A stretch of 64,000 nucleotides of DNA from Bryobacteraceae bacterium (GTDB lineage: Bacteria > Acidobacteriota > Terriglobia > Bryobacterales > Bryobacteraceae), in the NCBI GenBank assembly GCA_035501355.1, contig DATJWJ010000263.1, forward strand, positions 24,172-88,171. The letters run 5' to 3'. Below are positions 1 through 64,000 of this stretch, piece by piece. Every line of letters starts with the position of its first letter. Position 1 is the first letter of the stretch. Under the pieces are notes generated by a model that was given only the letters and a program-made list of their open reading frames with translations, did no database searches and was not told the DNA's origin. The position numbers and the translations under genes are program-made.

Positions 1-3666
<3,666 letters not shown>

Positions 3667-3690
3667 AACCAAGCTCAATTCGAATCAGCG

Positions 3691-3727
3691 ACGGCAGGTC
3701 CAAACTGGCCTGCCGTTTCTTTTTTTG
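3691..3727 (+). terminator. Rho-independent terminator of rpoC
   Basis: Stem ACGGCAGG (3691-3698) pairs with CCTGCCGT (3709-3716), extendable by 2 more pairs around a 6-nt loop, and is followed by TTTCTTTTTTT (3717-3727). It lies 25 nt after the rpoC stop. Confidence 0.8.
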
Positions 3728-3743
3728 GTGGAGTGGGCGATTT

Positions 3744-3764
3744 ACACGAGTTTCGTGTTACACT
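3744..3764 (+). promoter_or_regulatory. Putative vapBC promoter/operator
   Basis: Inverted repeat ACACGA-N3-TCGTGT (3744-3758) overlaps an extended -10 TGtTACACT (3756-3764). The hexamer ends 6 nt before the GTG start at 3771, and there is no Shine-Dalgarno. Confidence 0.35.
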
Positions 3765-3770
3765 GGATTC

Positions 3771-4010
3771 GTGAAGAACGTCACGATCAGCCTCGACGAG
3801 GAGCTCGCTCACTGGGCTCGACGCAAAGCAGCCGACGAGGACATCTCGGTCTCGAAATTGATCGCGCGCATGCTTGATCGTGAGCGCCGTGCTTCCGATT
3901 CCTACTGGCGCGCATATGAAGAGTGGAAGAAGCTTCCCCGCGATCTCGGTGGATCGATCGATGCTTCCAAGCGCATGACGCGAGAAGAGGCGCATGAACG
4001 GCGGCGATAA
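3771..4010 (+). CDS. vapB: Ribbon-helix-helix (CopG/VapB-like) antitoxin
   Basis: 79 aa with a GTG start. The N-terminal RHH-like VTISLDEELAHWARRKAADEDISVSKLIARML is present. The gene overlaps the downstream PIN gene by 17 nt. Confidence 0.75.
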   Translation: MKNVTISLDEELAHWARRKAADEDISVSKLIARMLDRERRASDSYWRAYEEWKKLPRDLGGSIDASKRMTREEAHERRR

Positions 4011-4452
4011 GTATTTCGTCGACTCCAATCTTCTACTGTACGCGCACGACGCCCGGAACAAGCAAAAACAACTCCGCGCGGAGGCATGGCTGGATTGGAT
4101 CTGGCAAAACGCTCTGGCCAACGTAAGCTGGCAAGTTCTCCAGGAGTTCTACGCCAACGCCGTTCTGAAGATGCGCGTTCCACCGCATTACGCTCGGAAA
4201 GTCGTCACCCTTTGGTCGGAATGGCACCCGCCCGAGGTCTCACTCGGCCTGCTGGAGCGCGCCTGGTACTGGACAGACCAGGCGAAGATCTCATTCTGGG
4301 ACTCGATGATCGTCGCCGCAGCCGAGCGGGCTCGTTGCCGCTGGCTATTGAGCGAGGATTTTCAGCCCGGGCGTGACTTCGGCGATCTGACTGTAGTCAA
4401 CCCGTTCGAGCACGAACCTGGCAGCCCGGCGCTGCGAAACGGTGGGGTTTAA
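3994..4452 (+). CDS. vapC: PIN-domain toxin (VapC family)
   Basis: 152 aa. Shows the PIN pattern YFVDSNLLLY (N-terminal acidic Asp), internal ...FWDSMIVAAA... and LLSEDF (C-terminal acidic residues), and pairs with the upstream RHH gene. Confidence 0.8.
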   Translation: MNGGDKYFVDSNLLLYAHDARNKQKQLRAEAWLDWIWQNALANVSWQVLQEFYANAVLKMRVPPHYARKVVTLWSEWHPPEVSLGLLERAWYWTDQAKISFWDSMIVAAAERARCRWLLSEDFQPGRDFGDLTVVNPFEHEPGSPALRNGGV

Positions 4453-4455
4453 TCG

Positions 4456-5130
4456 CTAGCGCGCCCGCCCCAAAGACAGCTCCAGCCCGACCAGTTCTTC
4501 CCGGATCTGAATCGGCCCAAACTTCGTCCGCGCCAGGAATTCCTCAAACTGTTTGCGCGTGTAGGCGCGCTTGAGCAGCATAAACCGGAACGTGAGCTTC
4601 GTGATCATCCGGTCGATCGCGCCTACGCCCATGCTATCCACCATCTTGGCGATCGCCTCCATCGGCGCATCTTTTCTCAAATCGATGATCAGCGCGCGGC
4701 CGCCGGGCTTGAGCACGCGATACATCTCCTGCAACGCTCGCACGGGCTCCGAAAAATTCTTGAACGCCGCGCGGCACAACAGGAAATCGAAAGACGCATC
4801 CTGGAACGGCATATTCGACGCGTTGCCTTGCTGGAAATCGACCTCCACTCCCGCTTGCGTCGCATTGCGCCGCGCAATTTCGACAAACGTGCGGCTAATG
4901 TCGAGCCCGGTAATCCGATGGCCGCCGATCTTCGCCAGCTCGATCGCGAAATAACCCGGCCCTGGCGCAACTTCCAACACACGGCTCTCCGCGGGCAATT
5001 CATCCGCGACACGCCGTGCCAGCGCCTTGAATTCGTCCAGCGACTTAATGGTTTGCGACGCGTACCATCTGGCGGTGAATCCTTCCATCCCCAGGCCCTT
5101 GTACGCCTTCCCGGCAACTGCGTGGCTCAT
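4456..5130 (-). CDS. Class I SAM-dependent methyltransferase
   Basis: 224 aa with motif I VLEVAPGPGYFAIELAK and post-I LDIS, plus LKPGGRALIID. SD GAGGGAGG lies upstream of the ATG. Confidence 0.85.
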   Translation of the reverse strand: MSHAVAGKAYKGLGMEGFTARWYASQTIKSLDEFKALARRVADELPAESRVLEVAPGPGYFAIELAKIGGHRITGLDISRTFVEIARRNATQAGVEVDFQQGNASNMPFQDASFDFLLCRAAFKNFSEPVRALQEMYRVLKPGGRALIIDLRKDAPMEAIAKMVDSMGVGAIDRMITKLTFRFMLLKRAYTRKQFEEFLARTKFGPIQIREELVGLELSLGRAR

Positions 5131-5253
5131 AAAATCCTCCCTCGCAATTCGATCCTAAAGCCGCGCAGCTCCGGCGGCCCATCGCGAATCGGCGAGCGCA
5201 GCCGGGAAGTCGGTGAACGGCGCAGTTCGCCGACCGGACGCCGGCGCTAGGGA

Positions 5254-6444
5254 TCAATAATCAGGAAGCGTGATCTTGTCCACCAGGTCGCGGCTGAACG
5301 CGGTCCGGGCAATCCAGGGGAATCTCACAAGATTCATCACCTGGTTGCGAATGAACATCGCCGCCTTCGATTTGGGTCCAAACAGAACGCGCAGACGCAG
5401 CGCCGCTTCTTGCTTTTGCCGCACGAAGGGCGCAAAGAGCGCCTGGTAGCTGGCGAACGCCCTGGCGTAATCGCCATCGGCGCGATGCAGCTCGCCGGCC
5501 AGAATATAAGCCGCCACCATCGCCAGCGCCGAACCCTGTCCAGCCAGCAGCGATACGCAGGAAGCCGCATCGCCGATCAGCGACACGCGCCCGTGCGTCC
5601 ACAAGCCCGGCTGCGCATCCATGCGAATCTGGCTGACGCGGTCGAAGTAGAGATCAGTGGAGGCATCCAGCCGCTCGAGAATCCGCGGGCATTCCCAACC
5701 GCTGTTTCCGAAGCGCGACCGCAATAAGGCTTTTTGCGCGGGAAGATCGCTGGCCGATGTGCCACCGGGCTCGCGATCGGCAAAGGTGAAAAGGAACATG
5801 CTGCGATCGTCGCGCATCGAAAATCGCATTACCTGCTGGCCGAGCTCCGTGAACATCAGGTACACCAATTCATCTCTGGGCCGGTAGCCGTCGGCCTCGA
5901 AACCGGCAACCATGTAGCCCAGGTGTTTCTCGAAGCGCTGTTCGGCGCCGAAAACCAGTTCACGAACACGCGAGTGCAAGCCGTCGGCTCCTATTACCAG
6001 GTCAAACTCTCGCTGCTCTCCGCGCTCGAACGTGACGCGAACGCGCTTGTCGTCCTGCTCGATCCGGCACACGCTGTCGTCAAATATGGTTTCGACGCTG
6101 CTTTCGATCTTGCAGAAGATGGTCGCCGCCAGATCGCCTCGCGGGAGGCTGAGAAAACGTCCTCCCAGGACCTGAGAAATTCCGTCGGTCGGAAAGCCCG
6201 CCACTTTTCTGCCCGAGGAATCGACGACCCTGACTTCCTGGATCATGTAGCCTTTGCGTCTAATCTCCGGCAGCAGCTCCATGCGCTCGGCGATGTCGAA
6301 ACCCGCGCCCCAGAAGTCGATGATGTAGCCGCCGGTTCGCAACTTCGGCGCCCGCTCAACGATCGTGGGTTGAAAGCCGTAGCGCGCCAGCCAATAGGCG
6401 AGCGTAGGTCCTGCAATTCCCGCACCCGATATCAGCACTCGCAT
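5254..6444 (-). CDS. FAD-dependent monooxygenase (UbiH/TetX-like aromatic hydroxylase family)
   Basis: 396 aa with the dinucleotide fold MRVLISGAGIAGPTLAYWLA, DLVIGADGLHSRVR, and the GDAA motif (LIGDAASCV). Confidence 0.85.
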   Translation of the reverse strand: MRVLISGAGIAGPTLAYWLARYGFQPTIVERAPKLRTGGYIIDFWGAGFDIAERMELLPEIRRKGYMIQEVRVVDSSGRKVAGFPTDGISQVLGGRFLSLPRGDLAATIFCKIESSVETIFDDSVCRIEQDDKRVRVTFERGEQREFDLVIGADGLHSRVRELVFGAEQRFEKHLGYMVAGFEADGYRPRDELVYLMFTELGQQVMRFSMRDDRSMFLFTFADREPGGTSASDLPAQKALLRSRFGNSGWECPRILERLDASTDLYFDRVSQIRMDAQPGLWTHGRVSLIGDAASCVSLLAGQGSALAMVAAYILAGELHRADGDYARAFASYQALFAPFVRQKQEAALRLRVLFGPKSKAAMFIRNQVMNLVRFPWIARTAFSRDLVDKITLPDY

Positions 6445-6470
6445 GGGGAAGGGCGACGAACACTTTTATA

Positions 6471-8981
6471 TTACTCCCAGCGCAGCGCGCGCACCGGATC
6501 AACCAACGTCGCCCGCCGCGCCGGAACGTAGCCCGACACCGCCGCAACCAGTGCGATGGCGACTGTCGCGAGCGCGATATTCAGCGCATCGTTGGGCTGG
6601 ATGCCGAACAGTTGCGACTTCGCCAGCTTGGTCAGCGCCAGCGCCGCGGGCAGCCCAATCGCAATACCGATCGCAGCCAGCACCAGCACGTCTTTCATGA
6701 CCAGCCAAACCACGTCGCCTTGCCCGGCGCCCAGCGCCATTCTCACGCCGATCTCGCGGGTCCGCTGTGCCACCACGTAAGCCATCACCCCGTACACGCC
6801 GATCGCGGCCAGCAGCGTCGCCAGAATTCCGAAACCGGCCGAGAGCGCCGCCACCAGACGCTCGGCGATCAGCGACTCCTGCTGCTGTTTTTCGAGCGTC
6901 TCCATACCAGCCACCGGCAGATTCGGATCCAAACCATTTACCACCCTGCGAATCGAAGAAAATGCCTGCTCCGGCGTACGCGTGGTGCGCACGTAGCCCG
7001 TCATCCCCAGAACGAAATTCACCTGGCGATACGGCTGATAAACCTCGATGGGAACCTCCTCGCGCATGCTCTCATACTTGGTATTCCCTGCGATGCCCAC
7101 AATCTCGATATCCAGCTTGGTTCCCGGATCCCCGCCCATGCCGATGTGCCGGCCGAGCGCATTACCGTCCTTGAAATACTTCCTGGCGAATTTTTCATTG
7201 ACAATGCAGACCTGTTGCGCGCCGCGGGCATCGGTGATGCGAAAATCGCGGCCCGCCAGAATCGGGATGTGCATGGTCTTGAAGTAGTCCGGCGAAACGA
7301 ACTGCATGTGCGGATCGGGAGTGTTGGTGGGCGTGTTCGCGAACCCTTCCACGGCCATGCTGTTGTCCCATTCGTCGCCGGCAAGAACTGGCATGACCGC
7401 CAGCGCCGACGATTCAACGCCCGGAATCGCATTTAAATTCTCCCGGAGCTGCCGGTAAAAATCCAAACTGCGCTCGGGTTTGTAGCCGCTCAGCGTGGGA
7501 TTAATCTGGAATTCCAGCAAATTGCCGATTTGAAAACCCGGATCGAGTTCCTTCAGATTTCTCAGGCTGCGAATGAACAAGCCGGCGCCAATCAGCAGCA
7601 GCAGAGACAGCGTGACCTGCGCCACCACCAGCGTCTTGCGAATTCCCACCGAGGTTCCGCCCGCGATCGAACCAACCTGGTCTTTTAACGTCCCGGCCAG
7701 CTGCGGGCGCGTCGATTGCAGCGCTGGCGCGAGCCCGAAAATAGCGCCGGTCAGCAGCGAGACGCCCAGGGTGAATAGCAGGATGCGCGCATCGGGCGCC
7801 GTGGAAATGGTAATCGGGGAATCGCCCGCGGGCAGGAAACTGATCAGCGCCTGATCGATCCACACGGCCAGTATCAGGCCGGCAATTCCGCCCGCCAGCG
7901 CGAGTGTAAGGCTCTCCACCAATAGTTGCGACACTATGCGCCGCCGGTTCGCTCCCAGTGCCAGCCGCACCGCGATCTCCTTCTGCCGCGCAGTGGCGCG
8001 CGCGATCAGCAGATTCGCCACATTCGCGCACGCAATCAACAACACCAGCCCGACAATGGCGGTCAGCACCAGCAGCGCGTTTGAGAATTGCAAGCGCAGA
8101 TCGGAATCTCCTTTGGATGCAGGCAACAGGTCCATCCACATCGTCAGGAAACGCTGCCTGGTTTCCGGAGCCGCGCGGGCGAAGGCCTTTTCCCGTACTT
8201 CCATTTCCAGCATCTGATGAAAGAACGGCTGCAGCGACGCCTTGGCCTGCCGCAAGCTCACGCCCGGTTTCAGCCTTCCGAAAACATTGATCCAGCGTCC
8301 GCGCCGAGAAGTAAAGTTGTAATCGAACCCCGCACCCACCGGGTCCATCTGCGCCTTCATCGTCAAGGGCACGCGGATCTGCGGCGAAGCTCCCGGATTC
8401 GTTCCATCAAAACCGGCCTGGCTCACGCCGATGATCGTCAAAGGATATCCATTCACCAGGATCTTCTTCCCAATCACGTTCGGATCCCGCGCGAAGCGGC
8501 TCACCCAATATCGATAACTGAGCACGGCCAGAGGATGCCCGCCCGGCGTCTTATCGTCTTCCGGATTAAACACGCGTCCCAGCGCGGGCCCCACGCCGAG
8601 CACCGGAAAATACGTGCCCGAAACCAGCTCACCGTCCACGCGCTCGGTCTTGCCGTCGGCGCTCACGCTCATCGAATTCCCCCAGCGCGCGAACATCCCG
8701 CTGAACACCTGGTTGTGAGCGCTGAAGTCCTGATACATGGGAAAAGAAAGCCGGTAGCGGCCATTGTTGCTGCCGTAATGCGGCCCGCGCCCCCACAGCA
8801 GCACCAGTTGTTGCGGATCTTTAACCGGCAGCAGCCGCAGCAGAAGCTGGTCCACCAGCGTGAAGATCGCCGCGTTCGCCCCGATGCCGAAAGCTAGCGA
8901 CAGCAGCGCCACAGTAACAAAAAGGGGCGCCTTCCGAAAAGTCCGGAGCGCATAACGGAAGTCCTGCAGCAAATTGCCCAT
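6471..8981 (-). CDS. ADOP-family duplicated FtsX/MacB-type permease (no ATPase domain)
   Basis: 836 aa. The N-terminus LQDFRYALRTFRKAPLFVTVALLSLAFGIGANAAIFTL is typical of TIGR03434-type proteins. There are two FtsX-like 4-TM modules (..LIACANVANLLIARATARQKEIAVRLALGA.. and ..AQRTREIGVRMALGA..). Confidence 0.9.
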   Translation of the reverse strand: MGNLLQDFRYALRTFRKAPLFVTVALLSLAFGIGANAAIFTLVDQLLLRLLPVKDPQQLVLLWGRGPHYGSNNGRYRLSFPMYQDFSAHNQVFSGMFARWGNSMSVSADGKTERVDGELVSGTYFPVLGVGPALGRVFNPEDDKTPGGHPLAVLSYRYWVSRFARDPNVIGKKILVNGYPLTIIGVSQAGFDGTNPGASPQIRVPLTMKAQMDPVGAGFDYNFTSRRGRWINVFGRLKPGVSLRQAKASLQPFFHQMLEMEVREKAFARAAPETRQRFLTMWMDLLPASKGDSDLRLQFSNALLVLTAIVGLVLLIACANVANLLIARATARQKEIAVRLALGANRRRIVSQLLVESLTLALAGGIAGLILAVWIDQALISFLPAGDSPITISTAPDARILLFTLGVSLLTGAIFGLAPALQSTRPQLAGTLKDQVGSIAGGTSVGIRKTLVVAQVTLSLLLLIGAGLFIRSLRNLKELDPGFQIGNLLEFQINPTLSGYKPERSLDFYRQLRENLNAIPGVESSALAVMPVLAGDEWDNSMAVEGFANTPTNTPDPHMQFVSPDYFKTMHIPILAGRDFRITDARGAQQVCIVNEKFARKYFKDGNALGRHIGMGGDPGTKLDIEIVGIAGNTKYESMREEVPIEVYQPYRQVNFVLGMTGYVRTTRTPEQAFSSIRRVVNGLDPNLPVAGMETLEKQQQESLIAERLVAALSAGFGILATLLAAIGVYGVMAYVVAQRTREIGVRMALGAGQGDVVWLVMKDVLVLAAIGIAIGLPAALALTKLAKSQLFGIQPNDALNIALATVAIALVAAVSGYVPARRATLVDPVRALRWE

Positions 8982-9165
8982 GACGTGATTACTCCGCTTC
9001 TACAAGAACGTTACAGGGCGCCAAAAGTTAGGCGGCAAGCGAACCCAGGCGGATGGTCCAGGGCGAAATGATGCCCGCACCAATCTGCTTGCTGTCCCAG
9101 GCTAAGCGCCGCCGCGTGTCCGAATTACAGCAAAAACCCTCGGGTTTTCCATGACCCAGCCTCGC

Positions 9166-9194
9166 TTCAAGTGTGGCCGCCGCGCTGGTAGAAT
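9166..9194 (+). promoter_or_regulatory. Putative sigma70-type promoter of the kinase operon
   Basis: TTCAAG (9166-9171), a 17-nt spacer, then TGgTAGAAT (-10 at 9189-9194). The ATG at 9207 is 12 nt downstream, with no SD. Confidence 0.3.
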
Positions 9195-9206
9195 CAATCG
9201 ACGCCC

Positions 9207-11360
9207 ATGACTCTTGCCGCGGGAACTCGCCTGGGCCCCTACGAGCTGCTGTTGCCGATGGGCGAAGGCGGCATGGGCGAGGTGTGGAAAGCCCGCGATA
9301 CGCGCCTCGATCGCATCGTCGCCATCAAGCGGCTCAAACGCGAACACAGCGCCCGATTCGAACAAGAAGCCCGCGCCATCGCCGCTCTGAATCATCCTCA
9401 CATTTGCACCTTGCACGACATCGGCGACGATTACCTGGTAATGGAGTATGTCGAGGGCTCGCCTCCCTGCGGACCGATGCCGCCGGAACAGGCCGTGCGG
9501 CTTGCCCTCCAGATCGCCGGCGCGCTGGAGGAAGCGCACTCCAAAGGAATCCTGCACCGCGATCTGAAGCCCGCCAATATCTTGATCACCAGCAAGGGTG
9601 CGGCCAAGCTGCTCGACTTCGGTTTGGCCAAACTGGCCGTCTCATCCGACCTGACCCAGACGGCCGCGGGCGCACTGATGGGGACCCCGTTGTACATGTC
9701 CCCGGAACAGGCCGACGGCAAACTGGCCGACGAACGTTCCGAAATCTTCAGCTTCGGCGCGGTGTTGTACGAAATGCTAACAGGCAAGCGGGCATTCGAC
9801 AGCATTGCCGCCGTTGTACGAGACAACCCGGCCCCGCCGCCAGCTCCACCGGAGCTGCAGCGTGTAGTCATGCGCTGCCTCGCCAAGCAGCCCTCCGAGC
9901 GGTTCCAGAACATGACGGAGTTGAAAAAGTCGCTGGAACGCGCCGGCACTAAGCCCGTCGACCGCCCACAGCCATCCATCGCCGTGCTCCCGTTCGCCAA
10001 CATGAGCCGGGATGCCGACGACGAGTATTTCTCCGACGGCCTGGCCGAAGAAATCATCAACGCGCTCACTGAAGTCCCCGGCATCAAAGTCATCGCCCGC
10101 ACCTCCGCCTTCGCCTTCAAAGGCAAGAACGAGGACATCCGCAAGATTGCCGAAGCGCTCGGCGTGACTAATGTGTTGGAAGGCAGCGTCCGCCGCGCCG
10201 GCACCCGCCTGCGCGTTACCGCGCAATTGATTCATGCCGCCGACGGAACCCATCTCTGGTCCCAGCGTTACGACCGCGAGCTGACGGACGTATTCGCTTT
10301 GCAGGACGAGATCTCCGCGGGCATCGCCGTGGCGCTGAGAGGCAGGCTGGCGTCAATCTCGGCCGCCTTCCGGACCAAGGCCGCCGCGCAGTCCGCCGTT
10401 TACACGCCCAAGCTCGAAGCCTACGATGCTCTGTTGCGGGCTCGCTATCACCTGAATAAGGCCACGCCCGAATCGATGGCTCAAGCGCGGAAAGCCCTGG
10501 AGGAGGCCATCGCACTCGATCCGGATTATGCACTGCCCCATAGCGACCTTGGAAGCCTTTTCCAAGCTTCCGCGATTTACCATATCTTGCCGGCACACGA
10601 AAGCACTCCGTTGGCGCGGGCCGCAATTCAGAAGGCGCTCGATATCGATCCCTCTCTGCCGGAGGCTTTGGCTAATCTCGGGTCCATTGCTGCTGTGTAC
10701 GATTACGATTGGAACGAAGCAGAGCGTTTGTTCAAGCTAGTCCTGGCGACTGGGGCGGTTTCACCTGCTGTTCGTTTTTCCGCTGGCGCTTATCTGTTTC
10801 ACGCCGGACGGACCAGCGAGGCGATTGAACAGTTGGAGCGCGCCGTTCAGGATGATCCCCTTAACCTTACCTGCCGGACTGTCCTGGCATTCTGCCTGAT
10901 GGTCTACCGTGAAGCGGATGCAGAAAGGGAATTGCGGCGCGTTCTCGAGCGCGATCCCAGCTTTTACCTGGCTCATCATTTTCTGGACATGCTCCACGTC
11001 CAGCGCGGAAATCTTCCGGAGGCGCTGGCGGAAGCCGAAAAAGCCTTTGCTCTTGCGCCCTGGGTTGGTTGGGTCCGAGGATTTCTCGCGGGCCTGCTCG
11101 CCATTACGGGCGAATCCACCCGGGCCGAGAGCTTGCTGAGCGAACTGGGAGACGGCGCCGCGTATGGCGCTCCGTTCGGATTGTTTTGCTACCACTTCAT
11201 CCGCGGGGATATGGAACAAGCGGCGGATTGGGTAGAGAAAGCAATCCTGCAACGCGACCCTGCACTCCTGTATCCCCTACGCCTTCCGCTCCTGAACAAA
11301 TTACGGCAAAGCTCCCGCTGGCCCCCGCTGGCGAAAATGATGAGCCTTCCGGAGACTTGA
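9207..11360 (+). CDS. Ser/Thr protein kinase with TolB-N-like and TPR C-terminal region
   Basis: 717 aa. Hanks kinase motifs are GEGGMGEVWKA, VAIKRL, HRDLKPANIL, DFGLAK and SPEQ. These are followed by SIAVLPFANMSRDADDEYFSDGLAEEIINAL...VLEGSVRR and TPR-like repeats. No TM segment is seen. Confidence 0.9.
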   Translation: MTLAAGTRLGPYELLLPMGEGGMGEVWKARDTRLDRIVAIKRLKREHSARFEQEARAIAALNHPHICTLHDIGDDYLVMEYVEGSPPCGPMPPEQAVRLALQIAGALEEAHSKGILHRDLKPANILITSKGAAKLLDFGLAKLAVSSDLTQTAAGALMGTPLYMSPEQADGKLADERSEIFSFGAVLYEMLTGKRAFDSIAAVVRDNPAPPPAPPELQRVVMRCLAKQPSERFQNMTELKKSLERAGTKPVDRPQPSIAVLPFANMSRDADDEYFSDGLAEEIINALTEVPGIKVIARTSAFAFKGKNEDIRKIAEALGVTNVLEGSVRRAGTRLRVTAQLIHAADGTHLWSQRYDRELTDVFALQDEISAGIAVALRGRLASISAAFRTKAAAQSAVYTPKLEAYDALLRARYHLNKATPESMAQARKALEEAIALDPDYALPHSDLGSLFQASAIYHILPAHESTPLARAAIQKALDIDPSLPEALANLGSIAAVYDYDWNEAERLFKLVLATGAVSPAVRFSAGAYLFHAGRTSEAIEQLERAVQDDPLNLTCRTVLAFCLMVYREADAERELRRVLERDPSFYLAHHFLDMLHVQRGNLPEALAEAEKAFALAPWVGWVRGFLAGLLAITGESTRAESLLSELGDGAAYGAPFGLFCYHFIRGDMEQAADWVEKAILQRDPALLYPLRLPLLNKLRQSSRWPPLAKMMSLPET

Positions 11361-11363
11361 GCC

Positions 11364-11837
11364 ATGGGTGATTTCTTATCCGCCTTGCTTCCGGCCAGCG
11401 CCGATAACACCGTCCCCGGAATGAAATTGCCGGTATACGTATTCGCGCTCATCGCGGTTGTGAGCACGGTGCGGAGCCTGATCCATCTTTTGGCTCCCGA
11501 TGGCGGCGCGGGCAGCATAGCGGGCATGGATTTAAACGTTGCCGGCGCGAACGGCATCGTCTTTGCCTTCGCTCTCTGGGGCAGCTCGCAGTTTATCTAC
11601 GCACTAATTCAACTGGCCGTCGTGTTTCGATACCGCTCTTTGATCCCATTCATGTATGTGCTCTTGATTCTGGAAGCGCTGCTGCGCATGCTGGTGGGAC
11701 GGATGAAACCGGTGGTCTTCGCGCACACGCCGCCAGGCGCGATCGGCAACTGGGTCATCCTGCCATTGGCCGCCGTGATGCTAGTGCTCTGTTTGCGGCG
11801 AGAGCACGTAGCCGTCGCGGCGCGAGACACGCCATGA
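11364..11837 (+). CDS. Hypothetical 4-TM membrane protein
   Basis: 157 aa with four hydrophobic helices. It starts 3 nt after the kinase stop with SD GGAGAC, and its stop overlaps the next ATG (ATGA at 11834-11837). Confidence 0.6.
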   Translation: MGDFLSALLPASADNTVPGMKLPVYVFALIAVVSTVRSLIHLLAPDGGAGSIAGMDLNVAGANGIVFAFALWGSSQFIYALIQLAVVFRYRSLIPFMYVLLILEALLRMLVGRMKPVVFAHTPPGAIGNWVILPLAAVMLVLCLRREHVAVAARDTP

Positions 11838-14302
11838 AGCTGATCCGCGAGCGCCGCTGGATGCAATGGCCGGAGTCGGTTTTTACAGACTTGCGCCATG
11901 GCATGCTGCTTCTTCGGCGCGACGCGGGGGTGTCCACGCTGATCGTGCTTGTCCTGGCGCTCGGCATCGGCGGTAACGCGGCTATCTTCACGCTGCTGAA
12001 GGCTGCATTTCTCGATCCGTTGCCGTATCGCGATGCCGGCCGCCTCGTCACCGTGATGGAGAATATTGGCAACTGGACTCCCAGCACCTCCGAGTTTCTC
12101 GAGATCCGAGCGCGCAGCCGCACCCTGGAGCAATTGGCGTTCGCCGAGCACGTCGATATGCAGGTCTCTGGAACTGGCGACCCGGTGCGCGTGTTCGCCG
12201 CACGCGTGAGCGCGTCGTTCTTTCCCTTACTCGGTGTGAGCGCCGCTCGAGGCCGCACACTCGTGGATGAAGACAATCAGCCTGGGCGTAACCCCGCCAT
12301 CGTACTCACGGACGCATTTTGGCGTTCGCGAATGGGCGCGGATCCTGGCGTCCTGGGCCGGACGTTGCGCCTGGATGGTCAACCCGCGTTGGTTGTGGGT
12401 GTGCTCCCGCGCGACTACCAGTTCGACTATCCCACGCTGCGCATTCCCGAGCGCGTAGACATCTACGTTTCGTACCCGATCGACCCCGTGATGCCGCTTT
12501 ATCCCAGCAGCAGCGGCCGCGGCCTCGCGGTCCGCGTCATTGGCCGTTTGCGCGCCGGCGTCACCGAGCAGCAGGCCGCGGCCGAACTTCGGAGCATCGG
12601 ACAGGCACTCGTCCGCGAACATTCAGGGGCGCAGTGGTTTCGCGAAGGCGCGCTACGCAATTTCACCTTTGAGACGATTCCTCTGCGCGATGCGATCGTG
12701 GGGACACAGCGCTCGTTGCTATGGTTGCTCCTGGCCGGCGTGGGAGTCCTGTTGCTGATCGCATGCGCGAACACGGCGCAATTGCTGCTGGCTCGTTCGC
12801 TGCGGCGAGGACGCGAGATCGCGATTCGTGCGGCGCTCGGCGCCAGCCGCCCCCGTTTGATCCGTCAGTTCCTTTTGGAAGGGCTGGTGCTCGCGGCGTG
12901 CGGTGGAGCTGCCGGTCTGCTGGCATCCCTCTGGATCGTACGACTGCTGGTAGCAGCCCTTCCGGTACGCGCCCCTCTGCTCGCATCGTCCCATGTGGAT
13001 TGGCGGGTGACAGGAGTGACTATCGCGGTGACGCTGATCTCCGGCCTCCTCTTCGCCATCATCCCCGCCATGAAGGGCAGCTTGTGGACGCTCGGTCCGT
13101 CCCTCGGCTCACGTGTGAGTGGAGGAGAGGGCAATCGTTGGCGTTACGTCATGATTGCGGTGGAAGCCGCGCTGTCCATGTTCTTGCTATGCGGCGCGGG
13201 ATTGGTAGCGCAGAATTTGTGGACGCTGATTTCGACGCCGGTCGGCTTCGATCCCAACCACGTACTGGCCATGCAAATCAAGCTACCGGCCAGCCAGCAG
13301 AACATGCCGGACCAGCGAGCGCAGACGATGTTTCAGGAGTATCTGAAGAAAGTCGCCGCGATCCCGGGAGTGGAGTCTGCCGCAACCGTCACTGGTCCTC
13401 CGCTTCGCCCCTCGCGCGGTGGACCTTTTGAAATCGTAGGACAGACGGACAACAACGGAGCCCTCAAGACTGTGCTCGCGCTGAGCAGTCAGGTGAGCCC
13501 GGACTATTTCCGTACGCTGCGCATTCCGCTGCTCGCGGGCCGTACCTTCCGCGATGATGACGCCGGCCAAAAAATAAGCGTCGCGATCCTGAATGAAGAC
13601 GCCGCGCGACGCTTTGGGCTTGATCGCAACGTGGTCGGCAAGCAGATCCCGGACCCCGACGGCCCAATCACGATCGTGGGCATGGTTGGCAACGTGCGCG
13701 CACGCGGCCTCAATGCCGCACCGTATCCCGAAGTCTACTTATCGTCGCGGCAATTTTCCTGGGGCAACGTTTACTTGGTGGTGCGCTCGGCGATTCCGGC
13801 CGGACAACTGGCGAAGCAAGTGCGAGCAGCGGTCGCGTCCGTGAATCCGGACCAGGCCGTGTTTGGCGTGACCACGATGCAGGATTTCATCTCAGACGCG
13901 GTCAGCGAGCCGCGTTTCGACGCCTGGTTGATCGGCGCGTTCGCGCTACTGGCCGTCGCAATGGCGGCGGCCGGAATGTACAGCGTGATCGCCTGTTTGG
14001 TCTCGCAGCGTACCAGCGAGATCGCCATCCGCATGGCACTTGGAGCAAGCCGCGGCGCAATTGCGCGCACTATTCTGGGCGCGACGAGCGCGTGGGTCGC
14101 CGCAGGATTGGTCCTTGGCCTAGGACTTGGTCTGGCGACGCGGAGCGTGGTGCGCACACTTTCCAGCGCGACGGTGCAAGGCTCCCCGTGGATGTACGCG
14201 GCAGTCGCCGTATTCTTCTTCGCCGTGACGCTGGCCGCGGCCGGTGCCCCAGTGCGCCGCGCCAACCGGATGGACCCGGCCGCCGCGCTCAGGTGCGATT
14301 GA
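11834..14302 (+). CDS. ADOP-family duplicated FtsX/MacB-type permease
   Basis: 822 aa with FTDLRHGMLLLRRDAGVSTLIVLVLALGIGGNAAIFTL and two FtsX modules (..CANTAQLLLARSLRRGREIAIRAALGA.. and ..SQRTSEIAIRMALGA..). Confidence 0.9.
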   Translation: MKLIRERRWMQWPESVFTDLRHGMLLLRRDAGVSTLIVLVLALGIGGNAAIFTLLKAAFLDPLPYRDAGRLVTVMENIGNWTPSTSEFLEIRARSRTLEQLAFAEHVDMQVSGTGDPVRVFAARVSASFFPLLGVSAARGRTLVDEDNQPGRNPAIVLTDAFWRSRMGADPGVLGRTLRLDGQPALVVGVLPRDYQFDYPTLRIPERVDIYVSYPIDPVMPLYPSSSGRGLAVRVIGRLRAGVTEQQAAAELRSIGQALVREHSGAQWFREGALRNFTFETIPLRDAIVGTQRSLLWLLLAGVGVLLLIACANTAQLLLARSLRRGREIAIRAALGASRPRLIRQFLLEGLVLAACGGAAGLLASLWIVRLLVAALPVRAPLLASSHVDWRVTGVTIAVTLISGLLFAIIPAMKGSLWTLGPSLGSRVSGGEGNRWRYVMIAVEAALSMFLLCGAGLVAQNLWTLISTPVGFDPNHVLAMQIKLPASQQNMPDQRAQTMFQEYLKKVAAIPGVESAATVTGPPLRPSRGGPFEIVGQTDNNGALKTVLALSSQVSPDYFRTLRIPLLAGRTFRDDDAGQKISVAILNEDAARRFGLDRNVVGKQIPDPDGPITIVGMVGNVRARGLNAAPYPEVYLSSRQFSWGNVYLVVRSAIPAGQLAKQVRAAVASVNPDQAVFGVTTMQDFISDAVSEPRFDAWLIGAFALLAVAMAAAGMYSVIACLVSQRTSEIAIRMALGASRGAIARTILGATSAWVAAGLVLGLGLGLATRSVVRTLSSATVQGSPWMYAAVAVFFFAVTLAAAGAPVRRANRMDPAAALRCD

Positions 14303-14311
14303 GATCCTGGC

Positions 14312-15820
14312 TCAGCGCGCCGCGCGCGTGGAAGCCCCGGCAGCCCCGCCGATCTTCATCGCGAACACCGGCACCGCCATATCGGCCGCATCCCGCACAT
14401 TGCAGTACGGGTCTTTTCCGAATCCATACCAAAGCACCGCGTCCGCCGGCAGCCGCCCCTGCACATACAGCAATACCGTGCTGGCCTCCGCCGGATCGAC
14501 TCGAGTCTTATAAATCATCGGAAGCAGCGCGCCCTTGGAATCGTGAATCGAAAATCCCGATATGCGCCCGTCCGATTGCAGCCGGCCGTTGACTCCGGAA
14601 AACGAAACCTTCAACACGCCGTTGTCGAGCGCAGCCTCCATCGGCCGCGGGCCGCGCTTCATCTCTCCGTAGTTTTTCAATCGCGCAAACAAGTCGATAC
14701 AAACCAGGTCCGCCAGACGCTTCCCGAGGCGCTTCAAATCCGGCGTGCTGACGTGAATCGTGTCGTCCAGTTGCAAATCCACCGCCGCCACCATTCCTGA
14801 GTGAGGAATCTCGGACTCGGCCCGCAGCTGCGCCAGTTGCACGCGGTTCCATTCCGTGACGTTAGTGTTATCGACGTGGCGCCCGATCTGCACGTAGTAA
14901 AAAGGAAGATCCGGCTGATTCAGATCGGTCCGCACCGCCTTGACGAAATCCTCGAACTTCTGCAAAAACCCCGGCTCGGCCTTCACGTTGGCATCCGACT
15001 CGCCCTGATACCAAAGCACGCCTCGCACGTGCCCACCCACCGCCTGCACGCGCCTGTACATCGAGCCGTATAGCGATTCCCCCTCGCGATCTTTCCAGCC
15101 CGGGTTCCACTGATCCATGGACGTGCCGCCGTGCGCGCACGGAATCAGCCCGATCGGAATGCCCGTGCGAGTCACCATTTCCACCGCGAACGGCAATCCC
15201 AGCCCCGCGCCTTTTTTGCGATTCGCAAGATACGTTTCGAGTGGTTGTCCCGTCAGCCGCTCCGGCTGATTCTGCGCGTTCAACGGCCAATGCACTGGAT
15301 CCACCGCGCTCACCACGGTGTGCAGCGGCTCTTCGGCCGACTTCCAGTGATCCGCCATGTCGAAACTGCGCACCAGCGGCGCGGGCTGCTGCACGTCCAG
15401 CAAATCGCCGTGACCCTCCATGTTCGATTGCCCGGCCAGCACCCACAGGTCGCCCACCAGCAGATTGGAAATCGAAACCGTCGAGGACTCTACGCCCAGC
15501 ATCCGGACTTCGAGCCGGTACGGCCCTCCGGTCGGGATGCCCTTCAGCTCTCCGTTCCAGTGCAGCTTTTGGATTTTGCCGAGGTGCGCCCAATGGAACC
15601 CGGCCAGTTCGGTGGACCGCGCGTCCAGCAGCCGCGCTTCCACTTCCTTGCCGTCCACTTTCTTGCCGGACGCCGTGCCGCTCAGAACGATGCGCCCATT
15701 GTCATCGGCATCGCGCTGCAGCACCTGATTGTCGGCCGGGCCGATGCTGATGTGGAGTTCCTGCCCAACTGCCGCCGTCAGACAGAAGATCAAGCCAATG
15801 ATCGAATGTCGAATGCGCAT
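14312..15820 (-). CDS. Sialate O-acetylesterase-like (SASA/DUF303, SGNH-type) exported esterase
   Basis: Motifs are LAGQSNMEGHG and VLWYQGESDAN. I place the start at the internal ATG 15820 (MRIRHSIIGLIFCLTAAVGQ, a signal peptide) rather than at ORF start 15979. Confidence 0.8.
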   Translation of the reverse strand: MRIRHSIIGLIFCLTAAVGQELHISIGPADNQVLQRDADDNGRIVLSGTASGKKVDGKEVEARLLDARSTELAGFHWAHLGKIQKLHWNGELKGIPTGGPYRLEVRMLGVESSTVSISNLLVGDLWVLAGQSNMEGHGDLLDVQQPAPLVRSFDMADHWKSAEEPLHTVVSAVDPVHWPLNAQNQPERLTGQPLETYLANRKKGAGLGLPFAVEMVTRTGIPIGLIPCAHGGTSMDQWNPGWKDREGESLYGSMYRRVQAVGGHVRGVLWYQGESDANVKAEPGFLQKFEDFVKAVRTDLNQPDLPFYYVQIGRHVDNTNVTEWNRVQLAQLRAESEIPHSGMVAAVDLQLDDTIHVSTPDLKRLGKRLADLVCIDLFARLKNYGEMKRGPRPMEAALDNGVLKVSFSGVNGRLQSDGRISGFSIHDSKGALLPMIYKTRVDPAEASTVLLYVQGRLPADAVLWYGFGKDPYCNVRDAADMAVPVFAMKIGGAAGASTRAAR

Positions 15821-16075
15821 CAGGATTGCATTGTAGCAAGCCGAAGGCGCTAATTCGGTACTGGGCCGGTTTGGCTGACTGTGGGGCATTTCGAAAAGGT
15901 TGGCGACTACACGTCCAGGATTCCAATTCGCGGGGCCAGATTGTGAGACGGATTTCTGAAACGCCCGTTGCGCCCCCAACGGTCGACGGTTGTGTCAAAA
16001 CCTACCCTTAGTGAGACGCCGGCCGCGGCGAGGAGATGGATGATCCTCAGTTGAACGGCGCGCCATAATGAAGGG

Positions 16076-16561
16076 GTGCAACGCCTTTCCCGCATTTGCG
16101 CCATTGCCGTATTGCTCCTGACATCGGGCGGGGCCGTCTCGGCAATTGAGAAGTTCACTTTCATCCGGAGCGCAGATGCGGTGGTCGTCGGACAACTAAA
16201 GCTTTCGAGCTATTTTCTTTCATTCGACGGTTTACATGTGAATGGAAGTATCGTGGCGACCGAGATCCTCTACGGAGGTGGGCACGCCGGCCTGGAGTTC
16301 GCGTACCACCTAGTCGTTCCGTGTTCTGTATGGGATGCAATTTCAGGGGTTTGTGGCTATCGCGGGGTGTGGCAGCATTGGTCCGAATCGAAAGAAATCG
16401 TTACTCGGAAACACATCTGGGCGCTCTTGAAAGGACCGGGCTCGTCGTGGACCTCCGAGGACCGTAGACTGGCCTTCATATACCATCTCACCGATCGCGA
16501 GAAGGTGATTGCCGTTCTAAAGGACCGCCAGCAACTCGAGCACGATCGCCCGAAGCCATAG
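16076..16561 (+). CDS. Hypothetical secreted protein
   Basis: 161 aa with a GTG start and signal peptide QRLSRICAIAVLLLTSGGAVSA. No family recognised. Confidence 0.5.
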   Translation: MQRLSRICAIAVLLLTSGGAVSAIEKFTFIRSADAVVVGQLKLSSYFLSFDGLHVNGSIVATEILYGGGHAGLEFAYHLVVPCSVWDAISGVCGYRGVWQHWSESKEIVTRKHIWALLKGPGSSWTSEDRRLAFIYHLTDREKVIAVLKDRQQLEHDRPKP

Positions 16562-16662
16562 CGTGTTTGCCTGGGGCGCATGCAAAATCCCTTTCTGGTT
16601 TCGTTTTCCGTCGTCTCAAAGCTTGCCCTTTGTGACGCAATAGAGAGAAAGCACGGCGGGGG

Positions 16663-16992
16663 TTAGCCGAAAGGAATATGAATTTCAGTGTAGCTGCCGG
16701 GTGTGGCGGCGTTTACCACGGCGGCGATAGTTTGAAGCTGGAACCTGACGCGAGACCATTTCGTCGAGCCGGTCAGAACCACAAGAGCAATTTTTCGTCC
16801 GGCAAGGTTTTGCTGATAGCGTATTCGCCTGTCGGTCGTGAGCAAAACATCAATCGCCGCTTGCTCTGCCGCGTCGAGCAACGCGCCGTTGCTGAGCCTG
16901 TCCCATCCTTTGGATTGCGCCGTAATGACGGTGTGGCCGGAAAGCGCACCGTTGAGGCCCTTGGGCGTCCCGTGATCAAAGAGAATGAGCAT
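16663..16992 (-). CDS. DUF5615-like (PIN-like fold) putative toxin
   Basis: 109 aa with MLILFDHGTP...GHTVIT...DVLLTTDRRIRYQQNL. Its start overlaps the upstream DUF433 gene's stop by 17 nt. Confidence 0.6.
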   Translation of the reverse strand: MLILFDHGTPKGLNGALSGHTVITAQSKGWDRLSNGALLDAAEQAAIDVLLTTDRRIRYQQNLAGRKIALVVLTGSTKWSRVRFQLQTIAAVVNAATPGSYTEIHIPFG

Positions 16993-17239
16993 CGACCGGC
17001 GCTGGCTCCGACTGCTGCGGCGCTGAAGCCTTGAGGCTCTTTGCCACGAAGTCGAGTACCGCCGTGATCTGCTCGCGCGTCACGTCGAATTGTTCCATCA
17101 CTTCCTCAACGCTTAAATCCTCAAGGTTTTCGATGACCGTAGCCACGGGCAAGCGGGTATCCTTGAACACCCATGCGCCGCTCACCTTGCCGGGGATGCT
17201 TTCGACGGCGGGGCATTGCGACCAATCAAGAGTTGACAT
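16976..17239 (-). CDS. DUF433 domain protein (putative antitoxin)
   Basis: DUF433 pattern PAVESIPGKVSGAWVFKDTRLPVATVIENLEDLSVEEVMEQFDVTREQITAVLDF. Start chosen at ATG 17239 (MSTLDW), preceded by AGGAGG 7 nt upstream, rather than GTG 17275. Confidence 0.7.
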   Translation of the reverse strand: MSTLDWSQCPAVESIPGKVSGAWVFKDTRLPVATVIENLEDLSVEEVMEQFDVTREQITAVLDFVAKSLKASAPQQSEPAPVDAHSL

Positions 17240-17526
17240 GCTCTTAGCCTCCTTTTCATCGTAGCTTTTTAGCACGGCTCGGCGGCGTCACGCTGGGAAG
17301 GAAAGGGCGTGAATCCCGAAAGTTAATCCTCTGCGAGAACTGCGCGACGATTACTTTTCGGTTTTTGCGTTAAAGGTGGTCGTCGCTGCTTTGCCGCCCT
17401 CTTTATGAGACGGCGTTGATGTCCACGTAATCGGATAGCGCCTTGTCAACCGAACTACCGGCCGCGTCGGCACAGAATTTCAAACTGACTACCTGCTAAT
17501 TCGAGTACACAAAAGCAGCGAATGTT

Positions 17527-17901
17527 TCAGTTCTGCTTGACGGCCGGTTTCACTTCCACCTTCCGTGGCGCAGCGCTGATATTGCCAGCCGCCTTGGCCG
17601 CGGCTTGTTCAGAAACTTTAATGTTGTTTACAACTTTGATCGCGCCCGCGGTCTTGGCCATGCGCGTGGCCGCACCTTTGTGCTGCATCACGCTAGTGGT
17701 GCCGGTCCAGGTGGCCACGCCGTCCTTGATGTGCACCTGAAAACCTTCCTTGCCGATCTTGGATTTCGCCAGCTTGGCCTTGATAGTTGCCTCGATCTCA
17801 GCGTCGCTGAACTTGCCCTGGCTGTGCGACTTAGTAAGTGTTCCCGCTTGCGCCGCCCAGGACCAGAGCACCAGCGAGAGAGTTGCTAAAAATGTCCTCA
17901 T
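17527..17901 (-). CDS. BON-domain periplasmic protein
   Basis: 124 aa with a signal peptide (MRTFLATLSLVLWSWAAQA) and BON-like DAEIEATIKAKLAKSKIGKEGFQVHIKDGVATWTGTT...AGAIKVVNNIKV. Confidence 0.75.
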   Translation of the reverse strand: MRTFLATLSLVLWSWAAQAGTLTKSHSQGKFSDAEIEATIKAKLAKSKIGKEGFQVHIKDGVATWTGTTSVMQHKGAATRMAKTAGAIKVVNNIKVSEQAAAKAAGNISAAPRKVEVKPAVKQN

Positions 17902-18162
17902 GCCGGATTAGTGTCCCGCAGCGGTTTTCCTCGCACGAAAATTCGTCGGTTCACCGTCGCCCCGCCTGTAACCCTCCCTCGGGCCTGCTTTTCGGACGCC
18001 CATCTTTGCCAGAAACCTGCGGTCGCCTCGGGGTTTTCCCTTAGCGTCTCAGTGTTTCCGGCGGTCGATGGACAGAAGGGGAGGGATCGACAGAAGATTT
18101 CAATGGAGCCCATGAGCGCGGTACCTTCTCGCTCAACATCAACCAAACTTCAGGAGTCCAAA

Positions 18163-19341
18163 ATGAGAATACGCTCCAGGATGCCGCGGTGGGTCGCTAC
18201 CATTGCGCTCGCTTTGCTCGCCCAAACTGAATCCCAAGCACAACGTCCGGCGGCGCTGTCCCCGGAAGAAGTGCAGAGATTGGAAACGGCTGTTCAGCGA
18301 AATCCTAACGACACCGCGGCGCGAAGCAGGCTTCTGGATCACTATTACCTCGACCGGTCGGTCGATCCAACTGAAGCCATAGCCGCTCGGCGACGGCATA
18401 TCCTGTGGTTGATTGAGAACGCTCCGGAGAGCGCGCTGGCGGGCACCTCACAAGCAACCATCGATCCTTCCGGCTATTCTCTCGGGGATGCGCAAGGATA
18501 CAAGCTCGCTTCCGAAGCATGGCGGAGGCAGGCTGCAAATCCGGACGTGAAGCCGGCCGTGCTGATGAACGCCGCATTCTTCTTCAAAACACTCGAGCAG
18601 CAATACACCGTCAGTCTGCTGGAGCGAGCCCTGAGCCTCGATCCAAAGAACAAAGAGATCGGCGCGAGGCTCGGCGATGAATATGCTCTGATCATCCTTG
18701 GTGTGACGTTGCTCAATCGAAACGGGTACCCGCTCAGAGCCGATCGTGGCCTGGCGCAATCCGCTCTTGCGAACACTGCCCGGAACGCACTGACGACCTC
18801 GCGCAATCCCTACGCGCTGGCGAAGGCAGGTTACATGCTGGCATGGCAAGGAATCATCGTGTACGCTTCCGGGCAGATCCCCTTCAACCCCATGCCTTTG
18901 GCTAGAAGCGCCGTGGACCGCGCGGTGAGTCTTGCGCCAGGCGATCCCCAAGTTGCCGCCGCACGCGAACAGGTTCGAGAATTTGAGCGGATGGCGCAAG
19001 CAGCCACGCGCACCCAAAAGGATGCGCCGCCAACGCCGCACGTCAGCGCGCAGACTCCCGGCCATTCCACTGCCTCACCCAGCGCCGCTTCGCCCCAGGC
19101 GGCTGTCCCAGCCCTGGCAGCAGATGCAGCGCCGGCTCCCAGTACGCCTGCAAAAGAAGATCTCGCCAAAATCACGGTGGGAATGAGCCGGGAAGACGTG
19201 CTGAAGCTTGGCCCGCCCGCGTCCCGCACCACCATGGATGACGGACACCTTACCGAGATCTTCCAGTATTTCGTGAACACGTCGACGGTTGGCACCATAC
19301 GGCTAAGGGACGGCGTTGTGACCAATGTGCAAATTCCTTAG
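18163..19341 (+). CDS. Hypothetical secreted protein (TPR-like N-domain, Ala/Pro/Ser linker, BamE/SmpA-like C-terminus)
   Basis: Start set at ATG 18163 (MRIRSRMPRWVATIALALLAQTESQAQ), with AGGAG 6 nt upstream. C-terminal sequence is ITVGMSREDVLKLGPP...IRLRDGVVTNVQI. Confidence 0.6.
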   Translation: MRIRSRMPRWVATIALALLAQTESQAQRPAALSPEEVQRLETAVQRNPNDTAARSRLLDHYYLDRSVDPTEAIAARRRHILWLIENAPESALAGTSQATIDPSGYSLGDAQGYKLASEAWRRQAANPDVKPAVLMNAAFFFKTLEQQYTVSLLERALSLDPKNKEIGARLGDEYALIILGVTLLNRNGYPLRADRGLAQSALANTARNALTTSRNPYALAKAGYMLAWQGIIVYASGQIPFNPMPLARSAVDRAVSLAPGDPQVAAAREQVREFERMAQAATRTQKDAPPTPHVSAQTPGHSTASPSAASPQAAVPALAADAAPAPSTPAKEDLAKITVGMSREDVLKLGPPASRTTMDDGHLTEIFQYFVNTSTVGTIRLRDGVVTNVQIP

Positions 19342-20122
19342 TCCCGGATTCTGCCTGCTCACCCTGCTGGTGACTAACCCGCTCGCAAACGCGGAAGTCA
19401 ACGCACGTATTCTCGAAACCGGCCCGCCGGCTCCCGTAACCCTGGGAAAAATGGAATGGCTGAACATCCGTGTCTTCTATACAGCCGACGAAGAGGTCAT
19501 ATTCAGCCCTGACTCCTATTACAAGGACAAGCGCGTCTTCGACGAAAATCACTTTTTAGTTTCTGGCTTTCGCCCGCCCGGCAGCGGTGAAGCCGCCGTC
19601 GCCATCGCTTTCACGGACTCAAGAAGAGTGGACCTGCTGAAGGTCTTCGCCTGGAGCAGATCGGGCCGCGTGATCGGGGAAATGAGCCTCCCGGTCGATA
19701 TCCGCTGGACCGGACGTGCGCCGGCCACCGCGAAACAAACTCCGGATTGGGCCCGCGGCCTGGAAGACCAACAGATCGAGCAGGCTCGGAAAGCGGCTAC
19801 ACCACAGTCTTGGACCTGGAGCGAAACGGCCTTGGGCATGGCAGCCACGGTGCTCATGTTTGGCGCCGTTCCCGCTTACTTCGTTCTTCAGGTGATCGCG
19901 CTGTGGCGCTTGCGAAGCGGGTGGCTGAAGGCGTCGCTGCTTCCCGTGATCCCGATGATTCTGGTGCTTGTGTACACGATCGACGCCTACAACAAGGAAT
20001 CGAACCTCTGGCCTATCGTGCTGATCTTCTCTTCGCCTGTAGCCGCGGCTTACGTGCTCGCGATTCTCGTCATCCATCGGATTAGCGAAAGAGCGCGCGG
20101 AGCCGTCGCGCCGGCTGCATAG
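19325..20122 (+). CDS. Hypothetical membrane protein (exported N-domain plus 3-4 C-terminal TM helices)
   Basis: 265 aa. It overlaps the previous gene by 17 nt and has a signal-like N-terminus and hydrophobic C-terminal helices. Confidence 0.55.
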   Translation: MCKFLSPGFCLLTLLVTNPLANAEVNARILETGPPAPVTLGKMEWLNIRVFYTADEEVIFSPDSYYKDKRVFDENHFLVSGFRPPGSGEAAVAIAFTDSRRVDLLKVFAWSRSGRVIGEMSLPVDIRWTGRAPATAKQTPDWARGLEDQQIEQARKAATPQSWTWSETALGMAATVLMFGAVPAYFVLQVIALWRLRSGWLKASLLPVIPMILVLVYTIDAYNKESNLWPIVLIFSSPVAAAYVLAILVIHRISERARGAVAPAA

Positions 20123-20174
20123 TTCAGCGGCCGCCCGTACCACCCGGCCGATAAACCGATAACCCCTGCCTTGC

Positions 20175-21449
20175 GTGTCGCCGAACAACGATACACTGAA
20201 GTTGATGTCCGCGGGTACCACCATCCCGAGCACCGTCGCGCCGCCGCAGGTCAAGGCGGCCGCCGGAACCGCGTTCGGCATTTTGGCCGCCATCAGCTTC
20301 TGTCATCTGCTGAACGACATGCTCCAGTCGCTGATCCCCGCCGTGTACCCGCTGCTGAAGACTTCCTACCATCTGGATTTCAGCCAGATCGGCTTGATCA
20401 CGCTGACCGTACAGCTTACAGCTTCACTGCTCCAGCCCCTGGTGGGCCTTTATAACGACTACCGGGTCATGCCTTACTCGCTTCCGCTCGGCATGGCCTT
20501 CACGCTGGCCGGACTGGTGATGCTCTCCCGAGCACCGCGGTTTGGAATGATTCTCGTTTCGGTGGCGCTGATCGGCGTCGGTTCGTCCGTGTTTCACCCC
20601 GAGTCATCCCGCGTCGCGCGCCTGGCTTCGGGCGGCCAGCACGGCTTGGCACAGTCGCTATTTCAGGTAGGCGGGAATGCGGGAAGCTCGCTCGGTCCAC
20701 TGCTGGCCGCATTCGTGGTGCTCCCGTTCGGCCAGCACAGCATCGCCTGGTTCGCCACCGCGGCCCTGGCGGCCATCCTGGTGCTGACGGGCGTCGCGCA
20801 TTGGCATCAAAACCGCCGCACCGTCGAAAAGCACGTGCCCGCACGTCACGCCGAGCGCACCCTCAACCTTTCTCCCCGGCGGGTCGCCGGCGCCCTCATC
20901 GTCCTGGTCGCGCTCATCTTCTCCAAGTTTTTCTACTTGGTCAGCTTGAACAGCTTTTATATTTTTTACTTGATGAACAAATTCCACATGCCTGTGCGCA
21001 CCGCCCAGCTTTACTTGTTCATCTTTTTGGGCTCGGTGGCCGCCGGAACCATCGTTGGCGGACCGGTGGGTGACCGCATCGGCCGCAAGTACGTGATCTG
21101 GTGCTCCATCCTGGGCGTGCTTCCGTTCACGCTCATGCTCCCGCACGCCAACCTGTTCTGGACCGGAGTCCTTACGGTAATCATCGGCCTGGTGCTTTCC
21201 TCAGCCTTCTCCGCCATCCTGGTTTACGCCCAGGAGCTTCTGCCCGGCAAGATCGGCATGGTCTCGGGCTTGTTCTTCGGCCTGGCGTTCGGCGTGGCCG
21301 GAATCGGCGCCGCATTCTTAGGCAAGCTCGCCGATTCCACCAGCATCAGCCTGGTCTATCAAGTCTGCGCTTTCCTCCCCGCCATCGGCCTGCTGACGGC
21401 ATTCCTGCCCAATATCGAACCGGCGCGAGCGCGCCACAAGTCAGCCTAA
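20175..21449 (+). CDS. MFS transporter (Fsr/fosmidomycin-resistance-like subfamily)
   Basis: 424 aa, about 12 TM, with an MFS loop motif GDRIGRKYVIW. The start is uncertain: GTG 20175 or the in-frame ATG 30 nt downstream. Confidence 0.8.
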   Translation: MSPNNDTLKLMSAGTTIPSTVAPPQVKAAAGTAFGILAAISFCHLLNDMLQSLIPAVYPLLKTSYHLDFSQIGLITLTVQLTASLLQPLVGLYNDYRVMPYSLPLGMAFTLAGLVMLSRAPRFGMILVSVALIGVGSSVFHPESSRVARLASGGQHGLAQSLFQVGGNAGSSLGPLLAAFVVLPFGQHSIAWFATAALAAILVLTGVAHWHQNRRTVEKHVPARHAERTLNLSPRRVAGALIVLVALIFSKFFYLVSLNSFYIFYLMNKFHMPVRTAQLYLFIFLGSVAAGTIVGGPVGDRIGRKYVIWCSILGVLPFTLMLPHANLFWTGVLTVIIGLVLSSAFSAILVYAQELLPGKIGMVSGLFFGLAFGVAGIGAAFLGKLADSTSISLVYQVCAFLPAIGLLTAFLPNIEPARARHKSA

Positions 21450-21541
21450 AGACATCTCTACCTCAGAGTCCGGCTTGGGCGGCCGATACGATAATTAGCA
21501 ACTCAGTCAGTTGCCGACTTCGAAAGGACTTCTATATTTAC

Positions 21542-22081
21542 ATGGCACAATACTGCGCATTTTCAGGGAACGTTTTAGTAAACGGACAGACCGTTCTGGC
21601 GGTCATAAAGGGGATGGGTGCATTCTCTCAAACGGGTTCCGACATTCTGGCGCGTCACGGCATCGAGAAGCCGGATCCGGCGGGCTGGTATCCGCAGCAG
21701 GCCTGGCTGGATGCGTTTCAAGAAATTGCGAAAACAATCGGCCCCCGCACGTTGAATCAGATCGGCGCGAGCATTCCGGCCACCGCCAAGTTTCCCCCGG
21801 GAATCGATAGCGTAGAGAAAGCGCTGGCCTCGGTGGACGTGGCGTATCACATGAATCACCGCGGCGGAGAGATCGGGCACTTGACGTTTAAGAAAACAGG
21901 CGAGCGGCAGGGTGTCATGGAATGCCGCAATCCGTATCCCTGCGACTTCGATGCCGGCCTCATTTACGCCATGGTCCGTCGCTTCACGCCGGCCGGCTCG
22001 ACTCCTAAAGTCACGCACGATCCGTCCAAGCCTTGCCGCGCCAAGCAGGGTGACTCCTGCACGTTCCTGGTTTCCTGGTAG
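21542..22081 (+). CDS. Hypothetical cytoplasmic protein (possibly V4R/DUF2378-like ligand-binding fold)
   Basis: Start set at ATG 21542 (MAQYCAFSGN..) because the longer ORF from 21101 overlaps the MFS gene. The C-terminal KQGDSCTFLVSW resembles V4R-type ends. This is a weak call. Confidence 0.45.
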   Translation: MAQYCAFSGNVLVNGQTVLAVIKGMGAFSQTGSDILARHGIEKPDPAGWYPQQAWLDAFQEIAKTIGPRTLNQIGASIPATAKFPPGIDSVEKALASVDVAYHMNHRGGEIGHLTFKKTGERQGVMECRNPYPCDFDAGLIYAMVRRFTPAGSTPKVTHDPSKPCRAKQGDSCTFLVSW

Positions 22082-22120
22082 ACCGGCTCACCGGTAACCC
22101 AGGTGCCACGCTAGGCGGTA

Positions 22121-22149
22121 AAGACATCGTCATTACAACGTAATACTAT
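22121..22149 (+). promoter_or_regulatory. Putative tacA promoter with embedded palindrome
   Basis: AAGACA (22121-22126), a 17-nt spacer, then TACTAT (22144-22149). The palindrome ATTAC-N3-GTAAT (22132-22144) lies in the spacer. Confidence 0.3.
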
Positions 22150-22166
22150 GTTCTAGGGGCAAACCG

Positions 22167-22451
22167 ATGCGTGCTTCAGGAGACAAGACCTCTACACGGG
22201 AAGCGCTCAATATCCGCATCAAGCCACAGGTGCGAGAGCTGATTGATCGGGCCGCGGAGTTGGCCGGCAAGAATCGCACCAATTTTGTCTTAGACGCCGC
22301 CTGCCGTGCTGCAGAGAGCCTTTTGCTCGATCGCACCGTTCTGAGCGTCAGTCCCAAGGCATACCGCCAGTTCCTGAAGCGCTTGGATGCCCGTCCGCGC
22401 CCTAATAAACGGTTGATCAAGACCATACGCACACGCGCTCCTTGGGATTGA
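22167..22451 (+). CDS. tacA: DUF1778 (TacA-like RHH) antitoxin
   Basis: 94 aa with EALNIRIKPQVRELIDRAAELAGKNRTNFVLDAACRAAESLLLDR...FLKRLDARPRPNKRL, typical of DUF1778. Confidence 0.85.
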   Translation: MRASGDKTSTREALNIRIKPQVRELIDRAAELAGKNRTNFVLDAACRAAESLLLDRTVLSVSPKAYRQFLKRLDARPRPNKRLIKTIRTRAPWD

Positions 22452-22454
22452 CCG

Positions 22455-22880
22455 GTGCCCCTGTCCGCGCCGGAACCACTGTCTGATAACCATCCAGTAG
22501 ACGGCTTCGATTCGGGCGAGCTTTTCCTCGATCACTGGCTCAAACGCGGCGCCCGTGGGAATCAAGCGGAGTGGCGCTTCCAGAACTTGGGAAGGTTCCG
22601 GAGAAACATGCCGGACCCGATTCCGGTCGTAATCCTGGCACGACTAGCGGTCGATCAGACCTACCAGGGAAAGGGTGTCGGTCGAGCAATGTTTCGCGAT
22701 GCTGCCTTGCGCGTTGATCAGGCCGCCGACAGCATCGGAATTCGCGGTATCGTCGTTCACGCGATTTCCGAGGAAGCTCGGAGTTTTTATCTTGCGCTCG
22801 GTTTCGATCCTTGTCCCGCCGAAGCAATGACTCTTGTAGTCACGCTGCGGGATCTGCGGCGTGCAATTGAGACCCGCTGA
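22455..22880 (+). CDS. tacT: TacT-like GNAT toxin, internally deleted and probably decayed
   Basis: 141 aa with a GTG start. The conserved ends are APEPLSDNHPVDGFDSGELFLDHWLKRGA and RFRRNMPDPIPVVILARLAVDQTYQGKGVGRAMFRDA...GIRGIVVHAISEEARSFYLALGF. About 25 residues between them are missing; see findings. Confidence 0.7.
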   Translation: MPLSAPEPLSDNHPVDGFDSGELFLDHWLKRGARGNQAEWRFQNLGRFRRNMPDPIPVVILARLAVDQTYQGKGVGRAMFRDAALRVDQAADSIGIRGIVVHAISEEARSFYLALGFDPCPAEAMTLVVTLRDLRRAIETR

Positions 22881-22940
22881 GTCGGCGCGGAGCGTCCCAT
22901 CTGGCTGGTCCAAGCTATACTCGAAGAAGCGGGTACGCCA

Positions 22941-24203
22941 ATGCCGATGGGTCAGAGGAACACCGGTCAGCCTGGACGAAAACACAATTTGCACAAACGA
23001 ACCCAACGCACCGCCAGGACGAGAACTGATATCGTTAGCAACTCATTTAGATCCAGCGCAATCCTGACTATATCTCAAGTGATTCTTTGCGGTGGACTCC
23101 TGGCCCAGCCGCCTTCTACCCACCTCGCCACCCCCGGCGATACCGCCCCGGCGCAACGCTTCCAAACCTTCAGCGTCATGGACGACCCACGCCACGTCGG
23201 GGGCGAGGCCTACCGCATCCTGGTGCCGGCGGGCTGGCGAATCGAGGGCAGCGTGATGTGGAAAAACGGCGCGTCCGATCCCGCCGCCCCCTGGGTCAGG
23301 CTCATCGGTCCGGCCCGCCAGGAAATCGGCATTCTCCCGCCAACCACCTTCGTTTGGAATCCGCAATTCGGCCCGCGCTACCACCCCGGTTCTTTTATTA
23401 ACGGCGCCGAGGTCCAGCCGCTGCTCGACCCGGTGCAGTGCATCAAGACCATCATCATTCCGCGCTACCTCCGCAATCTCGATAACGCCGACCTGGTCAG
23501 CCAACAGCCGCTGCCTGAACTCGCCCAGGCCGGCCGCCTAAAATATCCTCAGCCCGCCTACCAAAACGCGGCATTCCAAGCCGGCAAGATGCGCTTCGAA
23601 TATGTTGAGAACGGGGTGACAATGCAAGAAGACGTTTACGTGCTGACGGCCGCCGTCCAGATCCGCTCCGGGCAGACCGCCACTACGCTCTGGGAACCCG
23701 ATGAGATCCGCTACTCCAAGGCGCCCAAAGGCACGCTAGACGCTCAGCTTCCCTTGTTTGAGACTGCGATGTTCTCCCTGCGCCCGAATCTGCCGTGGTG
23801 GGCCCGGGTCCAGGAGGTTTCTGAGGAACTCGCGCGGCTGCAAGCGCAGATGGGTAACTCCGCCGCCTCGCGGGCGGTCCAGCAGCAGGCTAACGCGGCC
23901 GACCGCATCTACACCGAGAGAAAGCTCGCCCAGGGCGGCAAGCCCATCAGCGACGCGCTCATCCAGCGGTACCGGAACCATCAAGCCGTCATGGACCGCA
24001 TCAACCAGACCTGGGACGGCGCCATTCGACAGGTCGAGATCTATCGCAATCCAACCAGCGGCGAAAACAGCGAGCTGCCCTCCGGATACAGCGCCGCGTG
24101 GGTGAACAAGAACGGCGATTACATGGTCAGCGGGAGCGCGAACTACGACCCGAACTCAGCGTCCAACGGCGGGTGGACGCGGCTGGAAAAAGTCAGCCAA
24201 TAA
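22941..24203 (+). CDS. Hypothetical secreted protein
   Basis: 420 aa with a hydrophobic segment ILTISQVILCGGLLAQ after a long basic N-terminus. The start is uncertain and no family was recognised. Confidence 0.5.
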   Translation: MPMGQRNTGQPGRKHNLHKRTQRTARTRTDIVSNSFRSSAILTISQVILCGGLLAQPPSTHLATPGDTAPAQRFQTFSVMDDPRHVGGEAYRILVPAGWRIEGSVMWKNGASDPAAPWVRLIGPARQEIGILPPTTFVWNPQFGPRYHPGSFINGAEVQPLLDPVQCIKTIIIPRYLRNLDNADLVSQQPLPELAQAGRLKYPQPAYQNAAFQAGKMRFEYVENGVTMQEDVYVLTAAVQIRSGQTATTLWEPDEIRYSKAPKGTLDAQLPLFETAMFSLRPNLPWWARVQEVSEELARLQAQMGNSAASRAVQQQANAADRIYTERKLAQGGKPISDALIQRYRNHQAVMDRINQTWDGAIRQVEIYRNPTSGENSELPSGYSAAWVNKNGDYMVSGSANYDPNSASNGGWTRLEKVSQ

Positions 24204-24263
24204 GCACGGCGAGATCGGATATCCTGAAAAGAGCAAATTAGCCACCAGTTTGGGGAGGTCCTT

Positions 24264-24779
24264 TTGAAACTTATCGCTTCGATCACTCTTGCCGCGCTCG
24301 CCTGCGCCGCGCTTTTGCTGGCCGAGACGCTCAACGTCAAACCCGGCCAGTGGGAGGCTACCGTCACATCGCAAGTCACGGGGTTGCCGCCTATTCCTCC
24401 GGAAGTGCTGGACAAGTTGACGCCCCAGCAGCGCCAAATGATGGAGCAGCGCATGAAAGGCAATCAAACTCCGCGCACCACCACCACCAAATCCTGCATC
24501 ACGAAAGAACAAATCGAAAAGGGATTCGATGTCGGCGATGACGACAAGTCCTGCACGCGCACGGTGGTGTCCTCCACCTCGAGCAAGCAGGAAATCAAGA
24601 TCGAGTGCAGTCGTGACAACAACAAATCCAGTGGAACCATCCGCATCGAGGCCTCCAGCCCGGAGAGCGTCAAGGGCTCCATGCAAATGAGTATGACTGG
24701 GGGCGGCCGAAGCATGAACCTGAACTCCACGTTCACGTCCAAATACCTCGGCCCGACCTGCGAGAAGGACTCGAAGTAG
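24264..24779 (+). CDS. DUF3617-like exported/lipoprotein
   Basis: 171 aa with a TTG start preceded by GGGGAGG. It has a signal peptide and the DUF3617-like KPGQWEAT..KSCITKEQ..KSCTRT..IECS..YLGPTC cysteine pattern. Confidence 0.65.
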   Translation: MKLIASITLAALACAALLLAETLNVKPGQWEATVTSQVTGLPPIPPEVLDKLTPQQRQMMEQRMKGNQTPRTTTTKSCITKEQIEKGFDVGDDDKSCTRTVVSSTSSKQEIKIECSRDNNKSSGTIRIEASSPESVKGSMQMSMTGGGRSMNLNSTFTSKYLGPTCEKDSK

Positions 24780-24780
24780 C

Positions 24781-26514
24781 CTAGCGCGTCGAATCGGTCG
24801 GCCGCACCGGAATCGGCTCCGGTACCGCCGCCCCGTCCGCCCTCGGATCGGACGCCGCGAAGTTAGTCCCGGTTTTCGAGTCATGCAGGATGGCCTGGCC
24901 GCGTCCGAACGCTTCCACGTACTCGCGCGTGATCCGGATGATGTGCCCGCGCTCGGATAACTGCTGCAAGGTCTGTTCCGGCACTCGGGATTCGATCGAC
25001 ACTTCGCATCCGGCCGCGCCGCCCTTGGCAAACCGCGGCGATTCCAGCGCTTCCTGGATGTTCATCCCGTAATCGACCAGGTTCGAAACAAATTGCGCGT
25101 GAGCCAGCGGCTGCACCGCGCCGCCCATGATGCCGAAGCCGATATGCTGATCGCCTTTTTCCATGAACGCCGGAATGATGGTGTGGAACGGGCGTTTCCC
25201 TCCGGCAAGAATGTTGGGATGATTCGGCTCCAGCGTGAATCCGCCGCCGCGGTTCTGTAACTGGAAGCCCATGCCTTCCACCGTGACCTTGGAACCGAAG
25301 GAGCTGTAAATACTCTGAATCCAGCTGGCGATGTTGCCGTCCTTATCCACGATGGTCAGATAAGTCGTGTTGCTGCCGATCGGATCGCCGTTCTCCACTT
25401 TGCAGTTGGCCCGGTTGGGATCGATCAGCGCGGCCCGCTTGCGCGCATACTCCTTCGAGAGAAGCTGCGCCGTCGGAACATCGTAGGTGCGCGGGTCGGC
25501 ATCGTAGCGATGCACGTCGGAATAAGCCAGCTTCATGGCTTCAATCCGCTTGTGCATCTCCATTGGGCTGAAAGGCCCCAGCTCCGTTGGGGGCTTGGTC
25601 TCCATGATGTTGAGCATCTCCAGCGCCGCCATGCCTTGCCCGTTCGGCGGCAGCTCGTAAACGCGCCAGCCTCGATAATCGATCGACAGCGGCTGCACCC
25701 ACTCGGGCGAAAATGCCGCCAGGTCCTCGGCCGTCATGGTGCCGCCCAGGTGCTGCGACGTTTTGAGAATGGCCTTGGCGATATCGCCCTTGTAAAACGC
25801 GTCCGGTCCCTGGTCGGCGATAAGCCGCAGCGCGTGACCGAGGTCGGGATCGCGAAATATCTGACCCGTCTTGGGCGCCTGGCCGCCCGGCAGAAACACG
25901 CGCGTCGATTCGGCGTTGTTCTTGAGACCCCGGATTACCCCGCCGCTGTCCCAGATCTCCGCGATGCCTTCGTGCACCGGGTAACCTTGCTCGGCGAAAT
26001 AGATGGCGGGCTGGAACAGCTCGCTCCAGGGCAGCTTGCCGAAGCGTTTATGAATCTCGTACCAGCCGCGCACCGCGCCCGGCACAGTCACGCTGTTAAT
26101 GCCTTCCTGCGGCATGCGCGTGATGCCCTGCTTGGCGAGAAACTCCGGGGTGAGTGCCTTCGGCGCGGGTCCGGACGAGTTCAGGCCGGTGATCTTGCCG
26201 GTCTTGGCGTCCCAATACATGACCCACAGGTCACCGCCGATGCTGGTCATCAGCGGTTCGGTCACGGTCAACACCAGATTGGCCGCGATGGCGGCATCCA
26301 CGGCTGTTCCACCGCGCGCCAGCATCTGCGCGCCCACCTGGGAAGCCAGCACCTGGCTGGTGGCCGCGATGCCTCCCTGGTTAATCACCATCGATCGGCC
26401 ATAATTTCGGCCTGCCCCCAAAGTCTGAGGTTGTGGTCCGTTTCCCTCTTGACCCTGCAGCGCGAGAAGCGTGAACAGAGCCAACGTAGCAGCGCGTAAT
26501 CCGGTATTGACCAT
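24781..26514 (-). CDS. ggt: Gamma-glutamyltransferase
   Basis: GGT family with the nucleophile region GSNTTYLTIVDKDGNIASWIQSIYSSFGS and FHTIIPAF. Signal peptide present. Start set at ATG 26514 (MVNTGLRAATLALFTLLALQG) rather than TTG 26529. Confidence 0.9.
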   Translation of the reverse strand: MVNTGLRAATLALFTLLALQGQEGNGPQPQTLGAGRNYGRSMVINQGGIAATSQVLASQVGAQMLARGGTAVDAAIAANLVLTVTEPLMTSIGGDLWVMYWDAKTGKITGLNSSGPAPKALTPEFLAKQGITRMPQEGINSVTVPGAVRGWYEIHKRFGKLPWSELFQPAIYFAEQGYPVHEGIAEIWDSGGVIRGLKNNAESTRVFLPGGQAPKTGQIFRDPDLGHALRLIADQGPDAFYKGDIAKAILKTSQHLGGTMTAEDLAAFSPEWVQPLSIDYRGWRVYELPPNGQGMAALEMLNIMETKPPTELGPFSPMEMHKRIEAMKLAYSDVHRYDADPRTYDVPTAQLLSKEYARKRAALIDPNRANCKVENGDPIGSNTTYLTIVDKDGNIASWIQSIYSSFGSKVTVEGMGFQLQNRGGGFTLEPNHPNILAGGKRPFHTIIPAFMEKGDQHIGFGIMGGAVQPLAHAQFVSNLVDYGMNIQEALESPRFAKGGAAGCEVSIESRVPEQTLQQLSERGHIIRITREYVEAFGRGQAILHDSKTGTNFAASDPRADGAAVPEPIPVRPTDSTR

Positions 26515-26547
26515 GGGTTCAGTATACAATTGCGGTACACTGTCGGC

Positions 26548-27426
26548 ATGATGCGGGTTTTGGCTCTCCTGGCGGCGCTTCCGATACTCGCCTCCGCTCA
26601 GAAATTATTCCCCCCGCTGCGCATCGTCGGCAATCTCTATTACGTCGGCGACGACGACCTGTCCAGCTACCTGATCGTCACGCCGCAGGGCGACATTCTG
26701 ATTAACACCGGCTACGAGTGGTCGGTGCCGGATATCCGCTCGCGCGTTGCCACCCTGGGGTTCAAGATCTCAGACATCAAGATTCTGCTGGTAACGCACG
26801 CGCACAGCGATCACGCCGCGGGCGAAGCCGAAATGAAGCGCATTACCGGCGCCAAAATGGTTGCGATGCAGGAGGAAGTGGAGCTGCTCGAGACCGGCGG
26901 CAAGACCGACTTCCTGTTCGGAAATTCCAACTGGTTCCCGCCGGTCAAAGTGGACCGCGCGCTTAAGGACGGCGAAAAAGTCGAGCTGGGCGGCACGGTC
27001 CTCACTGCGTACCTGCATCCCGGCCACACCAAGGGCAGCACCAGCTACGCCCTGGACGTCGCCGACGGCGGGAAAACGTATCACGTTCTGATCGCGAACC
27101 TGGGCAATATCAACGATGGCACGGTGCTGCTCCACAATCCCAAATATCCCAACATCGTCCAGGATTTCGCGCGCACTTTCGAGTCCCAGGAGCAACTGCA
27201 CTGCGACATCTTCCTGAGTTCGCACGCCGGCCAATTTGGATTACTGCGCAAATGGCGCCCGGGCGATCCGTACGATCCGAACCGATTCGTCGATCCCGAC
27301 GCCTTTCCGCGCGCCGTGGCGCGAAGCGAGGCAAAGTTCCTCCAACAATTGCAGGAAGAGCGCGAGGAAGAACAAGCCTGGAAGGACCACCTGAAGTTCA
27401 AGGACACGATCCCGCAGCAGTTCTAG
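26548..27426 (+). CDS. Exported subclass-B3-like metallo-beta-lactamase fold protein
   Basis: Signal peptide MMRVLALLAALPILASA. Motifs are HxHxDH (THAHSDHAAG), PGHTKGS and SSHAG. The N-terminal LRIVGNLYYVG is typical of B3 enzymes. Confidence 0.8.
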   Translation: MMRVLALLAALPILASAQKLFPPLRIVGNLYYVGDDDLSSYLIVTPQGDILINTGYEWSVPDIRSRVATLGFKISDIKILLVTHAHSDHAAGEAEMKRITGAKMVAMQEEVELLETGGKTDFLFGNSNWFPPVKVDRALKDGEKVELGGTVLTAYLHPGHTKGSTSYALDVADGGKTYHVLIANLGNINDGTVLLHNPKYPNIVQDFARTFESQEQLHCDIFLSSHAGQFGLLRKWRPGDPYDPNRFVDPDAFPRAVARSEAKFLQQLQEEREEEQAWKDHLKFKDTIPQQF

Positions 27427-28386
27427 CTACGTCGAACCGAGGTACTTCTTCACGTCCGGATAAAGCAGCTCATGCACGTCAGGCCGGTCGAGATCGGCTT
27501 TGTGAACCACTCGCGCGGGCAGATCGATTTGCTTGGGCGGCGTCACGCCGTGTAGTTTGTCGACCAGCGTCTTCACCGCCTGGAAGCCCATTTGGAACGG
27601 ATCTTGGACCACCAGCGCGCTGATGGTCCCGGCTTTGAGATCGGCGATCAGGTCGTCACTTGCATCGAACCCCACCAGCTTCACGTTGCCTGCCAGGCCG
27701 CGCGATTTGAGCGCCAGCGCCGCACCCGCGCTGCTTGGTTCCGACGTTGCAAAGATCCCGGCCAGATCGGGGTGCGCGGTGAGGATGTTCTCGGCGGCCT
27801 CCATTCCCTTCGCGCGAGCCGACATGGAGAATTGGCGCGCGACAATCTGGATGTTCGGGAACTCCGCCTTCATGACATCTTCGAAAGCGCGTTCTCGATC
27901 CATGGTGGAAGCGCTGCCCGGCGCGTTCATGACCATCCCGACCTTGCCTTTGCCTCCCACCAGCGCGCCTAGCTCGCGCGCTCCCAACTGCCCGGCCTGA
28001 TAATTGTTGGTGGCGACGAACGTCATGTAGTTGCTGGAATCGACGCCCGAGTCGAATACCGTGACGGGAATGCCGAGCTGTGCGGCACGGTCGAGCGACC
28101 GGTTCAGAGCCTTCCGCTCGGCGGCCGCCACAGCTAGTCCATCGACGTGCTGGGCGATCATCGAGTCGACAATCTGCATCTGGCGGTCGTACTCGGTTTC
28201 GAGCGCGGGCCCATTCCACAGGATCTCAACGCCGAACTTCTGCCCGGCCGCGGCCGCGCCCGCGTGCACCGAGATCCAAAACTCGTGCGAGTTGGCCTTG
28301 GGGATCACCGCGATTCGCTTGGCCGCGTTGCGATTGCAGGCGGCCAATAAAAGCAGGGCCGCTAGCAGCGCCGGCTTACTGCGCAC
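27427..28386 (-). CDS. Periplasmic sugar-binding lipoprotein (RbsB/Peripla_BP_4-like ABC substrate-binding protein)
   Basis: Start set at GTG 28386, giving lipoprotein signal RSKPALLAALLLLAAC. The longer ORF to 28521 would overlap the upstream SDR gene by 146 nt. The PBP type I pattern is RIAVIPKANSHEFW..VDGLAVAA..IPVTVFDSG..VGFD. Confidence 0.8.
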   Translation of the reverse strand: MRSKPALLAALLLLAACNRNAAKRIAVIPKANSHEFWISVHAGAAAAGQKFGVEILWNGPALETEYDRQMQIVDSMIAQHVDGLAVAAAERKALNRSLDRAAQLGIPVTVFDSGVDSSNYMTFVATNNYQAGQLGARELGALVGGKGKVGMVMNAPGSASTMDRERAFEDVMKAEFPNIQIVARQFSMSARAKGMEAAENILTAHPDLAGIFATSEPSSAGAALALKSRGLAGNVKLVGFDASDDLIADLKAGTISALVVQDPFQMGFQAVKTLVDKLHGVTPPKQIDLPARVVHKADLDRPDVHELLYPDVKKYLGST

Positions 28387-29125
28387 ACCAGCCGCCGTCG
28401 ACCAGAATGTCGGTACCGGTGATGAACGACGCTTCGTCCGAGCATAAGTACAGAGCGAGCTTCCCGATTTCTTCCGGCTGCCCCCAGCGGCCGATCGGAA
28501 CGCTCGAGCTGAAGTGTGCATTGGCGGCGGGATCGGCGGCCAGCGGCGCGGTCATCTCGGTCAGGAACGGCCCCGGGCTGATGGCGACGACTGTGATCTT
28601 GTCGGAGGCAAGCTCCAATGCCAATGCGCGTGTGAATCCCAGCAGGCCGGCCTTGCTGGCCGAATACGCGGTGCGCTGCGGAAGCGAGATGTGGCCCATG
28701 ATGGAGCTGATGTTGATGACGCGCCCGTAGCCGCGGCCCTTCATCTGCGGCACGAAGGACCGGCACATCAGGAAGGCGCTGGTGAGGTTGGTGTTGAGGA
28801 CCAGGTTCCAGTCGGCCAGCGTGAAATCGACGCACAGGCTGCGCACCACCGTTCCGGCATTGTTGATGAGGATGTCCACCGGCCCGAGCTTGGCCGGAAC
28901 GTCGCGCGCCAGTTCGAGGACCTGGGCCTCATCGCTGACATCGGCGCGAAACACTTCCGCCTGCGCGCCCAACTTGCGAGCTTCCCCGGCCACAGCCGAG
29001 AGCTGCACGGCGTCGCGCGAAACCAGCGCCAGCCGCGCGCCCGCCTCCCCCAGCGCCAATGCCATAGCTTTCCCGAGCCCGCGGCTTGCGCCGGTGATAA
29101 GGGCCACACGTCCATTGAGTGTCAT
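28376..29125 (-). CDS. SDR-family oxidoreductase (FabG/gluconate-5-dehydrogenase-like)
   Basis: 249 aa with TGASRGLGKAMALAL, NNAG, and YSASKAGL (YxxxK). Confidence 0.9.
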   Translation of the reverse strand: MTLNGRVALITGASRGLGKAMALALGEAGARLALVSRDAVQLSAVAGEARKLGAQAEVFRADVSDEAQVLELARDVPAKLGPVDILINNAGTVVRSLCVDFTLADWNLVLNTNLTSAFLMCRSFVPQMKGRGYGRVINISSIMGHISLPQRTAYSASKAGLLGFTRALALELASDKITVVAISPGPFLTEMTAPLAADPAANAHFSSSVPIGRWGQPEEIGKLALYLCSDEASFITGTDILVDGGWCAQ

Positions 29126-29176
29126 AAGCGCTCATTGTACCGAGCGACGATGTGCTTGTAGGTGGAATTGATACGT

Positions 29177-29395
29177 CTAGGCGGCTGAGTCGATTTCCAC
29201 CACACCTGCGAAACTCGCAGGCTGGGGTATCGCGAGCCCTTCTTCGCGCATACCCTCGAGATGAAACTGGATGGCTTGCAGGATCAGGCGCTCCACTTCT
29301 TCTCGGGAGTCTCCGACGCTTATCACACCAGGAAGGTCGGGGACGTATGCCCCCCACGACGTCGGGCCTTTCTCATAAATGACCGTGTACGTCAT
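29177..29395 (-). CDS. hicB: HicB-family antitoxin
   Basis: 72 aa with YTVIYEKGPTSWGAYVPDLPGVISVGDSREEVERLILQAIQFHLEGMREEG. Confidence 0.85.
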   Translation of the reverse strand: MTYTVIYEKGPTSWGAYVPDLPGVISVGDSREEVERLILQAIQFHLEGMREEGLAIPQPASFAGVVEIDSAA

Positions 29396-29604
29396 CGATC
29401 CTCACCTGGTAACGCTAGTCCGGTGCTTCGAAGGATAGCTTTTAGTGTCCCCAACGGAACGTCCTTACCCAGTTTACCTGATACAGTCACCACCATCCCT
29501 TTGTCAGGATGGCGGAATTGACGATGGCCGCCCTTGGTTCTCCTCAGCCGCCAGCCGTTCGATTCCAAGAGCCTGATCAGGTCTCGGACCTTCACGCTTT
29601 TCAT
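29392..29604 (-). CDS. hicA: HicA-family mRNA interferase toxin
   Basis: Start set at ATG 29604 (MKSVKVRDLIRLLESNGWRLRRTKGGHRQFRHP...VSGKLGKDVPLGTLKAILRSTGL). The stop overlaps the hicB start (ATGA). Confidence 0.85.
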   Translation of the reverse strand: MKSVKVRDLIRLLESNGWRLRRTKGGHRQFRHPDKGMVVTVSGKLGKDVPLGTLKAILRSTGLALPGEDR

Positions 29605-29761
29605 AGTAAACCGGCGAGAGGCTCGACCCGAGCGGCGCGCACGGCAGTACGGTAAACTGGTGATGCGTTGTCTCGCCTCTGCGTCGATCGCCGCACGACG
29701 CTTTCTCCGCTGCATGCGATCGGAACCCGTACGCTATTTGTCGCCGCCCGCGGCTGTCTCG

Positions 29762-30478
29762 ATGGACGACCGCTGGTACGAGATTGCCAATCTCGATCAT
29801 CCCTGGATCACGCGCCGCTTCGAGGTGCTGCGCCACCTGGCCGGCGACCTGATCGCGCAGTCCACCGCCATCGCCGAAATCGGATGCGGGCATGGTCTGC
29901 TGCAGCGTCAACTCGAGGATGCCTACGACGCCGAAGTCGCCGGATTCGACCTGAATGAAACCGCTCTGAAGCAGACCGTTTGCCGCTTCAGTCCGGTCTG
30001 CTGCTACGACGTGCTCGAGCAGAGCCCGGAGTATGAGGCGCGCTTCGATCTGATCCTGCTGGCTGACGTTCTGGAACACATCGCGGACGAGGACGCATTC
30101 CTCGAAGCGGTAAAGTTTCACCTGGCTCCCGGAGGCAGCGTGCTGGTAAACGTGCCGGCGCTGCAGTCTTTATACTCGGGTTACGATCGCGCGGTTGGAC
30201 ACTTGCGCCGCTACCGGATTGGCTCGCTCGCGGCGCTGGCGCAGCGCCATGAATTGACACTGGCGCGATACACCTACTGGGGGCTGCCGTTGCTGCCGCT
30301 GCTGGTCTTGCGAAAACTGTGGATGCTCCGTCGACCGGGCGCGGGCGCTATTGCCGCGGGTTTCGAGACGGGTGGGCGCATCCGCGATCTGGCGCTGCTG
30401 TGGCTGTCGCGATGCGAGCCGATCCCGCAACGGTTCATCGGCACGTCGCTGATGGCCGTCTTGCATAGCCCGGGTTGA
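29762..30478 (+). CDS. Class I SAM-dependent methyltransferase (first gene of glycan operon)
   Basis: Motif I IAEIGCGHGLLQRQL, GFDLN, and LILLADVLEHI. Start chosen at ATG 29762 (MDDRWYEI); ATG 29664 is also possible. Confidence 0.75.
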   Translation: MDDRWYEIANLDHPWITRRFEVLRHLAGDLIAQSTAIAEIGCGHGLLQRQLEDAYDAEVAGFDLNETALKQTVCRFSPVCCYDVLEQSPEYEARFDLILLADVLEHIADEDAFLEAVKFHLAPGGSVLVNVPALQSLYSGYDRAVGHLRRYRIGSLAALAQRHELTLARYTYWGLPLLPLLVLRKLWMLRRPGAGAIAAGFETGGRIRDLALLWLSRCEPIPQRFIGTSLMAVLHSPG

Positions 30479-30479
30479 A

Positions 30480-31811
30480 ATGGGCCGCCTCAACAATCCT
30501 CAAATCGTTCTTGCGGCCGAGCCGCCTGTGCGCGTCGCGCCAATCGTGGCTCTCCAGGCGCCCGATGCCGGTCTCGGACAACGCGCCGGATTCGCGTTGC
30601 TATGCATTTTCACCATCTCCGGCTACGCAAACGAATTCGCCACGCGATTGTTTCACGTGAAGGCCTACATCTCCACCGTCTCCTGGGTCCTTCTGCCCGT
30701 GTTGCTGATCCTGAGCGGCAATGTGTTCCGCGCGTTTCGCGATCCGATCGGCCGGCTATGGGCGCTCTTCCTGGCCTGGATTTTGCTGGCCACGCCGTTC
30801 AGCGTGTGGCGGGGCGGATCGGTGACGCTGTTGCTCGATTACATCCCGCACGGCTGGATCCAACTGCATTACTTCGCTGCTTTCGCGATAACGGTGCGTC
30901 ATCTGCGGCGCCTGATGTTTTTCCTGATCGCTTCCGACGTTTTGCTTTTGATCGACTGCTTGTGGGGCGGCTCAATGCAGACTGGCCGTTTGGAAATTCC
31001 AGATAGCATGTTCTTCCGCAACGCCAACGACCTGAGCCTGCAGTTGCTCATCGCCGTGACCCAGTTTGTATATCTGCTGTACCAACCGGGACTGTGGAAG
31101 CGCGTGGCCGGTGGCGCTGGGATGGCCGCGGCGATGGTGTTCATGCTGGAAACCGGCGCGCGTGGCGCGTTCCTGGCGGCGCTGGTCCTGGGAGTGGCGG
31201 GCCTGGCGCTAACGCGGCATCGAATTCGAACCATTCTGTGGGCAGCGCCGGTCGCCGCGGCGGCTATGTTGATCGCACCCTCCGGCGTTTTCCATCGCGT
31301 CACGCTGATCGGGTCGCAATCCGATGCCGTCGCTTCGGATGCGCTGGATCAGGCTGCGCTGGGATCGCAAACCCAGCGGATCGCTCTGCTGCGTCAAAGT
31401 GCGAAATACGCGTTGCTGCATCCCTTGCTGGGCGTGGGGCCGGGGCAGTTTGCCGTAGCGGCGTCGAAAGAACTCACGCGGGAAGGGAAGCAGGCGCCCT
31501 GGCTTGGCACGCACAATTCCTATACCGAGATCGCCAGCGAGTGCGGCCTTCCCGCATTGCTGCTGTATTCGGCCGTGATCTTTCTGGTGCTGCGTTCGAA
31601 CCTGCGCATCTACCGGCAGGCAGATGGCCGCCGTGCGGCCGGTGGCGACGCGGGCGTGAGCGCTCTAGCGTTCTGCCTGTTTGCGAGCGCCTTGGCTTAT
31701 GCCGTGGACACGCTGTTTTTCCATGTCGCCTACAGCAGCTATCTTCCGGCCATCGCCGGCATGAGCATCGCCTTGCGGCTGGCGCTGGAGCGGAGGAACG
31801 AGACGGCATGA
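30480..31811 (+). CDS. O-antigen ligase / Wzy_C-family polytopic membrane protein
   Basis: 443 aa, multi-TM, with the Wzy_C loop LETGARGAFLAAL...HPLLGVGPGQF...GTHNSYTEIASECGLPALLLY. It starts 1 nt after the upstream stop. Confidence 0.8.
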   Translation: MGRLNNPQIVLAAEPPVRVAPIVALQAPDAGLGQRAGFALLCIFTISGYANEFATRLFHVKAYISTVSWVLLPVLLILSGNVFRAFRDPIGRLWALFLAWILLATPFSVWRGGSVTLLLDYIPHGWIQLHYFAAFAITVRHLRRLMFFLIASDVLLLIDCLWGGSMQTGRLEIPDSMFFRNANDLSLQLLIAVTQFVYLLYQPGLWKRVAGGAGMAAAMVFMLETGARGAFLAALVLGVAGLALTRHRIRTILWAAPVAAAAMLIAPSGVFHRVTLIGSQSDAVASDALDQAALGSQTQRIALLRQSAKYALLHPLLGVGPGQFAVAASKELTREGKQAPWLGTHNSYTEIASECGLPALLLYSAVIFLVLRSNLRIYRQADGRRAAGGDAGVSALAFCLFASALAYAVDTLFFHVAYSSYLPAIAGMSIALRLALERRNETA

Positions 31812-33208
31812 AACACGCGCTGGCGCTGGGAGCGATTCTGGCCGTGTTCGCGTTCTTTGCGCGCAGAGAAGTCTTCTCCTGGCCTTATTACTACGACGAA
31901 GCCGACTACATGTTCGCAGCCTCGCTGGGCTGGTCGAACTATACCGATCAACCTTCACAATCGCTTGCGGATTACATCCGGACCGGCCTGAGAGACGGTC
32001 GAGATCACGCGCGGCGCCCCATGCTCTCGGCCAACAGCCGCGCGGGCTCCGACGTAAACTTCTACCGGCACTGGCACGGCCCGCTGTATTTCTACTGGCT
32101 GGCGGCACTCGCTCCGCTGCATCTCAACGAACAAGCGACGCGCGGCTTCTCTTACGTTTTTCCGGTGCTCACCGCGCTGGTCATTTATTTCGGAAGCCTC
32201 TGGCTTTTTCCACGGGGCGGCTTGGCCGCGGTGCTCAGTTCAGCCTTTTATCTCTGGAGCTATGCGACTGTGTTTAGCAATGAGATCGCACCGCATCAGC
32301 TTTTCGTGCTGTTCACCGTGACCGCATTGCTGTTGCTGATGAAGTGGCGCGCAACAGGCGATCAGCGCTTCTGGTACGGCTCCGTGATCGCGGCGGCTTG
32401 CGCATTCTGCACGCTGGAAGTGGCCTTCGTGCTCCTGGCGGTGATGATCGCGTGCGGGCCTGGTCAGACTCGCAAATCGATATTTCTGTTCCTCGCGACC
32501 GTTCTGTTTCTCTGGCCCGCCGCCGTGCTCAAGCTCAGCTTTGCGAAGGCCTATCTGTTCATGGCGTATCTGGCTCTGATGCGCAAATCGGCCTGGGGCG
32601 ACGCCGGATTTGTGGAGACCTGGCAACACCGCTTCGTCGAATCGCCCGGGGAGTGGATCTTGTTCGGTGTCGCGGCCATTCTCTGTTTCCGATTCTGCGA
32701 TTCGGCCACGCGAAAGATGTTGATGCCGGTAGTGCTGTATGGCGTCTTGATGTTGCTTGTTCTCCTGCGGGTGAACACCGAAACGCCGCGCTATATGCTT
32801 CCGTTCTTGCCGGCGTTTCAAATCGCCGCCGGCTTCGTGTTGGCCGCTGTGTTGAAGAACTGGAAAGCCGCTCCGCTCCGATTCGCCGCGACCGCCGCAA
32901 TTCTTCTTTTGCTGTTCTGGAATACGTACACGCAGCTTCGGGCGCATCCCATCCTGCCGGCGCCCCGGCTTGCCGAAGTTCTGGCTCGAGTGCATCCTCT
33001 CGAAGGGCAGAGGTTGCTGGCGCCGCAAAACGATCTCCCGATGATTCATTACTATCTGCCGGGCGTAATGGTCAGCGGGTATGCCGACCAGCGCGAGCGG
33101 TCCGTGATGCTGGCGCAGGACAACTTCGACGCGGTTTTATATCCCGGCTACCCAATCAGTCTCCAGAGACAATCTTCGGCCTCTCGGCACTATCTTTCTC
33201 AACGATGA
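31808..33208 (+). CDS. GT-C-fold glycosyltransferase-like membrane protein (ArnT/PMT-like)
   Basis: Start at ATG 31808 (ATGA overlap). TM1 MKHALALGAILAVFAFFA is followed by the acidic loop WPYYYDEADYMF, about 11 TM helices and a C-terminal soluble tail. The longer ORF from 31094 is an out-of-frame overlap artefact. Confidence 0.65.
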   Translation: MKHALALGAILAVFAFFARREVFSWPYYYDEADYMFAASLGWSNYTDQPSQSLADYIRTGLRDGRDHARRPMLSANSRAGSDVNFYRHWHGPLYFYWLAALAPLHLNEQATRGFSYVFPVLTALVIYFGSLWLFPRGGLAAVLSSAFYLWSYATVFSNEIAPHQLFVLFTVTALLLLMKWRATGDQRFWYGSVIAAACAFCTLEVAFVLLAVMIACGPGQTRKSIFLFLATVLFLWPAAVLKLSFAKAYLFMAYLALMRKSAWGDAGFVETWQHRFVESPGEWILFGVAAILCFRFCDSATRKMLMPVVLYGVLMLLVLLRVNTETPRYMLPFLPAFQIAAGFVLAAVLKNWKAAPLRFAATAAILLLLFWNTYTQLRAHPILPAPRLAEVLARVHPLEGQRLLAPQNDLPMIHYYLPGVMVSGYADQRERSVMLAQDNFDAVLYPGYPISLQRQSSASRHYLSQR

Positions 33209-34791
33209 GAGAAAGCCCAGCGGGCACCGACCACGGGACGCCAGAGCGCAGCCGGCGCTTCGTTAATAACGTGCTGTGGAACTGGCTCGGGACGGCCGTC
33301 AGCCTGTTTATTGGGTTCGTCTTATCGCCATACCTGATTCTCAAGCTGGGCGCGGACGGCTACGGCGTGTGGGCCATCACGTTTTCGTTGGTCGAGTATT
33401 ACTGGTTCTTCGACCTGGGCTTCCGATCCGCGACCGTCAAGTTCGTCGCGCACTATTCCGCCATCGACGACGGCCAGAACGTCCGCGCGGTAATCAGTAC
33501 GGCATTAGTTTATTCGACTCTCGCGGGCGCGGTGGTCCTGGGCGTAGTGTTCGCGCTGGTGAGCTACGTCCAGCGATTTTTCCAAATCCCGGCGAACCTG
33601 CGCGGCAGTTTCCAAACGCTAATAATTCTGATCACGTTGAACTGGTGCCTCGGGCTGGTATTCAACGTGTTCAACGCCAGTCTCGAGGCCGTGCAGCGCT
33701 TTGAATACTCGACTAAAGCATCCATTGTGTCTGCCGCGGTGCGCGCCATCGGTTGGGCACTGGCGCTGTATCTGGGCTACAAGCTGGTCGCGATCGGCGT
33801 AATCGCAATCGTGAGCCAGGTGGCCGGCTACGCGGTGAACTGTTTCTATTTCCGACGGGTGTTTCCAAGCCCCCGGGTTTCGATTCGTCACGCGAGCTTC
33901 GGAACGTTGCGAGAGATGGCGCGATTCGGAATCCATACCTTCGTGATGACCATTTCGAACCAGCTGCTCAATCAAGGCGCGCCGCTGCTGATCGGACATT
34001 TCCGGCCCGCGGCTTTCGTCGGCTTTTACAACTTACCGGTGCGGCTGCTCCAGTACACCGTGGAGTTGGTGGGGCGAATCGGCATTGTGACTAACACCAA
34101 TGCAGCCGAGCTGGCCGCGCGTGAAGGCTCGGAAGGCCTGAGCGGCCTGGCGGTTTATACCAATCGCTATTGCCTGGTGATCTTCATGCCGCTTGCGATC
34201 CTGCTATGGACGCACGGGCCGCAATTACTCACCTTTTGGGTTGGCGCGCAGTTTGCAAGCTACAGCGCGAAGGTCCTGCCGATTCTGGTGGCCGGGTACG
34301 TCGTCGGCGTGGTGGGACAATTCAGCGCCGGGATGCTTTTGCAAGGCCTGGGAAAGCATCAACGCTATGCTCGAACTCTGCTGGTGGAAGCGCTGGCCGC
34401 GCTGCTTCTGCTGCTGATCGCGATTCCGCGTTGGGGCATTGTCGGAGCGGCTTGGGTTTCGGCGTCGCTCATGATTCTGAACCGCGGACTGATTGCCTCA
34501 CTGCTAGTCAGCAAGACCATCGGCCTGCCATTTGCGCAATACCTGCGCGGCGTATACGCGCCGCCGGCGCTGGCGATGCTGCCGGTGCTGGCGCTTTCCT
34601 TCTGGCTGCGGTCAACCATTCTGCCCGGGAACAACTGGATGCAGATTCTTGCGGTGGCGGCCATCGTCGGGCCCGCCTACTATTCATTGGCGTTTTTCGT
34701 GGCTCTGGAACGCGGGCATCGAAGTTTGCTCGCTAGCTGGATCGGGAGCCGATGGCATCCGGTTCTGGCCGATGGAGTGGCGCATGGTTAG
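33205..34791 (+). CDS. Wzx-like polysaccharide/oligosaccharide flippase (MOP superfamily)
   Basis: Start at ATG 33205 (ATGA overlap). Sequence is NNVLWNWLGTAVSLFIGFVLSPYLILKLGADGYGVWAITFSLVEYY, with about 12-14 TM. Confidence 0.8.
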   Translation: MRESPAGTDHGTPERSRRFVNNVLWNWLGTAVSLFIGFVLSPYLILKLGADGYGVWAITFSLVEYYWFFDLGFRSATVKFVAHYSAIDDGQNVRAVISTALVYSTLAGAVVLGVVFALVSYVQRFFQIPANLRGSFQTLIILITLNWCLGLVFNVFNASLEAVQRFEYSTKASIVSAAVRAIGWALALYLGYKLVAIGVIAIVSQVAGYAVNCFYFRRVFPSPRVSIRHASFGTLREMARFGIHTFVMTISNQLLNQGAPLLIGHFRPAAFVGFYNLPVRLLQYTVELVGRIGIVTNTNAAELAAREGSEGLSGLAVYTNRYCLVIFMPLAILLWTHGPQLLTFWVGAQFASYSAKVLPILVAGYVVGVVGQFSAGMLLQGLGKHQRYARTLLVEALAALLLLLIAIPRWGIVGAAWVSASLMILNRGLIASLLVSKTIGLPFAQYLRGVYAPPALAMLPVLALSFWLRSTILPGNNWMQILAVAAIVGPAYYSLAFFVALERGHRSLLASWIGSRWHPVLADGVAHG

Positions 34792-35824
34792 CGAATTTCC
34801 GCGTCTGTGTGTTATCGTCCCTTGTTACAACGAAGAGGAGATGCTCGGAGAGTTCTTCGCCGCCGTGACGCCGGTTCTAGAAGACGCGACCGATGGAGAA
34901 TGGGCCATCCTGTGCGTCGACGACGGCAGCGGCGACCGCACCTCCGCCGTGATCGAGCAATGGCACCGGCGCGACGGGCGCATCTCGGGTGTTCGGCTCA
35001 GCCGCAACTTCGGCCATCAAGCGGCGCTTTCGACCGGCCTGGCTTACGCGCGCGGCGAGTACGTCGGCATCATGGATTGCGACTTGCAGGATCCGGCCGA
35101 GGTTCTGGTGGAGCTGTACCGCGCCTGTTTGCGCGATGAACTGGATGTCAGCTACGGCGTGCGGGGTCGACGCGATGCACCCTGGCTGCTGCGTGCGGGC
35201 TACTCGGCGTTCTATCGCATTATCCAGCGCGCCGCCGATCACGAATGGCCGCGCGATGCGGGCGACTTCTGCGTCATGAGCGCGCGCTGCCAACAAGCGC
35301 TGCTGGCGCTGCCTGAACAATCGCGCATGTTGCGAGGCTTGCGCTCCTGGGTGGGTTTCCGGCAAGCCGGGATCGTGTACGATCGTCCGGCGCGCCTGCG
35401 CGGATCGACCAAATATAATTTGCGAAAACTCACCGCGTTGGCACTGGAAGGCCTGATCTCCTTCAGCAGCATTCCACTGCGTCTGGCGAGCCTGATGGGA
35501 ATCGCGATGGGGCTGTTCTCGGTTGTATTCGGAGTGCTGGTGCTGGTGAACCGGCTGTTCCCGCGCTTCACCGTGCTCGGATATTGGGTGGGCGCGAATC
35601 CAGGCACCGCGACGCTGCTGGTGTTTCTGGCGTTCACTTTGAGCGTGCTGTTCGTTTGTCTGGGGATCATCGGTGAGTACCTGGTTCTTTTGCTGCACGA
35701 GATCAAGCGCAGGCCGGCCGCCATCGTTCAGTCCGTGATCGGCGACGCGCGGCCTTATGACGCTGCGTACGCGGTGCTGGACTCGAGCGCTCATCCGTCG
35801 CTCTGGACCGTAACCGCGCGCTAG
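34784..35824 (+). CDS. GT2 polyprenyl-phosphate glycosyltransferase (GtrB/ArnC/Ppm1-like)
   Basis: CVIVPCYNEEEML, CVDDGSGDRT, RNFGHQAALSTGL and DCDLQDP, plus two C-terminal TM helices. Start is ATG 34784 or 34772. Confidence 0.85.
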   Translation: MVSEFPRLCVIVPCYNEEEMLGEFFAAVTPVLEDATDGEWAILCVDDGSGDRTSAVIEQWHRRDGRISGVRLSRNFGHQAALSTGLAYARGEYVGIMDCDLQDPAEVLVELYRACLRDELDVSYGVRGRRDAPWLLRAGYSAFYRIIQRAADHEWPRDAGDFCVMSARCQQALLALPEQSRMLRGLRSWVGFRQAGIVYDRPARLRGSTKYNLRKLTALALEGLISFSSIPLRLASLMGIAMGLFSVVFGVLVLVNRLFPRFTVLGYWVGANPGTATLLVFLAFTLSVLFVCLGIIGEYLVLLLHEIKRRPAAIVQSVIGDARPYDAAYAVLDSSAHPSLWTVTAR

Positions 35825-37389
35825 CGGCGCCGGTAGAGTTTCCACCAATCCGATTCGGCGCACAAAGTGAACTTACTCTGGATGGCCGGCAGATAATTGC
35901 GGAATAGTGCCGCAGCGTCGGGCTCCGAGGATGCGGGATGCTTCGGCACCATCACAATGTCGGCGGATCCGAACAACCATTTGGGCGAAGGCTTGTGCTG
36001 GTCGTTGAAAGTGTGATTGAAGGCCAGCGCCGGTGTGCCTCCCTCGGGCGGGCGGCGCAGCAGGGCGTAGGGAAACGGGTTCACCATGTCGAGAGTAAAG
36101 ACCGTTTGGTCTGGTTTGGAAACGCGCTGGATCAGATCCACACCGTCGTTGACGTAATCGACGTAGGCGCGGCCGTTGCTGCGTTGGTCGGCGTCGGTTC
36201 CGTCGGGTGTGTCGTAGAGAATCAGGTTCCTTAGAGGCGTGGCGTGAAATCGCGCGACCGGAGGGTTTCTGTGGGAGTCGACCAAGGCGTACGCGAGGCC
36301 GCTGGCGTCCCCGATGGCGATCGGTGCGTAGCAGATCAGGCCTAGCAGGATGAGAACGGTTTCTGGTTTGGGAAAACGCGGCGCGTTCCATGAAACGCGT
36401 GCGATTGCGGCGCGGCCTTGTTCGACTAGCAGCAGCGCCAATAGCGCATTCAGCGGATAGCCACTCGGTTGGGCATTGGTGGCCAGCAGAAGAGCGCCGC
36501 CGATCCACACCAGCGCTGTCACTAGCAGCGGCCGCAGTCTTAAGGTGAGGCTCGAGGCCAACACGGCCAGCAGGGCCAGCGGAAGAAAATCGCCCAGGCC
36601 CTTGAAGAGCGACCAGCGAACGTTCCATAGCGACAGGCTCGAACTCCGTGCAGCACTCATCAAACGCAAATCGCTCCCAAAGGCAGCAAAATCGAACCGC
36701 AAATACGCCATCATCGCCAGGCCGGCTGCCGACAGGCCGATCGCAATTCCGAGGATGCGGCGCAACCCGCGTTGTTCGATCACCACCGAACAAGCTGCGA
36801 ATCCCAACGCAACCAGGCAATAGCTGGGCTTGAGGAACAACAACGCGACGGAGACAACACCAGTCGAGACTCCGCCTATCAGAGTGCTCTGACCCGGCTG
36901 AAAGCATTCCAAGACGACGAGGCCTAGCAGCGCGTAGCCATAGCGGTTGTAAAGCATGGCGTGGCTCAACACATTTGGTGGCCAGCCGATGGGGAACGGC
37001 GCCGTCGCGATGAGGGCCACGACGATTCCGGCCAGCGTCGCCGGAATCGCCGCCATACGCCGCCGGCTGATGGCGTAAGCCCAGCAACCTGCGATTCCGC
37101 CGACCAGCGCGCTCATGTAGCCGATTCCGTTCGGAGAATTGTGAGCGAGCTTCAACCCAGCCGCTGACAGCAGCGACAAGAGCGGACCCATGCTGGGATT
37201 GAAATTGATCTCCGGACGTTGGCCGTTTAAAACGCGCCAGCCTGCGTCGAGAAAAATGAAGATATCGTGCCCGAAGATGCGCGTGTGGACCGCGCCGATG
37301 GCCGCGGTTACAGCACTAATTAGAAGAATCAGCAGCACCGCGCAGAGATCGGCGAGCCTAGTGGAGGGTTTCGACCAGATCGCGGTCAC
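35821..37389 (-). CDS. Polytopic membrane protein with C-terminal soluble domain (GT-C/DUF2029-like, putative)
   Basis: 522 aa with a GTG start, about 10 TM helices, an early loop FGHDIFIFLDAGWRVLNGQRP and a roughly 170-aa hydrophilic C-terminus. It is the third gene of the minus-strand operon. Confidence 0.5.
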   Translation of the reverse strand: MTAIWSKPSTRLADLCAVLLILLISAVTAAIGAVHTRIFGHDIFIFLDAGWRVLNGQRPEINFNPSMGPLLSLLSAAGLKLAHNSPNGIGYMSALVGGIAGCWAYAISRRRMAAIPATLAGIVVALIATAPFPIGWPPNVLSHAMLYNRYGYALLGLVVLECFQPGQSTLIGGVSTGVVSVALLFLKPSYCLVALGFAACSVVIEQRGLRRILGIAIGLSAAGLAMMAYLRFDFAAFGSDLRLMSAARSSSLSLWNVRWSLFKGLGDFLPLALLAVLASSLTLRLRPLLVTALVWIGGALLLATNAQPSGYPLNALLALLLVEQGRAAIARVSWNAPRFPKPETVLILLGLICYAPIAIGDASGLAYALVDSHRNPPVARFHATPLRNLILYDTPDGTDADQRSNGRAYVDYVNDGVDLIQRVSKPDQTVFTLDMVNPFPYALLRRPPEGGTPALAFNHTFNDQHKPSPKWLFGSADIVMVPKHPASSEPDAAALFRNYLPAIQSKFTLCAESDWWKLYRRR

Positions 37390-37422
37390 TCGGTCCAGCC
37401 AGCGCGCGATCGTAAGCCGCTC

Positions 37423-40400
37423 CTACTTTTCGACCGCCACCATGACGGGCGACGTGGTGATCTGGCCGCCGTTGTTGCGCTGGATGATGTAATAGGCGAC
37501 GCGTCCGGGAATGAGATTCATTCGAATCCGGCAACCGGCGCTGCAATCGGCGTATTTCACCGGTTCGCTGGCCCATCCAAACGGGCCCGCGACCGCGCCG
37601 CCCGGAGAACCGCTGCCGAAAAAGATTCCACTGAGCACCGCGTTGACGCCGGAAACATCGGTGATCTTCAGCGTGACATGCCCGCTGAGATTCCAGACCA
37701 AATAGATGCCGCCGGAAAAATTCGTGATGGATCGCGTATCCAGCACAGCGCCGGTCGCGCCGTCCAAAATCTGCGCGGTCTCCGATCGATTTCCTGAATC
37801 CCAATCCACAAAGTAGAACGCGACCTTGTGTGTGGCGCCATCGGTGAAATTGAGGTCTACCGTAAACGAAGTGGAACTATAGACGCTGGCCGCGACTCTT
37901 CCGGGACTGCTGACTCTTTGCAAGCCTCGAACGTCGGAGGTTTGCGTGGCCCAAGTGTACGGCGCTCCGCCGACGGCCACGGTCACGTAGCTGGGGTACA
38001 GGGTGGAATCCTGAATGACATTATATCCGTCGGAGCCGTACAAGGTTTCCCAATTACCTTGTGTCGCGGTGTCGATGTTGACGTAGCCGGCGCTGTTGCC
38101 GGGGTTTTGAGGCGGTGTGGTAGCCGTGAGGGGAACAGCGCCGATCGAGCAGCCTTGCTCCTGGCGCGGTGTCGGGTACAGGCTCGCCGGCGATCCATCC
38201 ACCGGGCCGTTTTCGGCGTAGCCCCAGCAAATTCGCACCTGATCGCCGGGCGAGCCGGACAGCGTGACGTCGTGCGCCGCATAGCCGGTTCTCACTTGCG
38301 AATCTTGCGCCGGAAACGGCGGCATCGAGACTGCGCACACTTCCGAGCGCACGCCGTTCAGCCACCAGCAGGGCACGAACATCCAGGCACCGTCGGGAGT
38401 CATCTTGGGCGCGGAGAATTGATATTGCCCGCCGATCCCGGTGAAGGCGGTGGACAGCATCCGCTGGCGCAGTCCGCCGCGGTCGAACTTTCCAGAAACA
38501 TCGATCTGTTGAATCTTGCCCGCGACCGGCGAGGCGTTGAAGAAGCAAGGCGCCACTTCTTCGTACTGATTGGTCAAACACTGGTTCTCGCCCGCGGCAA
38601 AGGGAACGCTGACATAACGGTCGCCGGCGCTGGAATCCGTCCGGCATTCACCCGCTTGAATCGCGAAGCATGCGGCGAAAGTGGTGGCATCGGTGATGGT
38701 GTTGGTGGCGGTGTTGGGACTGCTGACATCTTTCAGCAGAAACCGCCCGGCGAAAAGCACGAACGGCAGCTGCTTGGGATCGGGAGGGCCGCCCGAATAC
38801 GGATCCGTGATCTTGTAGACCTGGGCTGTGCCCGCGACAGCGGTCAAGACGCCAGCCACGCCCGGACTCGACCGGTATTCCGGCCCATTGCCCGACGGCG
38901 GATTCAGATGCCGGTAATTCACCACCCAGCGCCGATCCCAGGGCGACGCGGCGAGTTGGTCATTGTTCATGTATTGCTGGATCAAGCCCGCGTAGCCCGC
39001 GCCCGACGCAGCCCAAGCGGGACCGACCGCCGCAATATCCGGCAGCGGCTGCATGATCTGCTGCGCAATGGGCAGGTCATAGAAGCCCGCGTACTTGGTT
39101 TGATCTTGCAGATCCACCGCGACCGCGATCTTGTTGTTCGGATTCGATCCGGGAACTTGAACGCCGTGCACCAGCACCAGCGCGGGGTTGTCCGGGAGCC
39201 ACGTTGCCGACGGGTCGGTCGCGTTCATCATCCAGTTCGCCGCGGCGAGAATCCAGTTGGCGGTCATGGCGAGCGACAGGCCGTCCGAATGCACCGCGTT
39301 GATGGTGGCGTAAGCGGGTTGCGCGTTGTTGGGCCACACACCGCCGCCGCGCACCAGCCAGAGATTGATCTGCGACGCCGAGATCACATCTTTCTTGGCG
39401 ATGATGAACACTTCGTCGTAGTCGTTATAGTTTTCGTTCGGCCGCACCCAGTCGCCCACGGCCAGGTTTTGCAATTTCGACCAGGCGGCGTTTGTCACCG
39501 TGGTTCCGTCAGTGCTGGTGCAGGGAAATTGTTGAGCTTCGGTCTTGCCGCCGGGATAAATAGCTTGCGTGCCGGGCGTGTGGCTGCAGGGTTCCGACGA
39601 CACCTGAACCTGAATGCAGTGATTGCCGGCCGCGCCCAGGTTGACCAAGTACGCGGCAAGGCCGGTGGGGCACGCATAGGCTTCGTTGGCGGCCATGGAA
39701 GTGCCTGCGCCTGTGCCCGTGAAGGTCCAACTCGCGGTTTGTCCGAAGCCGGCGCGATTCACCGCCGTCACCGCCATTTCAAAAGGACCGTACAGAGCGT
39801 TGCTCGCGCTGGCGGCGTTGGGATACGGATGATCGAGCGTGAGGGCATGATACGTGCCGATGCCGTGAATGGGACCGTGCACGTAGCCCCAGCGGCCGGG
39901 ATATTTGGAGAAGCTGTCGAAGACCTGAACCAAGTTTCCGCTAGTCGCGTCGAAGGCGCCGCAGACTCTTAGGTTCCGATCGCCGCCGCCCGTTGCGCCC
40001 AGGCAGCTCAACGCGTATCCGCTGGTCACCGTGACCTCGCCGACCGCAAAGCCGGACAGATCGAAGCCCGGGTTGTAGCTTGCATACGCGCTGACAATCT
40101 GTGAGCGCAGGTCCATGGGCGGGTTCCCGGACGGATTGGTGAGATTCGTGTAAGTGAAGCAGGTCGCGACAGGGTAGGAATAGGCGGCGACATATTGCTG
40201 AGCGCCGGACCAGTTCGTATACGCGGGACTGCATCCGGGCTGAGTGGGATCGTATTGCGCCGAGACCAGCAGCGCGGTTGTGCCGGAATTGTAAGCAGCG
40301 CTCGCCATGAACTTGCTGCCGTCGGTGGGATGCCATCCAGCGAAGGCAATGTTCGCCCCGTTTGGAAAACTAGCGCCGTTGGATGTCCAGGACTGGTTGG

Positions 40401-41976
40401 TAGGAACGCCGGATGGTCCCAGCGGCCGCGATTCGCCCAGCGGCGCGCCGTTCTGATCCTTCGAGATGAAAAGCCAGTAAGCCGTGCCCGCCCACTCGTG
40501 CGAGAAAGTGCACAGGTAACCTTGGAGCGTGTAGCCAGAGTAGGGATTTCCGGCGGCGTCGTTGGTCACTGCCACTGGGTTTGAATTGCAATGCTGCGGC
40601 GTCGCGTCTTCAAGTACCGACCAGGAGCTGGACATGTCGGCTTCAAATCCAAAGCTGACGTTGATGGATCCGATGGCGCCCTGGCGCACAATCTGAAATC
40701 CAAACGCGCGGCCTTCGTAATTTGCCGATGCCGGGCAGGCCGAGTTGCACGTTTCGACCGTGGTCAATTGCACCGCGGATTGGATGGACGCGATGGTGCA
40801 GTAGTTGTTCGCGCAACCCCACGCCGAGGAGCCTTGAATATAAATCTTGCTGCCGGCTGGCCAGTCCACGTCGAACGCGTTCTCAGACGTATAGGCCTGG
40901 CCGGGATTGGTCAGCGAGACAGTGTTGCCGTTGACGCTCACGGTTCCAGGCGTCGGAACCACATCGCCGTGCAGCGGCGTGTAGCCCCAGTTCGCAAACA
41001 CCGGCGCGGGCGCCGCGGCCGGAATCTTCACCGTGCCGGTGGCGGCGGGCGTGCTTTGCAACGTGATATTGAACGTGCGCGACAAGCACGGCAGGCCGGC
41101 TCCTTGCGCGAGACAAACCGCCAGCGTGTTGCTTCCATCGGCGGCGCCGATCGCGGTGGAGTCCGCCGAGCCATACATGTACAGAAGGAGATCGTCGACG
41201 TTGAAGCGCGGGTACCAGTTGTTGAAAACGCCAGTCCCGGTCATCTGAAACGCTGGAAGCGGCATGAAGATCTGGGCCGCGCCGGTGCAATTGGCGTAAC
41301 TTGCGCCAGCCGTGTTCAGATTCGCGGCGCTGGAACACACGCCGCTCGAGATCACGCCGGTCGCCAATGGCGCGCCCAGGCCGTCGGTGCTATTTTGACT
41401 CGCCGCATACGCGTCTCCGGCGAACGTCACTCGCTTTACTAACTGCCCGCTGAGCGGATCCGCCAGCGCCTGATTCCGCTGGCTTATGGTCCAATCGAAC
41501 TGCGGATACGCGCGGTTGTCCCAGCCGTTGGGATCGAAGGGCGGTTGCTCAGGATACAAACTGCCAAGCCGCAGCGTGGATGTGGTGAACGATCCTTGCG
41601 AAGTCTGTGAGTCCACCAGATCCGTGATCGAGTAGTAATAAACCGTCTGCGCGGCCAGCGCCCGCGAGTGCAGTTTTCCGTCGCTGGCTTTTTGCGACGT
41701 CCGCAAACCGGCCACGAAGCTGACCGTTTTCCCCAGGATCGCCGACCCCGCGCGATTGCATCGCTGGGAAGCGGGGAACAGCGTGGCGTTGGTGTCGTCG
41801 ACCAGGTGCGTCTGCGCCGCATCGCTATAGACCTGGACCGTACACTGCGATGGATCGCTGACCGTGAAGGACAGCACCGCCTGGGTGTTGGTGGTTTGGA
41901 TTCCAACTTTACCGGGCGCGCCAAAGGAGGGAACGCAGCACAAAACGGCTGCCAGACCATACAAGAGTCGCTGCAT
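37423..41976 (-). CDS. Giant secreted protein of unknown function (1517 aa)
   Basis: Uninterrupted ORF with signal peptide MQRLLYGLAAVLCCVPSFGAPG. Composition is rich in Gly/Ser/Thr/Asn/Trp/Tyr/Cys. I recognised no catalytic, repeat or anchoring motif. Confidence 0.75.
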   Translation of the reverse strand: MQRLLYGLAAVLCCVPSFGAPGKVGIQTTNTQAVLSFTVSDPSQCTVQVYSDAAQTHLVDDTNATLFPASQRCNRAGSAILGKTVSFVAGLRTSQKASDGKLHSRALAAQTVYYYSITDLVDSQTSQGSFTTSTLRLGSLYPEQPPFDPNGWDNRAYPQFDWTISQRNQALADPLSGQLVKRVTFAGDAYAASQNSTDGLGAPLATGVISSGVCSSAANLNTAGASYANCTGAAQIFMPLPAFQMTGTGVFNNWYPRFNVDDLLLYMYGSADSTAIGAADGSNTLAVCLAQGAGLPCLSRTFNITLQSTPAATGTVKIPAAAPAPVFANWGYTPLHGDVVPTPGTVSVNGNTVSLTNPGQAYTSENAFDVDWPAGSKIYIQGSSAWGCANNYCTIASIQSAVQLTTVETCNSACPASANYEGRAFGFQIVRQGAIGSINVSFGFEADMSSSWSVLEDATPQHCNSNPVAVTNDAAGNPYSGYTLQGYLCTFSHEWAGTAYWLFISKDQNGAPLGESRPLGPSGVPTNQSWTSNGASFPNGANIAFAGWHPTDGSKFMASAAYNSGTTALLVSAQYDPTQPGCSPAYTNWSGAQQYVAAYSYPVATCFTYTNLTNPSGNPPMDLRSQIVSAYASYNPGFDLSGFAVGEVTVTSGYALSCLGATGGGDRNLRVCGAFDATSGNLVQVFDSFSKYPGRWGYVHGPIHGIGTYHALTLDHPYPNAASASNALYGPFEMAVTAVNRAGFGQTASWTFTGTGAGTSMAANEAYACPTGLAAYLVNLGAAGNHCIQVQVSSEPCSHTPGTQAIYPGGKTEAQQFPCTSTDGTTVTNAAWSKLQNLAVGDWVRPNENYNDYDEVFIIAKKDVISASQINLWLVRGGGVWPNNAQPAYATINAVHSDGLSLAMTANWILAAANWMMNATDPSATWLPDNPALVLVHGVQVPGSNPNNKIAVAVDLQDQTKYAGFYDLPIAQQIMQPLPDIAAVGPAWAASGAGYAGLIQQYMNNDQLAASPWDRRWVVNYRHLNPPSGNGPEYRSSPGVAGVLTAVAGTAQVYKITDPYSGGPPDPKQLPFVLFAGRFLLKDVSSPNTATNTITDATTFAACFAIQAGECRTDSSAGDRYVSVPFAAGENQCLTNQYEEVAPCFFNASPVAGKIQQIDVSGKFDRGGLRQRMLSTAFTGIGGQYQFSAPKMTPDGAWMFVPCWWLNGVRSEVCAVSMPPFPAQDSQVRTGYAAHDVTLSGSPGDQVRICWGYAENGPVDGSPASLYPTPRQEQGCSIGAVPLTATTPPQNPGNSAGYVNIDTATQGNWETLYGSDGYNVIQDSTLYPSYVTVAVGGAPYTWATQTSDVRGLQRVSSPGRVAASVYSSTSFTVDLNFTDGATHKVAFYFVDWDSGNRSETAQILDGATGAVLDTRSITNFSGGIYLVWNLSGHVTLKITDVSGVNAVLSGIFFGSGSPGGAVAGPFGWASEPVKYADCSAGCRIRMNLIPGRVAYYIIQRNNGGQITTSPVMVAVEK

Positions 41977-41985
41977 CGTTGATCC

Positions 41986-42822
41986 CTACCAAGTTGTTAG
42001 TGCGGCGCGGAGCCAAGTATTCGCAGCTACGCAGACGTAATAGTAGGAGGTGTCGACCGACCAGGCGCCCTTGGTGCAGGCGGTCGAGGAAGTGGGCGGG
42101 ACGGGCATCCACAACGCTAGTAAGGTGGGGTCAATCGAGAGGGTGGTTACGCCGTTGGCGGTGGCGCTGAGCAAGCCGGTTCCGGCCGCGATGTTGGTGG
42201 TGCTCTGGAATGCACGCCAGTCCTTGCCGCCGGTGGTATCCCAAGTGCCGTTGGTTGCGGTCCAGGTGAAAATTGGAATGGAATTGGAGGGAAATGCGCT
42301 CACGCCCGGCGCTGCCAGACAGCCCGAAGCGCAGGTTACCGTCAGGTTGTGGCCAACGGTGAGGTTTCCACTCGGATCCAGATAAACGTAGGCCGTGCCG
42401 GTGCCCGCGCTGATGGTAGCCGAGGTCGAAGTGGTGAAGGCGTACACCGAGCTTCCGAACCGCACATTGCAGGGCGCGGTAACCGAGCAGCTCGCGCCGA
42501 GGGTCAGCGTGGTCGCCGAGGTTAGCGTCGGCGCCAGGTCTGAAAGCTGGCTGGCGGACTGCGCACCGGTTCCTGCTTCGAGCGTCCAGGTGTTGGTTGC
42601 CGTGCAGCCATAGACGTTGGTGCCGGCGGCCGCGCTGGTCAGGTAGAACATTTGTCCCACCGAGCAACTGCTGGGCAGCGCCGCGCCGGACTTGAAGGGC
42701 GCGGTGCTCATCGCGCCGGTGAAATCCACGTCTCTGCTCTGCGCCTTCAGGTCAATCGCCGTAGGCGTCTGGCACCAGGCCTGGCACACGAAAAAGATAA
42801 CAATCAGGTATCGCTGCAACAC
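41986..42822 (-). CDS. Secreted Cys-motif protein of unknown function (278 aa)
   Basis: GTG start at 42822 preceded by GAAGGAGGG. Signal peptide LQRYLIVIFFVCQAWC. Rich in Thr/Ser/Ala/Gly. Ends 9 nt before the giant gene. Confidence 0.65.
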   Translation of the reverse strand: MLQRYLIVIFFVCQAWCQTPTAIDLKAQSRDVDFTGAMSTAPFKSGAALPSSCSVGQMFYLTSAAAGTNVYGCTATNTWTLEAGTGAQSASQLSDLAPTLTSATTLTLGASCSVTAPCNVRFGSSVYAFTTSTSATISAGTGTAYVYLDPSGNLTVGHNLTVTCASGCLAAPGVSAFPSNSIPIFTWTATNGTWDTTGGKDWRAFQSTTNIAAGTGLLSATANGVTTLSIDPTLLALWMPVPPTSSTACTKGAWSVDTSYYYVCVAANTWLRAALTTW

Positions 42823-42946
42823 TGACGCGAGCCCTCCTTCATGCGGCGAGTATAGAGTGCGGCGGCGGGGTGCCGATGCTAAGTGCTTGATTTAACTGAT
42901 CGACAGATCTGTCACCGTTTCCGCCGGCAGGGTCTAAAAATAGCGC

Positions 42947-42982
42947 TTGACAACGTGGTCGTTTAGTACTAATTAATTAGTA
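42947..42982 (+). promoter_or_regulatory. Putative blaI promoter and operator
   Basis: TTGACA (42947-42952), a 17-nt spacer, then TAATTA (42970-42975). A perfect 16-bp palindrome TACTAATTAATTAGTA (42967-42982) ends on the A of the ATG. Confidence 0.5.
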
Positions 42983-43380
42983 TGCGACCGCGGCACAGCA
43001 CTCTCACCGGGCAGGAGCTGGAAATCATGAAGGTGGTCTGGCAGCTCGAATCGGCCACCGTGCGGCACGTCTACGAGGAGCTGCTCAAGAAACGGCACAT
43101 CGCCTACACCACCGTCATGACGCTGATGAACATCCTAGAGAAAAAAGGCCACCTCAAAAAGCGGCAGCAGGATCGGGCTTACGTGTATTCTCCGGCCAAG
43201 CCTCAGAAGCAGGTGATCGGGGCGATCGTGCGCGATTTTGTGCAACGCGTTTTCAACGGATCGGCCGAGCCGCTGTTGCTGCACCTGATCGAAGACGAAC
43301 AGCTCACGGCGAAAGATCTGGACGAAATTCGGCGGGCCATCCGCTCCTCGAAGCCTCCTCAAAGCGGGAGGGCAAAATGA
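42982..43380 (+). CDS. BlaI/MecI/CopY-family transcriptional repressor
   Basis: 132 aa with a winged helix LTGQELEIMKVVWQLESATVRHVYEELLKKRHIAYTTVMTLMNILEKKGHL and a C-terminal dimerisation helix. Confidence 0.9.
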   Translation: MRPRHSTLTGQELEIMKVVWQLESATVRHVYEELLKKRHIAYTTVMTLMNILEKKGHLKKRQQDRAYVYSPAKPQKQVIGAIVRDFVQRVFNGSAEPLLLHLIEDEQLTAKDLDEIRRAIRSSKPPQSGRAK

Positions 43381-45203
43381 CCGGCCAAGCGCTCTTCGAC
43401 ACGCTCCTGGTGTGGAGCGCGCAGATTTGCCTGCTGGCGGTGGCGGGCGCGCTTACGATTCGTTTTCTCCACCAACCCAAAGCGCGCCTGTGGGCATGGC
43501 AGGGGCTGCTATTGCTCTTGCTGGCATTGCCAATGATCGAGCCATGGCGCATGCCGTTACCTGAGGCGCTTCCTGCCCTGATCGAAGATGCCGGGGTGGG
43601 TCTGGGGCTGCGGCAAGCACTCGGTCCACAAGCGCACCACTGGAGCCGCGCTGATTTACTGTGGATCATCGCGCTCGGCGCGGCATTGCGGCTATTTTGG
43701 ATTGGGGCTGGGCTGCTGCGTCTCGGCCGCTACCGGAAGGACTCGCGTCTGTTGCCGACGCCGCCAGTCCCCTTTGGAAGCAGCTCTGCCCGATGGTACC
43801 TGCATCCTGATCTTACGGGCCCGGTGACATATGGTTGGCCGCGCGCCTCGGTGCTTCTGCCCGCGCGCTTTGAAGAAATGGAAGCTTCCATGCGCGAGGC
43901 CATCGCCTGCCACGAGCTCATTCACGTAGTCCGTCGCGATTGGCTTTTCGTCATGGCCGAAGAAGCGATCCGCGCGGCATTCTGGTTTCACCCCGCGGTC
44001 TGGTTCGTCCTGAGCCGCGTTCAGTTGGCTCGCGAGCAGGTAGTGGATCGCGAAGTCATCCGCGTAACGCGCGACCGGGATCGTTATCTCGACGCACTGG
44101 TCGCGGTAGCCGAACAGAAGATTCAGCCGGATCTCGCTCCGGCTCCCCTATTCCTTAGAAAACGCCAGCTCGCCCACAGAGTGGCGGCTGTACTTCAGGA
44201 GGTTTCCATGTCCCGCACTCGCCTGTTCACCACGCTCGCGACGATCTGCTCAGCGCTGTTGGTTGCCGCGCGTATTTCAGTTTGGCTGATTCCGTTTTCC
44301 GTCCCGGCGCAAGTTCAGCCGGACGATCCCGGAGTCGCGGTGGACGCCGGTGCGGCGCTGCTGCATCGCACACCCGTCCACATTCCCGCGAACGTAACCG
44401 CGCGCGGCGTCGTGGTGGTTGAAGTGAGTCTGAATGCCAAGGGAGAAGTGAGCGATGCGCGCGTGTTGAGCGGACCGGACGAGCTGCGAAAGCCGGTGCT
44501 CGAAAGCGTCCTCAACTGGCACTATGAGGCTGGACCCGCTTCGGCCCAGGTCAAGGTCAAGGTCGCGGGCGCGGCTGCCGCTACGCACCCGGATGGAACG
44601 TCCGGCCCGACATACTACCTCGATCCCGCTTACGTGAATGGCCAGTTCCCGGCGACTCTCACGGCTGTGAATTTCCGTGGAATCACTGCTGACGCCCAAG
44701 AACACCTGCGTGGTGGACTGCCCTTCCACGAGGGCGACGTAATGCAGTACGACGATCTGCGGCAGGTGGAGAGCGCGGTCACGAATTTCGATTCCCATCT
44801 CAAGATGACAATTCACATCGCCGGCAACCATCAGTTTTCGCTGCTCTTCGCACCGCCTGGAGCCCAGGGCGATTCGGCTGCGGTCGGGTTTCCTCCACCA
44901 GCGCCGGGCGTTCAGCGCGTCCGCGTCGGCGGCAACATGATGCAGACGAAGCTTGTAAACAGAGTCATGCCCAAATATCCGCCCGAGGCTAAGCAACAAC
45001 ACATCACAGGCAAGGTGAGCTACAACGCGTTGATTGGCGCGGGCGGCCAGATTGTCGACCTGCATCTTATCTCGGGAGAGGCGATCCTGGCCGATGCCGC
45101 TCTACAAGCGCTCAAACAGTGGACCTATCAGCCCACGCTGCTCAACGGCAAGCCGGTGGAGGTGGTGACGCAGATCGACGTCAACTTCACGCTGGCGAAC
45201 TAG
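43377..45203 (+). CDS. M56 (BlaR1-like) membrane metalloprotease sensor with two TonB-C-like domains
   Basis: ATGA overlap with the repressor gene. It has N-terminal TM helices and the HExxH site AIACHELIHVVRRDW. The C-terminal domain is PKYPPEAKQQHITGKVSYNALIGAGGQIVDLHLISGEAILADAALQALKQWTYQP, with an earlier similar module GVVVVEVSLNAKGEVSDARVLSGPDELRKPVLESVLNWHYE. Confidence 0.85.
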   Translation: MTGQALFDTLLVWSAQICLLAVAGALTIRFLHQPKARLWAWQGLLLLLLALPMIEPWRMPLPEALPALIEDAGVGLGLRQALGPQAHHWSRADLLWIIALGAALRLFWIGAGLLRLGRYRKDSRLLPTPPVPFGSSSARWYLHPDLTGPVTYGWPRASVLLPARFEEMEASMREAIACHELIHVVRRDWLFVMAEEAIRAAFWFHPAVWFVLSRVQLAREQVVDREVIRVTRDRDRYLDALVAVAEQKIQPDLAPAPLFLRKRQLAHRVAAVLQEVSMSRTRLFTTLATICSALLVAARISVWLIPFSVPAQVQPDDPGVAVDAGAALLHRTPVHIPANVTARGVVVVEVSLNAKGEVSDARVLSGPDELRKPVLESVLNWHYEAGPASAQVKVKVAGAAAATHPDGTSGPTYYLDPAYVNGQFPATLTAVNFRGITADAQEHLRGGLPFHEGDVMQYDDLRQVESAVTNFDSHLKMTIHIAGNHQFSLLFAPPGAQGDSAAVGFPPPAPGVQRVRVGGNMMQTKLVNRVMPKYPPEAKQQHITGKVSYNALIGAGGQIVDLHLISGEAILADAALQALKQWTYQPTLLNGKPVEVVTQIDVNFTLAN

Positions 45204-45225
45204 CGGCTGTAGTAAGCTGGGCGTC

Positions 45226-46215
45226 ATGCGATTTTTCTCTCGCCCCGCTTGTCTTGCGCTAAGTTGCGCCGCGTTTGTATTCGCTCAACAGGTCCCCGAT
45301 ACGATCGACGGGCACCGCGCCGCCGCGCGCGCCGCCGCCGGACAGGATCTGGTTGGGATTTATAACCGCGTGTGCCCCGGCGAAACTCCAGCGCCGCAAG
45401 GCCGCGGTCCGGCCGGTAGAGGCGCAGCCGCCGCGCCGCGCCCCGATCCTCCTCGCGAACAATGGTACGCCGAGCCGGTGAAGGTGTTCGATAACCTGTA
45501 TTTTCTCGGCACCAAGATTCACGGCTCCTGGGCGGTGACCACCTCCGACGGCATCATCATCATCGACACGCTGTATAGCTACGCCGCCGAACCCGAGATC
45601 GTCGAAGGTTTGAGAAAGCTCGGGCTCGATCCGGCCAAGATCAAGTACGTGGTGGTGAGCCATGGCCACGGCGATCACGACGCAGGCGCGAAGCTACTTC
45701 AGGACGAATTCCATCCGCACATTCTGTTTAGCGCGGCCGATTGGGAACTGGCCGAGCGCGACACGCGCAATCCGATCCCGCGGCGCGACATGGTGGCCAC
45801 GGACGGCGAAAAGCTCAAGCTCGGCGACACCACCATCACGCTCTACATCACGCCGGGCCACACACCCGGCACCATCTCGACGCTGGTTCCCGTGAAGGAT
45901 CTGGGTCATCCGCACCTGGCGGCCGAGTGGGGCGGAACGGCGCTCAGCACCGCGACACCGATTCCGATGATCGAGGCCTATATCAAGTCCGCAGAGCGTT
46001 TCCGCGACCTCGCCGGGGGAGCCGGGGCTGACGTGATCATCACCAATCATTCGGAATTTGACAACTCCTTCGCCAAGCTGAATGCGCTCGCCACGCGCAA
46101 GCCGGGCGATCCGAATCCCTACGTGGTCGGCAAGCAGACCGTGCAGCGCTATCTGACGGTCGCCGAGGAGTGCGGAAAAGCGATGCTGCTGGCAGCGAAG
46201 GAGCAGCGGCGCTAA
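45226..46215 (+). CDS. Exported subclass-B3-like metallo-beta-lactamase fold protein
   Basis: Signal peptide MRFFSRPACLALSCAAFVFAQ. Motifs are VKVFDNLYFLG, HxHxDH (SHGHGDHDAG), PGHTPGT and ITNHSE. It starts 22 nt after the M56 gene. Confidence 0.8.
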   Translation: MRFFSRPACLALSCAAFVFAQQVPDTIDGHRAAARAAAGQDLVGIYNRVCPGETPAPQGRGPAGRGAAAAPRPDPPREQWYAEPVKVFDNLYFLGTKIHGSWAVTTSDGIIIIDTLYSYAAEPEIVEGLRKLGLDPAKIKYVVVSHGHGDHDAGAKLLQDEFHPHILFSAADWELAERDTRNPIPRRDMVATDGEKLKLGDTTITLYITPGHTPGTISTLVPVKDLGHPHLAAEWGGTALSTATPIPMIEAYIKSAERFRDLAGGAGADVIITNHSEFDNSFAKLNALATRKPGDPNPYVVGKQTVQRYLTVAEECGKAMLLAAKEQRR

Positions 46216-46232
46216 GCGCACCGCATACCACA

Positions 46233-46796
46233 CTATCGAGCAGGTTGGCCCGGTTGAATCGCGCTGACCAACTCGAGCCATAGTTGGAGCGTCAAGTCGT
46301 GTTGAGCCTCATTGCTTGGCAAATACGGACGCATCTCACTGCAGTAGCGCTCCCTGAGGATGCCCGGCTTCAGGTAACCCGCGCGTGCGAGGCGTTCTAC
46401 ATCATCGCGATCACGTTCCCTATTGCCCTCCAACTTGGAAAGAGCTAAGTCGTGAGCCTCAAGCGCAAACAGACGTAATCGTCGCCATGCACCCGGATAG
46501 ATGGGGACCAATCGTTCCACGTAATTTTCGGGCGCCGTCGCAATGGTAACAGCGTGAAGGTAGATCTTATGTTTCTTATGCAAGAGCGAACCCTCGCCCG
46601 CTATTTCAGTGAGACTTCGCCAGACGTTCGGGACAACGCCTAAAAAATCAACATCCCTCGTCGTGCGGGCGACGCCGTAAGTATGCGTCACAACAAAGCC
46701 GCCACAACAATGGAGTTGAACTTCTTCGGTGAGTAGATTATCCAGCTCAAAGAAGAACGCCCGCCACGGCTCCGGCGGCTCTTCAATGGGCGGCAT
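46233..46796 (-). CDS. Minimal nucleotidyltransferase-fold protein (DUF6036/AbiEii/MNT-like)
   Basis: 187 aa with the NTase signature CCGGFVVTHTYGVARTTRDVDFLG (GG-N14-DxD). It overlaps the upstream HTH gene by 14 nt. Confidence 0.65.
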   Translation of the reverse strand: MPPIEEPPEPWRAFFFELDNLLTEEVQLHCCGGFVVTHTYGVARTTRDVDFLGVVPNVWRSLTEIAGEGSLLHKKHKIYLHAVTIATAPENYVERLVPIYPGAWRRLRLFALEAHDLALSKLEGNRERDRDDVERLARAGYLKPGILRERYCSEMRPYLPSNEAQHDLTLQLWLELVSAIQPGQPAR

Positions 46797-47472
46797 ATGG
46801 TAGCTGCTCTGCTGTGAGGCCGGTTAGTAGGTTCCAGTGGACCGCAGCTTCAGCTCGGTGTGTTTTTAACCACGCGCGTTCAGGTGCCGGCATCGAATCG
46901 CGGCAGAGCGTTCCTTCATTGGCCAGACGAGCTGCCTCGAGTTCGCTCTCCCATCGGGACAAGACCGGCACCGCCGCTTGGCGAACCGGTAAAGCTCCTG
47001 CTGTCTGCCACGCGAGATGCACGAGGTAACCAAGCCTGTTTTGAACATTGTGCAATTTGGCGGAGTCCCGAAGCCACTGCCAGTTCAGACCGGTATACGT
47101 GGTCAGCACCCAGGGCAAGGCTTCAACTAAGCGCGTGTCCAAATCCCGTTTCACGACGGCATTGAGCACCACTTCGGCGGGATTGCTCGCCGCCCTGGAA
47201 CGAACATGCGCGAACCCTGGGTAGCCAAGGGAAGCCAGCTTTCTCTGAAGTTCATCCGGAGTAACACTCGAACGCTCCAGCGGTCCTTTCAAAGGAACCG
47301 CCGTAGGGAGCCTATAAAGCTTCGCAGCCTTTCGAGCGAGCGCAAAACCAGACGCCCTCAACCCCTTTTCGAGTTGTGACAGATAGGGTTGTGACACGCC
47401 CAGTGCGATGGCGGCTTCCACCTGAGTCAAGCCAACCTTTTCGCGGCCGGCCTTCCACTGCTCAGGAGTCAT
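46783..47472 (-). CDS. XRE-family HTH protein with extra C-terminal domain
   Basis: Start at ATG 47472 (MTPEQWKAGREKVGLTQVEAAIALGVSQPYLSQLEKG), preceded by GGGAGG. The roughly 160-aa C-terminal domain belongs to no family I recognise. Confidence 0.75.
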   Translation of the reverse strand: MTPEQWKAGREKVGLTQVEAAIALGVSQPYLSQLEKGLRASGFALARKAAKLYRLPTAVPLKGPLERSSVTPDELQRKLASLGYPGFAHVRSRAASNPAEVVLNAVVKRDLDTRLVEALPWVLTTYTGLNWQWLRDSAKLHNVQNRLGYLVHLAWQTAGALPVRQAAVPVLSRWESELEAARLANEGTLCRDSMPAPERAWLKTHRAEAAVHWNLLTGLTAEQLPYAAH

Positions 47473-47496
47473 GGTATTATCCTCCCACGAAATAAA

Positions 47497-47517
47497 ATAT
47501 AGCATATAATGCTATAT
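47497..47517 (-). promoter_or_regulatory. Perfect 9-3-9 palindrome, putative operator of the XRE/NTase pair
   Basis: ATATAGCAT-ATA-ATGCTATAT lies 25-45 nt upstream of the XRE start in an AT-rich patch with -10-like hexamers. Confidence 0.5.
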
Positions 47518-47667
47518 GTGTCAAAATAGAATCAACACTTGCAATGACTTGGCTATTTCTCCTGCTCCCTGACAACCGCTATGTCGATGTCTTGCGTTGA
47601 GCCGCCGGCCGCCCTTGGCGCTGTGATGACTCTGGCAGCCAAGCAGCAGCACTAGCGCGGCGGTTGT

Positions 47668-48471
47668 TTAGTTTTCCGTAGGCTGGTCGGCGTGATCGAT
47701 GATGGTGATCTCGAGCGGAGCTTTCTGCTTTTCCAACCGAAGCCCGAGTTGTTCCTGCACGGCGGCGATCACGGCATCGCCGAAGTTGTAGGCCGTAACT
47801 GGGCTCGCGGCGCCTGTCGCGCGCATCTGGTTTGGGTCGGGCGGCGCGGGCTCGAGAGTGTAGTCGAAAAATCCGGTCAGCCCCGTTCGATCGATTACCG
47901 GAGTCTGCAGAATGTTCGACACCGTATTCACCAGCGCAACCACGGGCATTTTTCGGAACGTCATCTGGCCCATTTTGCCCGGCGCAAACAGAGGCTGTTC
48001 GTCATCTTTTGCTTTTTGGAGCTTGTGCCCGTTTTTAGCCACCACCAGCGCGTATACCGAAAGTTCTTTGGTTTCGCGGTGCAGAGCGAGTTTGAACCGG
48101 TCCTCAAGCAGCGTCTGGATCATTGCCCGAAACTGCGCGCCGTTGACTGGACCGGCGGCATCGTCAGCCTTCGCGGCAATATCAAATCGATCTATGTCGA
48201 GCCATCCGGGCCCGCCCTGCATCTGAATCCTTCGAGTTTGATACGCCACGATGATTAGCTCCGTCAGGGTGACATCGGTGGCCGTAAATCGGCCGCTCGG
48301 CGAGAAAACGTACGGAGTGTCGAAGTTCGGGCGAGGCCCCGACCTGTTCGGCTTGACGGAAGCTACGTCGAATTCCGGTCGCGTTTGCGCGCTGACGATG
48401 CTGGCAGCGAGAATTGCGATCGCGCCAGTCAACGGCCATCTGCGCATATCACCCGGTTTGAGAGGCGTCAC
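47668..48471 (-). CDS. TIGR03435-type exported protein (Acidobacteria paralogous family)
   Basis: 267 aa with a signal peptide, then the family-typical RPEFDVASVKPNRSGP and C-terminal LGLRLEKQKAPLEITIIDHADQPTEN. Confidence 0.75.
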   Translation of the reverse strand: MTPLKPGDMRRWPLTGAIAILAASIVSAQTRPEFDVASVKPNRSGPRPNFDTPYVFSPSGRFTATDVTLTELIIVAYQTRRIQMQGGPGWLDIDRFDIAAKADDAAGPVNGAQFRAMIQTLLEDRFKLALHRETKELSVYALVVAKNGHKLQKAKDDEQPLFAPGKMGQMTFRKMPVVALVNTVSNILQTPVIDRTGLTGFFDYTLEPAPPDPNQMRATGAASPVTAYNFGDAVIAAVQEQLGLRLEKQKAPLEITIIDHADQPTEN

Positions 48472-48552
48472 AGGTCCTCCCTCAGCAAGCTTTCCGCAGC
48501 ATAGCGCGTTTCGCCGTTATGAGGCTGATGCTATAGTCGGAGCATCAGGTCC

Positions 48553-50205
48553 GTGGTTTCTCCCGGCGTTCTTACGAGCGCGCCGCCGGGAACCGGGACG
48601 CCGGCTAATCGGCTGATCCGGCGTCTCACCATCGGCTTCTGCCTGGTGGCATTGGTGCTCGGCGCTGTCCAAGCCTGGACCACGCGCTTCGACATGAATC
48701 CGGACGGCATCCAGTATCTGGACAACGCCGCCGCGTATCTCGATCGCGATTTTCACAACGCCCTCAACACGCAATGGAGCCCGCTTTACCCCTGGCTAAT
48801 CGGCGCGCTCAGCGCAGTAGTTCACCCCGCGCGCGAGCAGCAGTTTCCGCTAGTGCATTTATTGAATTTCATCCTCTATGCGATGTCGCTCGCTGGGTTT
48901 CTGTTTTTCGCACGATCCATTCGGAAACTGCTGCCGGTCTCGAGCCCGGCCAGCTTGCTGCTGCTCAGCTATTCGGCGTTCCTGTATTGCTCGCTGGATT
49001 TCACGAGCGCGGGCTTCGTCACGCCCGATCTGCTGGTGAATTTCTTCGCCTTCGTTGCCGCCGGACTGCTGATGCGGATCGCCGCCGGTGACCAGCGCGC
49101 CCGGCAATTCGTGGCGCTCGGTGCGACCTTGGGCCTCGGTTATCTTGCGAAAGCGCCGTTTCTGCCCATCGGAGTTCTGTGTCTCGCGATGGCCGCCGTG
49201 CTAGGCCGCAAACGGACCCTCTGGGCGTGCGGTGTGTTTGCGGTAATTGCCGCCCTCTACATCGGGGTGCTCTCGGAAGCCAAAGGCCGTTTCACATTCG
49301 GCGATAGCGCCAGGCTCAACCTGGTCTGGCACGTCAACGTTCTGCCCAATGCCAACTGGCAGGGCGGTCCGGCTGGGAACGGCCGGCCCATTCATCCCAC
49401 GCGCCAACTTGCGACACGGCCAGCGATCTTCGAATTTGCTAAACCCATTGCGGGCACCTATCCGCCGTGGTACGACCCGGCTTATTGGTACGAAGGCGTG
49501 CAAGTCGCCTATCGTCCACGAGACTTCGCGCGCGCGCTGGTCGACCAGGCTGGCGTCTATGCTTATTCTCTGCATCATCGCCAGCTCCCGCTGCTGTTTG
49601 CCTTGCTGGCGCTATTTCTTCTGAGCGCCAGCAAGCGTCGCGTTGCGGACCGTCTGAAGACTTTGTGGCCGGTGCTGGCCCTGGGCGCGATGCCCTTTGC
49701 GATGTACGCGCCCGTTCACGCCGAAGGCCGTTACCTGGCGCCGTTCTTTGTGCTCTTGTGGACCGCGCTGTTCTGTGGCGTGCTGGAGGATCGCCGCGTT
49801 TCCCTGGCGATCGCTACTACAGCGTGCCTGCTCATGCTGGTTGAGTCCACCCGCGCCGCATTCGCGACGCCCGCCAACCAGCCACCCGCGCAATTGCATT
49901 ATGAAATTGCGCGCGACCTTCACGCCCTTGGCCTCAAGCCGGGCGACCAGGTCGCGACCGTCACCCACCTTCCGTACTATTGGGCTTGGCTGGCAGACGC
50001 CCGCGTGACGCTCGAAGTATCCTTCAGCGGCAGCCCAAGCGAGCGCCATGCCGAATGGTTCGCCGCCCGCCAGATCCTTTTGTCCCAACCGGCCGCTTTC
50101 CTAGTCTCTCCAGCCCTGGACGGCGTGACGGATCAGCCCGGCTGGCGCCGATTGGGAACCAGCAATGTTTTCGCGTACCCGGCCCACCCCTGGCGTGCGT
50201 ATTAA
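48553..50205 (+). CDS. GT-C-fold glycosyltransferase-like membrane protein (ArnT/PMT_2-like)
   Basis: 550 aa with a GTG start. After TM1 comes the loop FDMNPDGIQYLDNAAAYLDRDF...WSPLYPWLIGAL, then about 11 TM helices and a C-terminal soluble domain. Confidence 0.65.
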   Translation: MVSPGVLTSAPPGTGTPANRLIRRLTIGFCLVALVLGAVQAWTTRFDMNPDGIQYLDNAAAYLDRDFHNALNTQWSPLYPWLIGALSAVVHPAREQQFPLVHLLNFILYAMSLAGFLFFARSIRKLLPVSSPASLLLLSYSAFLYCSLDFTSAGFVTPDLLVNFFAFVAAGLLMRIAAGDQRARQFVALGATLGLGYLAKAPFLPIGVLCLAMAAVLGRKRTLWACGVFAVIAALYIGVLSEAKGRFTFGDSARLNLVWHVNVLPNANWQGGPAGNGRPIHPTRQLATRPAIFEFAKPIAGTYPPWYDPAYWYEGVQVAYRPRDFARALVDQAGVYAYSLHHRQLPLLFALLALFLLSASKRRVADRLKTLWPVLALGAMPFAMYAPVHAEGRYLAPFFVLLWTALFCGVLEDRRVSLAIATTACLLMLVESTRAAFATPANQPPAQLHYEIARDLHALGLKPGDQVATVTHLPYYWAWLADARVTLEVSFSGSPSERHAEWFAARQILLSQPAAFLVSPALDGVTDQPGWRRLGTSNVFAYPAHPWRAY

Positions 50206-50294
50206 CCTTATGGTTTCGGCCAGCGGCCAGCCTGTGGCATCATTAATGATTCGGGTTCGATAACTACTTCACGTTTTGAGGGTCTTCTGACTTC

Positions 50295-52022
50295 ATGAGT
50301 TTTCGGCACTACTTCCCTGCGCTCGCGCTGGCTAACGTTTCCTTTCTGTTCGCCCAGCAGTACACTATCAGCACCATTGCCGGCAACAACTCCTCCGGCT
50401 ACACCGGCGACAGTGGAGCTGCCACGTCAGCGCAATTGAACCAGCCCGGTAGCATCGTGGTGGATTCGTCCGGCAACATCTACATTGCCGACAGCGGCAA
50501 TCATGTCGTGCGAAAAATTTCCAACGGCACCATCACTACCATAGCGGGTACCGGCTCGCCCGGCTATTCGGGCGACGGGGGCCCTGCCGCCAAAGCGGAG
50601 TTGTACAATCCCACAGGGCTGGCACTGGATTCTTCCGGCAACCTTTTCATTGCGGATTCTGCCAACAACCTGATCCGCGAAGTTTCCTCGTCCGGAACCA
50701 TTACCACCTTCGCCGGCGACAGCAGCATGGGCGCCGGATATACGGGAGACGGCGCGCCAGCCTTGCAGGCGCAATTGAACGATCCGACCGGGGTCGCCGT
50801 GGATAAGTACGGGAATGTTTACATCGCCGACGCCGCCAACAATGTGATCCGCAAGGTCGCCGACGGCTACATCAGCACTTTCGTGGGAGGAACAGCGACT
50901 ATCGGCCAGTTGAGTCACCCCGACACAGTGGTGGTGGACCAGTACCTGGATCTTTTCATCAGCGACACGGTAGGGCGGAGAATAGTGGTGTTTACCGGCA
51001 ACTCTGACTTTGTCGTTCTGGCGGGCAATGAAACATCCTACGGTTATAACGGCGACGGCATCCCTCCCACGCAGGCCTCGTTAGACGATCCGATGAGTGT
51101 TGCCGTGGACGCTGCCGGCAATATCTACATCGCCGACACTTTGAACTGCCGAATTCGCCTGCTTGCCAATGGCATCATCAACACCATCGCGGGTACCGGC
51201 TTCCCTGGCTATTTCGGTGATGGCGGCCCGGCAACCGAAGCCTGGCTTTATTTTCCGCGCAGCGTTGCGCTGGATAATGCGGGCCATGTTTACATCGGCG
51301 ACAGCTATAACAATGTTGTGCGCATGCTCACTCCCGTGGCGCCCGCGACGGCCAACGCGGTGGTAAACTCCGCCAGCTACACGCCCCAGATTTCGCCCGG
51401 CTCGCTGGCAACCCTCTTCGGAACGCACCTGGCAGGATCGCTAACTACTGCCAGCGCTCCGCTCCCGAAAAGCCTGGCCGATGTTTCGATCACAGTGAAC
51501 GGCCGGCCGGCGCCGATTCTGGCCGTCACCTCGACACAAGTCAATTTCCAAGTGCCCTGGGAAACGTTACCTGGGAGCGCGCAAGTGGTCGTGAATATCA
51601 ACGGATCCGCTGGCAATACTCTGACCGTCCCGGTACTGGCCGCCGCACCAGGCATCTTTTCCGACGCCTCCGGCCGCGCCGTCGCGCAGAATTCCGATTA
51701 CTCTTTGAACACCGCCAGCAATCCGATCAAAGCAGGTGGTACGATCATCGCGTATCTGACTGGTTCCGGTCCGGTGAACGTAGCGATGTCCGACGGCGTC
51801 GCAGCCTCGCCAAGTCCAGCGCCAAGAGCGATGTCTCAGACCAGCGCAACCATCGGATCGCTTCCCGCTGAAGTGAGTTTCGTGGGCTTGGCGCCCGGAT
51901 TCGTGGGGCTGACGCAGATGAACATCGTCGTGCCGACGGGTCTTGCCTCCGGCGACTACCCGCTGAGCGTTACCATCGGCGGCCAGACCAGCAATTCTGG
52001 CATCGTGAGCGTGGCGCAATAG
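50295..52022 (+). CDS. Secreted NHL-repeat beta-propeller protein with TIGR03437-type C-terminal domain
   Basis: Six or more repeats of the type AQLNQPGSIVVDSSGNIYIADSGNHVVRKI. The C-terminus is NSASYTPQISPGSLATLFG...VNGRPAPILAVTSTQVNFQVPWE...FVGLAPGFVGLTQMNIVVP. Confidence 0.85.
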   Translation: MSFRHYFPALALANVSFLFAQQYTISTIAGNNSSGYTGDSGAATSAQLNQPGSIVVDSSGNIYIADSGNHVVRKISNGTITTIAGTGSPGYSGDGGPAAKAELYNPTGLALDSSGNLFIADSANNLIREVSSSGTITTFAGDSSMGAGYTGDGAPALQAQLNDPTGVAVDKYGNVYIADAANNVIRKVADGYISTFVGGTATIGQLSHPDTVVVDQYLDLFISDTVGRRIVVFTGNSDFVVLAGNETSYGYNGDGIPPTQASLDDPMSVAVDAAGNIYIADTLNCRIRLLANGIINTIAGTGFPGYFGDGGPATEAWLYFPRSVALDNAGHVYIGDSYNNVVRMLTPVAPATANAVVNSASYTPQISPGSLATLFGTHLAGSLTTASAPLPKSLADVSITVNGRPAPILAVTSTQVNFQVPWETLPGSAQVVVNINGSAGNTLTVPVLAAAPGIFSDASGRAVAQNSDYSLNTASNPIKAGGTIIAYLTGSGPVNVAMSDGVAASPSPAPRAMSQTSATIGSLPAEVSFVGLAPGFVGLTQMNIVVPTGLASGDYPLSVTIGGQTSNSGIVSVAQ

Positions 52023-52024
52023 CG

Positions 52025-54490
52025 TCACTCGTAGCGCAAGGCATCCAGTGGGTCGATGCGTGTCGCGCGCCGTGCCGGGAACCATACCGCCAGCAAAGCT
52101 ACCGCGCTGAGCAGGACTGGAACGATCACGAATACCGCCGGGTCCCAGGCTTTCACGCCGAACAGGAAGCTCGCGATCAGGCGCGACAGCCCGAACGCGG
52201 CCGCGATTCCGACTCCGACTCCGATCAAGGCCAGCGCCATGCCTTGGTAGACCACCATTCGTCGTACCTCGGCTGTCTCGGCGCCCAGCGCCATGCGAAT
52301 CCCGATCTCCTGCGTGCGCTGCGCCACCGAGTAGGCCATTAACCCGTAAATCCCGATTGCAGCCAGCAGCAGCGCGGCACCGGCGAACACGGTCAGTAGC
52401 AGCATGTTGAAATCCTGACGCGCGGTTGATAGAGCCACCACTTCGTCCATAGTGCGAATGCGCGCCACGGGAAGGCCGTCGCTCGCCGCCCGCAGCGCCG
52501 TCTGAATCGGTTGGCTCAGCGAATATGGCGGCACGCGCGTGCGCACCACCCAAGTCAGGGGCCCGATGCGGCGGTTCAGAGCTGTGACGCCATCCGTGAC
52601 TTGCGCCGCCGGCACGTACATCGTCGCGGGCGGGTTACGATTCAGCCCGTTGTCGCGCGAATCGGCCACGATCCCGACGATCTGCCGCGCGGGTTCCTCA
52701 AATTCGGGTCCCACACCTTTGCCGATGATCAGGCGATCGTTCAATGGATCGCCCTTCGGCCAGAAACGCTTTGCCATGGCCTGGCTGATAATCACCACCG
52801 GCGGTGCGCTGCCATCATCCCGTTCGGTGAACGCGCGGCCGCGTAGTAAGGGAATCTTGAACACGTCGAAATAACCGGCCGAGATTGACCTCCAATTGCC
52901 GCCTCCATGCGACGGTCCTTCGAGCGGCCGTCCCGCGATGATAAATGGCAGCCCGTAGCCGCCTTCCAGCGGCAGACAGCAGGTGGTGCTCGCGGCTTCG
53001 ACACCCGGGAGCGCTTGAAGTCTTGGAACGCCGTCGCGGATCAGCTCGGCCAAGCCGATTGTTTTTTCGAATCTCGGGCTGTCCAGCGACATTTGCATGG
53101 TCAGCACGTTGTGCCGGTCGAAGCCGGGATCGACCGCGCGCAGCGCGAGATAGGTGCGGATCAGCAGCGCCGCGCCGATCAACAGAATCATCGCCAGAGC
53201 CATCTCGGTAATCACCAGCAGAGAGCGCGCCTTGTTCTGACGAAAGCCTGTTCCCGAGCGGCCTCCGGATTCTTTGAGTACGGATGTCAGATCGGTGCGC
53301 GAAGACTGGAATGCGGGAATCAGGCCGAACAGGACTCCGGTGACCAGCGAAACGAGCAGGGTGAAGCCGAGAACGTGCGTATCGAGCGAAACATAGGCGT
53401 TGTGCGGGCCCAGGCGAGGAATACTTCCGGGATAAATCGGCAGCAGCGCTCGAATGCCGATTACTCCCAGCCCCAGGCCGAAAGCCCCGCCCACCAGAGC
53501 CAGCAGGATGCTCTCGGTCAGCAATTGGCGAATGATCCGCCCGCGTCCGGCGCCGATGGCCGCGCGAATGGCGATCTCGCGGCGGCGTCCAGTGGCGCGC
53601 ACCAGCAAAAGGTTCGCAACGTTGGCGCACGCGATCAGCAACACGAAACTGACGGCCGCCGCGAATACGAACAGCAGATCGCGCACGCCGCTCACCACCA
53701 GGTCGCGCATGGGCTGGACGCTGAAGCCATCCTTAGGGCCCATCGCGATATTGCCGGCGAATTTCCGGCGAAACTCATCAGCCGCAAGCTGAAGCTGCGC
53801 GCGCGCCATGCCCAGCGTCACGCCTGGTTTTAGCCGCGCGAAAGCCGTGAAGTAGTGGGCCTGATCGGTACTGTTGGGATCGATTTGAAAGGGCAGGTAA
53901 AGGTCAATGGGCGGGTCCGCTTCCATCTTGTTTTCCGGCGCGCCGATTCCGACGACTTGATAAGGATCGCCGCTGAGCGAAATGGTCTTGCCGACAATAG
54001 ACGGATCGCGTCCAAAACGCCGGGTCCAGAATTCGTCGCTGAGCACCACCACGTGCCCGCCATGCGGCCGGTCCTCTTCGTCCGTGAAGCTGCGGCCGTG
54101 CGCGATAGCGAGGCCGAATAGCCGGAACATGGACGCCGAGACCCGCGCGGCTTGGATCTGCTCCGGCTTTTCAACGCCCGTTAAGTTCATGGTGCCATTC
54201 GCTACCGCCGAGACATCCTGAAATACGTTGGTCCGCTCGCGCCAGATGTTGAACTTGGTCGCCGATGCGCCAGGCCCTGAGCCGCCAGGCGATGTCAGCG
54301 TGAAAATCACCAGCCGGTCCGGATCGGGGTAAGGCATGGGCCGGAGCAAGACGGTGTTGATGATGGAAAAAATCGCGGTGTTGGCTCCGATGCCGAGCGC
54401 CAACGCCGCCACGGCCGTGATGGTGAAGCCGGGGCTGTGGACAAACATCCGCAACGAGTGTTTCAGGTCTTTGAGAAAGGTTTCCACCAT
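52025..54490 (-). CDS. ADOP-family duplicated FtsX/MacB-type permease
   Basis: 821 aa with FLKDLKHSLRMFVHSPGFTITAVAALALGIGANTAIFS and two FtsX modules (..CANVANLLLVRATGRRREIAIRAAIGA.. and ..AQRTQEIGIRMALGA..). Confidence 0.9.
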   Translation of the reverse strand: MVETFLKDLKHSLRMFVHSPGFTITAVAALALGIGANTAIFSIINTVLLRPMPYPDPDRLVIFTLTSPGGSGPGASATKFNIWRERTNVFQDVSAVANGTMNLTGVEKPEQIQAARVSASMFRLFGLAIAHGRSFTDEEDRPHGGHVVVLSDEFWTRRFGRDPSIVGKTISLSGDPYQVVGIGAPENKMEADPPIDLYLPFQIDPNSTDQAHYFTAFARLKPGVTLGMARAQLQLAADEFRRKFAGNIAMGPKDGFSVQPMRDLVVSGVRDLLFVFAAAVSFVLLIACANVANLLLVRATGRRREIAIRAAIGAGRGRIIRQLLTESILLALVGGAFGLGLGVIGIRALLPIYPGSIPRLGPHNAYVSLDTHVLGFTLLVSLVTGVLFGLIPAFQSSRTDLTSVLKESGGRSGTGFRQNKARSLLVITEMALAMILLIGAALLIRTYLALRAVDPGFDRHNVLTMQMSLDSPRFEKTIGLAELIRDGVPRLQALPGVEAASTTCCLPLEGGYGLPFIIAGRPLEGPSHGGGNWRSISAGYFDVFKIPLLRGRAFTERDDGSAPPVVIISQAMAKRFWPKGDPLNDRLIIGKGVGPEFEEPARQIVGIVADSRDNGLNRNPPATMYVPAAQVTDGVTALNRRIGPLTWVVRTRVPPYSLSQPIQTALRAASDGLPVARIRTMDEVVALSTARQDFNMLLLTVFAGAALLLAAIGIYGLMAYSVAQRTQEIGIRMALGAETAEVRRMVVYQGMALALIGVGVGIAAAFGLSRLIASFLFGVKAWDPAVFVIVPVLLSAVALLAVWFPARRATRIDPLDALRYE

Positions 54491-54506
54491 CCGCCGAGCC
54501 CCCTCC

Positions 54507-55091
54507 CTAAGCTTCTTTCAAGTCTATCCACTTGTCCACCGTCGGCGGCTGGTACTCCAGCAGCCGCGCAACCAGCGGTTCCGGTTGACTCTCCGCGATC
54601 ACCATCCGCCGATGTACTGGCTTGACAAACTGCTCGGCCAATGCACGATCAAAAAGCGCCAGAAGCGGATCATAATATCCTTCGACGTTCAAAATGCCGC
54701 AGGGTTTGCTATGCAGCCCAAGCTGCGTCCAGGTCAGCATCTCGCAAAACTCCTCGAAAGTGCCGTAGCCTCCAGGCATCGTGATAAACGCATCCGATAA
54801 CTGAGCCATCAGCGCTTTGCGCTCGTGCATCGAACCGACCACCCGCAGATCGGACAGCCCGCGATGCGAGACCTCCTTGGCGACCAGCGATTGCGGAATC
54901 ACGCCGATCACTTCACCTCCAGCCTCGAGAACCGCGTCCGCCAGGACGCCCATCAGCCCGACTTTTCCCCCGCCATAGACCACACCAATCTCCTTCGAAA
55001 CCAGGTGCCGCGCCAGCGTGATTGCCGATGCTCGATAACTCGGCCGCTCGCCGGAACTAGACCCGCAGAAGACGCAAATTCGTTTCGCCAT
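54507..55091 (-). CDS. LOG-family nucleotide 5'-monophosphate nucleosidase (TIGR00730)
   Basis: 194 aa with VVYGGGKVGLMGVLAD and PGGYGTFEE. Confidence 0.9.
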   Translation of the reverse strand: MAKRICVFCGSSSGERPSYRASAITLARHLVSKEIGVVYGGGKVGLMGVLADAVLEAGGEVIGVIPQSLVAKEVSHRGLSDLRVVGSMHERKALMAQLSDAFITMPGGYGTFEEFCEMLTWTQLGLHSKPCGILNVEGYYDPLLALFDRALAEQFVKPVHRRMVIAESQPEPLVARLLEYQPPTVDKWIDLKEA

Positions 55092-55095
55092 AGGA

Positions 55096-55971
55096 TTACG
55101 CCCCGCGCACTAATTCCAGAAACGCCCGCGCCGCATGACTCAAGCTGCGCTTGGCCGGGTACACCAATCTGATGTGTCGATCCACGTTCAGCTCAGTGAC
55201 CTTGATCTCCCGCAGCACGTCCTGCTCGACATCCTGCTCCACCGTCATATGCGGCAGGAACGCGACGCCTTCGTTACGCTGCACCATCTTGCGAATGGTC
55301 TCCACGGTCGGCATCTCCACATCCATGTTCAACGGTACCTTGTGGCGCTGAAACTCCTTCAGCACTACCGCGCGATACGGCGACAGAACATTGTGGGCGA
55401 TGAATGTCTCCATACCCAGCTCGTTGATGCTCAGTTCCTTGCGTCCGGCAAAACGGTGCTGCGGCGACACCACGAACGCCAGATGGTCGGTGTAAATGAT
55501 GAGCGTTTGCAGGCGGTCGTCTTCCGGATCGTAGCTGATCACGCCCAGCTCCAGCTCGCCGTCAATCAGCTCGCCCGGAATCTTGCTCGATAGTGACCGC
55601 CGCACCTGCACCTTCACCTTCGGATATTGACGCCGATAACGCTCGATGTGCCCCAGCAGGTACAGCGAAGTTGACTCATTCGCCCCCACCACCAGGCGGC
55701 CGGCCGAGTTGTCGCGCAGCTCGGCCAGCGCATTTTCCAGCTCGCCTTCCAAATTCTCGAACCGGCGCGCGTAGTCGTACACGATCCGTCCGGCGTCGGT
55801 AAGCAGCAAATCCTTGCCCGAGCGGTCGATCAGCTTCTCCTGCAAATCCGACTCAAGCTTCTGAATCGCAAGGGAAACCGCGGGCTGAGTGCGAAGCAAT
55901 CGCTCGGCTGCGCGCGAAAAGCTCTTCTCGTCTGCGACCGTCAACAACACTTTAAGGGGATAGAGTTCCAT
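55096..55971 (-). CDS. LysR-family transcriptional regulator
   Basis: 291 aa with the HTH LLTVADEKSFSRAAERLLRTQPAVSLAIQKLE and a LysR substrate-binding domain. It is divergent from leuA. Confidence 0.9.
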   Translation of the reverse strand: MELYPLKVLLTVADEKSFSRAAERLLRTQPAVSLAIQKLESDLQEKLIDRSGKDLLLTDAGRIVYDYARRFENLEGELENALAELRDNSAGRLVVGANESTSLYLLGHIERYRRQYPKVKVQVRRSLSSKIPGELIDGELELGVISYDPEDDRLQTLIIYTDHLAFVVSPQHRFAGRKELSINELGMETFIAHNVLSPYRAVVLKEFQRHKVPLNMDVEMPTVETIRKMVQRNEGVAFLPHMTVEQDVEQDVLREIKVTELNVDRHIRLVYPAKRSLSHAARAFLELVRGA

Positions 55972-56024
55972 AAGCAGCGTTTATAGGATCACCGTAACTT
56001 ATTTTATATCGCATCATTATAAAT

Positions 56025-56053
56025 TTGCCAAATCGCCTTGGGCTGCGGATAAT
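56025..56053 (+). promoter_or_regulatory. Putative sigma70 promoter of the leu operon
   Basis: TTGCCA (56025-56030), a 17-nt spacer, then GATAAT (56048-56053). SD AGGAGG (56070-56075) lies 6 nt before the ATG at 56082. Confidence 0.5.
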
Positions 56054-56081
56054 TGAAAAAACGAACCCCAGGAGGATTCAA

Positions 56082-57254
56082 ATGCCGAACCGAGTCTACA
56101 TCTTCGACACAACCCTCCGCGATGGCGAACAATCGCCGGGCTGCAGCATGACCGTACCCGAGAAGCTGCGCTTGGCACGAAAGCTGGTGGACCTTGGCGT
56201 CGACATCCTCGAAGCCGGGTTCCCAATCGCCTCCGAGGGAGATTTCGAGGCGGTAGACGCGATCAGCCGTGAATTCTCCTGGGCTCAAGTGGCAGCGCTG
56301 GCGCGGGCTAACACGCCGGATATTGAGCGCGCGATCGAGTCGTTGAAACAGGCCCGCCGGCCGCGCATCCACACCTTCATCGCGACCAGCGAGATTCATC
56401 TCAAGTACAAGTTGAAGAAGAGCCGGCAACAGGTTTTGGATGAAGCCGTTGCGGCTGTGGAGCTGGCGCGTCATTTCACTGAGGATGTGGAGTTTTCAGC
56501 CGAGGACGCAACGCGTACTGACCTTGATTACCTGGAAGAAATTTGCCGTGCCGTAGTTGCAGCCGGCGCGCGGACGGTCAACCTTCCGGATACGGTGGGT
56601 TATTCGATTCCCGAGGAATATGCGGCTTTGATCGGCCGGATGGTGCAAGTGCTGGGAGACAGCGCCATTGTCAGCGTGCATTGCCATGACGACCTGGGCC
56701 TGGCGGTTGCCAACTCCATCGCCGCCGTACAAGCTGGAGCGCGGCAGATCGAATGCACCGTGAACGGGATCGGCGAGAGGGCAGGGAACGCGTCGCTCGA
56801 GGAGATCGTGATGGCGTTCAAGACGCGCCGCGACAAGCTGCCGTATGAAACCAAGATCGTGACGGAGCAGATTTACTCCGCCAGCCAACTCCTGGCCCAG
56901 ACCATCACGTTCGGGCCGCAGCCCAACAAAGCCATCGTGGGAGAAAATGCGTTCGCGCACGAAGCGGGTATTCATCAGGACGGCTACCTGAAGGAACGCA
57001 CCACCTACGAGATCATTGAGCCGCACACCGTCGGCGTTCCGGAAACCAAGCTGGTGCTTGGCAAGCACAGTGGGCGGCACGCACTGAACAAACGCGCCGC
57101 GGATCTGGGATTCGATCTGAATCGCGAGGAGCTGGACGCACTGTACGGGCGCTTCACCGCGCTAGCCGACCGCAAGAAGGGCCTGCGCAATGAGGAGATC
57201 GTGTCGTTGATCCACGAGTTGCTCGGGCAAACGGCCGCGGCGGCGAATGATTGA
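56082..57254 (+). CDS. leuA: 2-isopropylmalate synthase, short form lacking the C-terminal regulatory domain
   Basis: Start at ATG 56082. Motifs are [55 protein letters not shown] and [12 protein letters not shown]. It is 390 aa; see findings. Confidence 0.85.
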
Positions 57255-57292
57255 ACTGGCGCACGCGGTCGTGTGCTGTCATAGTCGAATAA

Positions 57293-58372
57293 ATGCAACT
57301 CAACGTTCTCATTCTGCCCGGCGACGGCATCGGAACCGAGGTCACTTGCGAAGCGGTCAAAGTTCTTGAAAAAGTCGCCAACCGCTTTCAGCACGAGTTG
57401 AAGCTCACTGAAGGGCTGCTAGGCGGCATTGCGATTCATAAGACCGGGACGCCGCTACCGCAAGAAACCATCGATCGGGCTCTGGCTGCGGACGCTACGT
57501 TGATGGGCGCGGTGGGCCTGCCGGAATTCGACAACGCGCCGCCCGAGAAGCGTCCGGAGCGCGGACTGCTCGGCATTCGCAAAGTCCTGGGGGTTTACGC
57601 CAACTTGCGCCCGGTGCGCTCCTACAAAGCGCTGCTGGATTCCTCGCCGTTGAAAAACGCCCTGGTGGATGGCGTCGACATGATCATCGTGCGGGAGTTG
57701 ACTGGCGGCATTTACTATGGAACGCCGAGAGGGATCTACCAGGACGGTGAAGAGCATGCCGTCAACACCATGGCCTACACGCGCTCGGAGATCGAACGCG
57801 TTTCGCGCATGGCGTTCCATCTGGCGCGCAATCGCCGCAAGAAAGTGACCAGCGTCGACAAATCGAACGTTATTGAAACTTCGCAGCTCTGGCGCAAAGT
57901 GGTGATCGAAGTCGCGGCCGAATTTCCCGACGTCGCGCTCGATCACTTGCTGGTGGACAACTGCGCCATGCAGTTGATCCTGAATCCGCGCCGCTTCGAC
58001 GTGCTGGTGACCGAGAACATGTTCGGCGATATCCTCAGCGATGAAGGCGCAGTGCTGGCCGGATCGATCGGAATGCTGCCTTCGGCCTCGATTGGTGACC
58101 GTAAGCCCTCCGGCGCGTGGGTCGGCCTGTACGAGCCGGTGCACGGCTCGGCGCCCGATATCGCCGGACAAAACAAGGCCAATCCGTTCGGAGCCATCGG
58201 CTCGGTCGCGGCCATGCTTGAATATAGTTTCGGACTGAAAGAAGAAGCTGCGGCGGTAAACCGCGCCGTCGAGGCGGTCTTGAACTCGGGCCGGGTCACT
58301 GCGGACCTGAAACCCTCCGGCCAGCCCGCGACGACATCGCAAGTAGGAGACGCTGTAGCCAGCGCAATATGA
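57293..58372 (+). CDS. leuB: 3-isopropylmalate dehydrogenase
   Basis: 359 aa with [45 protein letters not shown] and [14 protein letters not shown]. Confidence 0.93.
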
Positions 58373-59790
58373 CGCAATCCTCCGACAAATCACGCACCAT
58401 CATCGAAAAAATCTGGGACAACCACGTCGTCGCGCAGCAGCCCGGCGCTCCGGCGCTGCTGTTCATCGATCTGCACTTGACGCACGAGGTCACCTCGCCG
58501 CAGGCCTTTGAGGGACTGCGCCAGAGGGGACTCAAGGTTCGCCGCCCGGATCTCACCATCGCGACCGCCGATCACAGTACGCCCACCACGCCGCGCTCGC
58601 TGCCGATCCTCGACAAAGTCGCGGCCGCGCAGGTCGCCCAGCTTGAAACCAATTGCCGCGAGTTCGGCATCCGCTGCTTCGGCCTGAATAGCGACCAGCA
58701 GGGCATCGTGCACGTCATCGGTCCCGAGCAGGGTTTGACGCAGCCTGGCATGACGGTGGTTTGCGGAGACAGCCACACCGCCACGCACGGAGCATTCGGT
58801 GCGCTCGCGTTCGGCATCGGCACCAGCCAAGTGGAGCATGTGCTGGCCTCGCAATGCCTGCTGCAAAACCAGTCGAAAACGTATCAGGTGCTGGTGGAGG
58901 GCTCGCTGAAGCCGGGCGTGACGGCCAAGGATATTATTCTGTCATTGATCGCGCGCATCGGAATCGGTGGTGGGACAGGCTGCGTGTTCGAATACTGCGG
59001 GCCGGCCATCCGCGCTCTCTCGATGGAAGAACGTATGACCGTTTGCAATATGTCGATCGAAGCCGGAGCCCGAGCCGGTTTGATCGCGCCGGACGACACG
59101 ACGTATCAATACATGGCGGGCCGACATTATGTGCCGAAGGGCGCGGCCTGGGATGCGGCAGTCGCGCGCTGGCGCTCGCTACCCACCGACGAAGGCGCTT
59201 GTTATGACAAAAGCATAACCATCGATGCTTCCGCGCTGCAACCGATGATTACTTTTGGAACCAATCCGGGCATGGGGATTCCGATCACAGCTTGCGTTCC
59301 CGATCCTGCCGGCGTTTCCGATCCCCTGGAGCGCGATTCGCTCGCCAAGGCGCTGCGCTACATGGATCTCGCGCCCGGCAAACCGCTGCTGGGGCATCCG
59401 GTCAACGTGGTCTTCATCGGAAGCTGCACCAACTCGCGCATTTCCGATTTGCGTAACGCCGCGCGCCTGTTGAAAGGGCGCAAAGTACATCCGGGTGTTC
59501 GCGTCATGGTGGTCCCCGGCTCGCATCAGGTGAAAGAGCAAGCGCAAGCCGAGGGCCTGGACAAGATTTTCCGCGATGCCGGCGCCGAGTGGCGCGAAGC
59601 CGGCTGCTCCATGTGCATCGCGATGAACGGCGATCAGCTGCAGCCCGGCGAATACAGCGTTTCCACCAGCAATCGCAATTTCGAAGGACGACAAGGCAAG
59701 GGCGGGCGAACGTTCCTGGCGAGCCCCCTCACTGCCGCGGCCGCCGCCATCACCGGCACGGTAAGCGACGTCCGGGAGTTGTTGCCATGA
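58369..59790 (+). CDS. leuC: 3-isopropylmalate dehydratase large subunit
   Basis: 473 aa with the aconitase-family motifs [34 protein letters not shown] and [14 protein letters not shown] overlap with leuB. Confidence 0.95.
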
Positions 59791-60383
59791 CCAAGTTCAC
59801 AGCGTTCGAAAGCCGGATGGTTCCGATGCCCATCGACAACATCGATACCGACCAGATCATTCCGGCGCGATTCTTGAAAACAATTTCGAAGGATGGTCTG
59901 GGCGACCAGCTTTTTTACGATTGGCGCTACGACGCCGCAGGCCAGCCGAAGCCCGACTTCATCCTCAACACGTCCGCTGCCAAGAGCGCGAAGATCCTCC
60001 TGGCCGGCGACAACTTCGGCTGCGGCAGCTCCCGCGAGCATGCACCCTGGGCTCTGACGCAGTACGGCTTTCGCGCGGTGATCAGCACCTCGTTCGCCGA
60101 CATTTTCCGCCAGAATTCGCTGAAGAACTCGCTGCTGCCGATCGTAGTACCGCGCGATGTGCATGCGGAGCTATTCGCGAATCCGGACGCGACGGTCAAA
60201 GTGGATTTGGCGACTCAGACGCTGACGCTGCCCGGTGGCCGCGCGGTGGAGTTCCCCGTCGACAGCTTCGCCAAGCATTGTTTGCTCGAAGGCATCGACG
60301 AGCTCGGCTTCATCTTGCAGCAGACGCCGGCGATAGCAGCCTTCGAAGCGGCGCATCCTGCCCCGATCAACACGCGCGCCTGA
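59787..60383 (+). CDS. leuD: 3-isopropylmalate dehydratase small subunit
   Basis: Start at ATG 59787 (ATGA overlap). Sequence is [31 protein letters not shown]...[17 protein letters not shown]. Confidence 0.95.
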
Positions 60384-60410
60384 GTAATCCTTGAACCGAG
60401 ATCATCCATA

Positions 60411-61610
60411 ATGGAAGACCCGCTGGGCCTGGTGATGACCGGCGGAGGCGCGCGCGGCGCCTACCAGGCCGGCGTGTTGAAACGAATTGGCGAGCTGGAG
60501 CGTGTACGCGGCAAAGGCAATCCGTTTCCCATCATCGGGGGCGCTTCTGCCGGGGCCATCAACGGCGCGGCTCTCGCCATTGGCAGCGACGATTTTTCAA
60601 CCGCGACCGAAGTGCTGACCCAACTGTGGTCCGGCATCCACCCGTCCGACGTCTTTCGCACCGACGCGATGTCCCAGGCCCGGAATTCGATTACTTGGAT
60701 CATGGACCTGTCCTTTGGCGGCGTTCTGGGAGGCGGCAACGCCCAGTCGCTACTGGACGCCACGCCGCTGCGGCACTTCCTGAACAAGCACGTTAAATGC
60801 GACCGGATCCAGACCAACATCAGCCGCGGGCACTTGTACGCATTCGCCATTTCCGCTACCAATTACAACTCCGGCAAAAGCTACCTGTTCATCCAGGGCA
60901 AGAAGGGACATCCCATCTGGAATCGGGTGCGCCGCGTGACGGTGGCGACCAAGATCACAGTGGAGCATCTCTGCGCTTCGGCCGCCATTCCGTTGGTGTT
61001 TCCGGCGGTGCGCCTGGAAGTTGGACGGGAGAGCGCGTTCTTTGGCGACGGATGCATTCGCTTGCAGCAGCCGCTCAGTCCGGTCATCCGTTTAGGCGCC
61101 GACAGGATTCTGGCCATCGGTGTTCGGGGCGAAAACACCGAGCATCAAAACGAGTCGCAGTCAGACCGCAGAAATCCTTCGCTGGCGCAAGTTCTGGGAG
61201 TTTTACTGAACGTAATGTTCCTGGATCACCTGGCGGCCGACGTCGAGCATCTGGAACGCTTGAACGAGCTGATCCGCATGGGCCGGATCGGCTCGGCCGG
61301 CAAGGACGGGCCGGAAAAGATGCGCGCCCTCCGCGCCTTAATCATCACGCCTTCGGTGGACCTGTCGAAGCTCGCCGCCCAACATCAGAAAGACATGCCG
61401 TACCTGCTTTCATATTTCATGAGCGGCCTGGGGCGCGATGCCGAGTCCTGCGCCGATCTGATGAGCTACCTGCTGTTCACTCCGCGCTACACCAACGCGC
61501 TGATTGACCTCGGCTACCACGATGCCGACGGACGAATGGATGAGATCGAGGATTTTTTGTTTTCGTCGGGCGGGAAAGCGCCTTCCGTGCGGAAGCGCAG
61601 CCGGGCCTGA
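60411..61610 (+). CDS. Patatin-like phospholipase
   Basis: 399 aa with the oxyanion motif GGGARGAYQAGVL, the nucleophile elbow GASAGAIN and the catalytic Asp motif FGDGC. Confidence 0.9.
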   Translation: MEDPLGLVMTGGGARGAYQAGVLKRIGELERVRGKGNPFPIIGGASAGAINGAALAIGSDDFSTATEVLTQLWSGIHPSDVFRTDAMSQARNSITWIMDLSFGGVLGGGNAQSLLDATPLRHFLNKHVKCDRIQTNISRGHLYAFAISATNYNSGKSYLFIQGKKGHPIWNRVRRVTVATKITVEHLCASAAIPLVFPAVRLEVGRESAFFGDGCIRLQQPLSPVIRLGADRILAIGVRGENTEHQNESQSDRRNPSLAQVLGVLLNVMFLDHLAADVEHLERLNELIRMGRIGSAGKDGPEKMRALRALIITPSVDLSKLAAQHQKDMPYLLSYFMSGLGRDAESCADLMSYLLFTPRYTNALIDLGYHDADGRMDEIEDFLFSSGGKAPSVRKRSRA

Positions 61611-61648
61611 TTTCCCCCGCACCAGCTCGCAAGTGGCACACTAGAGGT

Positions 61649-61894
61649 ATGGCGCGTGGTTGGGAAAGCAAGTCCATCGAATCCCAGATCGAGGCGGCCG
61701 AAGAGCGTAAGAGCGCTGCACATGCCGCCGCCGTCGACGCGGCCGAGGTCGAACGAAAGCGGCAGCGAGATAGTCTGCAATTGTCGCGCACCCGCATCCT
61801 GAACGATATCGAACAAGCCCGGAATCCGAAATATCAGGAAACGCTGAAAGCCGCGCTGAAACATCTGGACGACAAATTGGCGGAACTCAAATAG
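61649..61894 (+). CDS. Hypothetical small charged/coiled-coil protein
   Basis: 81 aa, highly charged and helical-looking. Its stop overlaps the GTG of the next gene (TAGTG). Confidence 0.45.
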   Translation: MARGWESKSIESQIEAAEERKSAAHAAAVDAAEVERKRQRDSLQLSRTRILNDIEQARNPKYQETLKAALKHLDDKLAELK

Positions 61895-62379
61895 TGCGCT
61901 TCCGCCTCGCAGCACCAGCCGATCTGGAGGCCGTCACGGAGCTGATCAACGCGGCCTTCAAGGTAGAGCGCTTTTTCATCGTGGGTGATCGCATCAATTT
62001 GGAGGGCGTCCGGGAGTTGGCTAAGAAAGGCCAATTCATCCTCCTCGACGACAGCGCCGGTCTGGCCGGTTGCGTGTACGTCGAAATCAAGGGCGAGCGA
62101 GCGTATATTGGCTTGTTGTCCGTCAATCCTGATCGGCAGAGATCGGGTCTCGGTTTGCGGCTCATGCACTCCGCCGAAGATCACTGCCGCGAAGCCGGGT
62201 GCCGCTTCGTCGACCTGCGAATCGTGAACATCCGCCAAGAACTGCCCGATTTTTACGCGCGGCTTGGCTATCGCGAGACGGGGACGGCGCCCTTCACGCC
62301 CGGCATCGTCACCAAACTGCCCTGCCATTTTGTGGAAATGACCAAGGCGCTCGAGCGCGCCAGCGAAGCCGCCAGTTAG
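61894..62379 (+). CDS. GNAT-family N-acetyltransferase
   Basis: 161 aa with the acetyl-CoA binding motif LSVNPDRQRSGLGLRLMHSAEDHCREAG. Confidence 0.85.
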   Translation: MRFRLAAPADLEAVTELINAAFKVERFFIVGDRINLEGVRELAKKGQFILLDDSAGLAGCVYVEIKGERAYIGLLSVNPDRQRSGLGLRLMHSAEDHCREAGCRFVDLRIVNIRQELPDFYARLGYRETGTAPFTPGIVTKLPCHFVEMTKALERASEAAS

Positions 62380-62502
62380 CTCAAAGCGATCACGGCTATC
62401 CCATTTGCGGACACTCGCGCCGATTCAGCGCCAACTCCGCATCCAGGTTTCAATCGTTTAGATTGGCCGTCAGCTTGCCCCATCCATTTCGAACGAGCGA
62501 CC

Positions 62503-63663
62503 ATGACTCTTGTGAGCACCGAAGTTCAAGGCGCAGCTAACCAAACCGGCGTGTTACGAATCCTGGTGGGCGACGATCAGGCCGACGTACTGGAAGCGCT
62601 GCGCTTGTTGCTGAAGGGCGCGGGCCATCAGAGTGTGCTGGTGGATTCTCCTCAAGCGCTGCTTCGCGCCGCTCGACGCGAGCCGTTTGACTTGATCCTG
62701 ATGGATCTCAACTACGCGCGCGACACTACCTCCGGAGCCGAAGGCCTGGATCTTTTGTCCAATCTTCAGGCGCAGCACAATGCCGCGCCGGTGGTTGTTA
62801 TGACCGCATGGGGCAGCGTAGATCTGGCAGTGGAAGCCATGCGGCGGGGCGCATGCGATTTCGTGCAGAAGCCGTGGGACAACGCGCGGCTGCTGGAGAC
62901 CGTCCGCAAGCAAACCGCGCAGGCCGCCGAGCGATTGGAAGCGCAGCGCAGCATCAAATCCGAGATGGAGATCGCCCGGCACGTCCAGCAAAAGCTTTTC
63001 CCGCACGAAAACCGGCGGCTGGCCACGTTGGATTTCGCCGGCCAGTGCCTGGCGGCGCGCGAAGTCAGCGGGGACTACTACGACTTTTTCGACACCGGCG
63101 AGGACGGTCTGGGCTTCGTGCTGGCCGACGTCTCCGGCAAAGGTGTCGCGGCCGCGCTACTGATGGCCAATCTGCAAGCTTCCTTTCGCAGCCAGCCTCG
63201 GGAGGCGCTGCGGCATCCGGCGGAGGCCTTGCGCACGGTGAATCAGTTATTCTACGAGTCCACGCCGCCGGAGCATTTTGCAACCTTGTTCTTCGGTCAT
63301 TACGACGACCGGACGCGGCGGCTTTCTTACGCCAATTGCGGCCACCTGCCGCCGCTCGTGATGCGCGCTGATGGGTCTATCGAGCGGCTCATGCCGACGG
63401 CCACGGTGATCGGCGTTTTCAAACAGTGGATCAGCGAAACGCGCACGGTGGATCTTCACCCCGGCGACACGCTGGTGCTGTTCAGCGATGGGATCACCGA
63501 AGCGGGTATCGACCGAGGCGTTGAATTTGGCGAAGAGGGGCTGTTATCGCTGATCCGGAAAGGCCGTGGCCAGGGCGCGGCGGTGCTGGTTGACCGGATT
63601 ATCGACGCGGTGGCCGGTGATCGCCACGACGATGCCACCGCAGTGGTATTGCGCGCGCGATAA
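62503..63663 (+). CDS. Response-regulator receiver fused to PP2C/SpoIIE-type phosphatase (RsbU-like)
   Basis: REC domain ILVGDDQADVLE...DLILMDLNY...VVVMTAWGS..DFVQKPW, then PP2C with SGDYYDFF..GFVLADVSGKG..LVLFSDGITEA..HDDATAVVLR. Confidence 0.9.
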   Translation: MTLVSTEVQGAANQTGVLRILVGDDQADVLEALRLLLKGAGHQSVLVDSPQALLRAARREPFDLILMDLNYARDTTSGAEGLDLLSNLQAQHNAAPVVVMTAWGSVDLAVEAMRRGACDFVQKPWDNARLLETVRKQTAQAAERLEAQRSIKSEMEIARHVQQKLFPHENRRLATLDFAGQCLAAREVSGDYYDFFDTGEDGLGFVLADVSGKGVAAALLMANLQASFRSQPREALRHPAEALRTVNQLFYESTPPEHFATLFFGHYDDRTRRLSYANCGHLPPLVMRADGSIERLMPTATVIGVFKQWISETRTVDLHPGDTLVLFSDGITEAGIDRGVEFGEEGLLSLIRKGRGQGAAVLVDRIIDAVAGDRHDDATAVVLRAR

Positions 63664-63711
63664 TGTGTGAGTGCGCCGCTATCTGCCTTCGCGCTCCTCT
63701 TTTGTGGCGTG

Positions 63712-64000
63712 ATGTTTTCCGAAGAGCTGAAAGTGGATCACGTCACCGTTGCAGGCCGCGACCTGCGGGCGATGCGAAGCGCGCTCGAAGCCGCAGGCCT
63801 CAAAGCGGAATACGGCGGACCGCATTCCAATCACGCCACTGAAATGGCGCTCACCAGCTTCCCCGATGGTTCTTATCTGGAACTGATCGCGATCCAGCCG
63901 AATGCAGATCCTAAGGCCGTCGCCGCGCATGAATGGCGCAAGTCGCTCGAAGGCGATGCCGGCCCGACCGCATGGGCCGTTCGTCCCACGGATCTTCCGG
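63712..64000 (+). CDS. Glyoxalase/VOC-like domain protein (3' end cut by window edge)
   Basis: My own translation from ATG 63712 is MFSEELKVDHVTVAGRDLRAMRSALEAAGLKAEYGGPHSNHATEMALTSFPDGSYLELIAIQPN..., open to the window end. It is absent from the ORF track because no stop is reached. Confidence 0.6.
   Translation, partial: MFSEELKVDHVTVAGRDLRAMRSALEAAGLKAEYGGPHSNHATEMALTSFPDGSYLELIAIQPNADPKAVAAHEWRKSLEGDAGPTAWAVRPTDLP

Follow-up and report, generated by a model that had tools for sequence, protein, structure and literature searches.

Eight tightly packed genes at positions 29762-42822 of the window (the whole 64,000-nucleotide stretch of DNA analysed), arranged as two convergent operons in a soil acidobacterium of the Bryobacteraceae, probably build an undescribed glycosylated surface structure. 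The plus strand carries a periplasmic-face set for lipid-linked glycosylation (GtrB-like GT2, PMT_2-type GT-C, Wzx, Wzy_C protein and methyltransferase), while the minus strand encodes two secreted proteins and a second GT-C. Two independent lines of evidence, the partners of the 522-aa GT-C family and the linkage of the secreted pair, indicate that the two operons work together. The leading reading, at a probability of roughly 0.4, is that the secreted pair serves as a dedicated acceptor and that the product is a glycosylated surface or periplasmic protein structure.

Organization of the locus

The features of the locus and its surroundings are as follows.

29762..30478, plus strand: class I SAM-dependent methyltransferase, 238 aa, opening the plus-strand operon
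30480..31811, plus strand: Wzy_C-family membrane protein, 443 aa (Pfam Wzy_C 6.8e-19, residues 215-363)
31808..33208, plus strand: divergent PMT_2-type GT-C glycosyltransferase, 466 aa (PMT_2 via homologues)
33205..34791, plus strand: Wzx/MOP-type flippase, 528 aa (Pfam Polysacc_synt 1.9e-22, Polysacc_synt_3 2.7e-13)
34772..35824 (alternative start 34784), plus strand: GtrB/ArnC-type polyprenyl-phosphate glycosyltransferase, 350 aa (Pfam and structure matches)
35821..37389, minus strand: second GT-C-fold glycosyltransferase, 522 aa, closing the giant's operon (AlphaFold2/Foldseek)
37423..41976, minus strand: giant secreted protein, 1517 aa, predicted all-beta and disulfide-rich, no family
37615..38085, minus strand: accessory domain inserted in the giant at residues 1298-1454 (homologue comparison)
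41986..42822, minus strand: 278-aa secreted Cys-motif protein, opening the minus-strand operon, its C-terminus a module found also in phage tailspikes
42849..42876, minus strand: weak sigma-70-like hexamer pair upstream of the 278-aa gene (9/12 matches)
48553..50205, plus strand: polytopic 550-aa protein, a possible peripheral member (sub-threshold PMT_2, 7 hydrophobic segments)

On the plus strand, a 1-nt gap (30479) separates the methyltransferase stop from the Wzy_C start, ATGA overlaps join the Wzy_C gene to the PMT_2-type GT-C gene (31808-31811) and the latter to wzx (33205-33208), and the start of the GT2 gene overlaps the Wzx stop by 20 nt with ATG 34772 or 8 nt with ATG 34784. The minus-strand gaps are 9 nt between the 278-aa gene and the giant and 33 nt between the giant and the 522-aa gene. 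A single CTAG at 35821-35824 holds the stops of both operons, the GT2 gene ending at 35824 and the 522-aa gene at 35821. A preliminary description of this DNA had reported eight ORFs, tight coupling and this interlock, and all are present where it placed them.

Unrelated genes (SDR, periplasmic binding protein, BlaI, BlaR) flank the locus, and base composition is uniform across the window. The hexamer pair is the sole promoter-like match in 29000-43200; it is not significant on its own since the region has fewer promoter-like matches than shuffles do. The 550-aa protein (PMT_2 E 0.002, 18.7 bits versus a cut-off of 26.1) is perhaps a third GT-C, judging from its sequence. Its homologue adjoins the 278-aa gene in divergent orientation in loci L006-L009, L013, L014, L017 and L018; in the window about 5.7 kb of genes, including BlaI, BlaR and MBL, separate the two.

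The plus-strand glycosylation genes

The families first proposed for the five plus-strand genes were confirmed by Pfam, structure or homologue matches. The methyltransferase matches Pfam Methyltransf_23/12/11/25 (4e-13 to 7e-11) and has a full-length homologue in locus L005 (92% over 238 aa), and the flippase has about 12-14 hydrophobic segments. The GT2 matches Pfam Glycos_transf_2 (9.7e-30) and can be aligned from end to end with the GtrB structure 5EKP (5.3e-58) and with ArnC structures (2e-31); towards its C-terminus lie two TM segments (234-264 and 276-311). Its best NCBIfam score is to PgfS (1.6e-55), with ArnC at 3e-34, both under the equivalog cut-offs (for PgfS, 188 versus 500). The Wzy_C protein is, from its sequence, a member of the family of O-antigen ligases, polymerases and O-oligosaccharyltransferases, three functions that sequence cannot separate. 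The 466-aa GT-C has no Pfam match of its own, but 18 of its 22 aligned homologues match PMT_2 (PF13231, best 6.8e-9); it has about 7 hydrophobic segments, and D30, E31 and D33 of the WPYYYDEADY loop after TM1 are invariant in the alignment.

These family calls support the view of the plus strand as extracytoplasmic lipid-linked glycosylation genes. The claim that an initiating phosphoglycosyltransferase, Wzz, Wza and a glycan ABC exporter are absent also holds for the other large ORFs of the window. That the module is self-contained, as had been suggested, is doubtful because neither an initiating transferase nor sugar-nucleotide genes are there.

The 522-aa protein and its partners

The last gene of the minus-strand operon had been described as encoding a polytopic membrane protein, a description that misses its glycosyltransferase nature. 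The AlphaFold2 model (36-sequence alignment, pLDDT 94.5, pTM 0.94) shows this 522-aa protein to be a GT-C, one of a large family that has no Pfam model. The best 13 PDB matches of the model in Foldseek are all GT-C: AftA 8IF8 (E 2e-5, TM 0.50), ArnT 5F15/5EZM, AglB, STT3, AftB, PglB and AftD. The family numbers 1389 cluster representatives at E<=1e-3, and G40, H41, D42, W51, G56 and Q57, which follow TM1, are invariant.

For distant members of this family, the usual neighbours are a membrane GT2 and a methyltransferase. Among 59 distant metagenome loci, a GT2 was found in 33, a methyltransferase in 31 and both in 26, and in the subset with at least 3 kb on each side (n=22) the counts were 14, 11 and 11, all of these being lower bounds obtained with a small tblastn panel. 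In L052, L053 and L054, the operon of a distant family member (37-42% identity) continues with genes for a membrane GT2 and for a Methyltransf_23/11/25 protein, and in L007, L008, L013, L017, L018 and L055 methyltransferase and GT2 are fused in one protein. The 522-aa gene overlaps a convergent GT2-type gene at the 3' end (4-15 nt) in 11 of the 12 loci having both, window included; in 5 of those 11 the GT2-type gene is the larger methyltransferase-GT2 fusion, not a GtrB-like gene. This association ties the minus-strand GT-C to the GT2 and methyltransferase of the plus strand and explains the interlock. The giant is present in 5/5 metagenome loci whose GT-C exceeds 45% identity to the 522-aa protein and that extend for 3 kb or more on each side, and near none of the distant family members (0/59 loci). 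The broader 522-aa family, GT2 and methyltransferase thus occur without the giant, so that elsewhere the trio must have another acceptor.

The secreted pair

Both secreted proteins begin with a signal-peptide-like segment, beyond which the giant has 30 Cys and the 278-aa protein 8; these N-termini and the even Cys numbers place the pair in the right compartment. Sequence searches of Pfam, NCBIfam, PHROG and PDB gave no match for the giant. An AlphaFold2 model of residues 24-1223 (pLDDT 65.6, pTM 0.63) is all-beta with a confident N-terminal beta-sandwich, but its long Foldseek alignments never exceed TM ~0.15, and it has no recognisable fold of a lectin, beta-helix, glycoside hydrolase or lyase. 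No family and no known fold could be assigned to the giant. It had been called Ser/Thr/Asn-rich, which is true as a moderate enrichment (S 8.8%, T 8.1%, N 5.9%) but not in the form of a poly-Ser/Thr tract or a disordered Ser/Thr-rich region, both absent. The sequons N-x-S/T, D/E-x-N-x-S/T and D-S/T-A/I/L/V/M/T occur at shuffle level.

All 47 homologues of the giant come from Acidobacteriota MAGs or metagenome/read assemblies. Homologues of about 1335 aa do not have the inserted domain, residue ~1285 joining ~1465. The domain has no PDB sequence match; it is 47% identical to a segment of the protein P0044, where it adjoins a Big_7 domain.

The 278-aa protein contains the motif C-x(2-4)-G-x(8-24)-Y-x-C-x(3-6)-W twice (53-79 and 249-270) and has no Pfam, NCBIfam or PDB sequence match. 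Its description as a secreted Cys-motif protein stands but overlooked a module shared with phage tailspikes. Residues 199-278 match PHROG 17312 'tail protein' (6.6e-8) and the C-termini of phage tail fibres/tailspikes in 59 records; the last 40 residues are a near match to the end of a Klebsiella phage tailspike, with the final 'WLRAALTT[FW]' near-identical. Long 278-like proteins in L004 and L047 terminate in GDSL/SGNH hydrolase domains. The tailspike module and these hydrolase ends fit a role in glycan binding or processing rather than as substrate.

Linkage across Acidobacteriota genomes

In Acidobacteriota the 278-aa gene and, after it, the giant form a conserved pair, found in 34/49 loci, with the 278-aa homologue directly upstream in 30. 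The full eight-gene arrangement recurs in six further genomes at species level, in which the giant is 72-94% identical. Within 10 kb of giant homologues, 31/49 loci have a Wzy_C gene (28-60% identity to the window's Wzy_C), directly adjoining in L001-L004; among them are 15 of the 28 loci where the giant is <55% identical, and the linkage holds at 27-43% identity. Relative to the giant, the Wzy_C gene can be upstream, convergent or one gene away, a variability that speaks for selection and not for inherited synteny. GT-Cs non-orthologous to those of the window (two PMT_2 families, one GtrII-like) occur in 11/28 distant loci. Other neighbours of the pair in Acidobacteriota are GT4 (16 loci), asparagine synthase (7), NTP_transferase and Wzx, the last also near giant or 278-aa homologues in distant members. 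Loci L004 and L047 have a compact set of giant (an incomplete copy in L047), Wzy_C, PMT_2 GT-C and long 278-like protein, inside which no cytoplasmic glycan-synthesis gene was called; the set thereby resembles dedicated protein-glycosylation arrangements.

A GtrB-like gene is linked to the giant in close Bryobacteraceae relatives and in just 1/28 distant loci, and the methyltransferase and 522-aa GT-C are linked to it in close relatives only. The proposed linkage of the secreted genes to GT-C and GtrB-like genes therefore extends across relatives for GT-C and Wzy_C genes, but not for GtrB-like genes. The functional tie between the two operons is upheld, both by the 522-aa GT-C with its GT2 and methyltransferase partners and by the linkage of the pair to Wzy_C, Wzx and GT-Cs.

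Proposed mechanism

The enzyme families and folds and the genetic coupling of the parts are established, and from them we infer a scheme in which three parts would act jointly at the outer face of the inner membrane. The monosaccharide-transfer trio would consist of the GtrB-like GT2, which would load a sugar onto polyprenyl phosphate on the cytoplasmic side, the methyltransferase, which by analogy with ArnD, NaxD and LgmC probably methylates the lipid-linked sugar, and the 522-aa GT-C, which would hand the flipped sugar to the acceptor. In the oligosaccharide branch, a polyprenyl-diphosphate-linked unit would be flipped by Wzx and ligated or polymerised by the Wzy_C protein, and the PMT_2-type GT-C may contribute another lipid-linked sugar. 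The third part would be the 278-aa protein together with the giant, the secreted pair that is conserved. The sugar, the methyltransferase role and the assignment of transferases to steps are conditional elements of the scheme, and above all the acceptor, for which the secreted pair is the putative candidate.

Comparison with known systems

Transferase genes that neighbour the gene of their protein substrate have precedents: cnm adjoins pgfS, and pilA is adjoined by the genes for PilO/TfpO (Wzy_C family) and TfpW. In Streptococcus mutans, the targets of the GT-A PgfS and of the GT-Cs PgfM1 and PgfM2 are the adhesins Cnm and WapA, and in S. pyogenes and S. pneumoniae proteins are glucosylated by GtrB with PgtC2 (PMC12041528; PMC5856776). 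Pgf (PgfS, PgfM1, PgfE, PgfM2) and GtrB/PgtC2 combine a GT-A polyprenyl-phosphate sugar synthase with one or two GT-Cs acting on extracytoplasmic proteins, and the window resembles them in its enzymes. Its GT2 scores best to PgfS in NCBIfam, it has two GT-Cs, and a transferase gene shares an operon with a large secreted protein. It differs in its diderm acidobacterial host, in the lack of a PgfE-type epimerase, in a PgfS score far under the equivalog cut-off and in the additional genes for Wzx, Wzy_C and a methyltransferase; its candidate acceptor, moreover, has no Ser/Thr-rich disordered region.

The Gtr systems (GtrA, GtrB, GtrC) of Shigella and Salmonella phages, which serve O-antigen glucosylation, similarly combine a GtrB-type GT2 with a polytopic serotype-type transferase at the periplasmic face. 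In contrast, the window has a 528-aa Wzx instead of a GtrA-like small flippase, lies outside a prophage context, has two GT-Cs, Wzy_C and a methyltransferase, and offers only a candidate acceptor. ArnC/ArnD/ArnT, Francisella FlmF2/NaxD/FlmK and Bordetella LgmA/LgmC/LgmB each comprise a GT2 that produces a polyprenyl-phosphate sugar, a tailoring enzyme that alters this sugar and a GT-C that transfers it outside the cytoplasm. The window follows the same three-step logic, matching ArnC in sequence and ArnT in fold, but its tailoring enzyme is a SAM methyltransferase and not a deformylase/deacetylase, its GT-C family has no Pfam model, and nothing points to a lipid A acceptor.

In slg clusters for S-layer glycosylation (Geobacillus, Paenibacillus; Wzy_C-domain transferase WsaB), a variable glycan cluster adjoins a large surface-protein gene. 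S-layer proteins are typically Cys-poor, and the slg systems are monoderm and use an ABC-transporter route. The window likewise has a Wzy_C-domain enzyme and glycan genes adjoining the gene of a large secreted protein, but the giant has its 30 Cys past the signal peptide, the route is Wzx and the host is diderm. TfpW of Pseudomonas aeruginosa modifies pilin (bioRxiv 10.1101/2020.04.19.049825), and with PilO/TfpO a dedicated secreted protein is modified from general lipid-linked sugar pools (bioRxiv 10.1101/2020.04.19.049825; 10.1101/150227). The window shares a Wzy_C-family or GT-C enzyme with a candidate dedicated secreted protein; it has both enzyme types at once, and the neighbour is not a pilin but the 1517-aa all-beta giant with its 278-aa partner.

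Alternative explanations

The main rival, a little less probable than the leading reading, is that the product or target of the glycosylation genes is a surface polysaccharide (O-antigen-like or exopolysaccharide) which the secreted pair binds, anchors, trims or de-esterifies instead of being the acceptor, much as phage receptor-binding proteins might, or holdfast anchor proteins encoded near holdfast polysaccharide genes. The last 80 residues of the 278-aa protein, with their tailspike matches, and the GDSL/SGNH ends in L004 and L047 are consistent with this, as are the 278-like then giant-like pairs on IMG/VR contigs L057 and L058 (L059 has only a giant-like fragment) and a giant relative, P0045, whose contig also carries DNA_pol_A, UDG and ERCC4 genes. 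Elsewhere the neighbourhoods of the pair resemble ordinary variable glycan clusters (GT4, asparagine synthase, NTP_transferase, Wzx), and the inserted domain of the giant is a putative carbohydrate binder. The giant itself counts against the pair as acceptor, being predicted folded, all-beta and Cys-rich, without the disordered Ser/Thr tract that streptococcal GtrB and GT-C systems target. However, it shows no recognised carbohydrate-active or lectin fold, and neither Wza nor Wzc was seen in the window. The minimal loci combine Wzy_C and/or a GT-C with the secreted pair and have no genes for cytoplasmic glycan synthesis, which is odd for a dedicated polymer, and a GT-C directly follows the giant in one operon, an arrangement whose known cases have a protein substrate.

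The phage-like features could also mark a domesticated or decaying prophage fragment, not a host-evolved system, in which receptor-binding-like genes accompany lysogenic-conversion genes (Gtr-type GT2, GT-C, flippase and Wzy beside temperate-phage tail genes) for serotype conversion and superinfection exclusion. In P22, SfV and epsilon15, tailspike genes have Gtr clusters and phage-encoded O-antigen polymerases as neighbours, and these precedents, the tailspike module and the pairs on predicted viral contigs make the idea conceivable. It is nevertheless unlikely. Genes for an integrase, a tRNA, a terminase or a capsid are all missing from the window, as is any other recognisable phage gene; none recurs as a neighbour family across the 49 loci, and base composition is uniform. 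The chromosomal neighbours (SDR, periplasmic binding protein, MBL) are kept across species with the giant 72-94% identical, which indicates vertical inheritance under purifying selection, and the signal-peptide-like N-termini and many Cys of both proteins, 'viral'-contig copies included, are incompatible with cytoplasmic virion assembly. Seven neighbour genes from L056, L057 and L058, compared with GenBank phages by tblastn, gave nothing informative, the viral nature of these contigs being a prediction. That the operons are mere neighbours, one for LPS/exopolysaccharide modification and one an unrelated adhesin-like operon, is very improbable. The GtrB-like GT2, methyltransferase and 522-aa GT-C are indeed linked to the giant just in close relatives, and one component or another is missing from many giant loci. 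Yet the 522-aa GT-C sits in the giant's operon with its usual partners on the opposite strand, the Wzy_C-giant linkage survives at 27-43% identity in differing arrangements, and the convergent overlap is conserved.

If the reading of the secreted pair as a dedicated acceptor is true, the giant, its small partner and the membrane enzymes would build a glycosylated surface structure so far undescribed.

Layout of the gene cluster

The source of the window is a metagenome-assembled genome of the Bryobacteraceae (Acidobacteriota). The eight genes of the cluster form a plus-strand operon that converges on a minus-strand operon.

Genes of the cluster (ORF map)
29762-30478, plus strand: methyltransferase
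30480-31811, plus strand: Wzy_C protein
31808-33208, plus strand: 466-aa membrane protein (putative GT-C)
33205-34791, plus strand: Wzx
34772 or 34784 (two possible starts) to 35824, plus strand: GT2
35821-37389, minus strand: 522-aa membrane protein
37423-41976, minus strand: 1517-aa protein (the giant)
41986-42822, minus strand: 278-aa protein

The plus-strand junctions consist of a 1-nt gap, two ATGA overlaps and one overlap of 8 or 20 nt, the minus-strand gaps are 9 and 33 nt, and the ends of both operons coincide on one CTAG. The ORF map and the junction sequences bear out the gene layout of the preliminary description, whose statement that an initiating phosphoglycosyltransferase, Wza, Wzz and a glycan ABC exporter are all missing from the window also holds among the large ORFs. 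The giant is identical to the protein with NCBI locus tag VMH05_26210, and the two predicted GT-C proteins carry the tags VMH05_26190 and VMH05_26205. All three are named "hypothetical protein", as are all eight genes wherever public records give a name.

The genes flanking the cluster are unrelated (an SDR, a periplasmic binding protein, a gamma-glutamyltranspeptidase, BlaI and a BlaR1-TonB_C protein), and elsewhere the window carries rpoC, MacB/FtsX permeases, a Ser/Thr kinase, leucine-pathway-type enzymes and similar genes. The window contains no tRNA and no composition anomaly, and a scan for promoters and terminators gave fewer matches than in shuffles. A GtrA-type small flippase was not found in the cluster, which is gap-free and has no small 4-TM ORF. 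A Gtr serotype-conversion system was rejected on the lack of this flippase and of phage genes or a tRNA in the window.

A stretch of lower GC (16000-19300; 0.565 vs ~0.61) contains small ORFs only, including a likely toxin-antitoxin-like pair (16663-17275, minus strand) and a small secreted protein (17527-17901, minus strand). Three large MacB_PCD/FtsX permease genes (6471-8999, minus strand; 11408-14302, plus strand; 52025-54517, minus strand) and a gene for a SASA-family carbohydrate acetylesterase (14312-15994, minus strand) have no evident link to the cluster.

Enzymes of the plus-strand operon

Pfam supports the methyltransferase, Wzy_C, Polysacc_synt (Wzx) and Glycos_transf_2 (GT2) assignments. 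The GT2 has an N-terminal GT-A catalytic domain (Glycos_transf_2, residues 13-166, 9.7e-30), and its similarity to known structures extends over its full length, including the juxtamembrane and TM hairpin region. In PDB sequence comparisons, residues 11-323 align with residues 27-330 of GtrB (5EKP, 5.3e-58) and residues 10-324 align with ArnC (9HWJ/9BHC, 2e-31), while hydrophobic segments at 234-264 and 276-311 make up two C-terminal TM segments. On the whole-length alignment and these two segments, the GT2 is predicted to be a polyprenyl-phosphate sugar synthase of the GtrB/ArnC type. Its top NCBIfam match is PgfS (NF047588), to which it is related only; at 188.5 bits, well under the curated equivalog cut-off of 500, it was rejected as a PgfS equivalog.

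The Wzy_C protein matches PF04932 (6.8e-19; 68.6 bits vs a cut-off of 31.7) and has several hydrophobic segments. The Wzy_C domain is common to protein O-oligosaccharyltransferases of the PglL/PilO/WsaB type, which move a lipid-linked glycan onto Ser or Thr of a protein, to lipid A-core ligases and to polymerases. The top NCBIfam match of the protein is PEP_O_lig_1 (34.8 bits vs a cut-off of 188), and comparison with PDB sequences gave only spurious matches to complement C4. The Wzx protein matches PF01943 (1.9e-22) and PF13440 (2.7e-13) in Pfam and has ~12-14 TM segments, consistent with a Wzx/MOP flippase.

The 466-aa protein has no Pfam match of its own, even at E<=10, and its family profile found nothing among PDB sequences. 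It has 405 homologues, and PMT_2 (PF13231) is matched by 18 of 22 sampled at 43-85% identity (best 6.8e-9). In the first extracytoplasmic loop, after TM1, all 22 sequences compared keep D30, E31 and D33. Because its homologues match PMT_2 and the D-E-x-D loop is invariant, the 466-aa protein is assigned as a putative divergent PMT_2-type GT-C. The preliminary description had proposed the four Pfam-supported families, a GtrB/ArnC-like GT2 with two C-terminal TM helices and an acidic DE loop right after TM1 of a GT-C-type protein, all of which agree with these results.

The window also encodes a 550-aa polytopic protein (48553-50205, plus strand) with a sub-threshold PMT_2 match (E 0.002). Among the loci compared from other genomes, metagenomes and IMG/VR contigs (L001-L059), its homologue is divergent from, and directly beside, the 278-aa gene in several Bryobacteraceae (L006-L009, L013, L014, L017 and L018). 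In the window the two genes are ~5.7 kb apart, an interval that includes BlaI, BlaR1-TonB_C and metallo-beta-lactamase-fold genes (42982-46215).

A predicted second GT-C in the minus-strand operon

Pfam and PDB sequence searches gave no match for the 522-aa protein: 23 of 24 family members are without a Pfam match, the remaining one having a lone match to PMT_2 (E 0.017), and the family profile retrieved no relevant PDB sequence. The family comprises 1389 cluster representatives at E<=1e-3 (clusters at 50% identity). An AlphaFold2 model made with 36 homologues is very confident (pLDDT 94.5, pTM 0.94) and displays the polytopic core and periplasmic C-terminal domain of the GT-C fold. Against the PDB, Foldseek ranks only GT-C enzymes in the top 13 (AftA, ArnT, AglB, STT3, AftB, PglB and AftD), with probabilities of 0.96-1.00 and TM scores of 0.45-0.50 to AftA and ArnT. 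The loop after TM1 is the site of the catalytic acidic residue in GT-C enzymes. H41, D42, W51, G56 and Q57 are invariant in the 36 sequences, and H41 and D42 lie in this loop.

Judged by its model, the 522-aa protein is a GT-C glycosyltransferase of a family that has no Pfam model. The assignment is based on fold, since hhalign of the 522-aa family against the PMT_2-like GT-C family was not significant (probability 1.4%). The last gene of the giant's operon is thus predicted to encode a glycosyltransferase. The protein had been described as a polytopic membrane protein with a soluble C-terminal domain; its polytopic nature stands, and the GT-C identity revealed by AlphaFold2 and Foldseek had been missed.

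Another family of polytopic proteins (F625; 620-640 aa, no Pfam match) occurs in L003 (7962-9839), L027 (7964-9838), L006, L008 and L034; in L003 and L027 its gene separates Wzy_C from the giant. The loop motif of the family, DPAHWLNE...GEIPYCDFSFQYPPL, aligns with the first-loop motif of the 522-aa GT-C over 39 residues only (hhalign E 4e-4, probability 34%). This likeness is suggestive only, and the F625 family may be another GT-C.

The secreted pair

The giant has a signal-peptide-like N-terminus followed by 30 Cys, on account of which a classical S-layer protein is considered unlikely. Its 47 relatives all come from Acidobacteriota MAGs or from metagenome or read assemblies without an organism name. 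The family has in common a ~1285-residue core and, at the C-terminus, a conserved tail of 50 residues; the ~1335-residue forms lack residues 1298-1454, an insertion that has no match in the PDB. Sequence searches with the giant found nothing in Pfam (E<=10), NCBIfam, PHROGs or GenBank phages (tblastn), or among PDB sequences with either the single sequence or a 15-sequence profile. The model of residues 24-1223 is all-beta and of moderate overall confidence (pLDDT 65.6) with a confident N-terminal beta-sandwich. In Foldseek searches of the PDB and BFVD, the matches (to botulinum toxin binding domains, propellers and phage tail proteins) all had low TM scores, and no meaningful fold match emerged. 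Searches by sequence and by fold assign no family or fold, in keeping with the earlier remark that the 1517-aa protein shows no recognisable catalytic or anchoring motif. No Ser/Thr-rich disordered tract was found in the giant, where S+T reaches at most 40% per 30-residue window, inside predicted strands, and counts of known glycosylation sequons equal the shuffle means. Tandem or nearby giant paralogues are present in five loci (L010, L029, L044, L046 and L047), the last three of which also have one or more 278-like genes close by, and these copies suggest cassette-like duplication.

The 278-aa protein has a signal-peptide-like N-terminus followed by 8 Cys, and the motif C-x(2-4)-G-x(8-24)-Y-x-C-x(3-6)-W occurs in it twice. 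Over the last ~80 residues it matches positions 713-792 of 792 in PHROG 17312 ("tail protein", 6.6e-8), and the same module matches the extreme C-termini of tail fibre or tailspike genes in 59 phage records. The end of the protein (...YYYVCVAANTWLRAALTTW) almost equals that of a Klebsiella Ackermannviridae tailspike (...YIYVCVANNSWLRAALTTF). Homology to tail fibres and tailspikes is limited to these last ~80 residues, and the N-terminus and the 8 Cys argue against a virion protein. In L004 and L047, long 278-like proteins have C-terminal GDSL/SGNH hydrolase domains. The shared module links a host secreted protein to phage tailspike C-termini, a link that bears on the recognition of surface glycans by Acidobacteria phages and hosts.

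The pair is also found on IMG/VR contigs. L057 has a 278-like gene (8025-9884) and then a giant-like gene (9881-13987), L058 has the same order (6896-8773, then 9848-14029), and L059 has a giant-like fragment only. The contig of P0045, a relative of the giant, carries DNA_pol_A, UDG and ERCC4 genes. The copies examined, namely the L057 pair and P0045, have signal-peptide-like N-termini and ~30 Cys and are therefore unlikely to be virion parts. Seven neighbouring genes on L056, L057 and L058 gave nothing useful in tblastn against phages, and the viral nature of these contigs was not confirmed. The L057 and L058 pairs may be secreted 'moron' genes of true phages or mis-bounded prophage calls.

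Neighbourhood of the pair across genomes

Gene neighbourhoods were compared, as the preliminary description had suggested, in 49 loci (45 genome loci from GTDB species representatives and four metagenome loci). Within 10 kb of the giant, a 278-like gene is present in 34 of the 49 loci, a Wzy_C homologue in 31, Wzx in 22, GT4 glycosyltransferases in 16, the 522-aa GT-C in 14 and the PMT_2-like GT-C in nine. Thirty loci have no other called gene between the giant and a same-strand 278-like gene upstream of it, and the two are nearly always no more than ~100 nt apart. Other neighbours include asparagine synthase, DUF218, NTP_transferase, two further PMT_2 families and a GtrII-like protein. Among the 28 loci whose giant is less than 55% identical, 15 have a 278-like gene, 15 Wzy_C, 11 some GT-C, 10 GT4 and seven Wzx. 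A GtrB-like GT2 lies near the giant mainly in close relatives and in only one of these 28. The linkage to GT-C and GtrB-like genes envisaged in the preliminary description is consequently upheld in distant loci for GT-C, and for Wzy_C as well, and fails there for the GtrB-like gene.

Depending on the lineage, Wzy_C lies directly upstream, is convergent with an overlap or sits one gene away, and this variation argues for selection on linkage. In L004 and L047, the genes for the giant, Wzy_C, a PMT_2 GT-C and a long 278-like protein form a compact set within which no cytoplasmic glycan-synthesis gene was called; L047 also has an incomplete giant copy alongside. The complete eight-gene arrangement occurs only in six close species (L005, L015, L020, L021, L023 and L024). 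On these counts, the 278-aa protein, the giant and Wzy_C are the conserved core, GT-C enzymes are recruited repeatedly to giant loci, and Bryobacteraceae have added the trio of GtrB-like GT2, methyltransferase and 522-aa GT-C to the core.

In several distant loci (L001 6286-9715, L004 5745-9174, L036 and L010), the giant is preceded upstream by a gene for a Ser/Thr kinase of 977 aa with TPR repeats, accompanied by a 159-aa secreted protein in L001, L004 and L036. The window has a kinase-TPR gene too (9192-11360), but ~30 kb away.

The trio as a recurrent module

In L052, L053 and L054, the gene for a distant member of the 522-aa family (37-42% identity) shares an operon with downstream genes for a membrane-anchored GT2 and a Methyltransf_23/11/25 protein. 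L054 additionally has sugar-activation genes and a GtrB-type GT2 that bears a GT2_TM_C domain. The GT2 and methyltransferase of these loci are not orthologues of those in the window, and thus the same three-part logic recurs with different parts. A second copy in L052, fragmented but collinear (methyltransferase, GT2, GT-C), is nearer to the window's versions. Distant metagenome loci of the family number 59, many of them short, and include a GT2 in 33, a methyltransferase in 31 and both in 26; for the 22 that extend for 3 kb or more in both directions, the figures are 14, 11 and 11, all of these being lower bounds from a small tblastn panel.

Bryobacteraceae with a giant ~70% identical encode a fused methyltransferase-GT2 in a gene convergent to the 522-aa gene. 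Fusions occur in L007, L008, L013, L017 and L018, with a similar one in L055 (11451-12971), and longer copies (e.g. L007 16274-19024, minus strand) have a polytopic N-terminal domain ahead of the methyltransferase and GT2 domains. The fusion gene is convergent to a 522-aa-type GT-C gene in L007, L008, L017 and L018; no such GT-C was called in L013. These fusions lend Rosetta-stone support to a predicted joint action of methyltransferase and GT2. A convergent 3' overlap of 4-15 nt with the 522-aa gene is retained in 11 of 12 loci. Co-occurrence in distant loci, the fusions and the retained overlap together indicate that the GT2, methyltransferase and 522-aa-type GT-C are a recurrent module, split over two strands in the window. 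The middle enzyme of ArnC/ArnD/ArnT and related trios provides an analogy for the methyltransferase step, and by this analogy the methyltransferase would probably act on the lipid-linked sugar. The trio suggests that ArnC/ArnT logic has a new variant, "make, methylate, flip, transfer".

Possible target of glycosylation

The analysis shows the identities of the enzymes and that the three parts are coupled genetically; the chemistry of the pathway and its acceptor we infer. In known systems, a Wzy_C-family or GT-C gene placed with a secreted-protein gene marks the substrate, as for PilO/TfpO and TfpW with pilin and for Pgf with Cnm. The Pgf system, which includes GT-C enzymes, acts on the adhesin Cnm (PMC12041528; PMC5856776), and PilO/TfpO and TfpW act on pilin (bioRxiv 10.1101/2020.04.19.049825; 10.1101/150227). 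Because of such precedents, because the minimal loci consist of transferases and secreted proteins only, and because the giant and the 278-aa protein are both in the right compartment, the favoured reading, at a probability of about 0.4, is that the secreted pair is the glycosylation target. Against it stand the lack of a Ser/Thr-rich disordered tract and of sequon enrichment in the giant and the fact that the 522-aa GT-C family works elsewhere without giants. The tailspike C-terminal module and the SGNH fusions also count against it; they fit glycan recognition and so favour the main rival, a tentative one, in which the enzymes make a surface glycan that the pair binds, anchors or trims.

A wider reading, which is possible but rather unlikely, regards the 278-aa protein and the giant as an unrecognised disulfide-rich surface structure of Acidobacteriota that is built into a glycoconjugate by dedicated enzymes. 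The new-family GT-C with the GT2 and methyltransferase would deliver a methylated lipid-linked sugar, and a dedicated candidate Wzy_C-family protein O-oligosaccharyltransferase with lineage-specific GT-Cs would build the glycoconjugate. This account takes in the copies of the pair on predicted viral contigs. That the cluster is a prophage remnant is improbable, and a prophage was rejected as the main explanation, since the window has no phage genes, no tRNA and a uniform composition and the chromosomal neighbours of the cluster are conserved. Mere adjacency of the two operons is more improbable still.

Significance

The superfamily of every enzyme and the overall logic are known already. The 522-aa GT-C family and its trio with GT2 and methyltransferase, the giant/278-aa family without an assignable fold, and the conserved coupling of this pair to Wzy_C and GT-C genes are new, and no description of them was found in the literature. 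The 522-aa family is a large GT-C family, predicted from its fold, that lacks a Pfam model and has recurrent GT2 and methyltransferase partners. As the eight genes are recorded, where named, as "hypothetical protein", assignments for them could improve the annotation of many genomes. In soil, Acidobacteriota rank with the most abundant bacteria, and, to our knowledge, their cell surfaces are almost uncharacterised. If true, the reading of the pair as a surface structure built into a glycoconjugate would represent a dedicated glycoprotein system of a new kind, from a major soil phylum that has barely been studied. With a conserved protein of 1500 residues at its centre, the locus offers a candidate dedicated surface-glycoconjugate system that can be tested.
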